A stretch of DNA of 62,829 bases, the filler included. It is 11 parts of 11 records of this genome, joined end to end, with 100 filler letters (N's around TTAATTAATTAA, not from the genome) between each part and the next. Parts side by side here need not be neighbours in the genome. Positions count along the whole stretch, not along the records: positions 1 to 4,044 come from SRR7504441_2731; positions 4,145 to 8,477 come from SRR7504441_2734; positions 8,578 to 12,882 come from SRR7504441_2738; positions 12,983 to 17,989 come from SRR7504441_2746; positions 18,090 to 27,465 come from SRR7504441_2747; positions 27,566 to 30,604 come from SRR7504441_2748; positions 30,705 to 40,713 come from SRR7504441_2752; positions 40,814 to 44,403 come from SRR7504441_2758; 3 more parts are not named here. One strand, written 5' to 3'. Shown piece after piece: positions 1 through 62,829 of the stretch (positions are counted from its first letter, which is position 1; the number at the start of each line of letters is the position of its first letter). The translations under genes and the position numbers were made by a program. The notes beneath the pieces are model-generated. The model saw only the letters and a program-made list of their open reading frames with translations, did not search any database and was not told where the DNA came from.

Positions 1-115
1 GGTTCATTTGGCTACAACTAGCTAACATTACATGTACTTGTATTAATTTTTGTTTCTAAACTTGTGCCGTGCCCGGAAATGCACTATGAATCTACTCGTT
101 GCCACTCGTTAGACT

Positions 116-1627
116 TTAGTAGACAAAAGTAGTGATACTATGGGGTGGAAGCATCGTGTGCGCCGTCCCGAGTGCAGGATCAACCAATGTGATTGGAGCC
201 GCAGTGTCTTCTTCATTCATTGCAACCACCACAATTTCCCCCGAGGGGGTTCGCACGGCAGTGGACAGGACGGCATCTGTGTTGTTGTTCAACCCGATGC
301 GAATCGATCCCGGAGGAATGAACCGCGACAGGTGGCCCATGTACCAATAGAATGCCTGTGGGTTTAGCTTTGCATCCTCGTAAATGACCATCGAGTCGGA
401 GCCACACTTGACCAGCTTTTCGCAGCGTCCGCCCGTCGGGTCGGCATGGCTAGGACCTCCGAAGCCGTCGAGCAAGAGATTCCAATCTACAAAGCCCACA
501 GACCAGTTGTTGAGGTCTCCGATAATTTCTCTGCCGTAGTGCTCTCCCCTTCCCCAGTCTGGACTGCCGTATGTCCCCGCTGTCTGTTTGGCAGAAGTCG
601 ACTCAGTAGAGAGCAAAGCGAACTTGGGGAACAGATCATGGGCGGTGGCCAGGTTTGCGAATCCCGCGTTCGCATACCAGTGGAAGGCAGTGCCCCACAC
701 GAACTGAGCCGCGTCGGGGTCGCCGAGGATTTGGTTGACCCAAGTGACGATGTGATCCTTGTTGTGGTCGTAGATGAGCAGCTTGACATCTGGGTGGGCT
801 GCCTTCATCACCGGGCCCAGGTGGCCTTTCAAGAACAGCTTCGCAGTCTCAGGTGTGAAGTGCATTCCCTCGTAGACGATGTTGCCCGTCTGGGCCTCCG
901 GCTCGTTCTGCATCGTGATTGCCCAGATCGGCACGCCGGCTGCTTTGTACGCATCGATGTACTTGCTCAAGTATTCGGCCCACGCTTGCTTGTAGGCGCC
1001 GTTACGGGAGCTCTTAAGCACGCAGCTCCACGGCCCAAGGTCGCAATTCATCCGCCCATTCTGCTTCATCCAGGCGGGAGCTGACCAAGGGCTAGAGATA
1101 AACTTAATGGCAGCGACCTCCTCTGGACGCGTGGTCCTCAGACGCGTGGCCGTCTTGTTGGCAACCTGGAGGGCGCGCCGAATGAAGGGAATGATACGGT
1201 CCTCGTCGTGCGAAATGTTAAAGTGAGTCAGGTTGAAATCATCTGCCACTTGATCGTAGTTGTAGTAATCGAGGGCGAAGTCACACGAGCCGATGGTCAG
1301 CCGGCCCATGGTGTACCGTTGTCCGCTGACCCCAAAGTACATTTCCAGGAGCTGCTCCTGCAGGCTGGCAGGCATCGAGCTGAAGACATACGACGAGGCG
1401 TCGGTGAAGGCCCCTCCGAAACCTTCGATTGTTTGAAACGCCGCCGATCTGTTCACCCAGAGCTCAGTCGCGCCCGCAGGCGTCTCATCCCCCAGAGGCA
1501 CCCACGATATCGGCGCCTTGGGAGACAGGCGATCAGTGGTGTTGCGAGCCGTGAGGGTGACCGCGATGCCGGCACTCTCTGCTGGTACTGCTAGCGCCGC
1601 GAGCGTCATCAGCAGCGCCCCGTGCAT
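116..1627 (-). CDS. Secreted glycoside hydrolase family 30 (glucosylceramidase-like), intronless
   Basis: Signal peptide (MHGALLMTLAALAV...); GH30 motifs FQTIEGFGGAFTDA, SPWSAPAWMK, AITMQNEP (acid/base), AFHWY, LLSTE (nucleophile), VDWNLLLD. Confidence 0.92.
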   Translation of the reverse strand: MHGALLMTLAALAVPAESAGIAVTLTARNTTDRLSPKAPISWVPLGDETPAGATELWVNRSAAFQTIEGFGGAFTDASSYVFSSMPASLQEQLLEMYFGVSGQRYTMGRLTIGSCDFALDYYNYDQVADDFNLTHFNISHDEDRIIPFIRRALQVANKTATRLRTTRPEEVAAIKFISSPWSAPAWMKQNGRMNCDLGPWSCVLKSSRNGAYKQAWAEYLSKYIDAYKAAGVPIWAITMQNEPEAQTGNIVYEGMHFTPETAKLFLKGHLGPVMKAAHPDVKLLIYDHNKDHIVTWVNQILGDPDAAQFVWGTAFHWYANAGFANLATAHDLFPKFALLSTESTSAKQTAGTYGSPDWGRGEHYGREIIGDLNNWSVGFVDWNLLLDGFGGPSHADPTGGRCEKLVKCGSDSMVIYEDAKLNPQAFYWYMGHLSRFIPPGSIRIGLNNNTDAVLSTAVRTPSGEIVVVAMNEEDTAAPITLVDPALGTAHTMLPPHSITTFVY

Positions 1628-1852
1628 ACTGAACACCTATGCGCTGCAAGTGCAGGTCCTTGCTGCAGCACTGAAGGCAGGATGGGGCCGCAGCTGATGC
1701 ACTGCGTTACGATCGGACGGCACTCCGGCCCTCTACGTGTGGCGCAGTAGCTCGACTGATTCCGTTACTGACAGCGGACCAGCCGTCACCAGCGGTGGAG
1801 CGAGCGGTGGGCCGGTCGCGCCAAACCCTCGCCTGGGCCAGAAAGGAGGGCG

Positions 1853-2619
1853 ATGGGCGAAGCGGACGACTCGATGGGCGACTTTGCAGCGACCTGGGCC
1901 CAGTTCTGCGAGAGTGAGCGGCATTTCGAGCTGCCGGGCGGCCAGTTGGCGGTCAGCCAGGACTGGTCGGTCGGGCACGGCGGCACCGTGTACGACGCGG
2001 CCTTGACGGCGGTCAGGCACTGCGTGGGCAAGGGCGAGCCGTTCTGGCGGGCCAAGCGGGTGCTCGAGCTCGGGAGCGGGACAGGAGCGGTTGGGCTGGC
2101 TGCGGCCAAGCTGGGGGCCCGGCCGGTGTGCCTGACCGACGTGCCGGGGCACATGGCGCTGCTCGAGGCCAACGGAAGCGGCCTGGATGGGGTGGACTGG
2201 CAGCCGCTGGTGTGGGGCGAGCCGGTGCCGCCGGGGCTGATTGGGCCGGACGTGCTAATCGGGTGCGATCTGATCTACGCCACCGGGCGGGGCGGGGAGA
2301 GCCACAGCCAGTCGATGCAGCAGGCCGAGCAGGTGCACGCGGCCCTGGCCCGGACGATCGACCAGGCGGCGCTGGAGGGCACGCTGGTGCTGCTGGTGGG
2401 CGAAGGTGCCCCATGGGTGGGGCCGGCTGATCAGGGGCAGTGAGGGAAGGCGGGTGCGCCGGGTACTATGAACGGTTTGTGGGGCGGATGCGAGAGCTTC
2501 GGTTCGAGCTGCTGCACCAGTCGAGCCAGCCGGAGGGCGCGTACGACGCCCAGACCGGCCAGAAGAACCCGGTAGTTGTGTACGAGTTCAAAAGGCGGCC
2601 AAGTCAGGCACCCGGATGA
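1853..2619 (+). CDS. METTL21/family-16-like SAM-dependent protein-lysine methyltransferase; one intron 2406-2440
   Basis: GGTVYDAA, RVLELGSGTGAVG, CLTD, LVWG, LIGCDLIY motifs; removing the 35-nt GT-AG intron gives an open C-terminus ending ...PVVVYEFKRRPSQAPG*. Confidence 0.85.
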
Positions 2620-2948
2620 GCCACAAGCACTAGGCGTGAACGATGAATTGAATTCATGGTTCCTTTCATACGAGTATGGCTGTAATGACTATACATGTAT
2701 TCCTTGGCAAGAACAGACGTTTGCGAATAGCTAATTCCTGCCTAATTCGTGAGATAGTCGAGTCTGACGGCAGAACTCATGCAGAACTCGGCCAGCTACA
2801 ATCCGTACTATCATGATTGTATCGGCCAACTCGGCAATATTTTCGCAGCGACACAACAAAAGTGGAGCGACACAACTGAGGAGTGGCACGCGATCGGCAC
2901 GCGGGCGGCACTCAGCTCGCAGCGTGATAACGGAAGAAGAGTGAAGAC

Positions 2949-3942
2949 ATGGTCAGCGACTCAGCGAAGCTGCGAAAGCGGCGGGCTGAGGCGGGGGCGG
3001 CAGATCCGGCTGTCCTCCTCGCAGCGCGACCGGATCCACGAGCTGCTCGGCTTCGTCCCAGGGATCAGGTCCGGCCGCGCGCCGCTCCCGGCCCGAGCCG
3101 CGGGCAGCCCCGAGGCGGCGGTCAAGCTGCTCCGGGCCTGCAGCTGGAAGATCGACGTGCGCCCGGCCCAGCCCTATGGGCCAGCCGGGCCAGGTGGCGC
3201 TCAACGAGTTCTACGACAACCCGTCGGCCTACGGACCGAGCGTCGACATGGAGGCCATACAGGCCGAGTTTAATAAATACGCCGGTGGCCAGCCGGGCTG
3301 GCGGCGGCAGAGTCCGGGGGACAGAGGAGGGGGGCGAGATGATCACGATGGACAAGTGCCTGGAGATGCACGACGTGGTCGGGGTGGCGGATGGGCCGGG
3401 CCGGGGCCGGAGTCGGACCAGGTGAGCGGTACCGACCTACAGACGCTGGTCTTCTATTTCCAGTTCCGGTGCCAGGTGCAGGGCGCAGTCAGCCACGAGG
3501 AATTCGTGCGCGGGCTGGTCCGGAACGAGTGCCCGAGCCGGCCGGGGTCTGGGTTAGGTTGGGCAGGTGCGAGAGCCTCGAGGCGCTGGGTGAGCTGCTG
3601 CCTGAGCTGACGGAGCAAGTCACGTCCAACCCTGCGCTGTTCAAGCAGTTTTATGGCTTCTGCTGGGAGTTCGCCCGGGAGGTGCAGACGGCCAAGATGC
3701 TCGGGACGGAGGAGGCGATCCAGACCTGGGAGCTGGTGCTCGAGGGCGTGTGGGAGCAGCTCGGGCTTTGGTTTGAGTTTGTGAATGAGACTGCGCCCAA
3801 GGGGATCACTAAGGACCAGTGGAACCTGCTGCTCGACTTCATCCGGCAGGTCAAGCCGGACATGAGCGACTACGACGAGGACGGGGCCTGGCCGTGCTTA
3901 ATAGACGACTTCGTAGATTGGGCCAGACCCAAGCTAGCCTAG
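2949..3942 (+). CDS. DCN1: DCN1-like cullin neddylation E3 (UBA-like + PONY domain); 6 introns
   Basis: Introns 2952-3003, 3069-3107, 3157-3193, 3285-3324, 3384-3421, 3529-3566 join frames into ...AVKLLRACSWKIDVALNEFY...FKQFYGFCWEFAR...GITKDQWNLLLDF...YDEDGAWPCLIDDFVDW. Confidence 0.92.
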
Positions 3943-4044
3943 TTGTCAGTCTCGTCTAGCGCATTGTTCTTTGCAATTATAAGTAATAAATGTAATTCGG
4001 TTTTATTGGAGCACACAGTTGGACCCGGCCGCCGCGTGCTGGCC

Positions 4045-4144
4045 NNNNNNNNNNNNNNNNNNNNNNNNNNNNNNNNNNNNNNNNNNNNTTAATTAATTAA
4101 NNNNNNNNNNNNNNNNNNNNNNNNNNNNNNNNNNNNNNNNNNNN
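4045..4144. other. Artificial contig spacer (44N-TTAATTAATTAA-44N)
   Basis: Identical 100-nt six-frame-stop linker also at 8478-8577, 12883-12982, 17990-18089, 27466-27565, 30605-30704, 40714-40813, 44404-44503, 54382-54481, 58976-59075. Confidence 0.99.
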
Positions 4145-4159
4145 TGTGTGTGTGTAGGG

Positions 4160-4526
4160 AATTGTTCGAGACCGAGCCAATCGAAGGTTGCGAGGAGTCA
4201 TGGCAGGAAAGCGGCAGGATAGCCTCAAGCGGGACAAAGAAATGACCTTGGCACAAACCAAAGAAGACGCGGCTAGGGCAAAATGCGCACAAGACCGTAG
4301 GTCCTTGAGAATAAGAGAAACTCGAATCAAGGAAGCTATGGATCAGGCAAGCCACTTTAGGCAGCAAATTAATGAACGGATCAAAGGTCACTTTGGCCTC
4401 ACCAGCCATGCCGATCCTAGCATGCTCCCCAAGCTGCCGCTGAGGCACTCAGAACATGTCTTTAGAGAAAGTCTTCGGCACGATCAGGTCAAACACTTTC
4501 TAGAGCCAATGACCTGGCGAATATAA
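4160..4526 (+). CDS. 3' fragment of hypothetical coiled-coil protein (5' truncated)
   Basis: Open frame from the contig start after a TGTAG acceptor-like site; charged helical sequence followed by AT-rich 3' region. Confidence 0.5.
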
Positions 4527-4839
4527 ATTAATTGTACCACGATAAAATTGTACTAGTACCACGATAAGCTGCAGATACGAATACAAATACGTAAGGAATG
4601 TACGTGTGTTTAAAATTGGAAGCGACGTCGACCCTGATTCAGAGTTCGAATTCCATCTTAATTAAAGTGACACTTAGCTATACAGTCTAGTTCTAATCTA
4701 GATGAAAGGTTCCAATCATAATAATAAAACAAACTCAGGCATGGCGACTGGGCGCATACACAAGATCATGTTACCTTAACTGAAGGTTCACCTCCAGCTC
4801 ATCGTAAGCTCATCGACAATCAGAACGGACTGTCTAAGC

Positions 4840-6521
4840 TTACACCCTCAGCCGAGGCGTTGCAAGGACGGCCTCGGAGGTGGTGTAAATACTGCTCATG
4901 GCGAATGATGTGGCATTCAGGAGTCTCACGGGTACTGTTCCAGTTGCTGTGACCGCCATGTTGTCGAGTGAGGTACCGGCAGGAATCTCAAACGTCATTG
5001 CAACACGGCCTTCTTGCCAATAGGCTTCTCCAACAGTGCCATCGACAAAGATGCGCATTGAAACATGCTCGTCTTGGGCAAGAAGCGGAAGATCATCCGT
5101 GCCACCACCAGAGGCACCAACGCTCACTCTATACACGTCAGAATCGTTGGAAGGCACATAGTTGATGTACACAGAGCTCTTTCCGAACGAGACAGTAATG
5201 TCAGTTGCAGCTGCAGGCTTCTCAAAGAAGAGTTCAGTGTCCGATGCGCTCGAGATCGGCAGCTTGGCCACTGGGAGGGTGCTGGCTGGAAGAGAGGCGA
5301 GCTGCGTAGTGTGGAGTTGATCCATTTCGTCGACTGGAGTGTACACAATCTGTTTGATTCCAGGGTGGTAAGTCATTTGGCGTGGGATCGTCTGGATCCC
5401 GCTCGGTACGGTCCCCCAAACCCACATGATCCGCCGGTTCTTGATTGGGTCGTGAAAGTCCTTACTGGCGTGTGTCTTGCCTTTGTCCAGCTTGACGCTC
5501 GCTGAGCCAGGGGTTTGGACCCAGGTTCCGACCGTGCCCTTGCCCTGAGGCCCTGGTTGGCCGTCAGTCCACTGACCAACCTGGCACTGGTCGCCCCCGG
5601 GCCCGCCAGACTTATGCACGTGAGTAGGAAGCGCCCCATGACTCTCGACGAATGATTCACTGCCGGGAGTGAGTGCTGGCAAAGGGAAGAATGTGGGGCA
5701 GTCGCCGGCCATCAGCGTTGTGCACCCGATCTTGTACCACTCTACAAAGTCCATAGAGCCGTACATTGGATTGCCGCCTTCCGGGGGGCAGCCCTGGTTC
5801 CCAATGATCCGCCACTCTCCGGCCGCGGTCTTCCAGGCCGTGCTAGGGTCGTCTCCGGTGTTGTTCAGTACTGGGTTGCTCAGCTGCTTGCCCCCGATCG
5901 AGCCGGACTTGCTCCACTTGGTGTAGAGAGGGTCCGATGCATTCTCAGGCACCACCACCACGTACGTGGAGCCGCCGTGCCCGTCGTTGCAGCCCGGTCC
6001 GCCGCCGGGGCCGTCTCCTCCGTTACACATCCCGGGGTACATGATCACAGGTTTACCGTCCACGATGGTGGCCGAGCCGGTGTAGATGGCCACATTGTCA
6101 TAATACTGATCGTTCCAGATGGCCACCGGGAGCCGCGCCCACTTGACGAAGTCCCGAGAAACCCAATGCCCCCAATCCGGGCCGTTACCGGCTCCGTTCA
6201 TGTCGAGTGCAATATGGATCTGGTAGAAGTTATGGTAGACGCCGTGCACCGGGTCGTAAAATGGCCCGTTCGGGTCGTTGATGTCTGCAGCAGCCGGTGA
6301 GAAGGCAAGCAGCCGGAGGCGGCACCGCAGCTCGGGTCGGCCAGGTGAAAAGTATACTTTGGCGGGCTGCCGATGCACTGCTGATTGGTCGGGGTGCAAG
6401 GCCCACCGGTGCAGTTGACGCACCGCCGCCAGCCGCAGCCCTCCAGCCCGCTGGCGGTCGCCGCGCAGAGGAGGAGGCCAACGATCGCGAGGGTCACTGA
6501 AGATGTGGAGTGGCACGCCAT
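4840..6521 (-). CDS. Secreted glycoside hydrolase family 32 (beta-fructofuranosidase-like); intron 6285-6325
   Basis: Signal peptide MACHSTSSVTLAIVGLLLCAA; after splicing FHLADPSCDINDPNGPFY...YHNFYQ...WGHWVSRDFVKW...IYTGSAT...ASKDFHDP...RRIMWVW. Confidence 0.9.
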
Positions 6522-6599
6522 GAGTCCAGGGCTCTTGAGTGTGGCGGGCTCCCGGCCTTGTTGATGTAACGAACTTTCATCTGCCAGTGTGTACCGGGC

Positions 6600-7752
6600 A
6601 TGAGCGGTGATCGGAGCGGCTGGTGTCGGCTGGACGACCAAGGCGCCGAGCTCCAGCCCACGCTGCCAGCTGCTCCGGCTCCCAGGACCTCCGACTGCGC
6701 TGCCCCGCTCCGGCTGGACACGCGCTTCACAGTGGCATCGCTGAGCGAGATCGACACCCTGCGCCAGTCGTTTCACGCCGAGATATACGTGGAGAGCCGG
6801 GTGGTGGGCGCGGCCGAGGCGCAGGTGCCGTTGGAGCTGGATCTGGAGCTCGATTTCATCAATAAAGCCGGCTCGCTGGACGATCTGGTCCCGGCCACGC
6901 TCCGCCGGGACGGGGACGACCTGCTGTTCACCTGGCGGCTGATCGGCACCTTCACGGCCGAGATGAACCTGCACAGCTTTCCGTTTGACCACCAGCAGTG
7001 CGAGCTGCTCTTCACTAGCAACCTGCCGTTCCGGAACGGCCCTCGAGTGCCGTCTCCAAAACAGGAAGTCCACCTCCGGGCCGAAGCTGATCGATGCGTC
7101 TTCATGCACAAGGGGTTTGTCGGGAAGAACGTGTTTCAGTTCCAGCGGCTCGATGTTTCTGAGGATTACTCGGATGTGAGCGAGAGTGGCAGCGGGAACA
7201 TCTACGGCAGGATTCCGGTGGTGATCCACTTGCGGAGGAGAGCTGGGTGGTACTTTTGGAATGTCATCTTTCCTACAGGTTTCCTATTGTGCAGCGTTGC
7301 TGACATGGCTGCGTGCAGGCTGCATGACAGCCCTGGCTGGGGCCTCGTTCGCGGTTCCAATCATCGACATTGGCGACAGGCTGGGTGTGGTGCTGACCGT
7401 AATGCTCACCACAGCCGCTTACAAGATTGTGGTAGCGAGCAAAATCCCGGATATCCCCTACCTCACGCTGCTCGACAAGTATGTTGTGGGCTCATTTGTC
7501 CTCCAAGTGTTTGCGCTCATCTTGACTGTCGTGCTCTACTTGTGCAGGCACATGTTTGGTGAGGAGAATTCAAGAGCAGTCGACATATGCGGTGAGCGAG
7601 TGCACAAGGCAGCGTCGCTGACATGGTTGCGTGCAGGCTGCTCCTTCTTTTACCTTGTTTGCATTCTCTTCAATGCAGTTTGGAAGCGAGCAGCCACGTC
7701 TGCACTTCCGGAAGTAGTCTCGCTAATCGAAGAACTGAGAAGTAGTCTCTAG
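6600..7752 (+). CDS. Cys-less pentameric ligand-gated ion channel (pLGIC) subunit; introns 7279-7318 and probably 7592-7636
   Basis: SLSEIDTLRQSF, EMNLHSFPFDHQQC (Pro-loop), LRRRAGWYFWNVIFP (pre-M1), DRLGVVLTVMLT (M2), PDIPYLTLLDKY (M2-M3). Confidence 0.85.
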
Positions 7753-7906
7753 ATATAGAATGGACCAATCTGCGCTAGAATAGCTAAGCTTATACAATAT
7801 CTACTCGTACATGTAATGTTAGAATAATGTTGTCAGATGTTCTTTCACCGCAATCTAAAGTTCCTAGATCAGTTATTATACTATAATTATGAATTCTCGA
7901 GAGGCA

Positions 7907-8477
7907 TTACCCGTACATTGCTTTCTTGCGCATCTTTCGGTCCATTGCTGAGCCAGGCCGATAGCCAACACTGCGGCCTGGGGACTCCATTTGGCCGGGG
8001 GAATCGTCCCCAAACACAATACTTGAGCGCCAGCGGGATTGTTGGAGCCGCGATTCGGCAAGCTGGCGAGTCTCGTCCGCCCTCCTACACTGCTCGGCTA
8101 GCATCAGCTGCTGCCGGGTCGGTTCCAAGCTGTGCTCTGGCTCGGGTGGCTGTTCGATGCTGATTTGCGACTGCTGAACCGGCTCTGGTGTCCATTCGGC
8201 CGCAGGCTCAGGTGCAGGAGCAGGGACAGCCTGTTCCACCCATCTATGCGCAGGCTCGGGTGCGGGCTCGGGCGGCAGGTGCAGGCTCGGGTGGTGCCAC
8301 TGGGTCCGTCCATCTATATTTGAATAGTACGTCATCCCGGAATCAGGCTCCAGATTGGAAGACCAGCCCTCTGGCAGCCGTGGCAGCGCTGGTGGTGGCA
8401 GCGGCGCTCGTGCCACCGGCTCTGGCGCTCGTGCCACCGGTTCCGGTGACATCTCTTGCCTCTCTCGCGGCCTTCGC
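7907..8477 (-). CDS. WW-domain, proline-rich protein (5' truncated)
   Basis: LPEGWSSNLEPDSGMTYYSNIDGRTQWHHP WW motif; frame open to the contig edge. Confidence 0.7.
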
Positions 8478-8878
8478 NNNNNNNNNNNNNNNNNNNNNNN
8501 NNNNNNNNNNNNNNNNNNNNNTTAATTAATTAANNNNNNNNNNNNNNNNNNNNNNNNNNNNNNNNNNNNNNNNNNNNCTGCAAGCTCCGTTCCGGCTGCG
8601 CTGGACAAGCGGTCTACAAGCGGTCTGGTGCAGTCTTTCGAAATTCGACTAAATTGCGAATGATCAAGTGCTCAATCGCTCAATCTATAGATACTAGAGC
8701 AACTACCTTTATTATATATGTATGTACGTACAGTGCATGTCCGTATAGCTCTAGAGGGCGCTCGAGGGCGTGCACTTGCCAAACAAGAAACCACGACGTC
8801 GACGATACAATCATGCACAAAGTGGAGATTACGTCGACAACGTAAAACTGAGCGCGGACATGGACTATTCTTGGCTAG

Positions 8879-11448
8879 TTAGTCCATGCGCTCGTTCAGG
8901 TCAGCGAGCGTTTCATCCGCACTCTCACCCTCTTGCACAAACCTCCAAGCTTTGATCACCGACTTGCGACACATGAGCAAGTTTACCTTGAGCTGCCGCA
9001 GGCTGTTATCAGCTGGTCCAAGGGTATGTTCCAGCGTTTCTGGATGGTAATGTAGTAGTGTAGCAAGATACCAGTAGTCTTCGCCTGCTTTCCCCAGCCG
9101 GAAAAACAACTGCTTGCCGACGATTTCTTGCCCCCACCCGAGTGACTCGCGGTCAACTGGCGGTGGGTCGATCAGGGTTGACTCAAACTCCTCGAGCGGC
9201 AAAAGCATGCACTCGCTGTTGATGCTAGACCACTCGCAATCCGGGATCGTGTCCCTGGGCCAGCGCAAGAAAAAATCGCTGGGAGCCGTGCCCCGCCGAG
9301 CAACGGGACCAGCCCCAATCACGCCGCAGTGCCCGTACAGTACTGGGGGTTCTAGTACTGTTTCGTCGTCATCGTCAACCGCAACGAGTCGCACGAGGTA
9401 GGCACTGTCCTTGAGTTCAAGCAGGCGCCTCAGGTACCCCTTTGGCAAACCGTCCGGTGAATCGGGCCGATCTGGCTCCGATTGATGGGACAGCACCTCT
9501 GCATCCGCTCCGATGGCGTCTGCAATCCGGCCAGCCTCGCGCAGGCCACTCAGTATAGCTCCGTGCATTGTGGCTGGGTGCTGGCTAGTGGTGTGCTCTC
9601 CCGCAAAGAACAGCCGTGTATCGTCACTGGGCTTGGCCAATTCATCGTGCACATTGCCGGTGCAGCCCACAGCCATGTAAGAGTAGCTCCCTCGGCTCCA
9701 TTTGTGCTGTCGCCAGCGCGTCATGTATGTGTGGCTTGGATCCGGTGCCTGCAGTCCTCAGCTCAGACCAGACAAGCAAAGCCCGTTGACCGTCGGGAAT
9801 GTGGCCCGCAACTTGCTCATCGCGTGGCTGCATAGCTCGGACTCGGTCTGTTGCTCGCCCCACTCGGCGCCCTTGCCTGGGTTAGGGTTAGGGTTAGGGT
9901 TAGCGACACTTGCCTGACATCAGAGCAACCAGCACAAATCCACCTGCCACAGGCGACACATCCCACCACTGCATTGCCACCCCTGGCAACACGTCCGCTG
10001 TCACAATCCCGAAGAAGTCGCTGTCCTCCGACCAGAATCGCCGTTCAAACCTCAGCACCAGCTTGTTCACCAGCCCAAACCCGAGCCGGTCAATCGCATC
10101 CAGTTTGGACTTTGCCAGCCCGGGCGAGAACTGGAGCTTGCCCGTCTTGAGCACCCCTAGAGGCGCTGTGCACAAGACGGCTGCGCCAGAGTATTCCTGG
10201 CCATCAGCAGTCCGGACCGTGGCGCCGTCCGAGCGGTGCGCGATTTCAGTAACGATTGCACCACACACCACAGTGCCCTTGAACAGCCCTCGGAGCGTCT
10301 GTACAAACTGAGCCGTGCCGCCGGTGATCCAGGCATGCTCCCCGGGAAACCCGTGCTGGCTGTCCATATCCCAGTAGCGGGCAGAGCTACACTCGAGCGG
10401 CGCGCCGTTGCCATACTCGATGCTGCAACCGGAGTCAGCACCTAGGTCAGCTGGAAGGCGCGTACTTTGACAAGTGCCATGCAAGCACTCGACGCTCGGG
10501 CTCCGGGGCACGCAGCTTGTCCAGCTCGCCATTCACCGCCTCTGCCAAAGACAGCTGGTCCGAGGCCGACTTCTGCTCACGGGCGAGCCTCTCCATCAGC
10601 CTGTCGAGCAGCCGCTCCGTCTGACTGTCGAGGTCCTGAGGCACTGGCTCACTGTCCTGATACAACGGGCAGCGTGTGTGCCGCAATCGATGGAGCGCCA
10701 GCCGTTGCTGGACCGTCAGCTGGACAAGTGGGTTCTGGTCTACTCCAGTCACCACCGCAGCGCCTGCGTCCACACTGCAGCCATCCCCAAGCGCAGCTGA
10801 GCGAACCCGACCTCCGAGAATCTGATCAGCCTCAAGCAATACTGTGTCCACTCCAAAGCTCTGCAGGTGCACCGCCGCGGCCAGCCCAGCCAACCCTCCG
10901 CCGACCACCACACAGCGCGTCGGCCCGGATCTCACCGCGGAGGTCAGCCCGAAGTTGATTAGGCCAAGCCGGCTGAGCACACCGAGCTGTCCACCGGCTC
11001 GCTCGGAGCAGTCAAGCCGGGCACACCGCGACTGACAGCACTGGCCGGTGTCGCTCCTGGATCCGTCGGGCCACCCGAGCCTCTGTTAGCCGAATCCTGC
11101 CGCCCGGCTGTCAAACCAACCCGGTGGCCTGTACCACCGCGGCGAATCCCACCACATGCGGAGCACCACATTGCGCACGCTGGCATAGACAGCCGCTCCG
11201 GGTCGGACAGTCAGCGGCTGGGTGGCTGGGTCGCGTTGCAGGATCGCCAACTCGGCCGGGCCCGGGGCATGCTGCGGCAGCCCGAGGTTGTAGGCCACTG
11301 TCCGCTCGCGTTGATCTAGCGTCTCCGCATCCTCCTCCGATGAGTGGGCCGAATCCTCTCCGGGCGGCGGCCCGACCGCCTTCCGCTTCCTGCCCGATCG
11401 CCGCTCGGGCACACGACTTGCCAACGCCGTATCAGTGGCTCCTGGCAT
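8879..11448 (-). CDS. KDM1: LSD1/KDM1-like histone demethylase (SWIRM + FAD amine oxidase + C-terminal Tudor-like region); 5 introns
   Basis: SWIRM-like [13 protein letters not shown] and [74 protein letters not shown]; introns 9749-9790, 9877-9913, 10423-10465, 10987-11026, 11097-11137. Confidence 0.9.
9879..9903 (+). repeat. Interstitial telomeric repeat (GGGTTA)4 inside a KDM1 intron
   Basis: GGGTTAGGGTTAGGGTTAGGGTTAG read directly. Confidence 0.95.
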
Positions 11449-11724
11449 TCCCGGGATCTGAGCAAAAAGGAGGCTTGAAAAAAGTGCCGCCTGAACCGCA
11501 TGCATGCGCATGCTGGTGTGTGCGGTGTGTTGGCTGACTGCAGTAGACTGCATGTGTCTCTTGGTAAAAAAAAGAGAAGGTACACCGTAACCGTCGCAGT
11601 ATATAACGGACATATTGTACAGATTGGGCCCGCAAGGCTAGGGTTAACGTTCCTAGCCATACAAATCTCCTGGAGTGATCAATGATTGTAGCAGCAGACA
11701 GCTATGCTATGGGCGCAAAGTCGA

Positions 11725-12882
11725 TTAGGAGTCTGTAGGTGGCGGCTCGACAAGCAGCGCCTCTTCGTTTCGGCGCCGCCTCTCGACCTCAGCCTCGCTA
11801 TAGAATAAAGCCTCACGCCGCCGATACCCCTCCCGAGCTTGCTCGGACTGTTGGAACAAAGTGGCCTCCTGCCATCCCGTGATGCAGCTGGCTCCTACAA
11901 GCCGGGCACCACGCGAGGCTTGGGCTGCCTGTACTCCATGTGCCCCGGAGTCTCTAGTGACGGCCGGCTGCCGCCCGACTCGCGAGCCACCTCCAGTTCC
12001 TGGCACCAGTCAGCCCAGTCTACACCAAACTCACCGCAAGCTTCACAACGCAATTGACCGATCCGAGCAGCTCGACTGTTGCCGCTGCCATCTCAATCGC
12101 GCCGATCTTGGCCGCAGCGCTGTCGATGCAAGCCGGGTCCGAGGGCAGCCCAGCCACCGCCGTCTCTAGAGCCTGCAGCCATGCAATTGGCCGGCCGCTA
12201 GCTGATTGAGCGCCTGGGCAAATTCGAGAGTCGGGAGCCGCACCAACTGCTGCTTCCTGCCCACGTCTCGGGGGCACCGCCCCGCTTTGTGGCACCTCTC
12301 TGTCGGCGCGCTGTGGGCTTTTGCCTCAGCCCTCAACGCAGCTGCGGCCTCAGTTTCGGCCCAACCGGCGCCTCGGACCACAGCGGCCTGAGCCAGCTCA
12401 TCCCAGGCCGGCGGCGGGCTACCATGCTGTCTGGTACCAGGCATGGCCGCATGCAAGTGATCGCAGCGCGAACTGCCGCCGCGACCAGCTCTGCGAGCCG
12501 GATCAGCTGTGCTGGCTGTGATCTCACCGAGCTCCGGCTGGTCTGGGCCCTCGAGAATCAGCGAGGCCACTCCTGCCGGTGGCTGAGCCAGACTGTCGCG
12601 GGGCAGGGCTGCCGTCCTGGTTGGGTAACCCGGTGAAGCTGGCCATGCTCTGATGCTCGAGCCTTGCGCTCGCCGCGCTGCTTCACTGGCTCAGGGCCCG
12701 CGCCGGCTGCCACCCGCCTGCCCAGCTGACCCGGCTCGATTGGTGGCTGGTCGGGCCCCAGTGAGCACACCGCCGCCTCGGCCGCCCGCGCGAGCAGCGC
12801 AGCCATAGCGGCGTTGACTCCAGCTACCGCCAGCACCTGCCATGCTGCTGATGCTCGCATGCGTCAGACCCACCCCGCGGCT
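11725..12882 (-). CDS. Hypothetical alanine-rich helical protein, multi-intron, 5' truncated
   Basis: Successive minus-strand frames can be joined by ~40-nt introns, ending ...EVERRRRNEEALLVEPPPTDS*; no family recognised. Confidence 0.5.
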
Positions 12883-13131
12883 NNNNNNNNNNNNNNNNNN
12901 NNNNNNNNNNNNNNNNNNNNNNNNNNTTAATTAATTAANNNNNNNNNNNNNNNNNNNNNNNNNNNNNNNNNNNNNNNNNNNNACAGAGACCGTTATGGCA
13001 CCTGCAAAGCGTCATAAAACCTGCCTTCCGTTTTTCTTTTTTCTCTTTTCTTTACGGGCTCAATGCAGGAGGCAGTGACGTAGAGGCGCTCTCCAGGCTG
13101 CGCCCCAGGCTGCCACCCCACAGCTGCCGGG

Positions 13132-16100
13132 ATGCTCGAGGGGCTGTTCGCGGAGACGCTGTCCGGGCTGCTCGGCGACTGGATCGAGGACATAGACGGC
13201 AACCAGCTCCGGATCGCCTTCCTGCAGGGCGCTCTGGACCTGCGCGGCGTCAACGTCAGGCGCGACGCTATCTCACAGTTCGGGTTCCCGCTCCGGGTGA
13301 AGCGGGGCCGGATCGGTTCGCTGCACCTGTCGGTGCCCTGGGCCAATCTCAAGAGCGAGGCCACCAAGCTGGTGATCAAAGACGTGTACATCCTGCTCGA
13401 GTCGTTGCCTTGGCAGCCCGACGGCTACCAGAAGAGGAGAGAGCGGGCCAAGATGCGGGCGGTTGACCGGGGGCTCCGGCCGATCCAGGCTAAGCTGGCC
13501 CGGGGCTCGAGTGACACTGGCTGGGCGGGCATGCTGCTCCAGACCGTACTGGACAATCTGCAGGTCAAAGTACACAACGTGCACCTCAGGTTCGAGGACT
13601 GCACCCTGCTCCAGCCGCCGCACGTGGCCCCGGGCACCATGATCGCCGCGGGGCTCTTCCTGCACTCTTGCCAGGCCTACACGACCGACGCACAAGGGCG
13701 AGCAGGAACCTCGCAGAGCAGCGCCGTGGTGCACAAGACTGTGGCAGTGCAGGGCCTGGCAGTCTACTGTGACATCGACCAGGCTGGGGACGGGTTCGCG
13801 GCCCCGGTGGTGCTGGACAGCGCTAGTTCGTTCAGCAACCAGATGCTCTCGCTGATGCGGCTGCTCCAGGTGCGAGCTCCTCCTGGCGCGGGCCAGCCTC
13901 GGGCGGCAGGCCGGCCAGCTCAACCCGCCAAAGCACCACTACCTGCTCCAGCCCATGTCGGCTGTGACTGCCTTCACCCATACCCGTTATCTGCTGCCCG
14001 AGATGCCAGCCGACACGCCCGAGTACAAGCTCACGCTCGAGGTGCCTCTGGCTGGCCCAACCACCAGCCGCTCGCGCAGGTCTGCCGGGCGCTGCAGCTG
14101 TCTCAGCAGGCCTCCTTCAACCTGCATCTCTCAGAGACCCAGCTCTGGGCGCTGGCCTCCTTCACAGAGCACTGTGTCAGGTACGGACGTGCCGAGCGCT
14201 TCCGCTGCCTCCGGTGTGTCATGCCTGTGGACTTCTAGTGAGCTTGCCACAGACCAATGCTCGTGATGCCGCGACCAACCGCCTCGCGCGCTGCCTGCCT
14301 GCTCTGGTGGCAGTATGTGCTCGAGTATTTAAAGCAGGAAGCCAGGTGCAGTCCGGTCGGTGCTGCCTGACTAGCCTGGCTCCTCAGGAGAGCTCGCTGG
14401 AGAGTATCAGCAGCTCAATTGGCCCAGCGTCGGCTAGACCGGTGCAGATACTCTCAATTGTACGAAAAGACCAAACAGATGCCTTGGGCCGAGAAGCCCA
14501 CCCCTGCAGAGGAGCAAGAATGGAGCCAGCTCCGTGCCCGGCTCTCGGAAGACGACATTGTTTTCTTCGAGGCACAGGCCGCAGCAAGCCTCGTGAGCCG
14601 GGGACAGGCGCTAGCTATCCGAGTGGCGCAGTGCCGGCAGCTGCAGTACGACAGCATCCGGCAGTCACAGTCGGTCTGGGCCAGGATATTCTCGTCAGAT
14701 GTGCTGCTAGTCGGTGCGCTCTGCCCCAAGACCCTCCTAAATCGCAGCCAGGTGAGCTGTCCGAGGACGAGCTCTCAGCCGCCAGAACGCTCTTCTGCGA
14801 GGACGTCACAATGGCGCTCACTCGACAGGTGCAACTCGAATGCAGCTTGAGTGCGCTCTCACTCAGCTGCACGGTCTCTGACCACTGGCACCGGCCAATC
14901 GTCTCGTTGACCAGCCACAGGCTGCATCTCGAGTGCCGGCAGCTGTCCAGTCGGTTTGAGCTGAGGTACTTTTGCGGCGCGGTGGAGGCTATCGACCACT
15001 TTACTGTGGACTCCAGCTGTCCACACATGGTCAAGTCGACAGAGGCCAGCCCCGAGGAGACTGGTAAGTTCCTTGAGTCAGTGGAAAAGCGCCTGGCGCA
15101 GTTGGAGCAATTCAGCAGGCAATTTAGCAGTGAAGATAAACGGAGTGCGGAGAAGCTGCGAATCGCTCTGGTGCGCTCCGCTTCTGTTGGTGCTTTTTTA
15201 TTTGCGGCTGTGCTTGCAGGATCGGGCTGCAAGCATGAAGCAGCACGGCTGGTGTGTCGAATATCAGAGCAGCGCCGGGGAGCATCAGAGGGCGGAGGTC
15301 TTATGGTATTCAACTGACACAGTTCAGTTTATCATCAGTCCGCCCTGCATTAAGCGAATCAGCACTGTGTGGGCTGCTCTGTCCGGCTTGGAGCTGTACA
15401 CGCTCCGTCAGAAGGCACACGCCAGGCCCCAGCACACCAAGCAGCCGCTGCAGACGCTGGTCACGATTTGCATCCGTGTACCTGTTGTTAATCTGCCGTT
15501 GACGGTGACCGACCCGCATCACGCGGTGCTACTGGCAGACGCCCAGACTTTAATCTGCACCACGCACCAGAGCACGTCGGGAGGATTAGAGCAACTTTAT
15601 TTGGTATGCGTGCAAGGAGTTGGGTTTCACGTCGCGCCCTCGCTGGACCTGGCGGCCAAGGCGCCGCTTTGTGCTGAGCCATTCGACTGCGTCATGTCTG
15701 TGGAAGGTAGCAACGCTTCGTTGCTTGAAGTCACAATCCAGAGCGAACTGCGACTGATCCTGAGCCAAGAGCACTATCAGGCCTTGGCTGGAATTCTCCT
15801 CTCGCTACACAGAGTCTTTGCCGATGGCTCCCCAAGAGAGGTAGCGGGGTCCGCTTCTCCAGGTTCCAGTCCAGGCAGGACAAGCCCAAGCTTGGGACGG
15901 CTCCGCCCCGCATCGTGCCGACGCAATCCTCGGCTACTCGGAAACCCATTCTTTGTTGTTAAACTTTCAACATGCGGGTTTTCTCTGACGCTGTCTGAAG
16001 AAACCTTGTCAGTAGACCTGCAAGCCAGCATCGCAAGCTTGTCTTTAGAGCTACAAATCTTCCCGGACGCCAGCACAATGTCGCTTAGGGCGGGGAAACT

Positions 16101-17989
16101 GCTGCTGCGCGATCTTAACCGGCCGCACATGGCGGCCTTGATGGTGATGTCGACGTCTTGCCACGAGGTCAGCGACGGTGTCTTGGCAGATTCCAATTCG
16201 ACCACTGCTCGGCCGGAGCTGTCTTTCCAACTGGACACCATCAGCACACCATTGCACGAACTCGCTCACGATGTTTCTATCTTCGTGCAGCCAATAGTCA
16301 TCAACTATAGCAACACTGTCTGCGCTTCGCTGTTTGGCTTCCTGGCTACAGAAGCGCTTCAAGACACACACTCATCGGCAGCAGACCACTCGGTTCGGCC
16401 GACAGTGCAGTTGCTCTCAGAAGCGCGAGCAAGATCCGAAAAGGTTGGCACGGCTCTGGATGCGGTGGACACTCTGCTGAGCATAGCAATGGAGGAAGAC
16501 AAAGTTGGTCGGCGGCCTGGCGTCTTACTCGATGACGACTTCGAATTTGAAACGCCTAGGATGTCCTGCCAAGAGGTGGCAGGTCGAACGCTAGCTGTAG
16601 ATGCACTAACACCCTCAAATTCGGATGAATCGCCGACGATGCACGCGTCTCCAGCTCTGACAGCAGCGCGCTCCCGATCTAACGCCGTGAGTAGCACACT
16701 AGATGCCGTGAACGCACTGCTGAGCAGGATTGTCGAGTCTCCCTCTGAGCACCCCTCAGGTAACGACGAAGGTATACGCGTTCCAGGTGCTGATGGCGAA
16801 AGGAGTAGAGCGTCCAGTTTCTGCTCTATGGACTCGGGCCACTCGGAACTGGAAGCTAACCTAGGCTACGTGGACAACGCCCCTGACCAAGGTCTTACAA
16901 AATGGAGCGTCTTGTGCGCTGGCATTCGCGCCAATTTTCATCATGTGACGCCATCTGTGGACGAACCTCAGGCGCTCATGTCACTGCGCTCTGGAGCTTT
17001 GGATGTGCATGTCATTGGGCCAGATTGTATGTTTTGCAAGGTTAGTTTGGATCACTTCACTTTGATTTCGCACATGGATGCTCAGAATCAGACTGTGCTG
17101 CGGCAGATGCCCGATCAGACATGGCTAACCCTCCAGTATCAACGTCCCTTGGCATCTGCTGTCTTGCTACAGCTCGAGCGAATGTGCTTAAGAGACCGCG
17201 ACGACGATGGAGCCGCTGGGCAGCCTCTCTGCTCGATAGATGTTGGCTCGACGACGTGCTCCCTCGACAAAGTATTTATTGCAACTCTGCAGGAGTTCTG
17301 TGGCGCCATTCCAAGATTCCCCTGTACACAAGCTGCCGACCAAGTCGCAGAGGGATCTTCAGACAACGAACTGGCAATTAAGGTACGGCTCGGGGAAGTG
17401 ACGGTCTGGGCAGTCGAACAATCCCCATTTGAATTTTGGCGATCGCCCCCTGTGGAACTGGAGATTTTATTAGGCGAATCTGTGATCCTGGAATTTAGTT
17501 TCTCCCGCGAGTGTCCAGTGGAAGAGGATGGCTCCATGTCGCTGTTGGACCCAATTGAGTTGTCCTACTGGCTAGGGGTCCTTTTTGGAGACGAAGACGA
17601 GCAGTCGATAGACCCTACTATTCCGGATACAATATTGTACCTGAAGATTGGCGAACTGCCTCCTGGATTCATTCGAATCCACCGTGGTAGGCAACGCATC
17701 GGCAAGCTTGCTCTCAGCAGCTTAGATGCGGAGTTCGCATGGCAGCAATACGGTGTACATTATAAGGTCGGAATTATAGCCGGGGCCTCTGAGCTTGAGT
17801 GGCGCTCGACTGTAATCAACGTTGATGGCTGGACGTTGCTATCCACCAACTGCTGCCGTGATTTGGAGGTCGAGATGCCTCCATTTAAGGCCGAGGACAG
17901 ACTTCCCACAGCCGTGCTCGACGAGGAGGCGGATCTGGTCTGGCTTGAGATAGCGGGCGAGGCTCGTGCAAAGTACGAACCAGTGAGCA
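13132..17989 (+). CDS. VPS13: VPS13-like (Chorein-N) lipid transfer protein, 3' truncated; about 6 introns
   Basis: MLEGLFAETLSGLLGDWIEDID..QLRIAFLQGALDL...GRIGSLHLSVPWANLKS...LDNLQVKVHNVHLRFED; WWQY motif after splicing (introns incl. 13870-13909, 14042-14079, 14214-14252, 14346-14387). Confidence 0.85.
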
Positions 17990-18090
17990 NNNNNNNNNNN
18001 NNNNNNNNNNNNNNNNNNNNNNNNNNNNNNNNNTTAATTAATTAANNNNNNNNNNNNNNNNNNNNNNNNNNNNNNNNNNNNNNNNNNNNA

Positions 18091-21000
18091 ATGACTCCAG
18101 TCGACGGCCAGCCCGCGACCGAGCGGCAGGGCTGGGCGGAATGGGTCACTGGCAAGAGGGAGATCGTGCAGAAGCAGGCCCGCCGGGCGGCCAAGTCGGT
18201 AGTGCTCCGGACGCTGCTGGTCGTCGACCGTCTGAGCGGCCGCTACATCCAGGCACACCCCCCAGCCGGCCGCGCTCAGCCGGTCGGCTCAGGAGAATGT
18301 CCAGACAGCACTCGCCAAGGTGCTGGATATCAACGACGAGGCTGGGAAATACGCCGTGTTTCAGGACGTCGAGGGCGGGGTGGCTTTCCAGATGAAAGAC
18401 GACAAGGGCGAGCCAGTGGGTGTTAACCTGAACGAGACGATGATTGAGATGATCTACAAAAACACTGGGTTCACAGTGGGCCCCGGCGACCAGGACCAGC
18501 GCGGGCCGCACTTTGTTCGGTTCGAGTGCCAGGTGAGCGTGGACGCGGACAAGCGGAGTTTAATCCAGATCGGCCACCCCGATTTCAGCCCGGGTAAGAA
18601 TCAAGAGTGCTGCAGCACGATAGAGTTGTACACACACAAGTACGCCACTTGGCTAAAAGAGCAGTCAGAGGCCCAGCCCAGATCGTCATGCGCCGAGCAG
18701 GGTGCGCCGCCCGAGCAGGATGCCGCGCCTGAGGGGTCGGTGCCCGTGGACGGGGAAGGGGGGATGACGGGTTGGCTGTACGGCGTGGGCGAGGGGCTGG
18801 TGGCTGCGATGCTCAAGAAGCTGAGAGTCAGAGTGCAGGGCCTGCAGCTGGTGCACCACAGTGAGCATTGCCGGCCGGATCGATGTGTGTGCGGTCTGCA
18901 TGAAGAACACCCGCCAGAAACCTGTGGTCAGTGCTACAAGGGAAGACTGGAGCTCGCGCTGGAACACGCAGTCTTGGACTGCAAGGACATCCAGGAGAGC
19001 CAAAGGGGTGTCAAGTTCAACAAATTCTTGTTCAAGAGTGTTCTCAGCGGGCTGAACCTGAATGTGTTTGCGCCACGAGGCAAGGGGCTGCTGTTGTCGG
19101 CCAAGACCTGGAAACCGATGAGTTGGGACCACAAGAGTGCAGAGCTGCTGGTTTCGATCAAGTTGCCCACCGAGAATCATGCCGACACCAAATACCAACT
19201 GTATGGCACACTCAACTCGATTGAGTTGCACTATCACTTCGCAGCACCACCGGACGAGCACCAATCAAAGCGAATGCGCCGGAGGAGCACAGCTGAGATT
19301 TCAGAAGAGCTGCGAGCAGAGATGGGGAAGTCTATGAAGCTGCAAGTACACGAGGCAGGAATGGACAGTGTGCCAAGCGAGGAGCAGTGCATCAAGGACA
19401 AGCCGCCGCATAAGCTCAGGCTTTTTGGGCACAACGGGGACCCTGGAACGGAGCTGATGGCTTTCTTCTACTCATCAGACGGCAGCAGGGCGCGGGAACC
19501 AAGCTGGATCCAAGAGGTGCTGGCCAGGCCCAGGCCGGCTGAGTTGGGACAGGATCCGCTCTGCAATGATAACTTCATGGCCGAGGTTCACCAAGTGCAG
19601 CCGACACAGTCAGGCAAGCACGGAGATGCGCTGGACATTGGGCTCTTTAAGCTCAAGTTTGCTGCAATGGAGGTGTTGCTACATGAAGATGGTTAGTATA
19701 GCCACAGCCTACCCGACCTGAGTGTGGTCTGTGGCAGTGATCCTTCAGCTGTGTTACACTTTCAACAGTCTGCTGCCGGAAGCAGCTGCAAGCGGACCGG
19801 AGCAGAGCTCCGCCAAGCATGATACAGCCGAGCAATTTATGAATGAACGCCGTGGAGAGATGTTTGAGTCTATAGAAGACACGGCTACTTCCATAGCAGC
19901 TGCGAGTCCACTGGGTCCGGCGCTTGAGTCCAAAGACGATTGTTCCCCAAATCGCTCTGCTCTGTCTGTCCTGGTCCCGGCAGTGTTGCGTCAGGGTCGT
20001 GCTGCGGCACAATGCTACAATGCTGAAAATGTACTTGAAGACGGCACTTATCCATGGCTAGCCTTGATGCCAGACGAGCATATGAATATCCAGACGGATC
20101 AGCACAACTGGTTTGTTCTCGATCTAATGGGATTGCACACTCTCGATTCATTCGAGCTCAAAAGCTGCACGGGTGAAGGCTGGATGCTGGGCGAGGTGAA
20201 ACTTCAAGGATGCATAAGTGCAGTTGAGCCAATAGAGTGGCATGATCTTGCAAGTTTTTCGTTGACAAGTGAGGAGCACAGCTTTGAGCTTGATCCTTCA
20301 GCGCAAATGCTCAAAGTGGCATTCGTCAAGGTAATGGCCTGTCTCTCTGTGTGCTATGGCTGCCATCTGTGGCTAGCGAAATTAATCTGGGCGCAGGTGA
20401 TCTGTACGTCTTCATGTATAGGCGATGCTGCAGCTCATTACATGGAAGCAGATGAGAACGAGGAAGAACCCGAGATAGAATTCACCGATCTGGCTGCTCG
20501 TGTGACAAGAGCGCTAACTAGTTCTTACAACAGAGCGCTAAGCAGTCCGAACCAGCAGCGCGAGCGGGAGTTCGAAGTTTGGGGGGGGCTTCTAACTTTC
20601 AAGCTCTTGGGGCGAAAAATACTCGCAGACAGCGAGTTCAGGATCTACTTGCACATGGAGAGTGCTGTGATTCGCATGCCGAAAGTTGACGCTGAAGAAC
20701 TGTACAACTTGAAATGGCCCTGCGCATGCTCTCTTTGCACAAAGGACGGAGAGGTATCACTCATCGATAATAATGTTTGAATTGGCAGTTGCACTGATTT
20801 CCTGTGGGCTCTGCAGACTTTTACTGGCCGGATTGACTGGACGCGCACTCCCAGACTGGATATCCGTCCGGGCGACCTAACTTTGCATGCTATTTTGGGT
20901 CAGATGCTGATATGCCAGCTCAGGAAAATCGGAGTCGACTTGATTGCGTCGGCCACAAAGAACATGCCCTTGGAACAGGAACTGATGTCTTCTGGCCTCG

Positions 21001-24000
21001 GTGGCAAATCACTAGACAATATTGACCTTCGTAAAATGAGTCCTAAAAATCCATACAGACAGGGCGACCAAGCAGTTCTAGATATCGACAGCCTGAAGAT
21101 ACGGCGGCGTAGGCTCAAGCCAAGCGATTCTGACGCTTCCAGTGGATTATATACGGAATCACTGGTCCAGCTCAAGACGAGCAAGTGCTTGAAGATTGTA
21201 TTAACTCGGTCAGAAATGCAGCAGGTAATAGTCAGTACCATGGATGAAGGCAAGCTCTGCCTGAAATACGACGAAAGATTCATCAATCAAGTTTATGAGA
21301 TACGCGAAGTACAGCAGAGATCAAGTCAAGCTGCGCTGTTGGCATCATCTTCACACTTGACATCATCAGAGGTTTCCTTGAAGAAGATGCGAGCAGATAT
21401 CCAGGCTGGCTTCACAAGAAGGTTCAAAGATGCTCAAGACTTTGCAAGGAGCTTGAATGGAAGAGCGGATCACTGGGTTTTTGGAATGCGCTTTGTTGTG
21501 AATCATCCTATTGATTTGGTCTACAAATCACCGTCTTGGCCTCCACTCGAGGCAGTCTTCATGCCCAAGATTTCGATCCTGCTCAATCCGCAGGGCCCGG
21601 TGGTTGGAATTGATTTTCACGGCGTTAAAATATGGTTTCCAAGTCGAAAGGCTTGCCCGAGTGCTGAAAAGTGCCAGTTTTTAGCTTCATGGGCTGTAGA
21701 ACAGCTGGAAACCGAGCATGCTGCCCCTATTCCTGACCTGCATACAATCAAGCGCTTGGAGATATTCCGAGACGTCTTCAGCAGTTATTCTTGCCGCCTT
21801 CAGGTCCGCTAGACATTATGCCTGCTGTTTGGTTGATATTTTGCGGTTGCTGTAGGGGCGATTTCCAGCTTGTGGTGACGATGACGAGGCATCCTTGCCA
21901 GGACAGCTCATCTTCGCACCATTTGAGGGCAAAGGGATGCTTTCAACAACAATTTTGCGACTTCACATTGAAAACACGCTGGGTGGCAACCTCTTGGATT
22001 TCCAGGGGCTTCGTCTGATGCTCGAGCCCGCTGGCATGCAGCTGTATCTCGGGGCTGTGAATGTGAGCTCGACGATTGCTGATCATGAAGTGGACTGCTG
22101 GTGTGCCATTACAGTACCGTTTAGCCACCCGTTGATGGATTATGGCGATCGGCTTACTCTCGACTTCACAGGGGTCGGGATCCAAAGCGATTGGACAGTT
22201 GATGCTGTGCGGCATATTTCCGATGGCCTTTCTGGGTTTGGCTGTATGTTTCCAAGTGCTAAATACGAACCGACCCAGACCAGCCAGGAGACTGATCCAG
22301 ACCCAGACCAGCCAGAATGGCTTGTAATACGAGGACTTGACCAGTGCTTGGTCCGTTTAACAAATACATACCCCACACTGGGCATGTTCAACATCACCAA
22401 AATGTCAGTTTTACCTACGTGTGTGCTCTCAGAACTTGAGCCCAACAGGGAAGGCATGCGATTCAAGATCACTGCTGCACTGTGGTTCTTGCTTTCACTC
22501 GACCTTGTCCCAGTCTACTTTGCATTGGGGGTGTTCATGATGATTAACACCAGTTGCTCTGAGATCAGTGATAACACTGACCTGTGTATTGCTCAGCAGT
22601 GGGTGATTTACACATTGGGGATCGCCACTCTGGTGTGGGGCGTTTTCCTGATGCCCCTGGTGTTGTCATGCTGGCAACGGCAGGCGACCAAACAGTTTTG
22701 CCTGATTGCAAATTTCCTGGCTGCTATATCCATTGGCTTCAGCAACAGCGGCGGTGCTGCAGATCATTGGAACCCGACCACAACTATTGGGGTTCTCCGC
22801 ACCATTGGGATCTGCCTTTTTGTGACAAATGCAGTAGTGCCACTAGTGATGGAGGCTTCGTTACGCATGCGTGGCACAGCAGATGCAGACACTGTTCCGT
22901 CTCTCAATTACCCGATACACGCATCCATGTTCTATTCCAGGATAGTGCTAAATCTGATTGCGGTCTGGATTGGGATGATGGGTATGTGCCAATTGCTGCT
23001 TATCCAGTACGAGGACAATGATCGAGACTATACGCTGTGCAAGAACCTGAGTGATTTTGAAGATTCTGGAGGCGACTACATCCTCTGGTCAGGTGGAGCC
23101 AAGATTATCTACATGGTTCTTTTCACGATCGTCATGACGCTGGACCACAGCCTGAGGGACTCGCGGCTGCCAGACTGGGACTCTCCACTCATAAACCTCA
23201 ACAAACGCATGCTGCCCCTCATCGGACTACTATTGAAAGTGTTGATTTCAATTTATTGTATCGCTGACCTGAGCTTAGGAATAATCATCTTCATCAAGGT
23301 CACGAATTACCACCCCAACGGGGCCTTCGACAAAACCATTGGATGCCGCACGTACGAAGTCGCCCGCCAGGTCATCCTGTATTGGATGTTTGCGCTGGCA
23401 TGGTCGGTCATGCTTTTTATTGGACACTGGTGGGTTGCTGGCATCCGCAGAGGCAGGAGGAGGACTGAAAAGACAAAGTTTGTCCGATCAATGCGCTCAC
23501 AGTTTGCACTGACCGACCAGATCATGAGGCAATCCGGCAATCGATTTGTAGCCGACGTCGATGATAGGATGCCAGATCGCAAGCCGCGTGAAGGGGATGG
23601 GATCGATGAAGAGTTGAAGGAGCAGTGGCGTGTATGGATCAGGACCTACTATCCTGTCGGCCTGAGCTATGACTTGAATGATGATAGGTATTTGCACGAG
23701 CTGATCAGTTACTTGAGTGAGCAAAACACGCACTTGCAGCAGAATGACGACCTCTTTTACGACGCAGAGAACGAGGACGAGTTTCCGTCTGACGATTTAT
23801 TTGTAAATGAGTTGCTAGACGAGGTTCAGTCTGGCGCGCTCAACCGCACTGGTGCAGAGATAAAGCTCGATCCGCTGCACAATCAGCCAGTCGGTGCTTC
23901 ACACAGTTACAAGCATGCAATCGAAGAACGCAATCCCGAGTTGTTCAATTCCTGTGTGGCAAACGGCACGAAGCATAATCATGATTGTCATGATGGTCGC

Positions 24001-24042
24001 GATCATGATTCGGACTCTGAGAACTGGGATTACCGAGCCTAA
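18091..24042 (+). CDS. Large (~1900 aa) hypothetical protein: beta-rich N-terminal region, galactose-binding/discoidin-like segment, C-terminal multi-pass membrane domain
   Basis: ORFs 18091, 18320, 19722, 20883 and 21895 can be joined by short introns (18253-18292, 19692-19737, ~20775-20816, ~21804-21855); WFVLDLMGLHTLDSFELK resembles discoidin-type folds; ~8 hydrophobic helices at 22470-23440. Confidence 0.7.
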
Positions 24043-24291
24043 GATAGACTATGTAAATGTAACTAGTATTTACTAACAACTATAAATGAACAACAAATGA
24101 CATTATTGTTGAAGGTGTCTTTACTAAGTCTTGACGATTATAACGCTGGCGTACTCGTCGTGGCCGTGTCCTAGCCATGACCCTTGTGGCCGCGTATGCG
24201 TAGCCGGTGAAATGTCTCCACTCAGGATATCTCTCACAGGATGATGCAAAATTTTGCCTGCAAAATCCTTCGAATTCGATTGCAGACTGCA

Positions 24292-25287
24292 ATGGGGAAC
24301 GCGTGCGGCGGCACTCGAGGTGCGTTGAAAGCCACCGCATGGCCTCAATCGAGCGGCCAGATCCCCGCGCCGAGCGGGCGGCGGACCCTCGCCAAGCTGA
24401 GCGGCCTAAGCCTGCCCCGGGCAATGATTTCCAGCTGGAGGTCGTCCGCTGCCCTGCCGGGCAGCCCGTGCTCCCGCCCCGAGTGCTGGCGAGGTTCGGC
24501 ACAGAGGACGTCCAATTTTACAACCTCGGCCTCACGGTGCTGGCATTGGACCGCCGATGGGGTAATCACGGGGGCAGCGCATGACGCACGCCATATCTTA
24601 CTTCGAAATCGGCTCGTGGGAACACGACGTCCGTGTGGCCGAAGGGTCGGTCTTCGTGCTCAATTTGATAGCCGCCGGGAACACGCCGCGCTCAAAGTAC
24701 AAGTTCAAGGCCAAGAGGGTGACCGGCCGCCGGCGAGTGGCCCTGACGTGGCGGGGCAGGGCGAGGCCAGGCTGATCAGCGAGGTGCTCTCGGCCAAGGT
24801 CACCGCGCTGCTCGAGATGATCGAGGCCGATCCGACCGGCGGCCGATCCGAGCGCCGACAGCAGACCGCAAGGCGGCTGGCTCAACGCTACCCGCCGCCC
24901 CGACAACCGAGCCCGCCCCGCGCGCCCAACGACCAACCTGCCGCAAGCTCTGCGACCAACTCACCGGTGCGGGAGTCAGTATTGCGCGACAGTACCAACC
25001 AGCGCGCGACACCCAAAATGACGCCAAAGCGCAAGCAGATTGCATTGCTGCGTGACCAGCTAGAACAGGCCAAGAAGGCGCAGCATCAGGCAGAGGTTGC
25101 GCGGAATCGTGCCGAGTCAGAGGCGGGATCAAGCAAAGACTGCCTAGTGTGCATGGATGCGGCCTGCAACGTGGTGCTTGCGCCGTGCAGGCACCTTTGC
25201 TGCTGCCAGAGCTGTGCAGCTGCACTCAAATGCTGCCCTCAGTGCCGGACACCGATCGAAGAAACCTTTCAGATCTACCTGCCGTGA
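24292..25287 (+). CDS. N-acylated RING (C3HC4/IAP-type) E3 ligase with PH-like middle domain; 3 introns
   Basis: MGNACGG N-terminus; CLVCMDAACNVVLAPCRHLCCCQSCAAALKCCPQCRTPI RING; three ~41-nt GT-AG introns link the frames. Confidence 0.8.
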   Translation: MGNACGGTRGALKATAWPQSSGQIPAPSGRRTLAKLSGLSLPRAMISSWRSSAALPGSPCSRPECWRGSAQRTSNFTTSASRCWHWTADGVITGAAHDARHILLRNRLVGTRRPCGRRVGLRAQFDSRREHAALKVQVQGQEGDRPPASGPDVAGQGEARLISEVLSAKVTALLEMIEADPTGGRSERRQQTARRLAQRYPPPRQPSPPRAPNDQPAASSATNSPVRESVLRDSTNQRATPKMTPKRKQIALLRDQLEQAKKAQHQAEVARNRAESEAGSSKDCLVCMDAACNVVLAPCRHLCCCQSCAAALKCCPQCRTPIEETFQIYLP

Positions 25288-25596
25288 TTGTCCTTTCACG
25301 TACGTACAAGTGGTGAGGACCCCAGCGGTGAGGACCCCAGCAACCACATCGTATGAGCAGAGCTCAGTCAACTCTTAGAAGTTTCAATTAAATTTAAGTG
25401 TACACGTAAAGCACTTCTACCCAAAAGCTTACCAAAAGCTAGTGGGAATTTAGGAGTAATTTAGGAGTACAAGTACCAGTAAGTACATGATTGTACTCAA
25501 TATTACGCGGCAAGGGCGTTTGCCTCATCAAGTTTTTAGCGGGCTGACCCCGTCGGTGTTAGAGCTGCTGTGCGCGTTGCTTCATCTGGACGACGC

Positions 25597-27090
25597 TCAA
25601 TCGAGCCTGTGCTGCTGGCTGATGCGAGCCAGCTCGGCCGCAATCTCCGCGAATCCAGGCCGCATAGACACAACCGGCTGGTCGCACCGGTCAGCCAGCT
25701 CGACCAGCGCTTGTCTGGGCTGCTGCTGTTGAACCAGGGCGGCCATCTCGCTCGCCAGAACCCCAAACGCACGCACCTCGACCCGCTCCACCAGCGAGCC
25801 GTCGATCGGCCCCTGAGCACCGTAGCAGAAGGCCGCCCCAAAGTCGCCCAGCTTGACCATCTTGCCGTCCAGGCTTGCCTTGATGTTGTGCCCGTACACG
25901 TCGCCGTGCGCAAGATTGAGCGAGTGCAGCCTTCCGAGAGCAGCGCACACTCCTGAGAGCACCCGCAGTGCGGCGGCCGGCTCGATCGGCCGATCAAACC
26001 CTTTGACCAACCATCGGTCGGTGGTGACCTCCACGATGGTGGGCGGGAGCGCCAGGTCGAGCATGTGCCCTGGGAGCTGCTCCATCAACACCTTGATCTG
26101 GCCATCCGGGTGCCGCGCAACTCCAACCGCCCTAATGATAAACGGGCTCGCACCGCCCACTGCCGCGTACAGCGCCGCCTCGTCCTCCGCCTTGCCGTCG
26201 GACGAGACTGCCTTGAATGTCTTAATCGCCACGGGCTTGCCATTGAACTGGCCGGGCAGCACCTTGCCTGACGCTCCCTGCCCGAGCGCGGCCGCACCCA
26301 GGTCAACGGAGTAATCGTCCGGGCCGAGCTGATCCGGGACGACCGGCGGCGGGGCCGGGGGCATGCACGGGTTGCCCGCGGCGGCGAACCAGGCCAGTTT
26401 GGGCAGCTTGAGCAGCTCAGCAGGGAGCTGTTTGAGCTGGTTGTTAGCGAGCCGGATCAGCTCGAGGGAGACCATCTTGCGGACGCCGTCCGCCGGGAGC
26501 CCCGTGAGCAGGTTGTTGGCGAGCATCAGCTTGCGCACCTTGGTGAGCCGGTCGAAGACGGCCGGCTGGATCCACTCCAGTTTGTTGTCTGTAAGGATCA
26601 GATGCACTACCCCCGCCGGGAGCGAATGCGGCCCGATCTGGGAGATTCCGTTGGAACGCAGCCCCAGCCGGGTGAGTTTGGTCATCCGGCCGAGCACCTC
26701 GGGCACTGCGGTCATCTGGCGGCAGCCGAGAACAAACAGGATCTCCAGTTGGGTGCACAGGGCCAGCTCGGCCGGAAGGTCCACCAACCGCGGATTGCCC
26801 CCGAGGTCCAACTTCTTCAGCCCAGTGCACAGCCCGATCTCGGCTGGCAGCGCCGGCAGGTCGCACCCGCGCAGGTCTAGCTCGGCCAGCCCGGCCAGCC
26901 GCGGGCGCCACCGGGGGCTGCTGAGCACCTGGCAGCGCTCGTGCTCGGCAGGGGGCTGCTCGGCGGCCTGCTTTGATCTCGACCAGAACCAGAGCACCGC
27001 CGAGACGGCCATCGCCCCGAGCACCGTGTTGCCCAGCCGCTCCCACCGTGCAGGCATCGCAGGGAGGAGGCCTGCGCGATTGCGAGGCAT
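25597..27090 (-). CDS. Leucine-rich-repeat + atypical protein kinase, intronless
   Basis: N-terminal TM helix; LRRs (LEILF, LILTDNKL, KLMLANNLL, LAWFAAAGNP); LGQGASG, VAIK, HGDVYGHN, LGDFGAA. Confidence 0.88.
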   Translation of the reverse strand: MPRNRAGLLPAMPARWERLGNTVLGAMAVSAVLWFWSRSKQAAEQPPAEHERCQVLSSPRWRPRLAGLAELDLRGCDLPALPAEIGLCTGLKKLDLGGNPRLVDLPAELALCTQLEILFVLGCRQMTAVPEVLGRMTKLTRLGLRSNGISQIGPHSLPAGVVHLILTDNKLEWIQPAVFDRLTKVRKLMLANNLLTGLPADGVRKMVSLELIRLANNQLKQLPAELLKLPKLAWFAAAGNPCMPPAPPPVVPDQLGPDDYSVDLGAAALGQGASGKVLPGQFNGKPVAIKTFKAVSSDGKAEDEAALYAAVGGASPFIIRAVGVARHPDGQIKVLMEQLPGHMLDLALPPTIVEVTTDRWLVKGFDRPIEPAAALRVLSGVCAALGRLHSLNLAHGDVYGHNIKASLDGKMVKLGDFGAAFCYGAQGPIDGSLVERVEVRAFGVLASEMAALVQQQQPRQALVELADRCDQPVVSMRPGFAEIAAELARISQQHRLD

Positions 27091-27270
27091 TGCTGGCGTT
27101 TTTGTTGGTGCCAGTTTTTCGGTTTGGTCTTCGATCTCATCACAATGCCCTGCCCCGCAGCCAGCCGGCCGCCAATGCTGTCATCCAGCTAGCCGCCAAC
27201 GCGCCCGCAGCGTTCGGCAGTTGGCTCAGGCGGTCGCTCGTCCGTGCTGGTCTCTGGGAGGGAAGCCAGC

Positions 27271-27465
27271 ATGGAGCCAGGGGTCAGCCCGGTCACAGGA
27301 GAGGCCGAGCCTGCCGCGCCGAGCTCGCCGGACGACCAGGCGGCTGGTGATATGGGCTGGTCGCCCGAGGAGTCCGACCGGCTGGCGGCCGAGCGGGCCG
27401 GGCGGAAGAAGAAGGAGATGCTGGCGTATGTGCTAGGGAAGGAAGCGGCGTACGAGACCAGCGAA
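27271..27465 (+). CDS. 5' fragment of hypothetical protein (3' truncated)
   Basis: ATG-initiated GC-rich frame open to the contig end, divergent from the LRR kinase. Confidence 0.5.
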
Positions 27466-27565
27466 NNNNNNNNNNNNNNNNNNNNNNNNNNNNNNNNNNN
27501 NNNNNNNNNTTAATTAATTAANNNNNNNNNNNNNNNNNNNNNNNNNNNNNNNNNNNNNNNNNNNN

Positions 27566-28966
27566 TCAGGCAGCGACCTGTACTCCAGGCTGGTTGGGTC
27601 AGTTGACTGGGAGGATGTCTTCGATAATGAAGTCGGCTCGATCGGTGTCATCCTGCTCAAGCTGCTATCGATCATCAACGTGCTGGCGGCTGCTGTGCGA
27701 GTGGTGATGCGGATCCACTTGCAGCGAGTCACTTCTGAATGGGCTTACCGGTTGCCCACCAAAGCAACCGAAGTTATTAGCGTTCTCCGAGGGATGGCCG
27801 ACTCATCCCGTCTCGTGTACGAGATGTGGTACTGTCTGTGGTCGGCTGCTGCAGTGATCTTCAATCTGCTGATTCCTTTCCTTCTAGTTGAAGTTGCGAT
27901 CGGCAGCTTTTCGATGCAGCTTGTTGGGCAGGCGGTGTGGAAGGACAAGGTGACTTACTCCATAGGCTTGCTATACTATACTATTATACTATACTATGAG
28001 GCCATAGCTCGGGCTGACAGTAGGACCGGCAGATTACTCTAGGTTGGGCCATCCTCACGCTGATGGTTGTATGCTACATGTTTGCCGCAGTTGCAATGGC
28101 GCTTTTCCCGGCAAGTTTTGCGCAGGCCTCCGGCGCTGATCCCTGGCTGCTGCAGGGCGATTACACTTTCCCAGATGTCTCGTGGGAATACCCTGCCGAG
28201 TGTAACTCGCTTGTGGCGTGTGCTCGCGACCACCTTCAATACGGGCTGCATTCGCCGCCAGTTTGGTTCAACCCTACCAATCTTGGCCAGTGGGTATTCG
28301 ACTTATGCTACTTCTTCATCATCACGCTTTTCCTAACGGAGATGATCACTGCGTTCCTCTTCGACACATTCTTCAAGGTGCGCATTATTCCCAGCCATTT
28401 AGGGCTGTGCGAGACCGGCTTAGGTGAAAGACAAATATTCTGGGATCGAAGCACTTGGTATCAACAATCGGTGCTTCATCTGCTGTGAGGACCCTGAGAC
28501 GCTGAGGCGGCGCTATCCCGATCTGGAAGCCGAGCCCAGTGACGAGGTGGTGCTCAAGACCCATTGCAACGGCACACACGATCTATTCGGCTGGGTGGCT
28601 TTCTATACAATGATTCAGCTGGCTTTCAATCGGCACAGGCTTCACGCATGGGGCCCAGGTAATGAGAGCGTTGCCCGATTTGTTGATGAAGACGACGAGA
28701 GGACCGCCTGCTCTGCCCTGCCCGGATTGCTTGGTGACGAGCGGTGGCTGGCTCTGATCATCGAGGCTAGACGCTCCGAAGGAGTCCCGATTTACAAGAA
28801 GGATTCTGCGAGCGATAGCTGGCACATAGCCCCGTTCAACCCTTCGACGTCTGAAGATGTGCGAATCCTGCACGACCGCCTGAGCGACAAGTTGCACTAT
28901 ATAGCCAATACAATGCCTGAGCATCGGACGACTATGGGTAACAAAGATTGGAAAAACTATGGATAA
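27566..28966 (+). CDS. C-terminal channel domain of an IP3-receptor/ryanodine-receptor-like protein (5' truncated); introns 27950-28032, 28378-28423
   Basis: CNSLVACARDHLQYGL pore helix; WVFDLCYFFII...FLFDTF; NNRCFICC and HCNGTHDLFGW C2H2 Zn motif typical of IP3R/RyR. Confidence 0.8.
27971..27997 (+). repeat. (CTATA)n microsatellite inside an 83-nt intron
   Basis: CTATACTATACTATTATACTATACTAT. Confidence 0.85.
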
Positions 28967-29273
28967 TTAATGGACAATAGGACAACTCACTGTAGGACGG
29001 CCTGTAGTCGGCGTTTGTTGCTTGTAGTTGAAATAATGTTTAAAATCAGTACAATCCTAATAAACGAATTGCTCGTTTCGTAGCTCATACATGATAGCAC
29101 AACAACAATTTCAAACACGATTTAATATCAGGCCACAAAGCGAGTTGATCGATGAGTGTGACTACCCCGAAGTGACCCCAATGCGTGCAGTGTGTGCATT
29201 GCTATACAACTGCTATAAATGTTTGCCCACAGCCTCCGGATGCGCTAATCTAATGTGCCCAGGTTGTGCCGCC

Positions 29274-30604
29274 CTATTTCGTGCCGAGGCGCCTGTCCCT
29301 CCTTTCGGGAGGTCGAGGTCTTTTGATTTACCCAGACAATTGAACAAGGCAAGGTCCCCCTGCACCCATTCATCAGAATAAGATTAAGCACAGAGCGAGA
29401 CCTTGGCATTTGTGAGCGGCAGCCAGCCATATCCCGTCTTGCACTTGACAAAGATTGCGTGCGGGCCGTGTCGAATAACCGTAGCGATGATACACTGCTC
29501 TCAGGCACAAGTCTAGTCAGTACAGCTCGGATATGGAGTATACCTCGGGCGCTTGGACAGACTTGATAGCCTTATCACCAAAATCGGCACTTGCCCTGTA
29601 GCGCACGCCCGGTGCTGGAATCGTGCACTGATATACGTGTTCTTCGAAGACTGTCTGCTCATGCGGTGGCTGCTCGCCTTGTTGCTCTTGAGCGGCTGGG
29701 GCCATCTCCAGATCGAGAACGCTCAAATCGATCTGGCTGGTCACTCCAAGGTGTTGCATGCAATGGGCTGTACCCTGGGCCAACCGACTAAACTCAAGCC
29801 CAGAGCCTAGAGGCACCGCAGGGTCGTTCAGTGGAAGCCAACCAAGTCCTGACTTGCATTTGAGAAACAGGCACTGCGGGCCTTGGCACACGTCTGTGGC
29901 GACGATGCACTGCATGGGCAATGGGCCTGGTACACTCAAGTTCTGCAGAAAAGCCACTTATTAGATCTGTGTTGAACAGATAATATAAGAGCAGTAAGTG
30001 CCTTGTCGTTGTAGTTGGGAGAGTTGCGATACCTCACGCCGAGCCCACTCACACTGCATACATAGAACCTTTCTTCAAACTGTCACACCCATTCTCTCAA
30101 TCAAGCCAATTCGGTTTAATGTCACCGGCGGATGAGCCGCTCGGAATGCAGCAGCCTCAGCATCTGCCCTTGCCTGGATGGCTCCTGCAGCAGATGAAGA
30201 CGCTTCATCCACAGCTTTTGCAGCCCTATCCGCAATTTCAGTCAGGCAGCGCAACGAATGCTGCTTTCGCCCCGGCTTCAGCTGTATCTTCTTGGCTTCA
30301 GTTGCAACTGAGGCTGCTGCAGAGGCTGCTGCCGAGGCTTTGCTGGCGTGTGCCTCAGTCTCGGTAGCAGCCTCTACAGCAGCCTCAGTCGCAGCCTCGC
30401 CATCTGTCTCACAATCAAACCAAGGCCAGGTTGGTCTCTGCCTCTCCTGCGCAATGCCAGCAGCAGCCAAGCTCGCGGCACTCGCTGCAGCAGTCGCCTC
30501 AGCAGCGTGTCCTTTAGCCTGTATAGCAGCTTCCAGTGTTTCATTGTGCAGCTGTTCCATCACACGCAGACCAGCTTTGGCAGCTGCCTCCTCGGCGTCT
30601 TTCC
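29274..30604 (-). CDS. Hypothetical protein: alanine-rich coiled coil + two SH3-like repeats (5' truncated); about 5 introns
   Basis: Two homologous units after splicing: YVCSVSGLGVRYRNSPNYNDK...CIVATDV..GP..LFLKCKSGLGWLPL and YQCTIPAPGVRYRASADFGDK...CIIATVI..GP..IFVKCKTGYGWLPL. Confidence 0.72.
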
Positions 30605-31124
30605 NNNNNNNNNNNNNNNNNNNNNNNNNNNNNNNNNNNNNNNNNNNNTTAATTAATTAANNNNNNNNNNNNNNNNNNNNNNNNNNNNNNNNNNNNNNNN
30701 NNNNAATCGATGGCGAGAGTGCACGAAATATCCATTGATAGAGATTGTGACCGACGTTGGAGCGGTGCAATCGCATGACAGAAGGATGCTACCACCCGCG
30801 CTCGCCGCGCATGGGCTTGGAGTGCAATTTTGATCCGCCGATCTCCGGATTGATGATGCGCGCATGGACGCGCGGTGGCCCATCAAAAATCATTTGATTT
30901 GTAATTAGTATTACGTAGTAATGTACGTACCTGTACATAATGTTATATACTGTAACATGCACAATCATGACATTGTATGATCAATACAATAATTATTGTA
31001 CATGTACGTATATAGATTTTATATAATTAGCTAATATTATACTTGAGATAGTAATTAGCTACATGTACTGTAGCTAATATCTGAGGTTAATCCGAGCTAA
31101 TGCTATCGGCTAAAAGAGGTAATG

Positions 31125-33426
31125 CTATCCGCTAAAAGTTTGTATCGTTTTGAGCACATTGGTCCTGCACAAGGGGCAGGATTCCAACGTCTCCGCACAG
31201 ACTTCGCAAACGCACAAATGTGCGCACGGCATCAGCACTGTGTTATTTGGTCGCTCAAAGCAGATGCAACAAGCTGCCTTGTCTTCAAGCATCTCTTTCT
31301 CCACCTAGACAACAGCTTAGCCTAGCCAGGCAGAGCCTCACCTGCAGCTCCCTGAGCGCAAGTTGTCGGGTGTCTTCCTTGTGCAAATCCACTCGCTGCT
31401 GCGCGTCAGCGAGCAGCTGCTGGAGGGCACTGAGCTGCTCCATGCTGAGTCCGTCTAATTGCTCGCCCCTGAGCTGCAGCAGCTCCTTCGTGGTGCTGTC
31501 CACTTCGATCAACTTCCTAGCCATCGCCTTCTTGCAGCTCTGCAGAGAATCCTGCACAACCCATCTCAGCCAGCATGCTCTGCACCAGGCCGTACCTTGA
31601 GCCCGCTGTTCAAGCACAATAGCCGCTGCACCTCGTCCCGCAAAAGCCCCACGTCTCCAGCCATCGCTTCAAACAGCTCGAGTGGGCATACAGCCTCGCA
31701 GCCACTGTGCCGTTTGAACTCCAGCACGCGGTCATACAGCATGCGGGCAGTGTCCAGCTCGGCCAGCTGCTTGCGGCAGTAAGTCAGCTCCCGCTCGAGC
31801 TCCGCTGTGCTGTTGACGTGATTGCCATCTACTTGCTGAGGCTCGGAGTCGGGCGAATCGCCATCCGAACCTGAGTTGGTCTCGCACTTGGTCATCACTG
31901 AGCAGGTGTGGTTATGCTCGTCGTCGGAGCCACCCATTGTGCCTTCGATGCGGCGAGGACCATGGGCGGCCATCCGGATGGGGTTGCCTTCAAGGGATAT
32001 GTTCGAGTAACTTTCAGTGGTTGAATAAGTCTCGTTCGAGCACGTATCGTCCGACAGATGTGCACCACTGGTCTCGTTAGTGCTGCTCATCACGTCTTCA
32101 GCAGAAGCTGTGTCCTCTGACGGACAGCCGAACACCGGCACATCACAATCCGGGCAGCGAACTGCGTCGGCTGAAGGCTGGCCGCACTGTATGCAGTGGT
32201 GGATGCTCTCATCCGGTAACTCGAGCAGATGCAGGCAGTCAGGTCTGCTGTTCTGCTGAGTGAGCCCTGCAGTTGCAAGTCAGCGGCCGGCGGCTGGCCG
32301 GTCGGCACCTCCAAACACAATCACCCCACTGCCGAAACCAAAGCAGCAGTGCCCGTATCGGCTGCTCGGTCGCTCACCTGACACCGCCGGGCTGCTCCAC
32401 TGCATCCGCCACGTGTCGAGCACGTGCACGTCATTGTAGAGCTGCGAGTTGGCCCCCGCCCCTCCCCAAACCTGCGCCACGCTAAGCGGCGGCTCCAGTG
32501 CTCAGCTCACCAACAGGTTGCCATCCGCCATCATGGCAGCAGAATGGCAGCCCCGCGGCCGCGGCGGCTCGCCGTTGACCTGCACGCACTTCCAGGTCCA
32601 CACATCCTTGATACAGGTCAGCAGGTCTGTCTCATTAAAATACTCCCCCCTGGCGAACCGAGTCAGCAGGTGCTCCACTCAGGCATTGACCTATTATATC
32701 CCCCGAACACTAGCAACGACCCGCGGTGCGGCCCGTTCTTCAGAAGAGTGGTGGTGTGGCCTGGACCATGAAACTCAGCGCGCGCTCCCCCGCGGCAGGC
32801 ACCTGCTCTCTTCTTACTCTCGTCGCCTGCTGGCTTTGAGATTTTCTTCCATGTCGGGCCTGGCCTCATTGGTGAGCCCCGGCCGAACGCGGACCGGCAC
32901 CATTCGTGGACCGTTGGTTGGGCACTCTGAGCAAATAGCAGTCTCGGAAGTAGGACGAGTGCCCCCCGTACCCCCCATATAGCAACAACTGGCCACTCGG
33001 CAGCGCGGTGAGCGAGTGGCAGGTGCGCGCCTGGGTCGGGGTCAGCCGGTCGGCCAAGCGGGTGGGCACCTTGGGCGAGTTCTTGAGCGAACTGAACTCG
33101 CTGAGCGCCCCGGTGTGAGGATTAATGACTTGGACCATGGAGGCGATCCGCGACTTGACTCGACCGCCGAACGAGACCACCCGGCCGTCGGCCAGTTTGG
33201 CCATGCTTTGCTCAAAGATGCAACACGGCCTGTTCATCGAGACCGGAGTGGAGGTGTTGGTCCTGGAGTTGTAGATGAACGCGTCGGGGCAGGCTTTGGT
33301 GTTGTTTATCCCCCCCATCACGAAGTAAAGCCCCGGCGAGAGCTCGATGGCCGGGGTCGAGTGCCGAGTCATGAGACTTGACTCGGCCACCCGCCATGTC
33401 ACCCTGGGCACCTCTGCGGGAGGCAT
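31125..33426 (-). CDS. Kelch-repeat beta-propeller + coiled coil + C-terminal RING protein; about 8 introns
   Basis: Kelch motifs (RHS..FVMGG, RTCHS..LLYGG, RAGHT..LVFGG, RGCHS..VWGG, RYGH..VFGG); CCICFERPNNTVLMPCAHLCVCEVCAETLESCPLCR RING; start codon uncertain (33426 or 33538). Confidence 0.85.
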
Positions 33427-33610
33427 CCCGGCGGGACTCCTGGTGGTCGCGCCCTGACAATGGCACTGGCTCTGCCTGCGAAGGGTTGCTGATCGATCTC
33501 AGGACTCTTTTTCTTTTTCTTTTCAGCAACGGCAGCATCGATTCAGCGAGAAGCTCCTAGAAGCGAAGGGATAGGACAAGAGGAGGCACCCGCCGACCCC
33601 ACCCTAATCG

Positions 33611-34801
33611 ATGGATCCGATCCCCGAGGTGCGCCCATCCTCCCCCCAGCGCACCCCCGTCATCGATCCCTGCCGACCTTAACCCGGCGACCCCATCTAG
33701 ACCGCTCACCTATCGGGCCCAGGGCCTGGTAGCCGAGCCCCAAGCCGACAGCCCGGCGCCGGTTGATGGGTCCGAGGTTAGCTTCCTGCGCGCGACGCGC
33801 CGTGAACGCTTGTTGCAGCCGCCGCACGAGGCCCCTGAGGCCGCCGGGCTGGATCAGCCGCAGGCGAGCGGCCGGCCAACGTGGCGCGCTGACTGGTGTG
33901 ACAGGAGAACGCCAACGCTGATGTGCGCGAGCAAGACCGGTGAGCCGGGGCTAGTTGGCTGGGCTGGACAGAGGGCCAGGTACCTGCCAATTGCCAACAT
34001 CGCTCGCGTGATGAAGCGGCCGCTGCCCAACAACGCCAAGATAGCCAAAGATGCCAAGGAGACTGTACAGGAGGTTGGCTCCCGCCGCAAACCAATCCTT
34101 GAGGCTCGGGTGCCAGGCTCTCTCCGAATTCATATCGTTCATCACGAGTGAGGCGTCGGACCGGTAGCCCCCGCACTGAACACCCAGCATGACTGCTGCC
34201 AGCTGCATTGCAGAAAAGCGCAAGACCATTTCGGGGGAGGATCTGATCCATTCACTTGGGGTGGTTGGTGCGTGCGGTTAGCTGCATGCTGTTGACGGCA
34301 GGTCAGGGTTTGAAGAGTATTGCGAGTGTCTGCGTGTTTACTTGCGGAATTTCCGTGAGGTGGCCCCTAGCACAGTTGTATGAACTTGTGTGATGCGGCC
34401 ATTACTAGGTCCAGCGGTACCAAAATGAGGCCAAAATGTCAGCGGTATCTGGCTGCAGCACGCCAGCAACTAATGAGTGGGCCAGGCACAGCAGATGCCG
34501 TTCGGTGGCAATGCATCGCAGCCCGACCAGCCACAGGCTGCCCTCGATGATCCAGCCGCAGATCAGGACCAGCCGGGATCGATGCTTGGGCTAGGTGAGC
34601 CACCGCGCCTATATGGGGGTGCTAATTTGGGCAGGCACCGATTCGGAGGAGCCTGCATTCAAGCGAATGGCTGTGCCATCGGAGGCAAGGCAGCTTCTTG
34701 CCTGCGCCATAACTGCTTGTCCACAGGCCGAACCAGGGGTCCCCGTGCCAGCTGCAGTGCAGGGTGGCGCGGCGAACCCAGAAGAGCAGCCGACTGCATG
34801 A
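33611..34801 (+). CDS. NFYB: CCAAT-binding factor subunit B (NF-YB/HAP3), about 10-11 tiny introns
   Basis: Spliced: [79 protein letters not shown]. Confidence 0.93.
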
Positions 34802-35277
34802 CCGACAAGTCAGTAACATTTAGCAAGAACCTTGAAGGTTTCGTGCGTAATCATGCGTGTGGGCCCCACCTTACCGGCTTGAGCACTCTTGAGAAGGCAT
34901 GAGGAAGTCTTAGATAATTAATCCATTCCGATGCCGATAACCGTATTTGATAAGATTACACAGTTTGAGGAGTTCTTTGATGCCTTTACGAGTGATCAAG
35001 ATTGGCCACGAACTCTACTTTCTAATAGTTTAATTTCAAATGGACAAAACTAGTAGCTCCGATCAAAATACACTTAGGTAGTAACTACACAACAAACTAA
35101 TTCGGCAAAATCTAGTCGACTTTTCATTGCCATCTTTATTTGAATAGCAACGAAATTCCCAAGGCTTGCAAGCACAAGATTATGAGAACAAGACCTCTCT
35201 CTATCATCACAGTGTCATATAGTCAGCCAATAAGAGTCCAGAGGCTGGTAGCTGCAGTGGAGAGGCTCGACCCGGAC

Positions 35278-36168
35278 TTATCCGTTGAGCGCCTCAGCAC
35301 CGGAGATGATCTCGATCAGCTCGGTGGTAATGATAGATTGGCGGGCCTTGTTATACTGGATCTGCAGCTTCTCGACCAGCGACTCGCAGTTGCGGGTGGC
35401 GTTGTCCATGGCCGCCATCTTGGAGGCAATCTCGGAGCACTGGTTCTCCACCATCCCGGTGAAGATACCGGCGGCCAGCGTGAACTCGCCAAAGTTGTTG
35501 ACGAGGTCGGCGCGAGCAGACTCAATCTCGTACTCGTTGAGCGGATCCACGTCCATCTCTTGCATCACCCGGGCGGAGGGAACAGTCAGCAAGGTGGGCT
35601 CCTGTTTCACCGCTGAGACGAACTTGTTGTAGAAGATCGCGTACTTGTCGGCGTCGGTGGCTAGAGCTTGTTCGGCAGCCACGCTCGCCTGGCCGAAGTT
35701 GGGCAGGACCTGAGCGAACATCCCGGCGATGGTGGTTTTGAGCTCGTCGGGAGCGAACCGCCTTAGCTGGGACCGGCCCTTGTCGCCAACGCACATAATC
35801 TCCACCTCGGCTCCGGCCTCTTTCTCGGCCGGCACGTGCACCCTGGAGAGTTCCTTTGTGATCTGAATGTTCACCCCGCCACACAGCCCACGGTCGGTGG
35901 TGATCGGGACAAAGACGGTCTTCTTGGAGGGCGGGGCCTCCACTAGCGAAGTCATCTCCTCGACCATCGCCATCAACGGCCGAGCGCCCTTCAGCCGCTC
36001 CTCGGCCCCGCGGAGCTTGGAGGCGGCAACCATCTGCATCGCCTTTGTGATCTTGGCGATATTTGCGGTGGACTTGATCCGCCCCTCTACCTCCTTGAGC
36101 GTCGCCATCGTCCTGGCCTGCACCGGGAAACCCAGGCCTCGCGAGGCAGCACGCCGGGCGAAAGCCAT
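35278..36168 (-). CDS. ATP3: Mitochondrial F1 ATP synthase gamma subunit, intronless
   Basis: Transit peptide MAFARRAASRG...; ATLKEVEGRIKSTANIAKITKAMQMVAASK, TDRGLCGG, SEIASKMAAMDNATRN, YNKARQSIITTELIEIISGA. Confidence 0.97.
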   Translation of the reverse strand: MAFARRAASRGLGFPVQARTMATLKEVEGRIKSTANIAKITKAMQMVAASKLRGAEERLKGARPLMAMVEEMTSLVEAPPSKKTVFVPITTDRGLCGGVNIQITKELSRVHVPAEKEAGAEVEIMCVGDKGRSQLRRFAPDELKTTIAGMFAQVLPNFGQASVAAEQALATDADKYAIFYNKFVSAVKQEPTLLTVPSARVMQEMDVDPLNEYEIESARADLVNNFGEFTLAAGIFTGMVENQCSEIASKMAAMDNATRNCESLVEKLQIQYNKARQSIITTELIEIISGAEALNG

Positions 36169-36379
36169 CTTGTCTCGGGTTGTCAACTGCTGTGAGTGGG
36201 ACTCGCTCTTCAATAAACCTCCCAAAAGTGCCTCTCTACAGCCAACCAGGTTGATTCTTTCCGTTGAGAGGAGCCTATTTTCAGGCATTGTACGCGCCAT
36301 CTGCAGTGTCGGCAGCGTCGCACCAGCAAAGCAGCCCGGCGTCCCCGCCCGTCCCCCGCTGCGCAGCCAGGTCGGGGCC

Positions 36380-37085
36380 ATGTCGTCGCAGACCGTGTAC
36401 ACGATTACTGAGCTGCTCAAAGACTGCGCCAACACACCGCAGCACTCCAAGGCCTCTCTCGAGATGTTCCAGTCGGTCTGGAACGGGCTCATGGCCTGGA
36501 AGGCGACCAACTGGATGCAGTCCAAGGGGATCCACCTGTCCCCGATCGGCAAATTCGTCTTCTTCATCGAGGAGCTCAACCTGGGCAACAAGACCATGCA
36601 GAAAGCCAAGGTCGTCCAGCCCAGCCTGGCCCGGGCTGACCGCTGCTCAGGTGCCCAGCTTCATCGAGATGAAGCGAATGCTGGCAAAGCAGGTTGTCGA
36701 GCGCCAAAAGAAGAGGGAGGATGAAAGGCGTGAGAAGCTTGTACCATACGACCTGACGCATGTGCTTCCTCTGGAACGCGACCGTGACTTTTTCCAAGAG
36801 TATGCCGAGAAGCAGGGCATGAAACGGGCACTGTTCAAGCAGATGGAGGAGAAGAAGGCGATTAAGCAGCGTGAGCTTGATCGTGAACGTGCTATGGACC
36901 TCGAAGCTAAAGAAGCACTGGCAGTTTCGTTGGCAAAGGAGCATGCTCTGAATTCGTACCAAATGGCAAGCTCCGGCCAGATGTTGCGCGATCATTGGCA
37001 GAAGCAAATGCAACTGAAGGAGATCGAAGCAAGCATAGAGGGAGATTCGTACGCCCCAGAGCCGCAAGGGAAGAAAAAGTACTAG
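36380..37085 (+). CDS. Short CCDC81-like protein (one HU-like domain + coiled coil); intron 36611-36650
   Basis: SVWNGLMAW...KGIHLSPIGKFVFFIEELNLGNK resembles the HU-CCDC81 N-terminal domain; E/K/R-rich tail. Confidence 0.6.
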
Positions 37086-37322
37086 CTGAAGTACCTACCT
37101 GGGCGTAGATATTAAGATGGCTCGAGTCATCATTCTTAATAGTCGAACCTTGCAATTGTGATTGTCAATGCGACGGAAACCAACTAGTACTGGTAGTACT
37201 CGTATTAAACCAGTAATGCTATAAAATTAATGGTTTGTCAATTAATGGCGATGGTCGAGGAGATGACTGATACTGATACGCAGGATGTATTGAGTCACTG
37301 ATTGGGCGACACTAGATCATTT

Positions 37323-39802
37323 TCAAGTCTTGATGATGTAATCCATCAGGTGATCGTACTTGCCGAACTCTTCGTGCCCCCAATAAAGCTCTAGCGTAGT
37401 CTCCCCACGGTTACGATGCGCCTGCAATTTGATCACATGCCGCCTTGAGCTCTCGTCATAGTGCACCGACTCGCTGCCTAAACTTTTAAAGTTATGCTTG
37501 GCCATCAAGTAAACTCTCTTTGGCTTGTGCTGCTTGAGGTGAATCTCAAGCTGTTGCTTTGGCTTGGCAACAATGACTAGTTTCTTGTGGCTAGCTAGTT
37601 GGAGCCCACTCTCAAAGAAGCCGCCCTTGAGGGTTGGCATCTCAGCCCAATCCTGTAATTCAAGCGGCCTACTCGAGTAGAGAAACTTCGGGTCCTCCGG
37701 GTAGTGAGAGTAGAGAAACTGGTCGGGTTGAGCACTCCACCAGAATTCATCAAATTGCTTAGTGAACTTGAACCCAGAGCTGAGGTGACCCGCCGCCCAG
37801 GTGCTGTCGACCAGCCGCCAAGCGTTGTCGTACTTAATCGCGTTCCAAGCATGAGACACCTGGAACACATGAATGATTACTGGAGCAGGCCACATGCATT
37901 TCACCTTAGGCTTCTGTCCGGGCTTCCAGCTAAATCCCTTGCAGTAGCCGCTACAAGATTCTGACTCGAGGCTGCCCTTTTCAGCCAATGCCTGCACCAA
38001 CAGTCAAGCCTTCGCACAAGGCAGCGTCCACCTGGTAGAGCCGTGAATAGCCTGAGCAGACCCCTCGCCGCGTGCTTAGCACGCCCTCGGGAGTACAGTC
38101 ACCGTAGTTGCCAGTGCGGAATCCTTCCCCATCTAGCTGCCCTATGAGCAACGCACAACTAGAGCACAGCACCGTAGGCGATGTTGTTGGCTATCCACCG
38201 GAATATCACCCGGTGCTTGTCACTGTCCTTGGAGAATGGGGATAACAGGTATTTGGCCAGGCTGCTCACGCTGCCCACCACCTCCGGAGTCTCAGGACAC
38301 TCCAATGCGTGCTTATCAGCCTGCTTCCAGCGGTCCCTCAGTTCTTGGTTCGCCGTCAGCACATCCTGGGCTTGCTGCTGTAGCTCGGGCATCTTACAGC
38401 CATGCTTGCTTGCCTTTCTGCATGTAGCCAGACAGCTCGCATACTCTCCCCTCTCCAGCTCACCCTTTGCCAGCAATTCCCATGCCGCTGAATGGCGGCT
38501 GTTTAGCGCGAGCACTTTTCTTGCCACATCACAGGCATCAGGGATTTTCCCCTGTAGCATGTGCACCTCTGCCAGGCGGAGAAGCAGCTTGGAATCGAGC
38601 TTGAGTACAAGTGCAACTTGGAGCTTCTCCTGCGCCTTCTCGAGCTCACCGTTATTAATTGCCTGCTCTGCTGTAGCTTGGAGGGACTCAACATTAGTGC
38701 CTTCGGCCATCATTTCGAGCTTGGAAATGGCAGAGACTTGAAACAGCCCTTCATACCTAGTGCTTCTGCCAGATCTGGCCGTGGAGCAAAACATGATCTC
38801 GGATGCAGGCCCGCTGATTGTCAAGGCTGGGTCAAAAAAGACATTCTTGCCATGCTGAACAGACGCTTTAAGCACCCCAGCGCACTGGCGCTGTTGTGAC
38901 CCACCAGCCTGCACGGCTTTGGCGCGCCACCGCACTTCTGTTACTGAGCTGTTTGTGACCAGCAAAAACGGGAAAGGGACGTCAGTTACCACGGGGCCTC
39001 GCACTGGAGTGTGCAGGGCCGCCTCGACCTCGAGGAATTTGCCATAAACTTCCGGTGCGTCGGGCGCATTTCCAATGTGCGAAGTTATTGGTGCGAATCT
39101 GAGCGCCTGCTCCATTGTGAGCTCATCTGGTTCGTCCACTTGCTCCTCGGCCAGGCCAGTCTCATCCTTGATGGCCACCTCGGCCAGGCAAATCTCCATC
39201 GCAGACTCAAACTCGCCGCCGCATTCACGCAAGATCCGGTCGACCTGCTCCTCCCCGAGGCCCTGGTCAAACCCCATGCTCGCCAGCCGCTCTCGGGCGG
39301 TCGGCTCCTCGGCGCGTACAGGGATTTCCACCTCCACGTCCGGATCCTCCCGCGCCCGCACCGCCGCCTTGGCCGCCCGCTCCGCCTGTCTCTCCTGCTC
39401 GGCCTGCAGTTTGGCATTATCCCACTCAAGCTGCCCCGCCGCCTCGTGCTCCGCCTTCCGCTCAAAGGCCGCGCGCTGCTCGGCCTGCTCGGCCTCCGAG
39501 CTCCGGCCCGGCAGTACCGCCGGCAGCTCTGTCCGCCGGAGCACCACCCGCCGCACGTGGACCAGCCTGCGTACCGCCCTCCGGAACCGTGCCAGTGCGG
39601 ACTGCTGTCCCTCGGCTTGCTCCTCCGGTGTCGCAGCGCCAGCTTTCGATGTGCTCTCCGTGGTGGCTGCCGGCTGGTCCCCGAGCCCGGCCACCTCAGC
39701 CGCCAGCTGGTCGCACTTGGCCTTCAGAGCTGTGCTCTCTTCGGCGTCCGGTGCCACCGCCTGTGGCTGGGCTCCGGCGCCGCAGCAAGCTGCCGCGCCC
39801 AT
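37323..39802 (-). CDS. Acylated UBA + TPR + transglutaminase-like (KY/hillarin/Cyk3-type) protein; 3 introns
   Basis: MGAAACCG; UBA LASMGFD; TPR-like helices; RVIFRWIANNIAYD, GVCSGYS (Cys), SHAWNA (His), LVDSTWAAG (Asp), PDQFLYSHYP. Confidence 0.87.
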
Positions 39803-39891
39803 ACGGTACCTCGCGGCTCAACAGCGCAGGTCCGGAAACAGCTCATGAGCTGCACGGCCGGCCGTTACCACCGTCGCTGGCCTCGTGTGGC

Positions 39892-40713
39892 ATGGATCAG
39901 GGAAAGACTGCGGTTGAGCGGATCAACCAGCGGGTGAGCGAGGCCAAGGAGGCCCGCGGGAGCAGCTCCATCACCTCGCCCCCCGGCAAGTCCAAAGAGG
40001 AGATCAAAAACTCCTTCCTGGAGATCGCCAAGGTGCCCGGCCCGCCTGCCACCCGCGGTTGAGCCTCGGCCGCAGGAGCGGGTGATGCAGCGTAAGCGGG
40101 AGGCCGAGGGCAAGACTGGCGGGCCTTTCTTCTCCGGCACTGCTGCGCCACCCCCCGCACCGGCCCCAGCTGCCCAGCCGCCGGCCCAGCCCCGCGAACC
40201 AGCCCTGCCGGCGCACGAGGCTGGATCGAACTGGTTCCAGGGAGACAAAGAGGAACTGTACGCAGTGTTCGGCAAAGTGGACATCGGGCTGAAAGGTGGC
40301 AGCCGAGCGCCGGGTCGGGCGAGCGCCGGGGGCAGGCACCGCCCCCCGCAAGTTTCTGGCCAAGAAAATCGACGAGATCGCCGAGGGCGACACTGGGCTG
40401 CTCCGGCTGTCGAATATGGTGAAGGAGCAGAAGGAGACGATCATGAGCCAGGCCAGCTACTACGCCGTGGTCGACCAGTGGTTCAGCGGCCCGGCGCCGG
40501 CGCAGCCCGATCCTCTCGATGCAGCATTCGAGGCCCAGTACCGCAGCCAGGCAGCCAGCAGCGACGCCAAGCAGCACGACATTCTGTTCGACGCTCCTGC
40601 CAGGGCTGTCAGCAGCCCGGACCCGGTGCTGCCGTCCGCCGTGGTGCCAAAGGCGCAGCCCAAACCAGCTCCAGGGCCCACCGCACCTGAGCCTATGTCG
40701 CCTCCTGAGAGCA
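39892..40713 (+). CDS. Hypothetical protein with a degenerate EF-hand-like motif (3' truncated); 2 introns
   Basis: Frames joined by 43- and 40-nt GT-AG introns; ELYAVFGKVDIGLKG helix-loop. Confidence 0.6.
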
Positions 40714-40881
40714 NNNNNNNNNNNNNNNNNNNNNNNNNNNNNNNNNNNNNNNNNNNNTTAATTAATTAANNNNNNNNNNNNNNNNNNNNNNNNNNNNNNN
40801 NNNNNNNNNNNNNTCGATAATTATCACAAGAACAATGTTTTTTGAAAACGAAAAACCGTTAGTTTAATTTTAAAGACTAAA

Positions 40882-41220
40882 CTAGGAGCCCGGACTAAAA
40901 TTACGGCTTACTTCCACTGGGAATGCAATCGCGGTTGCCATGAATGCGATCTTGGCATCTCGATTCAGTTTGTACCTATACTCGTCACAAAGCTGAATCC
41001 CTCGCGTGATGCCAGAGAACTCGCTATCTGCAGTCTGCCTAAGCACCTGAGCAGCAGCATCAGTCAACCTCGCACCGGTTCGTCCGGGTGATCGTCGTCC
41101 AGCACCCGCGCCGCGTGGGCGACGATGCGCTCCAGGCTCGTGCCATCACAGATCATGCTGCCCCACGGAGACTGGCACAGCGCAAGCCGCTCCATTTCTG
41201 TGCCTTCAGAGTCACGCATG
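40882..41220 (-). CDS. Possible small hypothetical protein
   Basis: Two ORFs joinable only by an unusually short intron; no recognised motif. Confidence 0.3.
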
Positions 41221-41333
41221 GCTGCTAACACCCACTGCGGTGCATCGCAACACCCGACAGTGCCTCTCTTACTCTCTGACCAGTGACCACCCACTCGATA
41301 ATTAACGGCATCGCACCGGTGTGCACCGTGCAA

Positions 41334-42134
41334 ATGGGTAACGACGTCGGGGCGGCGATGCAGCGATGCAACGGCTCGCGCCAGGAGGGGCTCTGCCAGT
41401 CCACCCGACGGGCCTACCTGTTCAACAGCCAGGCGGGGGCGATCTTCGGCCAGCCGCTCTCAAAGTTCGGGGCCGGCCACCCACCGTTTGTGCGGCCCAC
41501 CCTCGCCTACATAGCCGAGCGCCGGCCAGCCGGTTACGTGAGCCCGGAGGAGATGGACGGGGCCCAGCAGCTGGCCGACTGCATCCGGACCATGCTCGAT
41601 GACCGCGAGACTGTGGACGTTGTGCGGTGCCTGCAGGACAGCGACGACCGGCAGCCCGGCTCTGGCTGGCTCCCCGGGGTGGCGCTGGTGGCGAGCTGGC
41701 TGTACATGCTTCCGGAGCCACTCATCGACGAGGGTGCCCGAGCAGCCTGGGCTCGAGTGCTGAGCTCCGAGGCCCCGGGCGCCGCGGCGGCCAAGCTGAT
41801 GCCTGTGGTCTGCCAGCCGGGCTCGGCGCTTGCGCTGCTCTTGCGGTGTATCGCAGACACGCGGCGAAATCACGGCGAGGAGGCTAGTGCGGCCCTCGCG
41901 CTGATCTGGGCCCCGGTGCTGTTCGGGCGCGAGGCTGCTGTGAAGTTGCTGCTGCAGCTTCCCAGTCTGGTGCGGTTAGTTGAGTTTTTGGCTGCACACA
42001 GTGAAGCGGCATCGCCGGAGGCGGCGGAGCCATCTGGGGGGGCTGATAGTGCGGCTGATCAGCCGGTTTTGACAGAAAAAGTCACCATGGAATACGCACA
42101 AAGCGGTGCTGCACCGACTGATGAGAATCAATGA
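41334..42134 (+). CDS. Degenerate RhoGAP-fold protein, intronless
   Basis: IFGQPL...PPFV, ASWLYMLPEPLI, LALIWAPVLFG match RhoGAP landmarks; no GxFR arginine finger seen. Confidence 0.65.
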   Translation: MGNDVGAAMQRCNGSRQEGLCQSTRRAYLFNSQAGAIFGQPLSKFGAGHPPFVRPTLAYIAERRPAGYVSPEEMDGAQQLADCIRTMLDDRETVDVVRCLQDSDDRQPGSGWLPGVALVASWLYMLPEPLIDEGARAAWARVLSSEAPGAAAAKLMPVVCQPGSALALLLRCIADTRRNHGEEASAALALIWAPVLFGREAAVKLLLQLPSLVRLVEFLAAHSEAASPEAAEPSGGADSAADQPVLTEKVTMEYAQSGAAPTDENQ

Positions 42135-42399
42135 CGATTATGACGTGCACAATCATGACATCAGTGTGTGTGTATATGTGTGGTGCATCATGACATAATC
42201 ACGACATCAACTCATTATAACGATTACCGTAAGATAAATAGCGATTAGAATCTTGCAGACAATGATTTTCAGTGATGAAACACACTGAATACGATACGGT
42301 GACCACGATGCTAATTTTGGGTGTCCATCACAGCACTGCGACGTTGCTCGTCGCAATACAAGTATGTGCAGCTACATCATAATTCCGTCCTTCCTTTCC

Positions 42400-43323
42400 G
42401 TGGAGAGCCATCTTCCACCACAGGCTCGCAATCTTCACCTGTTTTTCATCGATCGACCAACAAGCTAGATATGGAATCAAAGCACCTGAATGCCTGTACT
42501 GAACAGATCAGCATGGGCGGACTGCCTTTGGACCTGTATACAACCAATGCCTGGATGCCTGGCGGTTTCCTTGGAGGATGTCAGCCGGCCAGTTTGAGAA
42601 TCGAGTGTAAGCAAAGTGGCCTGGTTTACTACAATCTTCTTCCCTCTCTGACCACCGAGCATCTCCATCCCTGGGAGCGGCTGGTCAATGGCGTACAGCT
42701 GTGCCCCCCCGGTTCGCCGGTGATAGCATCTAGCAGACACCTCCCCACCCGCGATCCCGCCCATTTTGGCCGCCACCTCCGCCAACCTCCTCACCTGTAG
42801 CCACACCTCCACCAGTTTTCACTATGCAGCGGACCTTTGTCTCGGATGTGAAGATGAAATCGTCATCGAGCACCAGTACATACCGAGTTTTGACCTAGCG
42901 CAGCCTCAGCCGAGCCCTCCCGCGGGATCAACCTCCTGCAGCCCACGGTTTCGCCCGGCCGAGATCCCCACCTCCTCCGGCAGTGCGATATACTGCAGTG
43001 GCAGCTGAGCCTCCGCCGTAGCCTCCCTGCGATTCGCCGCCGCAGAGGGCCCATCGTCGACCACGACCACCTGCGCGGGCGGGTTTAGCTGGCGCGCCGG
43101 GATGGCCAGGCCTTGAGTCCCGGGGCATGATCTACGATCGAGTCCAGCAGCCGCTGGAGGCAGCCCGGGCGTTCATACGTCTTGATCAGCTGCGACCGGG
43201 GTGTCGGGGCGGCCCGGACAGGGGGCAGGGGACCGCGGTGATCTCGGTGATGGGCGGAGCCGCCGTATGGCCCAGGCTGCAGAGGCCTGCCAACAACAGC
43301 GCCTGCAAGGGGACCGACCACAT
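42400..43323 (-). CDS. GT-A fold glycosyltransferase (GT2/GT12 B4GALNT-like); several introns; 3' end uncertain
   Basis: Signal/anchor; ITALIKTYERPGCLQRLLDSI, VVVVDDG, GISAGRN, VKTRYVLVLDDDF (DxD). Confidence 0.75.
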
Positions 43324-43466
43324 GGTGACGCAATGCAGTTTTGCCGTTGGTCCAGCCGTCACCAAGCTGAGTGCGGTCCAGGAGAGCTGCCACAGCGCAG
43401 CCAGTGCTCGGCTCGGTGGGCTGATGGCGGCTAGGGGCCGACGACAGACACAATAAAAGCGCGACG

Positions 43467-44403
43467 ATGGCACTGCTGCAGGAACCCCTCCCGCCCGGAG
43501 CCAAGGTCTGCATCATCGGAGCCGGCACCACAGGCCTGCTTGCAGCCAAAAATGCTGTCGAGCAGGGCTTCAAGGTCAGTGTGTTCGAGCAGACGGACCG
43601 CGTGGGTGGTGTGTGGCGGCAAGACCCGCCTGGTCCCTCGCAACACTCACCAGCCTACGACTCGCTGTACACGAACAGCAGGTAAAAACTCAACTAACCC
43701 ACCGTGTTCTAACTGAGACGGTGGGCAGCAATGCGCTGATGAACATCAGCGACTTCCCTTTCCCCTTCGACACCAAGTACCACTTCCCGACCCGCGAAGA
43801 GATCTGCCGCTACTACGAGGCCTACTGCAAGCATTTCGAGCTGCAGGAACATATCAGCTTCCGTACCACAGTGCTCAGCGTCACTCCTGGGAGCGACGCT
43901 GCAGCAAGGTGGTGGGTGACTGTTGCGCCCACCGACAATCTCAGCGCACCGCTGCCGCCCGAGCGCTTCGATGCCATTCTGGTAGCCAGCGGACAATTTA
44001 GTCAGGCTCAGTGGCCCCGGCTGGAGGGCAAAGAGCTGTTTCAGGGTACCATACAGCACTCCAAAACGTATCGCAACCCTGCCGACCTCCACGGTTCCGT
44101 CCCCCCCGAACCCTCTGTCCTGCGGGCTCATCCCTCCCTCTCAGGTAAGCGCGTCCTGATAGTGGGCATTGGGAACAGCGCCCTCGACATCTCACTGGAG
44201 GTGGCAAGAAGCCAAGCCGCCGCAGTGGACATCGCCTGCCGCTCTGGCACTAACATCATACCTGTGACCGACTACTACGGCATGCCTGCCGATCAGCTGC
44301 TGGTGAGGCTGCCGCTCTACTAAATGAGCCGATAATGCGTGTGTGGACAGGTGAACAGGCTGTACTCCTCGCTGCCTGCCCAGGCGAGACTTCTGTCCTT
44401 TTA
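43467..44403 (+). CDS. FMO: Flavin-containing monooxygenase (3' truncated); 3 introns
   Basis: KVCIIGAGTTGL, FEQTDRVGGVW, YDSLYTNSS, SDFPFP, FQGTIQHSKTY, GKRVLIVGIGNSALDI. Confidence 0.93.
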
Positions 44404-44503
44404 NNNNNNNNNNNNNNNNNNNNNNNNNNNNNNNNNNNNNNNNNNNNTTAATTAATTAANNNNNNNNNNNNNNNNNNNNNNNNNNNNNNNNNNNNNNNNN
44501 NNN

Positions 44504-47500
44504 TGTTAGCAGCAATGTCGCCCGAGGAGAGGGAAGCAACGCTGGCAGTGATGTCACCTGGCGAGAGGGTAGCAGCATTGGCAGCAATGAAGGAAAGGGC
44601 TGCAGCATCAGCAATTAAGTCGCCTGAGGAAGAGTCAGCAGCAGATGCGGCAGCAGCAGCAGCAGCAGTAGAAGCAACAGATGGCTCGGCAGCCGATGCT
44701 GAAGGGGCGATCGTGGAGGACACTGATCCTCCAAAAGGTAAAATCGCCAGCAGAATTGCAAAGGCGGCTCAGGAAGCGCAGGGAAAGAAGGATGGCCAAC
44801 AAGGCGACCAGGTGAACGATGGATCTAGTCCGCCGGGCGATGTTGGTGCGCATGACAGTTCAAAGGGAAGCGAAGGGACGGGTGCACAGAGCAACCAACC
44901 GGACCGCGAAGATCTTGGTGCCGCAGCTGATTCGCCTGATCTTTCTGTCCGCGGGATCTTGTACACTGTACTTGGTGATTTGAGACGAAAGCAGCCGGAT
45001 GTGCAAAAGCGTATCGCAATAATGAATTTGGTAATCAACCACCAGAGATGGCTATTTGTTGAGCAAGAGGCTGAAACGAAGAAAATGCTTAAACACAGGT
45101 TCTTGCTGGACCAGATCAAACACCGGTTCTTCGTTCTGATGCAGAGTTCAGAGTTTAAGGCATTAAGAGAATGGGCTCGCAACCACCAGTGGGAGGTCGC
45201 TGGTGTTGTAGACTTCTTTCCTCTTGTTGCATCAAGCTCTTTACCTGGATCCTAGCTGAACCCGACCCTTTGGATTGCGTTGTATTATTTAGCAAGCGTT
45301 GCTTTCGCAGGTCTAACCTTGGGTGTGGCAGGTGTGGCTAAATGAGCGTATGGCAGCAGGTGCTCGGGTCATCGACGCAATGAAGAAGCGTATGAACGAG
45401 ACCATGATGAAAGGCTATGTAATGAAGCTCCGTGCTGCGATGGACCTGGAGGAGGAGACCAAAGAATTAGTGGAGGATCTGTCAGTGTCGGGCAAGCAAC
45501 TGGACAATACAGAGATGGAAGCCGAAATGAAAGAAATCTCGCTCAAGAAGCAAAAGCGTGAACTGATGGGACAGCTTCAGACTGAGATTTCCAAGAACGA
45601 GCAACTGGGCACTGCTCTCGAACTGGCAGTTGGAATGGAACCGAAGCAGGTGATCGAGGAACTAACCACTCGCTGCTCAGCTGAAAACGCTGAGCTCAGC
45701 ATGAAAATGGACGAGCTACAGGCGGAGTTCGACAAGGCAGTGGCAGAAGCTGAACAGACAGGGCGCGAGGCGGAAAAGGCATCGCTCGGGGATCGGCTCA
45801 AAGACTTGGAGACTCACGAGCAACAGGTGCACGAGTTGAAAGAGCAGCTGCACGCCACGGAAGAAAAGGTGGAGAAGATGCGCGAAACTCAGGAGAAGAT
45901 GCGGGAAGATCAAGCTGAGGCCGACACGAAACTAGAGGTAGAGCAGACCAAGCTTAGAGAGCTTGCAGAAGCAGCTGCTAAGCTGTGCGGTGCTGACTCT
46001 GCTTTACCGCCAGAATTGCAAGCTGAGCTGGTAGGCCAAGTGCAAGCTGCAGGCGTAGAAATAGCGGCCACGGAGCCCGTAGTGGAGGCCCCTGCGTCTG
46101 AATCGGTAGCTGATGCCGAGGAAGCCCCCTCGGTAGCAGATGAAACTCCTGAAGTCCAGAAGAGCGATGATGTAGAAGTGGAGAAGAAGGCACATGTCCA
46201 GGCTGTCGAAATTGATTGCAGTGTCTTGGAGGCTCAGCTCAAGGACAGCGGTGCTGAGCTCGAAAAGTCTAACAGCGAGTGCCGAGCGCTGCGGGAAGAG
46301 GTTGCTCGGATGAAAGAACTCCTGGCAAAGGATGGCGCAGAAGCCGTGATTGAGCTACAAAAGCAAGTCGAAAGCAACTCAGAACACAACAAGGAGCTTC
46401 AGGGCGAGCTTGTTGATACTCAGGCAAAGTGCACTGCGCTTGAGGCCCAACTGAAAGATGTGAAGTCGGAATTGTCAGGCAGTAAAGAGGATGGGCAGTC
46501 CATGAAGGAGGAATTGGCTGTGATCAAGCCTTTGCTAGAAAAGGAAGGTGGAGAAATTGTAATTGAGCTTCAGAAGCAGATTGGCGACAGCGCTGACGAA
46601 GCCAGAGCGCTTCGCAGTGAGTGTACTAAGCTCGAGGAGCAGCTCCAAGAGAAAGCTGACACCGGGCATCTGTTGGATGAAGCTCGTGCTGAACTGGAGG
46701 CCCTGAGAGAGGGTACCCGATCTTTACAGGAAGAAGTCGATCGTGTTAAGGTGCTGGTAGAAAATGACACGGGGCAACCGTGTGCTCCAGATTCGGGCTC
46801 GAGTGATCTCAAGGCGAAGTTGGACGAGGCAACACAGGAGCTGGACACGGCAAAACTTGAGTGCCAAGCTTTGCAGGAGGAAGTTAGCCATATGAAAGAT
46901 CTCATGGCAAAGGAAGGCGGAGAACTTGTTGCTGAGCTGCAGGGCGAGATCAGCAAGCTCGAGGCTCAGATGGGGATGACAGAGGAGTTGAATTCGCTGA
47001 AAACTAAAGCCGACACGGACAGATGCCTCGATGAGATGTGCGAGCAGGTAAAGCAGTTGGAAAGTGCTAAATCTGAAGCCGACAACAGCCTACAAGAAGC
47101 ACAGCGCGAGGTGGAGTCACTCAAAAGCGAGCTGCTTACACTTGCTCCAACGCCCGCAGAATACACCAAGAAGCCAGTGCCTGGAGGCGCTCTAAGCAAC
47201 GACGTGCATGATATGCTTGGAGACCTCCGTGGTGACATCTCAGCGGTTTCTGAAGATTTGAACGCAGATGGCCTCGTGACCGAGAGTGCGGCTCTCCAGC
47301 TGGTCACTCAATCCCTCGATTCGGCAAACGGAATAGAGCTTGCTAACATGGCTACCATTGTCTCTGGAGTGCGTGAGCAGCTAGGCAAATCTGATAGTTC
47401 ACATGCGAGCGCTGCCGCACAGTTGGAGGACCGAATTGTGAAGGCGCTCGCCTCGCATCGGGGTCAGTATACCCGCGAAGTTGGAAAAGTCGTTAGGAAA

Positions 47501-48601
47501 ATCGTGACTACCTTGGTAGAGGAGCTCTATAAATTTCAAGACGGCATGCAAGGCACAGATGTGTCGGATGAGCTGCTGCGACTGGCGACCCAACTGCAAG
47601 GGACCACCTTGCTGGATGATATGCTGCCTGAAGAGCTGGACCAAGTGGTTGAGAAGACCCAGAGGGTTGTAGACTCTCTGCGCAGTGATGCACGCCAAGA
47701 GGAGGCACTGGCTGTCACAAAGCTGGCATGGGCTTTGCAGGACAATGCCCAGTATCTCAATGCACTGGATAGGCTGGTGGAGAAGCAGACAAATATTGGT
47801 GCAAGCCAGCCCAAAATGACTCTCAAGCAAGTGTTGGACAGTACTCTGTTGGGTCGCAAGTCCGCAGCCGAGAATGATAAACCTAATGTGCAGCAAAGCT
47901 TGGAGGGCAGTTCGGAGAAAGATCACAAGGCTGAGCTGGAGAATCTGCAGCAGGGGATGACAGAGCTTTGTGAGCAACTTGAGAACGCCTGGAACGAGAG
48001 CGTCGATGGCGATCTCCCGCTTGTGTGTAACTGTTGTGCTCTTGTGCTGCTAATGGGATCCAGCATGACGCCGTCGAGGCATACACACGATGGCTGGGGA
48101 GCTTTCACAAGCCTGGAACAGTGTGAATCGGGCGAGAGCCGGCTCTTCGTCCAGGCTGCATTGGTCACACAGGCTCTGCTTAAAATGCTCACGGCCACAT
48201 TCTGCGCCCAGGAGGACGCAGAGGACTTAATTGCGAATCTCGAAGGTCGCCAGTTTGATTTGGAGGCAAAGCTTAGCGGAGCCTCAACGACAGTGCAAAC
48301 CGCGGAGAGTCAATCCAACGACTTGAGTATGAAGCTATTTGAGCTGCGTACCGAGGTTGCTGCAGAGCGTCGCGTTCACGAAGACCAACTGGTGATTATG
48401 AATTTCGAGCTGGAGCAGATGCGCGATGCGCTTGACGCTACACGGCGGGATGAGGAGGTCAGTGCGACTGGTCAGTCTTTGAACCAGCCGATGAGGCGGG
48501 AGGGCGGTGGTAGCCCCTTGTACAGGGCCATGGACATCGTGGAGCGTGCGATGCGGTCGCCCAATAGATCGAACAACGGCCACGTGCAGCCCGGCTCATA
48601 A
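44504..48601 (+). CDS. Large coiled-coil protein with 12-aa MSPEERxAxLAA repeats and internal helical repeats (5' truncated)
   Basis: ORFs 44515 and 45323 joinable by intron ~45196-45331; three copies of ExxxLxEEVxxMKxLLxKEGGExVxELQ. Confidence 0.75.
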
Positions 48602-49062
48602 TTATACGTAACTCGTTTAATCAATAGTACAGTTGAGCATCGATTGTATTGATAGTTCGGCGTAATCCATGCTGTGAGCCCCGCTGGGAGATCTCTATGG
48701 AGCACAACCAGGATCGGCCGCCCGGGTTCGTGCGTGCAGAAGTTAGCAGTTTGGATCTGCGGCGACTCTAGGGCACATCTCTTTCTAGTCGAATCGATCG
48801 TACTGAAATCAATCGTTGATTATTCGTTGACGATGATTAATGTGTTCGATGATGCAATACGTGTACATGTATACGCATTCAAATCTAGTGAAGTAGTAGT
48901 GAAGTACATGTAGTAATGAAGTATAGTGAAGTACTTAGTAATGAAGTGAGTTTCGTTGCAGGTTGTGAATTCACGGAATGTGAATCGAGCAAGATTACTG
49001 TGATGCAGCTATCGAGACATTGGATCCACGTTGGGTAACGAACATCAACTCCAGATGCAAGG

Positions 49063-49368
49063 TCACTTCATGCACGCCTTGCAGGCGCAATAGCCGTGTC
49101 CAGTGGACATTCTGCCCGACCGCCAGTTCATTATACTACTTGTATTGACTGGATCTCTAGCCGCCCCGAATGCCAATGAGGGCTGCGTCGCACTTGCCGC
49201 CCATCCATGGCCGGCCCGATCGCAATTGTTGGTTTTCGCCTCCCAGCCCCGCGCGCGCATGAGCTCTGCGGCGTAGTCGGCGACCTCTTCAGACGGTAAT
49301 TTTCTGTAGTAGAACGCGGTCGGGCTGCGTTGCAGGCACCGGCTGCGGGCCTCCAAGTCCTCATGCAC
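49063..49368 (-). CDS. Possible small hypothetical protein
   Basis: ORF only; C-terminal GHGYCACKAC; no family recognised. Confidence 0.3.
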   Translation of the reverse strand: MHEDLEARSRCLQRSPTAFYYRKLPSEEVADYAAELMRARGWEAKTNNCDRAGHGWAASATQPSLAFGAARDPVNTSSIMNWRSGRMSTGHGYCACKACMK

Positions 49369-49709
49369 GTACCCGCGGAGCCTCTCCTCGAATGCCAGCC
49401 TGTCCGGAGCTCAGCCAACAGCCGCCGTCACTGCAATCTATCCGAATCACCTCTCGGCCTCGGCCGGAAGCATCGGGTTTTGGCGCAGGGAGGGGGTGAA
49501 GGGGCCCTTCAGATTGACCAGAGTCCTGAAGGCGGCAGTCAGCCGCTGCAGCTGACCCGCGACGGCTCAGCTGGAACAGTGCGGCTGTGGCACCTCTGCA
49601 CGCTCTCCGGCCGAGGATGCATCCATCTTTCCTACACGTACGTCTCCAGGAGCTGTCCATCAATCGAATCAATCACAAACGGCAAGTCGGCAACCCTGCC
49701 GCCAACTGC

Positions 49710-50903
49710 ATGCAGCAGCCTGCGCTCTCAGCGGCCCGCCCGGCCTACTGGGAGGAGCCGTCAGAGCCCAGGCCGGCCGCTTCGAGCGACCCGACCTCGA
49801 CGCACCACGCGCCCTACTGGGAAGGCTGCCTCCGGTGTGAGCAGCTCGAACGTGAGAATGCCGAGCTCCGGCGGGCGCTCGCCGAAAAGGAGCGAGCCCG
49901 GTCTGAGATGGAGCGGTGGGCCCAAGGAGCGGGCCGGGTCTGATGGCCGTCTGGCAGCGCGCGGGATTCGGCGGTGGCAGCGCATGATCGTGATGCCCGG
50001 CTGTGGGCCGCCGAGCGGGAAGGGCTGCGGGACGAGGCTGCCCGGCTGGAACTCAGGTGCTAGCCCGGCCTGTAGGGGGGCAAGCCCGTGTGGTGCAGCC
50101 TGCAGGCCGAGCGTCAGCGCTCTCAGGACCTGGAAGACCGGCTGAGGCGGCTGCAGGCGGCTTTGGAGGCCTCCGAAGCCGAGAGGACCAGACTGGCCGC
50201 CGCGCTCGCAGCTGCGGAGGCGGAGCGGGAGAGGCTAGCTCGCGCCCTGGCCGAGTCAGAGGAAGTGCGTCGGATGCTTGAGGCACGGCTGGCCGAGGCG
50301 GAGGCCGATAACAGCAGGCTGGCCGCTGAACTGGCCAGCTGCCAGGAGGCGCTCACGCTGGCCCGCGAGCTTGCTGCCAGGCTGCAGGCAGACTTGGCGG
50401 CGGCGCTGGCCGAGCGGGACGAGCTCAGGCGGCGGATGGCCGAGCTCGAGGCGGAGCTAGCCCGGCTGCAGGCGGAGCTCGATGAGGTTTGAAAGGCCAG
50501 CTGCCGGGCTAGAACCGGGACAGGCGACGGCCAAGATCGCGGCGCTGACTGCCGAACTCGCTGCAGCCCGGGCAGCGCTCGAGGCGGCCTTGGCAGAGAC
50601 GGAGCGGCTGAGGGCCGAGATGGATGCGCCCGGCAAGAAGCCGGAGGTGTGCGGGGCGGCTGGGCGGGTTGTGTGAGCGCTGGGCAGGTTTTGCTGACCT
50701 TCCCTTACTCCAAGGCACCGGCGTTGCTGTCCCCAAACAGGGTTGTGTGCTCGGTGTGCAACGGCTGGCGGACCTGGCAGCCACCCAGGCTCGATGACCA
50801 GGATGACGGCGACGAGCGATCGGCACCCGAGCTGCCGCCGTTTAATCACGATATCGTGCACCCAGAATTGTACCCGGAGCAGTACATTTGCGACCGGATC
50901 TAA
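49710..50903 (+). CDS. Coiled-coil hypothetical protein with CxxC motifs; 4 introns
   Basis: CLRC then A/E/L/R heptads, VCSVC near the C-terminus; frames joined by ~37-42-nt GT-AG introns. Confidence 0.7.
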
Positions 50904-51400
50904 TGCAAGCACGCGTGTACATACGTGCTTAACCATTTGCATTGCGCTGCACGCGGCGTACTGCAAATGCATAATAGTTTTAATTGATCTCAGATGATCA
51001 TTCACCTCGCGTAACATTGCGCGTGCACGTGCCTGACACGTGCGATGTTGGGGATCTGATCTGAATAGCGCATGTGTCTGAATCCAACCCTTCGCTTGAT
51101 TGTTTTTAAATCTCATCATTCTTATCATTCTAAATATAAGGAAAAGGGCCCTTCTTGCGCTCGTCGATTACTTCTTCGTGCGCACCGTACATGCGGTCCC
51201 GGCCCCGACTCTAGATCTCCTACATGAGGTTTGGCCTAGAATTCCGCTTCACACGCCGCTCGTTAGCCGACACGTCCCCTCGAAAGAGCATGGAGGACCG
51301 GTTCATCAGCGCGGCCAGTATCCTCCTGCAGGCCCGTTTCTTCGATGGCTTGAGTGACCGCCAAGCAGTGCGGTCTACGCAAAACGCAGGCAGCGGTCTA

Positions 51401-51440
51401 CGCGACCTGAACCAACTCCTCGCGACCTGAACCAACTCCT
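51401..51440 (+). repeat. Perfect 20-bp tandem duplication
   Basis: CGCGACCTGAACCAACTCCT x2. Confidence 0.9.
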
Positions 51441-51650
51441 CGTCGTACATCGGGGCCTGCGCGGCGGGCTCAGAACCGGCACGAGGCAATGTTGAATATA
51501 CCGTGGCCGCCGGAGCTTGAACAAGGGATGCGGCAGCCTCGGTTATGCAGTGATATTGAACAACATCTGGCGTCCATTGACATCTGGCGTGGCGGGAATC
51601 AGTTATCGGGCTCGCCCGCTTGAGGCTAGTTCTAGATGTCTAGAGCGCGC

Positions 51651-51950
51651 TTACATGGGGGTGCTCGCAGGGCAGTCGGAATCATAGTCGGTGTCCCCAT
51701 CTCCTGGAGTACACGATATCCCATACCCGTCTGTGGTTCCACCGGCGAGAGCGGATACTGAGAGCAGTTGCGGATCGATTGCGGTGCTCGCTGCAATCGA
51801 GGGCTCGGGGGAGGCCTCGCTCTCAGGAACGTCCTGCTGCAGGAACTCGCTCTCAGGGAGGGTGCTAACGTAGTCGGCGCTGGTCGGGATGGCGGTAGCG
51901 ACGCCCATGGCTAGGGCGAGCGCGATCAGGGTGAGCTTGGCGAGCGACAT
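51651..51950 (-). CDS. Small secreted acidic protein (99 aa)
   Basis: Clear signal peptide MSLAKLTLIALALAMGVATA; acidic low-complexity region; two Cys. Confidence 0.7.
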   Translation of the reverse strand: MSLAKLTLIALALAMGVATAIPTSADYVSTLPESEFLQQDVPESEASPEPSIAASTAIDPQLLSVSALAGGTTDGYGISCTPGDGDTDYDSDCPASTPM

Positions 51951-52417
51951 GTCTGCGGGTGGGCTCAAAAGCGCAAGCGCCGTGCGTGTTTCGGTTAGCC
52001 CGAGGATGACGGGCCACGCGGCCGTTGAGTCCTCCAACGTAATACGAGTACGGCTGGTGGAGTGGTGGTGCTTTTGCACGGATCCATGCGATCCATGCGA
52101 CGGGAGTCCGGCAGACTGGCGCAACGCTGCCGAGTTGGTGGGCCGGCTGCCCGACACGCTGCCGCTTCCTCGAGCTCGCCGGTCAACTGAGAACCAGGTA
52201 CTAAGCCGAACTCTCGATACATGTACAATCATGGTGTACATGTATAGAAATGTATAGAAACAATGCATGTCGAAACAATGCAGACTGTATAAATATTACT
52301 GGTACGTACTTACATGTACGCAACTCCACATAGTCTTCGGATCTATATCGTTACTATCGTAGGCTCTATAACTTAGTGTGCAAACTTCTAATTCAAGCGC
52401 AACCGTCCTCAGAGCTC

Positions 52418-54304
52418 TCACGGAATTGTCTTGGCTCGCACGAGCTTACTCACAGTCTGGCCTGTCGGCCGGAACAACCCGGCCGCCTTGCCCGCATTCC
52501 GACGCCACTGCATAAAGCTCCCAGCGGCCGTGTTGCTGTGCGCCACCAGCCAGCGGACCATGATCATCCCACCCGCCGTCTGATTGAGCGCGGCCAGGAA
52601 CCTCGCCTCTCCATTCTGCTGCAGGAACAGCCTGCGCAGCCCATCCGACCAGGCCTGCACCTTTGCCCTCTGGACCAGCCCTGCCGGCACCGCCAGATCG
52701 AGCGCGCTGTGCTCTTGGCTCAGCTTGGGCTGCGCCTCCTCCGGCGGCGATTCCAACTCGCGGATCCTGGCCGCGACGGCCGCGAGCTCCTCTTCCAGCC
52801 GCCGCTTCTGCTCTTCCTGATCAGCCAGTCCACCCGCCAGCTGCTCTTCAAGCATTTCTGCTCGAACTGTTAGGTAGCCGGCGCTTGCAAGCTCGGCCAG
52901 TCCGGACTCGATCTCGGCCATCTCCTCATCGGCCGTCTCGAGCACTGCGAGCTGCCAGACCAGCTCAGCGGCTCTGTCGTCACACGTCTGCAGCTGGTCT
53001 GGGCTCGGCTCACGAGAGGTCGCGCCATAGCTCACCGCGTCTGTCAGCACGTGCTCGGAGCCCATTGTGGGCAGCGGGCCGGCCAGCGAGGCCAGCACTC
53101 GCTGGTGGCAGCTGATCCGGGTGTTGACGGCCGCGAGCTCTGCCTGCAAGTATCGCTCGCGCTGCCAGAGCTCAGGGGCGTCCATCTCCCGGTCCCCGCG
53201 GTGCCGCTTGGACCCGCCCTCATGCCGCCGGCCCATCGAGGCCTCGTTGAGTAGCGTGACCAGCATTATGAGCCCAGCCACCCCCAGTGGCAGGCCGACT
53301 GTCGCCACGATGAAGTACACCAGCCAGCCGGCAGCCCAGCCCGATCCACCGCACATGGCTCCCCACATGTTTGCATCGCACTTGTCGTTGAATTTGTCTA
53401 CAATCGTCCAGATCGACCGGACCAACAAGACCCCGAGCGCCAGCAATAGCCCGCCCACTGGCATCACCGTATAGGCTGCTCCGTTCCGGGCGCCTGTTGC
53501 CATCCAGCCTGCACGCGACTGCTCGGGCACAAGCCTCATGTTTACATCCTCATAACCGGTCTGCGAGTGAATCGTCTGAGAAAACATGTCCTGGAGCGAC
53601 TCGCTCGGCTCCTCGCCCGGTCCGGTGCCGCCTGCACAAGCCGGGTACTTGGCCAGCTCTCGCCGAGCGGCCAGTTCGCAGTGGATGAGCGCCACAAGAG
53701 CGATAGAACCGGCACACACGGCCAGGATCCAGAAATCCACCGGCTGTGAGAGCGCCGGTGTGCGCGCCACGTAGCTGATTACGAGCCCGAACGGCAGCCC
53801 GAGCATCCAGGTGGCGTAGCAGCCCCACACAAGCGCGTTGAGCGTAGGGCTGTTGCTCCCAATCAGCCGGACGTGGAAGTCAGTGTGGCCGTTGCTGAAG
53901 TACTCGACGCAGTACAGGTGGCAGGCGAGCATGTCGTTGAGTATCCCGTACCCGGAGGCGGTGCACACCCCGAGCCCAAGCGCCCGGACGGTCGGATAAC
54001 GCCATTGGACAACCATTCCGATCGAGCCCAAGGTAGCCAGGCAGCTGCAGACCGCCAGGCTCCGGCCGCTATGGTGCGACGGGTTGGGTGGTCCATCCGG
54101 AAACGGCCCGGGCCCGCCGCAGCACTTCCATTCCTTGAGGCAGAGCGCGTACAGGAGCAGGCAGCCCGTGTAGACCAGCCCGGCCTCCCAGTCGTCATAG
54201 AAGGCGTACCCGAGGGAGGCCAGCAGCCCGGCGGCGAACGCGAGCACCATGGGCACGAAGCAGCACCCCAGGCACACCACGGTGCACACCTCTCCGCACC
54301 CCAT
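52418..54304 (-). CDS. Multi-pass membrane protein (YGILND...EYFSNGH family) + coiled-coil tail
   Basis: 628-aa uninterrupted ORF with ~8 TM helices; YGILNDMLAC..CVEYFSNGH..SPTLNALVWGCYATW motif. Confidence 0.75.
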   Translation of the reverse strand: MGCGEVCTVVCLGCCFVPMVLAFAAGLLASLGYAFYDDWEAGLVYTGCLLLYALCLKEWKCCGGPGPFPDGPPNPSHHSGRSLAVCSCLATLGSIGMVVQWRYPTVRALGLGVCTASGYGILNDMLACHLYCVEYFSNGHTDFHVRLIGSNSPTLNALVWGCYATWMLGLPFGLVISYVARTPALSQPVDFWILAVCAGSIALVALIHCELAARRELAKYPACAGGTGPGEEPSESLQDMFSQTIHSQTGYEDVNMRLVPEQSRAGWMATGARNGAAYTVMPVGGLLLALGVLLVRSIWTIVDKFNDKCDANMWGAMCGGSGWAAGWLVYFIVATVGLPLGVAGLIMLVTLLNEASMGRRHEGGSKRHRGDREMDAPELWQRERYLQAELAAVNTRISCHQRVLASLAGPLPTMGSEHVLTDAVSYGATSREPSPDQLQTCDDRAAELVWQLAVLETADEEMAEIESGLAELASAGYLTVRAEMLEEQLAGGLADQEEQKRRLEEELAAVAARIRELESPPEEAQPKLSQEHSALDLAVPAGLVQRAKVQAWSDGLRRLFLQQNGEARFLAALNQTAGGMIMVRWLVAHSNTAAGSFMQWRRNAGKAAGLFRPTGQTVSKLVRAKTIP

Positions 54305-54322
54305 CCTCGCGCGCGTCCGGAC

Positions 54323-54369
54323 ACAAGCTGTGAGGTGTCCTCCGCGGACAAGCTGTGAGGTGTCCTCCG
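54323..54369 (+). repeat. 22-bp direct repeat upstream of the membrane-protein gene
   Basis: ACAAGCTGTGAGGTGTCCTCCG at 54323-54344 and 54348-54369. Confidence 0.9.
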
Positions 54370-54703
54370 GCGGGCGGGGCGNNNNNNNNNNNNNNNNNNN
54401 NNNNNNNNNNNNNNNNNNNNNNNNNTTAATTAATTAANNNNNNNNNNNNNNNNNNNNNNNNNNNNNNNNNNNNNNNNNNNNGAACGGCCTAATTTAGGGT
54501 TAAATGTCCGTACAGTGTAAGCAAGCCCTAGTCATGGACCCAAGTACAGTGGCTATGATCTACCAACATAATTATTCCTATGTTCAGCACAAAAGCAACC
54601 TAGTGCTGTGTGCTCCAAATTGTTTTAAAATATACCCAAAATGGTGACTTGAGAATTACTTACGATACCAGTGATCATGACACTAACCAAGTACTTGTAA
54701 GTG

Positions 54704-56685
54704 CTAACGTTGTGTGACATTCCGGCGGCCACTAGTGCGGCGCCTCCTCGGGCTAGTGCTTTGCTTCAGTTGGGTTGATGGCCAGAGCTCATCGGAACGT
54801 TCGAAACAAGCTCCCTCGAGGCAGAAGCACTCGACTAGATGCTTTGGCAAAGTGCGATCCGTCCTCAGTTGCACGAGCAGCTCGTCGATCTCGTCCGCAG
54901 TCGGGCCCAACTTGACTTTCTGCACCAGGAGCCATCCATTCGAGCAGCTCTCCTTGGACGGGTCTGGTCGAGTGAGCAGCACCATATCACTGAGCACGAT
55001 CAGAATCCATTGATCGTCCCTGTCAGCAGCACTCACGCAGGCACTGATGGCACGCACCCGATCCGAGCTTCACACCATCCCTTGAACTCACGACGCATCG
55101 AGTCGCATATGTCGATCGGGGCGTCAGTCAAGTGCATCTCTTGCTCCTTAGCGGCCCAATAACCGAGCCGCTCGTCAACGGACCTCGTGCGCATGAGCGC
55201 CGGTGCCCCTGGCGTCACTGTGGTCCGTCTCTGCTCTTGAAGGAGGGGGGGTCCGCTAACGGCACTTGACCGCGGGGAGCTTGTCCACCGCCGGCCGTTC
55301 CCCTCCGCAGGGCTTCCACTCAGCGGGCTCCCCGCAGGGCTAGAGTTTGCTGAGCTGCCCGAGTCATAGCTGGCGAACCGGAGCTTAGATCGGCGCTGCG
55401 TTGCATTCGCCTCCCTGGCCGCGTCCCACCAGTGCAGAGTAAACGGCGAGGTCCAATCGAGCTCTTGCTGGACGCCGCTCAGCGCAGTGACCACCGGGTG
55501 GCTCAAGCCCTTGTGATTGCCTACAAGCCGAGTGATCTCCAGCTTGGCTGCCTCAAAGTCGGCATTTGTGTCTGCGTACCGCCTACCTGTGCTCCTAGTC
55601 ATGTGCAGCCTGTCTTTCTCCGGGGTCGGCCTGCATCCGGCCGGGAGGGTGGGCAGGTTGAGCAATTTCATCCGCTCCTTTAGAATGCAGTCGTACCCAA
55701 TCAGACCCTGTCCACATATTACTAGAACGCTCATTCAGCCGCCTACCTGCATAGGATCGAGAAGCAGGCTGTTGAACTTCAACGGCAGCTCCCCGTCATC
55801 CGAATGGAGTGTCTTGTCCAGTCGGCGCATTGACTGTTTAAACCGTCGATCCGAACGCTTCCTGGCCTCACACTGTCAGAGCACCAGCGGGGCCATTCAG
55901 CACCTCTGGGTGACTGCGTGCTTAACAGGCGTCATCAGCACCTGAAATTCGCACACCAGCTCCCACTGCGCCACCGCCTTCTCAAATACGTCCGCGTAAG
56001 ATCCGTTGCTCGCCGCCTTGCCTACTATTTGGACCATCCTCTGGCGTATAACTAGCATCTCCTTGCATACTTGAGTCAGCTTATCGAGGGCCTGGAGCAC
56101 CCAGCCGTGCGGATCGCTCTCGCCGTCCAGCCACAGTAGCCGCTGGGCCCGGAGCGGTCGCAGGTACTTGTTTACTAAGTTATTCATGTTGACCACTTGC
56201 TTGCGCGCCCGGCTCTTGAGCTCCTGAACGTTGGAGGCGCACATGAGCAGGTCCCGCCCGAAACGGTCCACCCCGTGGTTGTCGATCAGTTTGGTCAGTC
56301 GCCAACGGAACAGCCACCACCGGAGGAACCGCTTGATTACCCGCAGCGCCCGCTGCCGGAGCTGTCCGGCGCGCAGCTCAACCATCAGCGGGCCGTGACC
56401 CTGCTGCCACGGCTCCCACAGCCGGCTGCTCTCAAGCCGCCACTGGCCCGGGCTCTCCCCGGGGCTGAAATCGAGCGTCACCACCGCCCGGGTTGGCTGC
56501 AGCTGTTGGTCCCAGTCCGGCGTGAGTACTGGGGTGAGCAGCTCCGCCGGCGCGGCTGACCTCTCGGCCGGGCTCCCTTCGCGCGGGGTGGCCACAGCGG
56601 CCGGCCGGCGCCTCGGCGAGCGCCTCGGCGAGCGGATCGGCTTGCGGATCTCAGCCGCCGCCGGGCCCGACTGGCAGGCGCCCAT
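54704..56685 (-). CDS. Divergent RhoGEF (DH + PH-like) protein, N-acylated; 3 introns
   Basis: MGACQSG; spliced FNSLLLDPMQGLIGYDCILKE matches the DH consensus LxxLLIxPxQRxxxYxLLLKE; WILIVLSDMVLLT PH-like strand. Confidence 0.62.
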
Positions 56686-56827
56686 CACGCCACGCTGCGC
56701 TGGAGACCCGACTGCACTGCTGCCGGCCGGGCGTTCGGTTGATTGATCGCACCCGCAGCACCGCGCGTACCGGCAGGCTCGACTCACCGAGCGGCGGCGC
56801 AGTGCCTGTGGCGGCACACGGCTGTCC

Positions 56828-57784
56828 ATGCGAGCGGTGGGAGCAGGGCTGCGGCGGTGCAGCACCGCGGCGAATCGGTTCGCGCGGGACGGGTTTGTGG
56901 TCGTCCCGGAGGCCATCCCGCCGAGCTACGCCGCCGAGCTCGACCTGCTCTCCCAGGAGCTCTGCGCCCGGCCCGAGAACGCCGAGCTGCAGAGGGACCA
57001 GTTCACCGGCTCGCTCATCCCCGTGGCTCAGCACGAGCGGTTCGGGCGGTTGATCGGGCACAGTGGCACCCGGGCCGGTTTTGAGTCGGTGCTGGGGCGG
57101 GGCCCGGGCAAATGGCTGTCGGGGTTTGTGATTTCTAAGCCAGGCGGCTCGCCCTCTCTCGGGTGGCACCAGGATGGATGGTACTGGGACCAGCCGGAGA
57201 GTTATCAGCCGGGACCGGTCCAGTGCTTTGCTATGTACTATCTTACCGACACCACGGAGGCCAATGGCTGCCTGAGGGTCTTGCCGGGGAGCCACACCCG
57301 ACACACCGCACTGCACGACCTGCTGGGCAAGGCCCACTCGGAGGAGGTTCGGTCGGGTGGAGTAACCGACTGGGAGGCCCAAGCGGAGCACCAGGCGGTC
57401 GAGGGGACACTGAACGTTCCAGTGCAGGCCGGCAGCCTGGTGATCGGCGATGCCCGGCTGCTGCACGGCGCATGCCGCAACACAACCGACCAGCGCAGGT
57501 CGTTGATCACGCTGTGGTACTTGCCCGGGTATGATGAGTGCAGCCCTCAGTTTAAGCAGAACGTGGCATCGCTCCACCTGCACCAGAGCAGTTCTGTGTA
57601 TGAGTGGAGTCAAGCGGCGCGCTGCCAGATAGAGGACCTGCTGCCCGGGCTGTACGGGATGGCCAGCGGCGGCGACGAGAACCTATACGACCACAATTTA
57701 GGTTTCATGGACCGGCAGCCCGGCCACGCAATATCTGCATCCCCAGCAGCAAGAGCTGCGTATGAGCGAGCGAAAGCCGCGTGA
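56828..57784 (+). CDS. PhyH-family 2OG-Fe(II) dioxygenase, intronless
   Basis: FARDGFVVV, WHQD, LTDTTEANGCLRVLPGSH, LLHGA..N...RR. Confidence 0.9.
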   Translation: MRAVGAGLRRCSTAANRFARDGFVVVPEAIPPSYAAELDLLSQELCARPENAELQRDQFTGSLIPVAQHERFGRLIGHSGTRAGFESVLGRGPGKWLSGFVISKPGGSPSLGWHQDGWYWDQPESYQPGPVQCFAMYYLTDTTEANGCLRVLPGSHTRHTALHDLLGKAHSEEVRSGGVTDWEAQAEHQAVEGTLNVPVQAGSLVIGDARLLHGACRNTTDQRRSLITLWYLPGYDECSPQFKQNVASLHLHQSSSVYEWSQAARCQIEDLLPGLYGMASGGDENLYDHNLGFMDRQPGHAISASPAARAAYERAKAA

Positions 57785-57851
57785 CCCTGTAACACCTTTA
57801 ATGAGGCATAATAATACTCAAACTATGTGTATAGACAATCGCACGATAATA

Positions 57852-58534
57852 TCAGCCTTCACTGCCAGTCTGATCCATCGCCTGCAACCCTCGATTAATC
57901 TGCAAGTCGACCGGATTATCACAATCACCTCACGAATGAGCGCAGCAACGCGGCTCGAACCACGCTCCTCCGCCATCTGGAGCGGAGTCTTGCGCTCCTG
58001 TATCCGCTTAATGGTCGGCCGAGCCTGGCGCTCGCCTTGTCCTTGGCCCTTACGTCGGCCTTTGCCGCCAGCAGCAGCTGCACGACGTCCTCATGCCCGC
58101 AGTGCACCGCTTCATGCAGCGTAGTGTACCCAAACTGCCCGCAACAGGCTCTCACCTGGCTCGCCCGATCAGCGCACCGTGTCTGTCTTGAGCTCGGTAT
58201 CGGCCTTGGCCTCCAGCAGCAGCTGCACTCCCTCGGCGTCGCCCGCCTCAGCCGCCCGATGCAGCGCGGTCCAGCCACTCTGCCGCCTGCTCACCGGCCG
58301 GCAGGCTCAGCTGGGCACCCGCTCCTTCCCGTTGGGCCAGCCCTTGGCCTCCAGCAGCAACCGGACAGCCTCGGTGTGGCCACCGCGCGCGGCCAGGTGC
58401 AGCGCCGTCTGGCCGAATTGGTTCTCGGCCCGCAGTGCCGCGTGTCGGTCCCGGGCCAGCTGGCCGCTCAGAAGGGGCACGTCTCCCGACCCGGCAGCCC
58501 CGAGCACTTTCTCGTCACTCACCCCGCACCCCAT
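57852..58534 (-). CDS. Ankyrin-repeat protein; introns 58280-58318, 58135-58177, 57998-58035 and a probable fourth
   Basis: GQTALHLAARGGHTEAVRLLL, GWTALHRAAEAG..VQLLL, GYTTLHEAVHCGHEDVVQLLL, KTPLQMA. Confidence 0.9.
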
Positions 58535-59075
58535 CGCGCTGTCTTTCATAACGGAATTTACCCAACCTCTTACCAACCTCTATACTGACCGTGACCCTGC
58601 ACACAACCGACGTGGTCCCGAGACACCCACACGGATGTGGACCGGATGCGGAGACCGCCATAAGATACTTTCAAAGTATTCAATTAATGTCAATCAGTTT
58701 ATTGAACCGTGCTTCAAGTATAGCTTCAAGGTGCCTTCCATGCGTCAAACACGTCAGTGCCCGCCCGCTTGGCTTGAGCACGGACGCAATTCTCCATCCG
58801 GCGCCAGCCCTCCTGGCGCGGATCCCACTGCTCCTCGGCGTAGTGATGCAACGGATCATTCGCATCAGCCAGCCCGGCCTCCGCAGCCCATTGCTGCGCG
58901 TTCCCTCTGCACGCCCCCAGCCGAGTCGCGAGCCCATACATCCAAATCTGCCCCTCCATCACCCTCCCCCCCCCTNNNNNNNNNNNNNNNNNNNNNNNNN
59001 NNNNNNNNNNNNNNNNNNNTTAATTAATTAANNNNNNNNNNNNNNNNNNNNNNNNNNNNNNNNNNNNNNNNNNNN

Positions 59076-62000
59076 ACGGTGCTGCGCTATGTAGCAACAG
59101 GAGGCCGTGGGCCAGGTTCGTTTCCAGCTGCGTTGGCACGTTGCACTTGCAGGACTATCGTAAGGCTCGAGATACTCACGTGGAGGCCGGGACAGTTCAG
59201 AGTCATCCAGAGCACTCCACGGAAACCGTGATTGTCTGTAAACCAACACAGCGAGTTGTTTGGTCAAATCATTAGCTTCTGGTAAGTGGGCCCCTGGCCG
59301 ATGTTTGCCATTAAGGATACTCAAAACTGTATGAGCATTGGTTCCAGAATACCCAAATGAGCTCACTCCTGCTGTTCTACCCATAGATGTGAAAGTTGCC
59401 AACTGCGAAGCCAGCGGTACGGTGACGGTGTCCTCAAGTGTGGGATTTTGCCGAGAGAGATGCAAATCGGGAGTGACACAGAGGATCTTGAGTCCACATA
59501 TAGCTTTAAAGAGTCCCATCAACCCGGCAGCTGGCTCCGCATGACCCACGACTGTTTTCACGGCCCCTAAGTACACAATATCTTGTCCCACAGCCCGCAG
59601 AGCATGCGTTTCGATCGGATCACCCAGCTGCGTGCCTGTACCATGCGCTTCACTTGCATGAGCTGCAAGACTCAAAAGCTCGATGGCCGAAGCAATGACA
59701 CGGGTTTGGGCCGGCCCGCTCGGTGCCATGAGCGATGCGCTTTTCCCGTCCTGGTTGGTTGCAGATCCGACCAACTGTACCATGTGAGGACCGGTGGTGT
59801 CAAGAATGCCCGCAGCACACCCATCTGCGCGCCCAAAGCCATTTGCTAACGCGTCAAATGTCTTACAATACCCATTGGGCGCAAGCACTCCCAGAGCGCT
59901 CAGGCTAGCGGAGCTTGAACAATATACCATATTAGCAGCAGCGTACAATGCTTTTGAGCTGTGAGCGAGCTGCAGTGTCTGATAAGCGCAATTCAGAGCA
60001 ACCAATCCAGAAGAGCACGCTGTTGCAACGGACACAGATGGACCAGTTAGTCCAAAACTAAAGGAGACACGGCCCGCACAAATAGCACAACTGTTGAATG
60101 CGGCGTACGAGGAGGCTACTGCGCGCTTAGTTTGGATCGAAACCGGGGACTCGTTTAACCCCATGAAGACAGCAGTGTCTGACCCATTCAAACTCTGCCG
60201 GGTGTAGCCTGACTTGAGAAACGTCTGAGCGGAGCATTCAAGAAGCAGTCTCTGTATGGGATCTGTCGCACGTGCCTCAGCTGGAACCATGTGAAAGGCA
60301 GCATTGTCAAACTGGTCGGCTGTTGCAAGCCAATAAGCTGGTGGCACCTGTACACTTTCCAGAGCACCTCGCTCGGCAGGAAGACAGCTTGATCTTGTTC
60401 CTAGGTTGCAGAGCCCCGACCAGACTGAATCAATAGATGCACTTCCTGCCATCACTACCTCCAGTGACTTGAGAGCACAAACTGGATGCTGAGTCTTGGG
60501 CCTCGTCAGCCGATCAGTATTCAACATAACAACGCCATCAGGTGCGGCATCATCTGCCCTTACCGATACTCCGTCGTTGGCCGCCTGAAGAAAACCAATA
60601 ATCTCGCGAGCAGTCGGAAAGCTGAAAACAAGCATGCTAGGAAGTCGTAGTCCAGCCGCTCCAGTTGTTTCCTTCAATCGCTGAGTAAGTTCTGCTGCCT
60701 GCTTAGATCTTATACCAGCTTGCATCAAGGGTTCATCAAGATCTAGCTTCTTCCCAAGCATGGCCTCCAGCTGACGTACAACAGCCCTCTCAAGGGTATC
60801 AATTCTGGCCTCACTTTCACCTGAGGGATTATTGTAGCATATCAGACAGTTTTCAGACTTTTGCAGGAAATCTGTAGGTCTGTGCCATGTTTTGCACTGC
60901 ATCTGTCCACTCTGCACGTATTTCGTCTCCCGCTGGTGCTCAACAATCAGGTGCACATTTTCCCCGCTCACAGAGGTGCCGCTGACGCTGCTCCAGCTCT
61001 TTGCTTCGCTCAACGGCAGACAAAGAGCCTCAACAGTGGGCAGGCACAGCTCAGCGGTGCGCTTTATCAAAGGTATTGGCATGGTGATATTCACGTGTCC
61101 AGGTACAGAATGGTGCTGCATGACCAGGCAAGTAGTGACAAGCCCTAGGAACCCTGACGCATACTCACTGTGTCCAAAGCAGGACTTATGGTTAGCCAGG
61201 ACTAATTGAATGCCTTGCTTGTCTTGTGTAAAGACCTCACAAATGGCCTGTAGCTCTGGCACATCGCAAGGGGGACTGCCCATGGCGTGCAGGTGGGTGG
61301 TGCTTACATAATTAGCCTGGACATTGGCGCGAGACAGTGCATCTGCTGCAGCCCCCGCGATTGTGTCTGGATCAGCAAACCCGATTGGGAATTTAGTGGG
61401 CGTTCTGACACTGGCTGAACCCACCAGGGCGATGAAGTCAGCCACTCCTGACAAGGCTTCACTCTCAAGCAAAACTGCACCTGCTGCTTCCCCCGCTACC
61501 ATGCCATCAGCAAACGCCTGCCACACCCAACCATCAGTCAGCTCTATCAGCTACTCACATCGAGTGGTTGCATCAATCCGGATTTCGATGAAAACGGCGA
61601 ATGAAACTGTGGCTTAAGCAGCAGCTGCACTCCACCTACGATTGCTGCCTGGCATAGGCCGGTCTTGATTCGTTCGTGCCCTTTGTGTATCGCCAGGTAT
61701 CCACTGGAGCAGGCTGCATCTACGTTGCTCAGTTCAGCGTCCATGCCCAGCTTCATGGCAAGCAAGCGCGGGACATAAAATGAGCCCAGGGGTGGAATGG
61801 CAAATAATCTCACATCAGCAGCTGTGAACAGGCAGAGGCGTCTTTCTCTGAGAGTGCCTTGAGTCCAGCCGGCACTTAGAACCGCCTGCTGGGTCACAGC
61901 GATGAGAACCTGCATGTGTGGATCCAATGCAGCTCCGTTCTGTGTGGTTAATAATTCTGTTCTACAATGAGGTGCACTGGGGGAGATAAAGGATTCGGCA

Positions 62001-62829
62001 GGCAGAAAAGCTCCTGCTTGGATTGTGTCGGCGACCACCTCCTGGTGCACGTAGCGTCGTGGGACTGCTTCCGTGATCCAGCACTGCTGCAACAATAGTG
62101 TACTCCACAAATGATGAGGATTTAGGTCCTCTCCTGGGACCATGTAGCTAATCCCAACAACCATACCACAACTCTGGCTGGGTGTTGGCTGGTGTCTCGG
62201 GGAATTGTACACTATAGTAGTATCTGAGTCACATTGGTCGACTTCAGATGCCATATGCTGAGTCAACGACTCGAGGTAACTTGTCAGCTGAGCAATGGTC
62301 GGATGGTCAAATATGAGCCCTGACGACAGTGGCATTCCAAGTCCTGACGCCAGTTGGTTCCTAAGCTCGATAGCTGCTAGGGAGTCGATGCCAGTGTCAG
62401 CCAGTGATTCATCTAACTTAATCTCTAGGAGACCACTGGCGCTTTTGACTGATTCTAACACCAAGACCTCGACTCGCTCTGACCATTCTTGTCCAGATGA
62501 GCTCTGAAATGCTGCCACTCTGTTCTCTGCAGAGCGGCTCCACTGTGGCTTAGCGCTCTGCCTGTCAAGAATGTGTTTTAAGCCGAGCATCAGGTGGGCT
62601 GTTCCTATCAATTGTTGTTGAACTGCAACGATCGGCGTGACTGTCAAAGTACAGAGCGAGGACCACGCGCTGGACAATGCTTGCAGACCCACAGTGGATC
62701 CAAAGCTTGGCATGGTATTTCCCCTGTCAGCTCTCGCATCAGCTCCAACCCTGGCTGCATATCCGATCTGCGACCATACACCCCACTGCAGCCCCACAGC
62801 AGCTTGACCACATAGCTTGAGCCGCTGCA
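59076..62829 (-). CDS. Modular type I polyketide synthase fragment: KR(end)-ACP-KS-ACP-KS-(DH start); intron 61518-61558; truncated at both ends
   Basis: LQWGVW (KR end); GIDSLAA ACP; KS1 DAACSS/HAMGS/KSCFGH; ACP GIRS; KS2 TACSS/EAHGTGT/KTVVGH/SSFGYSGTNAH; YRQSRFPW linker; YIAQHR DH start. Confidence 0.93.

Follow-up and report, generated by a model that had tools for sequence, protein, structure and literature searches.

Introns of about 41 nt in a GC-rich genomic window, and the probable compositional origin of nearly all of their hairpins

Across the window, by which we mean the whole 62,829-nt stretch of DNA that was analysed, 73 introns were inferred with our own gene-model search, 58 of them forming a strict set and 15 having been added by eye out of gene-finder output; 18253-18292 and 43682-43728 entered the set because the first-pass annotation of this DNA had listed both. 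In the list below, GM marks support by a gene model, and z is the folding score relative to dinucleotide shuffles, which shifts by up to 0.4 from run to run.

2406-2449, plus: intron, 44 nt, methyltransferase gene; alternative acceptor at 2440, equally in frame; GM; z -0.34
3069-3107, plus: intron, 39 nt, DCN1-like gene; gapless spliced alignment to P0123/P0124; z 0.33
3157-3193, plus: intron, 37 nt, DCN1-like gene, strong hairpin; homologue alignment; z -2.90
3285-3324, plus: intron, 40 nt, DCN1-like gene; homologue alignment; z -1.02
3384-3421, plus: intron, 38 nt, DCN1-like gene; homologue alignment; z 0.51
3529-3566, plus: intron, 38 nt, DCN1-like gene; homologue alignment; z -1.80
6285-6325, minus: putative intron, 41 nt, GH32 gene; GM; z -0.20
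7279-7318, plus: intron, 40 nt, ligand-gated channel-like gene; GM; z 0.18
7592-7636, plus: putative intron, 45 nt, same gene as 7279-7318; z 0.62
9749-9790, minus: intron, 42 nt, amine oxidase gene; GM; z 0.56
9914-9959, minus: intron, 46 nt, amine oxidase gene; GM; z 0.39
10423-10465, minus: intron, 43 nt, amine oxidase gene; exons match Amino_oxidase 1-119 and 179-301; z 0.90
10987-11026, minus: intron, 40 nt, SWIRM region, strongest hairpin; gapless 49-homologue profile match; z -3.77
11097-11137, minus: intron, 41 nt, SWIRM region, hairpin; gapless 49-homologue profile match; z -2.51
11390-11427, minus: putative GC-AG intron, 38 nt; z -0.62
11869-11909, minus: intron, 41 nt; GM; z 0.04
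12000-12034, minus: intron, 35 nt; GM; z -0.95
12173-12213, minus: putative GC-AG intron, 41 nt; z -0.74
12257-12295, minus: intron, 39 nt; GM; z -0.51
13870-13909, plus: intron, 40 nt, VPS13-like gene; GM, upstream exon VPS13_N; z 0.58
14042-14079, plus: intron, 38 nt, VPS13-like gene, hairpin; GM; z -2.99
14214-14252, plus: intron, 39 nt; GM; z 0.18
14346-14387, plus: intron, 42 nt; GM; z 0.11
14714-14751, plus: intron, 38 nt; GM; z 0.52
15171-15219, plus: intron, 49 nt; GM; z 0.27
18253-18292, plus: GC-AG intron, 40 nt, hairpin; from the first-pass annotation; z -3.29
19692-19737, plus: intron, 46 nt, joining two long ORFs, hairpin; GM; z -2.63/-2.19 (two runs)
20775-20816, plus: intron, 42 nt; GM; z 0.43
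21804-21855, plus: intron, 52 nt; GM; z -0.75
24166-24203, plus: putative intron, 38 nt; GM; z -0.74
24537-24577, plus: intron, 41 nt; GM; z 0.88
24719-24759, plus: intron, 41 nt; GM; z 0.59
28378-28423, plus: intron, 46 nt; GM; z -0.27
31305-31341, minus: intron, 37 nt, Kelch/RING gene; GM, downstream exon a weak RING match; z -0.29
31552-31595, minus: intron, 44 nt; GM; z -0.96
32267-32308, minus: intron, 42 nt, Kelch gene; GM; z -0.06
32472-32510, minus: intron, 39 nt, Kelch-repeat exon either side; both exons match Kelch families; z 0.61
32650-32690, minus: intron, 41 nt, Kelch gene; GM; z 0.12
32761-32802, minus: intron, 42 nt; GM; z 1.34
32860-32900, minus: intron, 41 nt; GM; z -0.45
33777-33818, plus: putative intron, 42 nt, 5' part of NF-YB gene; z 0.36
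33864-33904, plus: putative GC-AG intron, 41 nt, NF-YB gene; GM; z -0.20
33940-33979, plus: intron, 40 nt, NF-YB gene; GM; z 0.03
34074-34116, plus: intron, 43 nt, NF-YB histone fold, hairpin; profile coordinates (CBFD_NFYB_HMF 3-31, then a 15-aa exon, then 48-65); z -2.79
34164-34202, plus: intron, 39 nt, NF-YB histone fold; CBFD_NFYB_HMF coordinates; z -1.12
34268-34306, plus: intron, 39 nt, NF-YB gene; GM; z -1.77
34360-34414, plus: putative intron, 55 nt, NF-YB gene; z -1.18
34445-34485, plus: putative intron, 41 nt; GM; z 0.60
34595-34634, plus: putative intron, 40 nt; GM; z -0.17
37992-38031, minus: intron, 40 nt; GM; z 0.39
38133-38172, minus: intron, 40 nt, first-pass example, weak stem; GM; z 0.36/0.30 (two runs)
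40033-40075, plus: intron, 43 nt; GM; z 0.14
40296-40335, plus: intron, 40 nt; GM; z 0.21
41035-41075, minus: putative intron, 41 nt; GM; z 0.09
42699-42740, minus: intron, 42 nt; GM; z -0.77
42795-42834, minus: intron, 40 nt; GM; z -0.57
42895-42932, minus: intron, 38 nt; GM; z 1.12
43682-43728, plus: intron, 47 nt, FMO gene; exons match FMO-like profile 3-61 and 65-235; z -3.54
43899-43949, minus: doubtful intron call, 51 nt, antisense to FMO gene; GM; z -0.27
45282-45331, plus: putative intron, 50 nt; z 1.01
48726-48771, plus: putative intron, 46 nt; GM; z 1.21
49062-49103, plus: putative intron, 42 nt; z 0.13
49916-49957, plus: intron, 42 nt; GM; z 0.18
50057-50098, plus: intron, 42 nt; GM; z 0.87
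50487-50523, plus: intron, 37 nt; GM; z 0.72
50647-50687, plus: intron, 41 nt; GM; z 0.94
55020-55057, minus: intron, 38 nt; GM; z 1.61
55708-55746, minus: intron, 39 nt; GM; z 0.41
55862-55903, minus: intron, 42 nt; GM; z -1.61
57998-58035, minus: GC-AG intron, 38 nt, following ankyrin-repeat exon; z -0.85
58135-58177, minus: intron, 43 nt, single-ankyrin-repeat exon each side (Ank 2-32/33 and 2-33/33); z -0.11
58280-58318, minus: intron, 39 nt, ankyrin gene, first-pass example, unremarkable fold; z 0.39/0.50 (two runs)
61518-61558, minus: intron, 41 nt, polyketide synthase gene; GM; z -0.34

The introns measure 35-55 nt with a median of 41 nt, and 66 of the 73 lie within 36-46 nt; together with homology support in five genes, this bears out the earlier report of about 60 short introns clustered at 35-47 nt. 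Donors are GT in 68 and GC in five, the 5' splice-site consensus of the inferred introns is AG/GTGCGC, and the acceptor consensus is CAG/G, preceded by a G-rich 3' stretch. The polypyrimidine tract reported as missing is indeed missing: pyrimidines make up 47% and G 40% of the last 20 nt upstream of the YAG, pyrimidine runs of at least 6 nt occur in three of the 73 introns, and runs of at least 8 nt in none. A CTRAY motif is present in 20 introns against 3.8 expected, with its A some 14 nt upstream of the 3' end. Intron GC content is 65%, and the most over-represented 4-mer, CCGG (44 observed, 15.5 expected), reaches 14.5 per kb compared with 7.2 per kb in exons.

Stems that end at the acceptor had been noticed in many of these introns. 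For the 58 strict introns, the mean minimum free energy (MFE) is -12.65 kcal/mol and that of dinucleotide shuffles -12.31, so that the bulk shows no excess stability over shuffles (mean z -0.15, t = -1.09; -0.32 for all 73). Nor do these 58 introns differ from chimeras, in which the 5' half of one intron is joined to the 3' half of another, either in MFE (-12.73 for chimeras, P = 0.56) or in the distribution of z (Mann-Whitney P = 0.69, KS P = 0.52). End-to-end pairing of positions 2-12 with -12 to -2 amounts to 3.42 expected pairs (3.36 in chimeras), and the last six bases, where a bias of pairing towards the 3' AG had been expected, are paired at 0.49 against 0.52. Covariation among position pairs is absent in the same set, with 4 of 169 pairs pairable beyond permutation at P < 0.05 where 8.45 are expected. 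In the full set, 11 of 73 introns contain perfect inverted repeats of at least 6 bp, a share that is 13.5% in chimeras, so stems are no commoner than expected by chance when composition is preserved position by position; under half-swap permutation the mean reaches P = 0.18 and the tails 0.13-0.44. The set as a whole is, on the other hand, slightly more stable than GC-matched exon windows (mean MFE -12.92 versus -11.24, P = 0.0003; mean z -0.32 versus +0.06, P = 0.017).

It might be argued that gene-finder errors in GC-rich open frames account for many of these introns, which would leave the length peak and the statistics with little meaning. Early gene-finder passes did over-call, with 103 calls that included antisense ones and others upstream of a single-exon ATP synthase gamma gene, and decoy dinucleotides also restore the frame at true junctions. 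Nevertheless, at least 12 junctions are placed exactly by homologues or Pfam coordinates in five genes (DCN1, SWIRM/amine oxidase, NF-YB, ankyrin and FMO). The DCN1 model with five introns aligns without gaps to the transcript-derived homologues P0123/P0124, while the unspliced reading has insertions at every intron; removal of 11097-11137 and 10987-11026 from the SWIRM region yields a single gapless 65-bit match to a profile from 49 homologues, whereas without splicing that match is broken up at the junctions into pieces of 19 and 11 bits; and the exons of the NF-YB, ankyrin and FMO genes fall on successive stretches of their Pfam profiles. Moreover, GT-AG calls pile up at 35-44 nt (23 of 57, compared with 4-14 of 44-64 for six decoy pairs), the branch motif shows five-fold enrichment at a constant distance from the 3' end, and dilution by false introns would not yield the equality with chimeras within confirmed genes, all of which makes wholesale artefact very improbable. 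Equally hard to credit is the suggestion that transposons (introners or MITE-like elements) created these introns and that the stems are what decay has left of their terminal inverted repeats. Some introns here are near-palindromic, and in Amoebophrya the ends of introner-element introns are joined by inverted repeats of 8-20 nt, as an excerpt of PMC7789003 describes; the non-canonical introns that include those elements nonetheless average 120 and 240 nt in two strains according to the same excerpt, against about 41 nt here. In the window, the target-site-like direct repeats, intron families and extra copies looked for as marks of such relics are absent: flanking direct repeats do not extend beyond the consensus (best run 4.21 versus 4.17 permuted, P = 0.37), and all-against-all blastn of the 73 introns with flanks gave one pair below E = 1e-5 (E = 1.7e-10), formed by two introns of one gene, 7279-7318 and 7592-7636, that have only their 3' 33 nt in common (94% identity). 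Complementarity is also no higher between cognate than between non-cognate halves.

A selected hairpin in about one intron in ten, with the rest unstructured, deserves more weight, although it too is unlikely. Under this proposal the region after the 5' site would pair with the G-rich stretch by the CAG, with a branch-like motif lying within the loop or next to it, which would draw the reactive sites closer or shorten the branch-acceptor distance and so replace the missing pyrimidine tract. At z < -2.5, a threshold chosen after the data had been seen (z < -2 gives P of 0.03-0.09), eight of 73 introns qualify. The corresponding rate is 2.2% among 2596 chimeras (binomial P = 0.0002) and 2.6% among 3418 chimeras matched for GC (P = 0.0007); the shuffle null gives 1.5%, and 438 exon windows matched for GC and length give 0.9%. 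Without the two additions taken from the first-pass annotation the count is 6 of 71 (P = 0.005). Inverted repeats of at least 7 bp with a 3' arm no more than 3 nt from the end of the intron are found in four of 73 introns compared with 1.4% of chimeras (P = 0.019). In all eight tail introns the outermost MFE pairs lie 1-3 nt from the last intron base, five of the eight are confirmed by homology (3157, 10987, 11097, 34074 and 43682), and at 43682-43728 an 8-bp stem adjoining the CAG encloses one CTAAC and follows another. Because of this heavy lower tail, some five or six introns may carry hairpins unexplained by composition. The excess nevertheless varies with statistic and threshold: half-swap permutation leaves three introns below -2.5 sd where 1.26 are expected (P = 0.13), the Anderson-Darling test gives P = 0.21, and the eight do not differ from the rest in 5' site, branch motif, CCGG, length or GC (Fisher P > 0.37). 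An end-to-end stem in a 40-nt intron would, besides, have to melt before U1, U2 and U6 could bind.

Taken together, these are most probably ordinary U2-type minimal introns, GT-AG with a few GC-AG, of a compact, GC-rich genome from an uncultured marine protist. On this reading they are neither defined by structure nor visible relics of inverted-repeat transposons, and their hairpins are almost entirely a chance product of GC-rich, end-skewed composition. Stems arise because GC richness is combined with a C-rich start that lies opposite a G-rich end and with enrichment of self-complementary CCGG and GCCGGC; since the C-rich stretch after the 5' site faces the G-rich one before the 3' site, their 3' arms tend to adjoin the CAG. 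The earlier idea of definition by length plus RNA structure is supported in its first half: given the lack of a U2AF-type tract and the very narrow length range, definition by length together with splice-site and branch motifs is plausible. Recognition would take place across the intron and would rely on a tight length range (about 41 +/- 4 nt), a 5' site extended to AG/GUGCGC, a branch motif of the CUGAC type, which at least a quarter of the introns have some 14 nt before the 3' end, and a CAG/G at the 3' end, where a G-rich stretch, without a pyrimidine tract, precedes the CAG.

The main explanation had been anticipated in the caveat of the first-pass annotation that short stems form easily in GC-rich 40-mers and that its examples had been picked by eye. 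The ten example stretches all occur in the sequence as quoted, nine of them GT..AG and one (18253-18292) GC..AG; 29775-29816 is unsupported as an intron by gene models. Five of the ten fold unremarkably (z between +0.50 and -1.74), and five (43682, 18253, 3157, 34074 and 19692) fold with z < -2.

The RNA contigs that match this DNA, at 99% identity and from two marine RNA-type runs, cover only 23182-24053, an intron-free stretch without joints, and for this reason the introns were defined with a gene finder. At 24053 the match ends with 8 unmatched contig bases, shortly past the stop codon of a large gene (~24040), which may mark the 3' end of the transcript. The finder works by dynamic programming on codon log-odds with GT/GC..AG jumps, its splice-site matrices and length prior being then re-estimated. 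A plain listing of all frame-restoring GT..AG pairs was rejected as unspecific, since decoy dinucleotides yield equally many; under a flat penalty, 23 of 57 GT-AG calls of the finder were 35-44 nt long, against 4-14 of 44-64 for six decoy dinucleotide pairs. The finder over-calls (103 calls in one pass), and its first passes also chained genes. Some false calls were exposed by the intronless ATP synthase gamma gene. The minus-strand calls within 33800-37300, which lie either antisense to the NF-YB-like gene or upstream of this single-exon gene, were rejected. Plus-strand calls at 1321, 36611 and 39751 were likewise discarded. Calls were kept if they were 33-52 nt long, began with a GT donor and reached a coding support of 2.5 or more in each flank; with regions of strand conflict dropped, this left a core set of 58 introns, here named by their start coordinate. 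Fifteen more were picked by eye, among them five GC-AG introns and two that the first-pass annotation had listed (43682 and 18253), giving an extended set of 73. Boundaries are set by matrices trained on the same data, a choice that is blind to structure and common to the chimera control used below; the frame-based finder is blind to stop-free introns whose length is divisible by three, and all statistics rest on one window and its 58-73 introns.

Homology supports junctions in five genes. In the DCN1 gene, the introns 3069-3107, 3157-3193, 3285-3324, 3384-3421 and 3529-3566 are confirmed: the spliced product aligns without gaps over all five junctions with two transcript-derived homologues (P0123 and P0124), at 67-70% identity in the last exon, and the unspliced DNA shows insertions in tblastn exactly at the five intron places. 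For the amine-oxidase exon a first homologue search was empty, and a representative library then gave 49 homologues, whose stretch upstream of the amine-oxidase domain was used to build a profile of the SWIRM region. Splicing out 11097-11137 and 10987-11026 yields a single 65-bit profile domain, gapless at both junctions, while the unspliced region splits the match into pieces of 19 and 11 bits that end at the junctions; Pfam gave no SWIRM match in the single exons, which the homologue-built profile did match. The exons of the NF-YB-like gene correspond to positions 3-31 and 48-65 of CBFD_NFYB_HMF with a 15-residue exon between them (two introns supported), two adjacent exons of an ankyrin gene are each exactly one repeat (one to three introns), and the exons flanking 43682-43728 correspond to FMO-like positions 3-61 and 65-235 (one intron). 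The remaining introns, some of them in these same genes, rest on coding-potential gene models.

The first-pass annotation had described roughly 60 introns of about 40 nt, many of them lacking a pyrimidine tract, and this description holds. Intron length ranges from 35 to 55 nt (median 41, sd 3.6), with 66 of 73 within 36-46 nt, and the ends, for which the search required GT/GC..AG, are GT-AG in 68 and GC-AG in five. In the core set, the upstream exon ends on G in 88% and has A as its penultimate base in 53%, and positions 3-6 of the intron favour G (71%), C (53%), G (52%) and C (47%); toward the 3' end, positions -8 to -4 are G in 47-59%, position -3 is C in 88% and the next exon begins with G in 71%. 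The 20 nt preceding YAG are 47% pyrimidine, 40% G and 13% A; pyrimidine runs of at least 6 occur in three of the 73 introns, and runs of at least 8 in none. A branch-type motif, CTRAY, is present in 20 of 73 introns where 3.8 would be expected, its A lying some 14 nt upstream of the 3' end, and the looser YTRAY in 25, being absent from 48. The most over-represented intron tetramer is CCGG (44 observed against 15.5 expected from first-order statistics; 14.5 per kb in introns against 7.2 per kb in exons), found in 27 of 73 introns and at least twice in 16, GCCGG and CCGGC being enriched three- to four-fold. It is self-complementary, sits mostly centrally in the introns and equals the branch motif in its degree of enrichment; a splicing signal is one possible reading, mere low-complexity GC repeats another.

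In fungi and protists, pyrimidine tracts are reported to shrink while intron length aids recognition, and outside animals the tract is traded off against branch-site strength (Iwata & Gotoh 2011, PMC3033335). The introns of the window resemble the compact protist and fungal introns treated there in being short, with a weak or absent pyrimidine tract and canonical GT-AG termini; compared with those described in the parts of that paper cited here, they differ in a length distribution that is unusually tight and low, in a GC-rich 5' site (GTGCGC) and in a tract before CAG that is G-rich, beyond merely weak. Human ultra-short G-rich introns of 37-65 nt, of which 22 candidates have been described, have poor branch and 3' signals (Shimada et al. 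2015, PMC4463651). They share with the present introns the length class, the predominance of G and the many members without a scorable branch or 3' signal, but in that account they are a rare exception, whereas in the window such introns are the default type for all multi-exon genes. The introns studied here are best read as ordinary U2-type spliceosomal minimal introns, unusual but not unprecedented in their signal make-up. No publication describing this set of signals was found in literature searches that were not targeted at the GTGCGC consensus, and therefore no claim is made that the set is unpublished.

Several features of gene architecture accompany these introns. The GC-AG donors (11390, 12173, 18253, 33864 and 57998; about 7% of the 73) are mostly AG|GCG, and the intron 57998-58035 comes after an exon of exactly one ankyrin repeat. 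At 57998-58549 (minus strand) successive ankyrin repeats are encoded by one 33-34-codon exon each, with introns at the matching position of the repeat, a layout that suggests duplication of an exon together with its intron. The peak intron density of the window is found in the NF-YB-like histone-fold gene (33705-34684, plus strand), with eight introns in 980 bases and about nine exons of 10-53 codons each. Within the amine-oxidase/SWIRM gene, four telomere-like hexamer repeats at 9877-9907 (minus strand) allow two readings, an (Asn-Pro)4 coding stretch or a 31-nt GT..AG segment.

It had been proposed for these introns that stems ending at the 3' splice site, together with length, replace the pyrimidine tract in intron definition. 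All ten of the stretches quoted as examples are present, nine with GT..AG ends and one, 18253-18292, with GC..AG; one of the ten, 29775-29816, could be fitted to no convincing reading frame. The controls suggested with the proposal were used together with a further one, chimeras in which the 5' half of an intron is fused to the 3' half of a different intron; these preserve splice-site consensus, end-specific composition and motif content while abolishing intron-specific complementarity. Against dinucleotide shuffles, the core introns fold at a mean energy (MFE) of -12.65 kcal/mol compared with -12.31, and chimeras reach -12.73 (P = 0.56). The mean z score relative to such shuffles is -0.15 in the core set (t = -1.09, n = 58) and -0.32 in the extended set (t = -2.26, n = 73); chimeras give -0.19 to -0.22. 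Introns also fold somewhat better than exon windows matched for GC and length (MFE -12.92 against -11.24, P = 0.0003; z -0.32 against +0.06, P = 0.017). In the core set, end base-pair probabilities equal those of chimeras at both ends, as do the expected pairs between positions 2-12 and -12 to -2 (3.42 against 3.36, P = 0.43), the share with at least four end-to-end pairs (40% against 42%), mean pairing of the last six bases (0.49 against 0.52) and the whole z distribution (500 chimeras; Mann-Whitney P = 0.69, KS P = 0.52). Perfect inverted repeats of at least 6 bp occur in eight of 58 core introns against 15.3% of chimeras, and with the 3' arm at most 3 nt from the intron end in four of 58 against 4.8%. 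In the extended set repeats of at least 6 bp, wherever placed, occur in 11 of 73 against 13.5% (P = 0.39), so that ten hand-picked stems in about 60 introns are close to the number expected by chance.

An exact half-swap permutation, which takes the full matrix of folding energies of 5' halves by 3' halves and removes row and column effects, gave no mean excess for cognate halves (P = 0.65 for 58 introns, 0.18 for 73 and 0.38 for the 71 without the two that the first reading had prompted), and its tail measures gave P = 0.13 to 1.0. Nor do fixed position pairs within the core set covary: among 169 combinations of the first 14 and last 14 positions, four exceed permutation in pairability at P < 0.05 against 8.45 expected, and none at P < 0.01. 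The introns are most G-rich just before CAG and C-rich after GT, with C at -3, and at least three of positions -6 to -3 are paired in the MFE fold of 58% of real introns against 48% of mononucleotide shuffles; chimeras, at 68%, reproduce this in full. The bias of the 3' arm toward the acceptor is real relative to shuffles, yet it is a property of the composition of the population and not of individual introns, and the stem observation is mostly a composition effect. A folding excess in short GC-rich introns needs chimeras that keep positional composition as its control, shuffles alone being insufficient.

Zebrafish (AC)m-(GT)n introns form a bridging structure that permits U2AF2-free splicing, and human bridging introns carry G triplets by the 5' end and C triplets by the 3' end; in this class complementary repeats occur in the same intron far above chance and form highly stable structures (Lin et al. 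2016, PMC4691745). This is the mechanism that had been proposed for the window, with complementary end tracts in place of the pyrimidine-tract factor. The present introns also show a complementary skew of their ends, but in the reverse order to the human ones (C-rich 5', G-rich 3'), and, unlike in bridging introns as characterized in the cited passages, cognate ends pair no better than non-cognate ones. The class is defined in that source by the co-occurrence of tracts within an intron, and it is this feature that the present introns do not show. If the structural reading were true, these introns would join the fish AC/GT introns as the second natural example of spliceosomal introns whose ends pair with each other, and would bear on the recognition of very short introns without a pyrimidine tract; the present evidence mostly removes it.

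A possible residue lies in the lower tail of the z distribution, where eight of the 73 introns fall below -2.5:

3157-3193, plus strand, candidate hairpin intron of the DCN1 gene
10987-11026, minus strand, candidate hairpin intron of the SWIRM region
11097-11137, minus strand, candidate hairpin intron of the SWIRM region
14042-14079, plus strand, candidate hairpin intron
18253-18292, plus strand, candidate hairpin intron with GC-AG ends
19692-19737, plus strand, candidate hairpin intron
34074-34116, plus strand, candidate hairpin intron
43682-43728, plus strand, candidate hairpin intron between FMO-like exons

Five of the eight are homology-confirmed. The rate below this cut-off, which was picked after inspection of the data and on a score that shifts by up to 0.4 between runs, is 2.2% in 2596 chimeras (P = 0.0002), 2.6% in 3418 GC-matched chimeras (P = 0.0007), 1.5% under the shuffle null and 0.9% in 438 exon windows matched for GC and length. 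It is six of 71 (P = 0.005) without the two introns prompted by the first reading and four of 58 (P = 0.064) in the core set; a cut-off of -2 gives P = 0.03 and 0.09 against chimeras, and an Anderson-Darling test on the whole distribution P = 0.21. Inverted repeats of at least 7 bp at the acceptor are found in four of 73 introns against 1.4% of chimeras (P = 0.019). The eight introns do not differ from the rest in 5' site, branch motif, CCGG, length or GC. There is thus a hint of five or six introns whose hairpins exceed the share of composition. We regard it as improbable that about one in ten of these minimal introns carries a selected hairpin, one that would clamp the 5' region to the G-rich stretch beside CAG, hold the branch site within or next to the loop and so take over, by RNA structure, the part of the pyrimidine tract and U2AF65 in a lineage whose introns are otherwise devoid of this signal.

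The other origin suggested for the stems was that they are relics of TIR-bearing, intron-generating elements. Introner elements of Amoebophrya have end-joining inverted repeats, non-canonical boundaries and direct repeats, and are far longer (Farhat et al. 2021, PMC7789003). The likeness to introners (Gozashti et al. 2022, PMC9860276; PMC7789003) consists in a marine protist host and a few introns with complementary ends, and the terminal-repeat test gave a bulk that matches chimeras with a slight excess in the tail. Unlike the introners of these accounts, the introns of the window form no family, have no target-site duplication or non-canonical boundary and are several-fold shorter. Direct runs between donor and acceptor junction windows are no longer within an intron than between different introns (4.21 against 4.17, P = 0.37), one of 13 window shifts reaching P = 0.009, which was lost after correction. 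All-against-all blastn of the 73 introns with 10-nt flanks gave a single pair below E = 1e-5, 7279-7318 and 7592-7636 (plus strand; E = 1.7e-10, 33 nt at 94%), both in one Cys-loop-channel-like gene, and no other intron copies were found within the 62.8-kb window. The shared 33 nt comprise the 3' two-thirds of the intron, with the branch motif, and three exon bases; the 5' thirds and the flanking exons are dissimilar, and the similarity could be due to partial intron duplication or gene conversion. With no families, target-site duplications or further copies within 62.8 kb, the hallmarks of introners, as laid out in the cited part of PMC9860276, are absent, and neither a structure-based definition nor a TIR origin is supported.

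The yield is modest, a signal description of about 41 nt, AG|GTGCGC ... G-rich ... CAG|G, with ~7% GC-AG and intronic CCGG enrichment, which would improve gene calling on similar genomes of uncultured marine protists. We read the source as one of these. Long open reading frames match eukaryotic proteins, including GH30 and GH32 hydrolases, an LRR kinase, mitochondrial ATP synthase gamma, a type I polyketide synthase, an amine oxidase, the N-terminus of VPS13, Kelch repeats, DCN1, a lysine methyltransferase and a Cys-loop channel domain. The intronless ATP synthase gamma frame (35281-36168, minus strand) shares 99% identity with a metatranscriptome protein; among its named relatives the best come from oomycetes (about 41-42% identity), and relatives of 62-75% identity are many in marine metatranscriptomes and none in named genomes. 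A first metagenome scan gave no relatives of the organism, and a second gave DCN1 loci that reach no more than 51% identity and belong to unrelated organisms, the three that were checked (L001-L003) having no intron-sized alignment gaps. Scans of the window gave no tRNA genes or Rfam matches, and GC per 4 kb varies from 0.50 to 0.61 over its 62,829 bases. Twenty blocks of N, 44 bases each, stand as ten pairs with a within-pair spacing of 12 bases, at ten places between 4045 and 59075, about every 3-10 kb, and resemble masking more than assembly gaps. The multi-module type I polyketide synthase (ACP-KS-ACP-KS; 59028-62827, minus strand) has a third-position GC of ~0.5, against 0.6-0.8 in the other genes, and scores low under the codon model of the window.

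Follow-up and report, generated by a model that had tools for sequence, protein, structure and literature searches.

A candidate intron of telomere-type repeats, bounded by an 8-nt direct repeat, in an amine-oxidase gene of an uncultured marine protist

The window, by which we mean the whole stretch of DNA that was analysed (62,829 nucleotides, or 62.8 kb), includes a 4.3-kb contig (8578-12882) that carries an LSD1/LSD2-like flavin amine-oxidase gene of an uncultured marine protist. PF01593 was detected by Pfam on three exons of this gene, and the best relatives of its protein among solved structures are KDM1B (1.4e-20) and KDM1A (4.1e-22), so that the description of the host as KDM1-like in an initial sequence-only reading stands as far as an amine-oxidase domain closest to LSD1/LSD2 is concerned. 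It does not extend to SWIRM, for which the 183-aa upstream frame gave no Pfam match even at E up to 10; because this match is absent while PF04433 (SWIRM) is present in four of the six homologues listed, the label "LSD1/LSD2-like amine oxidase" is preferred here to a firm assignment to KDM1. As to the source organism, its closest named relative is Telonema subtile (68% identity, one protein), and the ATP synthase gamma gene of the window, to which database proteins are 99% identical, consists of a single exon and so provides no intron of this organism with independent support. The features of the locus are as follows, in the order of the gene; slashes between nucleotides, outside square brackets, mark predicted splice junctions.

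8879-11511, minus strand: LSD1/LSD2-like flavin amine-oxidase gene with six exons, 2430 nt and a single terminal stop (gene model)
10423-10465, minus strand: previous intron, 43 nt, GT-AG (GTACGC...TTGCAG), with two CTGAC motifs (gene model)
9914-10422, minus strand: upstream exon, amine-oxidase domain, ending ...FVLVALMS + G (Pfam, tblastn)
9953-9959, minus strand: exonic GTGTCGC, a possible filler template (weak; about 3% by chance) (sequence)
9877-9913, minus strand: predicted 37-nt GC-AG intron, phase 1 (G/GC Gly codon) (sequence, homologue colinearity, scores against 7 of 7 homologues, in-frame TAA if kept)
9909-9916, minus strand: upstream CAGGCAAG, comprising exon-end CAG and intron-start GCAAG; 5′ splice site CAG/GCAAGT (sequence)
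9904-9908, minus strand: non-telomeric filler of 5 nt, TGTCG, separating the telomere-type tract from the upstream CAGGCAAG (sequence)
9879-9903, minus strand: (CCCTAA)4.2 on the sense strand, (GGGTTA)n on the plus strand of the window (repeat finding)
9872-9879, minus strand: downstream CAGGCAAG, comprising intron-end CAG and exon-start GCAAG; 3′ splice site (sequence)
9791-9876, minus strand: downstream 86-nt exon, starting ..GC AAG GGC.. (frame, homologues)
9749-9790, minus strand: next intron, 42 nt, GT-AG, phase 0 (gene model)

On inspection of the minus strand, 9913..9877 forms a 37-nt GC...AG segment, and the gene strand reads ...ctgatgtcag/GCAAGTGTCGCTAACCCTAACCCTAACCCTAACCCAG/gcaagggcgcc..., with the 37 nt between the slashes. 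Inside it lie 25 nt of perfect (CCCTAA)n, the sole such run in the window, which Tandem Repeats Finder lists at 9879-9903 with a period of 6, a copy number of 4.2 and 100% matches. Matches to the 12-mer CCCTAACCCTAA with at most one mismatch are confined, within the window, to this segment (three overlapping matches, 0.09 expected), a count reached in none of 100 shuffles, and none of the other telomere-type units searched for in doubled form (14 units, both strands) occurs in the window. The segment is flanked by CTTGCCTG (CAGGCAAG on the gene strand) at 9872-9879 and 9909-9916, two copies that are identical at 8 of 8 letters and 37 nt apart, which leaves an insert of 29 nt made up of 24 nt of pure telomere-type hexamers and 5 nt of filler; mismatches are absent from the repeat units and from both 8-mers. 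With one flanking letter on each side, the filler reads GTGTCGC, and the same 7-mer occurs 50 nt upstream in the exon. A renewed reading of the sequence found every coordinate and letter of the original description correct, including a GC-AG stretch of 37 nt with about 25 nt of (CCCTAA)n between two 8-nt copies.

If the segment is retained, the upstream frame runs into a TAA stop; because of this in-frame stop, and because 37 is not a multiple of 3, the 37 nt must be removed for the gene to be read through. Excision leaves a six-exon model that is open over 2430 nt. In tblastn, the alignments of all five fungal SWIRM/amine-oxidase homologues end at 9912 or 9909, and four of the five restart at 9877 with the same or an adjacent query residue (for P0003, 766-956 and then 956-1082); the fifth, P0006, restarts at 9751. 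The 37-nt model also obtains the top score against seven of seven homologues, with an in-frame 31-nt GT-AG alternative (9907..9877) lying 3-12 units below it each time. Between two anchors in LSD2 (residue 203, corresponding to chain position 665, and residue 2 of exon 3, corresponding to 701) the spacing is 36 residues, compared with 34 under the 37-nt model, and a spacing of 36 would match the 31-nt model; in the homologue alignments, however, the discrepancy of two residues lies beyond the ...LRATF/LSRM helix and close to the next intron, and these alignments still favour the 37-nt model. The claim that excision restores the amine-oxidase reading is thus borne out by colinearity and by the scores, and comparison with homologues supports intron-like behaviour of the segment in this LSD1/LSD2-like amine-oxidase gene.

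Protein searches with the upstream exon returned no close orthologue or intron-less allele, the best protein match being 52% identical, and scans of metagenomes for orthologues yielded four loci of 28-38% identity and nothing closer. The 52%-identical homologue (P0134) has no intron at the site and is continuous across it, and in two of the metagenome loci (L001 and L003) the DNA is uninterrupted through both intron positions; because these distant sequences also lack the neighbouring 42-nt intron, they are uninformative on the recency of the 37-nt intron.

The segment, read with its borders as CAG/GCAAGT...CCCAG/G, begins with GC and closes with AG, and its donor is otherwise strong; GC donors require a strong remaining consensus. 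The repeat contributes four CTAAC motifs, whose branch-type A precedes the 3′ end by 23, 17, 11 and 5 nt. Introns for comparison came from two parsings of the window: a first pass with no splice model and no length prior gave 88 introns, and a second, self-trained pass gave 131, over-predicting and placing overlapping genes on both strands, for which it was used as a background set only. Among the first-pass introns, 22 of 88 measure 35-49 nt (mode 35-44 nt), and 37 nt lies inside the range of about 35-46 nt that characterises the short introns here, in agreement with the suggestion that the length suits the short introns of this genome. In 24 local introns the donor consensus is GTGCGC (T at +2 in 92%, G at +3 in 67%, C at +4 in 71%; 22 GT vs 2 GC), for which GCAAGT is atypical; the departure makes the 37-nt intron look foreign and young, and the same poor match makes its splicing efficiency uncertain. 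The prevailing branch-like motif in the window is CTGA[C/G/T]: CT[AG]A occurs in 13 of the 24 introns and, in 10 of these 13, is separated from the 3′ end by 9-34 nt; CTAAC occurs in none of the 24. CAG/G, found at both borders, is the local splice consensus and covers four of the eight repeated letters. No Rfam matches were found in the window (no snRNA, no telomerase RNA). The sequence-only reading had derived the branch point from the C-strand repeat and both splice sites from the duplication, and its overall interpretation holds in part, for intron behaviour, repeat anatomy and length, with four CTAAC motifs on the sense strand and AG/GC copies at both borders; it needs correcting in two respects, CTAAC being untypical of the branch-like motifs in the window and the donor being atypical for the genome.

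No boundary repeat of 8 nt occurs in any of 27 first-pass or 106 second-pass predicted introns, the longest being 5 and 7 nt, respectively. The probability of 8 or more is 0.00056 among 26,897 G[TC]..AG pairs of 30-50 nt, and 0.026 among the 427 pairs with AG/G at both ends. Within this window, the 8-nt repeat around the candidate intron is exceptional.

We consider it probable that a staggered break at AG/GC was repaired with telomere-type repeats and 5 nt of filler, so that an intron arose in a single step. From the anatomy we infer the following order of events: A staggered double-strand break would have occurred within the exon sequence ...ATGTCAGGCAAGGGC..., and both 8-nt overhangs (CAGGCAAG) would have been kept, which would account for the duplication on either side. 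The 3′ end ...CTTGCCTG, on the strand opposite the gene, would have acquired four GGTTAG units (24 nt), from telomerase or from captured telomeric DNA, and five more letters, CGACA on that strand, would have bridged to the other end. Because the duplicated 8-mer contains AG/GC, its copies would supply both splice sites, the upstream copy forming a near-ideal GC-type donor, CAG/GCAAGT, and the downstream copy an acceptor, CAG/G; CCCTAA repeats on the sense strand would yield a C-rich tract containing CUAAC four times as a branch-type motif, and splicing would restore the original reading frame exactly. The absence of mismatches in the repeat units and 8-mers is compatible with a young insertion, and the available portion of one comparative study reports that young telomeric insertions bear fewer mismatches (PMC2246262). 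In-register microhomology at the presumed primer end amounts to 1 nt, the terminal G of CTTGCCTG, and chance alone would put a single letter in register about one time in four, according to the same portion of that study (PMC2246262). More tentatively, and with distinctly less confidence than in the repair event itself, we suggest that the enzyme may have been telomerase, which would produce, in one round of repair, an intron ready to be spliced: by adding to one of the two 3′ ends at a staggered AG/GC break, it would provide a C-strand product with branch motifs and a C-rich tract, to which the duplicated overhangs would add both splice sites. The evidence comes from a single locus in a fragmentary environmental assembly.

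An older intron could have given rise to a similar structure if its 3′ part had grown by slippage of CTAACC units seeded on the branch motif, in which case both the likeness to telomeres and the 8-nt repeat would be coincidental. Because CTAAC is a branch-type motif, a CTAACN unit would resemble a telomere repeat by chance one time in four, and the CAG/G at both borders is what the local consensus would provide in any case. However, without its three extra units such an intron would measure 19 nt, far below the local class, its presumed seed is a motif seen in none of 24 local introns, among which CTGA[C/G/T] is the branch-like motif, and Tandem Repeats Finder lists no comparable hexamer microsatellite elsewhere in the window. 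Together with the low probability of an 8-nt boundary repeat (0.00056 to 0.026) and its absence from every other predicted intron, these points make slippage unlikely, although it survives better than any other alternative.

The insertion might also be real but unspliced, as in a disrupted allele or a young pseudogene, or might be an assembly error, and the atypical donor and the fragmentary nature of an assembly presented as 11 contigs joined by spacers both lend themselves to this explanation. Matches in sequencing runs amounted to small shares (0.05-0.12), in marine or estuary metagenomes and two RNA runs. Four runs were compared, and ten short pieces were placed on the gene, each differing by 1-5 letters; among these there was no contig bridging the 37-nt site and no splice joint, positions 9869-9911 being skipped as repeat, and the one RNA contig extends over 9969-10208 only. 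The fit of one DNA contig ends at 9868 with 60 further letters unplaced, and that of another starts at 9912 with 9 letters unplaced; both are non-bridging, and the unplaced lengths would fit insert-bearing DNA. Thirteen variants in the metagenome contigs comprise 7 synonymous, 4 non-synonymous and 2 in predicted introns (low depth, weak), and one synonymous variant lies downstream of the 37-nt intron. Against a decaying gene speak, weakly, the prevalence of synonymous changes (7 of 11 coding) and also the rest of the reading frame, which is open over all six exons. In addition, GC...AG boundaries allow the insertion to be excised exactly and its branch motifs are suitably spaced, both of its flanks belong to the same gene with order and orientation kept, and an assembler does not produce an 8-nt target duplication around 29 nt. 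An unspliced or artefactual insertion therefore appears improbable.

Target duplications of 8 bp are typical of some DNA transposon superfamilies, and introners, which are one-step introns, obtain one of their two splice sites from a target-site duplication. The segment might accordingly be the remnant or product of a mobile element, either introner-like or left by a transposase cut with an 8-bp stagger that was later filled, with no random break involved. Introners resemble the 37-nt intron in their creation in one step with a target duplication as splice-site source, but they are multi-copy and have ends of their own, whereas the insert here is 29 nt long, has no second copy within the 62.8-kb window and shows no inverted-repeat pairs at or around it. 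Moreover, all but 5 of its letters are pure telomere-type hexamers, and we regard a mobile origin as slightly more improbable still than an unspliced insertion. A model in which the repeat is coding, with excision of a 46-nt GT-AG intron at 9959..9914 instead and Asn-Pro repeats encoded by the CCCTAA run, follows the path picked by the self-trained ab initio parser with its splice and length model, and the frame at 9758-9919 is indeed open, but the parser took the wrong path here: this model is hardly credible, since it scores worst against seven of seven homologues (35-48 units below the 37-nt model) and deletes a conserved strand that is aligned by all five fungal homologues and kept in P0134 and L001.

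Break repair with telomere-type repeats joins two known kinds of event, break-repair intron gain and short interstitial telomeric insertions. In Daphnia, as here, introns attributed to break repair consist of an unrelated stretch within exon sequence whose removal restores the frame exactly, and according to the available text of that study, direct repeats of 4-12 bp, at one exon end and the opposite intron end, are the mark of staggered-break introns (PMC4202315). The repeat at our site, 8 bp long, occupies the same position at the exon end and the far intron end and is likewise interpreted as a staggered break that was filled in. Inserted DNA is mostly of unknown source in Daphnia, whereas here the source is recognisable as telomere-type hexamers; conversely, the Daphnia gains are proven by intron-free alleles, whereas the protein and metagenome searches for the present candidate returned none.

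The second kind of event is represented by the short interstitial telomeric sequences of primates and rodents, which, in the sections available, likewise consist of a few perfect TTAGGG units at an internal site, with the G-strand run beginning directly at the presumed 3′ end (PMC2246262). Changes of the flanks at such insertions include "duplication" and "addition of random sequence", and the 8-nt repeat and the filler at our site match these two classes (PMC2246262), so that the anatomy of duplication, hexamers and a few added letters, put forward earlier as telomeric healing, has counterparts in the available parts of both the Daphnia (PMC4202315) and the primate and rodent (PMC2246262) studies. 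There are also differences. The primate and rodent insertions are described as intrachromosomal break repair, with intron creation unmentioned in the available portion; their in-register microhomology is usually longer than the single G found here; and the role of telomerase rests there on many loci and on pieces of telomerase RNA, as opposed to one locus here (PMC2246262). A third model of intron gain, set out in the accessible part of another study, invokes the tandem duplication of an exon segment containing AGGT (PMC3443670). As in our case, two copies of AG/G[T/C] would provide donor and acceptor, but the body of such an intron is a copy of the exon, whereas here 8 nt are duplicated and the body is a telomere-type repeat (PMC3443670). 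The word stem "telomer" has no occurrences in PMC4202315 and PMC3443670, no description of an intron made of telomere repeats was found in the searchable literature, and a literature search on the telomeres of telonemids or Telonema subtile returned nothing.

According to the accessible text of the Daphnia study, most new introns, a few cases aside, have no known source (PMC4202315), and at this locus the source of a candidate new intron can be read directly from the sequence. One event would account for three splicing signals, with donor and acceptor coming from the 8-nt duplication and the branch motif from the C-strand repeat. If confirmed, the intron would link telomeric break-repair insertions with break-repair intron gain, which are separate in the searchable literature, and, if the more tentative proposal is true, telomerase would join the few sources identified so far for new spliceosomal introns. 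The mechanism, if true, also predicts that in genomes with short introns, CCCTAA-type introns with flanking duplications would show a bias towards the sense strand.

In the minus-strand gene sequence ...CTG ATG TCA G/GCAAGTGTCGCTAACCCTAACCCTAACCCTAACCCAG/GC AAG GGC GCC GAG... (slashes mark the predicted splice sites), the 37 nt between the slashes run from 9913 to 9877 and contain an array of period 6 spanning 9879-9903, which Tandem Repeats Finder puts at 4.2 copies with 100% matches, and CTTGCCTG (gene strand CAGGCAAG) occurs at 9872-9879 and 9909-9916 in exact copies 37 nt apart. The letters and coordinates that the sequence-only reading had given for this telomeric intron were correct throughout, as checked against the sequence, Tandem Repeats Finder and the repeat positions. 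Across the whole window, the unit 12-mer (at most one mismatch) had three overlapping matches, at this locus alone, against 0.09 expected; 0 of 100 shuffles attained three, and no second doubled telomere-type unit occurred in the window among 14 units tested. TTAGGG is described in part of one source as the commonest, and probably ancestral, telomere unit (PMC6759080).

On the 4.3-kb contig that carries the host gene (8578-12882), three minus-strand exons match PF01593, the flavin amine-oxidase family. Among proteins of solved structure, human KDM1B and KDM1A are the best matches, and SWIRM plus amine-oxidase proteins make up four of the six database homologues listed (32-38% identity). The KDM1-like label holds to that extent, but a domain search detected no SWIRM domain in the upstream frame, so the safe name is LSD1/LSD2-like amine oxidase. 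A six-exon model stays open for 2430 nt:

11511-11138, minus, exon 1
11096-11027, minus, exon 2
10986-10466, minus, exon 3
10422-9914, minus, exon 4
9876-9791, minus, exon 5
9748-8879, minus, exon 6

The gene runs about 200 residues beyond the oxidase domain without a family match (8882-9500, minus), and the match to solved LSD1 stops at residue 95 of the 289-residue last exon. Variants on the gene in metagenome and RNA run contigs (7 synonymous, 4 non-synonymous, 2 in predicted introns) may be a weak sign of purifying selection, these contigs being of low depth.

If the 37-nt segment is retained, the upstream frame hits a TAA stop. The tblastn matches of all five fungal homologues stop at 9912 or 9909, and four of them pick up again at 9877 at the same or an adjacent query residue; P0134, a homologous protein 52% identical, is uninterrupted across the site. 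When seven homologues were used to score three in-frame splice models, the 37-nt GC-AG model came top every time. A 31-nt GT-AG alternative (9907..9877), which adds Lys-Cys, scored 3-12 units lower, and a model in which 9959..9914 is spliced out and the repeat is read as Asn-Pro scored 35-48 units lower. Removal of the segment had been proposed to reconnect the amine-oxidase coding sequence, and both the scores and the fungal breakpoints support this. No RNA contig spanned the site among the run contigs examined. We regard the segment as a predicted intron of the host gene.

For comparison, 88 introns were predicted by a first-pass parser that relied solely on codon statistics, GT/GC...AG and a flat penalty. 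Of these, 22 measured 35-49 nt, with every other 5-nt bin holding five or fewer; the 37 nt fall within this predicted local length class, as had been claimed. These 22, joined by two homology-supported introns of the host gene (n=24), have the donor consensus (A or C)AG/GTGCGC (+2 T 92%, +3 G 67%, +4 C 71%; 22 GT, 2 GC) and the acceptor GCAG/G. CT[AG]A occurs in 13 of the 24, compared with 21.5% of random 42-mers, always as CTGA[C/G/T] bar one CTAAA. Window-wide, the unusual donor AG/GTGCGC, the acceptor GCAG/G and CTGA-type branch-like motifs are common to the short introns predicted (about 35-49 nt), as in these ab initio examples:

13870-13909, plus, predicted short intron
15171-15219, plus, predicted short intron
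28378-28423, plus, predicted short intron
41035-41075, minus, predicted short intron
58135-58177, minus, predicted short intron

In length and in its CAG/G borders the telomeric intron is typical of local introns; neither its donor GCAAGT nor its CTAAC motifs are native to this genome. CTAAC, suggested as the branch point, is indeed present in the repeat, but among the branch-like motifs of the predicted local introns CTGA[C/G/T] prevails. Such foreign motifs are what a newcomer intron would look like, and they leave room for doubt as to how efficiently it may be spliced.

The flanking 8-nt repeat was equally exact, and its size is unmatched among predicted introns. Measured by how many positions an intron can slide without altering the spliced product, the boundary repeat of the telomeric intron scores 8 (3 + 5), a value reached by 0 of 27 first-pass and 0 of 106 second-pass introns (the second pass being self-trained; maxima 5 and 7). 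Of 26,897 G[TC]...AG pairs 30-50 nt apart in the whole window, 0.056% attain 8, as do 2.6% of the 427 with AG/G at both sides, a set that includes tandem repeats and the locus itself. Splice consensus accounts for four of the eight letters and leaves CAAG unaccounted for. Because CAAG lies beyond the consensus and the single telomere-type run of the 62.8 kb falls within the same 37 nt, chance co-occurrence is unlikely.

Protein and metagenome searches returned no close orthologue or empty allele of the site. Two distant homologous genes lack the intron; as the adjacent 42-nt intron is missing from them too, they do not date the event. The main rival takes the intron to be older, with a CTAACC microsatellite seeded by its branch motif; this reading requires an ancestral intron of 19 nt or further deletions, and the 8-nt repeat by chance, and we consider it unlikely. 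A disrupting insertion that is not spliced, or an artefact, is more improbable still, and a mobile-element origin of the insert slightly less probable again. Coding of the repeat in the Asn-Pro frame (9758-9919, minus), which homology rejects by the 35-48 units, is scarcely credible. Our self-trained gene parser favoured this path via a 46-nt pseudo-intron (9959..9914), an error into which automatic annotation could also fall.

An origin by break repair would fit the plus-strand layout CTTGCCTG / GGTTAG x4 / CGACA / CTTGCCTG as follows: a break with 8-nt overhangs, both retained, would have been lengthened at the 3' end ...CTTGCCTG by exactly four GGTTAG units, and the product linked to the other end via five extra letters. 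The units could come from telomerase or from a captured telomeric fragment, which would look the same here. With one neighbour on each side, the five letters (GTGTCGC; 9903-9909) have a second copy in the exon, 50 nt upstream (9953-9959, minus; chance expectation about 3%), which hints that the filler may have been templated from the flank during end joining. Passages on primates and rodents (PMC2246262) describe telomeric insertions at repaired breaks with no change, deletion, random-sequence addition or target duplication, with break ends frequently in register with the added repeat and with fewer mismatches in young insertions. By comparison with those passages, the insert here shows duplication together with addition, its repeat has no mismatch, and the single letter in register (G) is uninformative. 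New Daphnia introns, as portrayed in sections of PMC4202315, carry 4-12-bp direct repeats that occur both at an exon end and at the intron's far end, interpreted there as staggered-break repair, with the origin of most new intron DNA given as unknown.

The window comprises eleven contigs joined by ten identical 100-nt spacers (N44-TTAATTAATTAA-N44), and is not a single chromosome stretch; any gene neighbourhood that seems to cross a spacer is an artefact of this joining:

4045-4144, spacer
8478-8577, spacer
12883-12982, spacer
17990-18089, spacer
27466-27565, spacer
30605-30704, spacer
40714-40813, spacer
44404-44503, spacer
54382-54481, spacer
58976-59075, spacer

Pieces differing from the amine-oxidase gene by 1-5 letters each occur in contigs of marine metagenome and RNA runs. 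The ATP synthase gamma protein is 68% identical to a Telonema subtile transcriptome protein, the sole named close relative found in this comparison, the next named organisms reaching 44%, so the source, judged from this one protein, is probably an uncultured telonemid-like marine protist; our literature search returned nothing on telonemid telomeres. The protein database also holds 99%-identical ATP synthase gamma proteins. Genes on other contigs include:

35281-36183, minus, ATP synthase gamma, intron-less, mitochondrial-type
59031-61550, minus, polyketide-synthase-type ketosynthase with carrier domain
119-1636, minus, family-30 glycoside hydrolase
4843-6576, minus, family-32 glycoside hydrolase
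25600-27180, minus, leucine-rich-repeat protein kinase

In full-text literature, with most subscription journals and supplements outside its coverage, we found no paper on an intron made from telomere repeats, and the stem 'telomer' has no occurrences in the Daphnia paper (PMC4202315) or in a 2012 review of intron-gain mechanisms. As proposed, the telomeric intron would unite two known kinds of event, the gain of introns through repair of a break and the insertion of short interstitial telomeric repeats, and is of interest as a single clean example.
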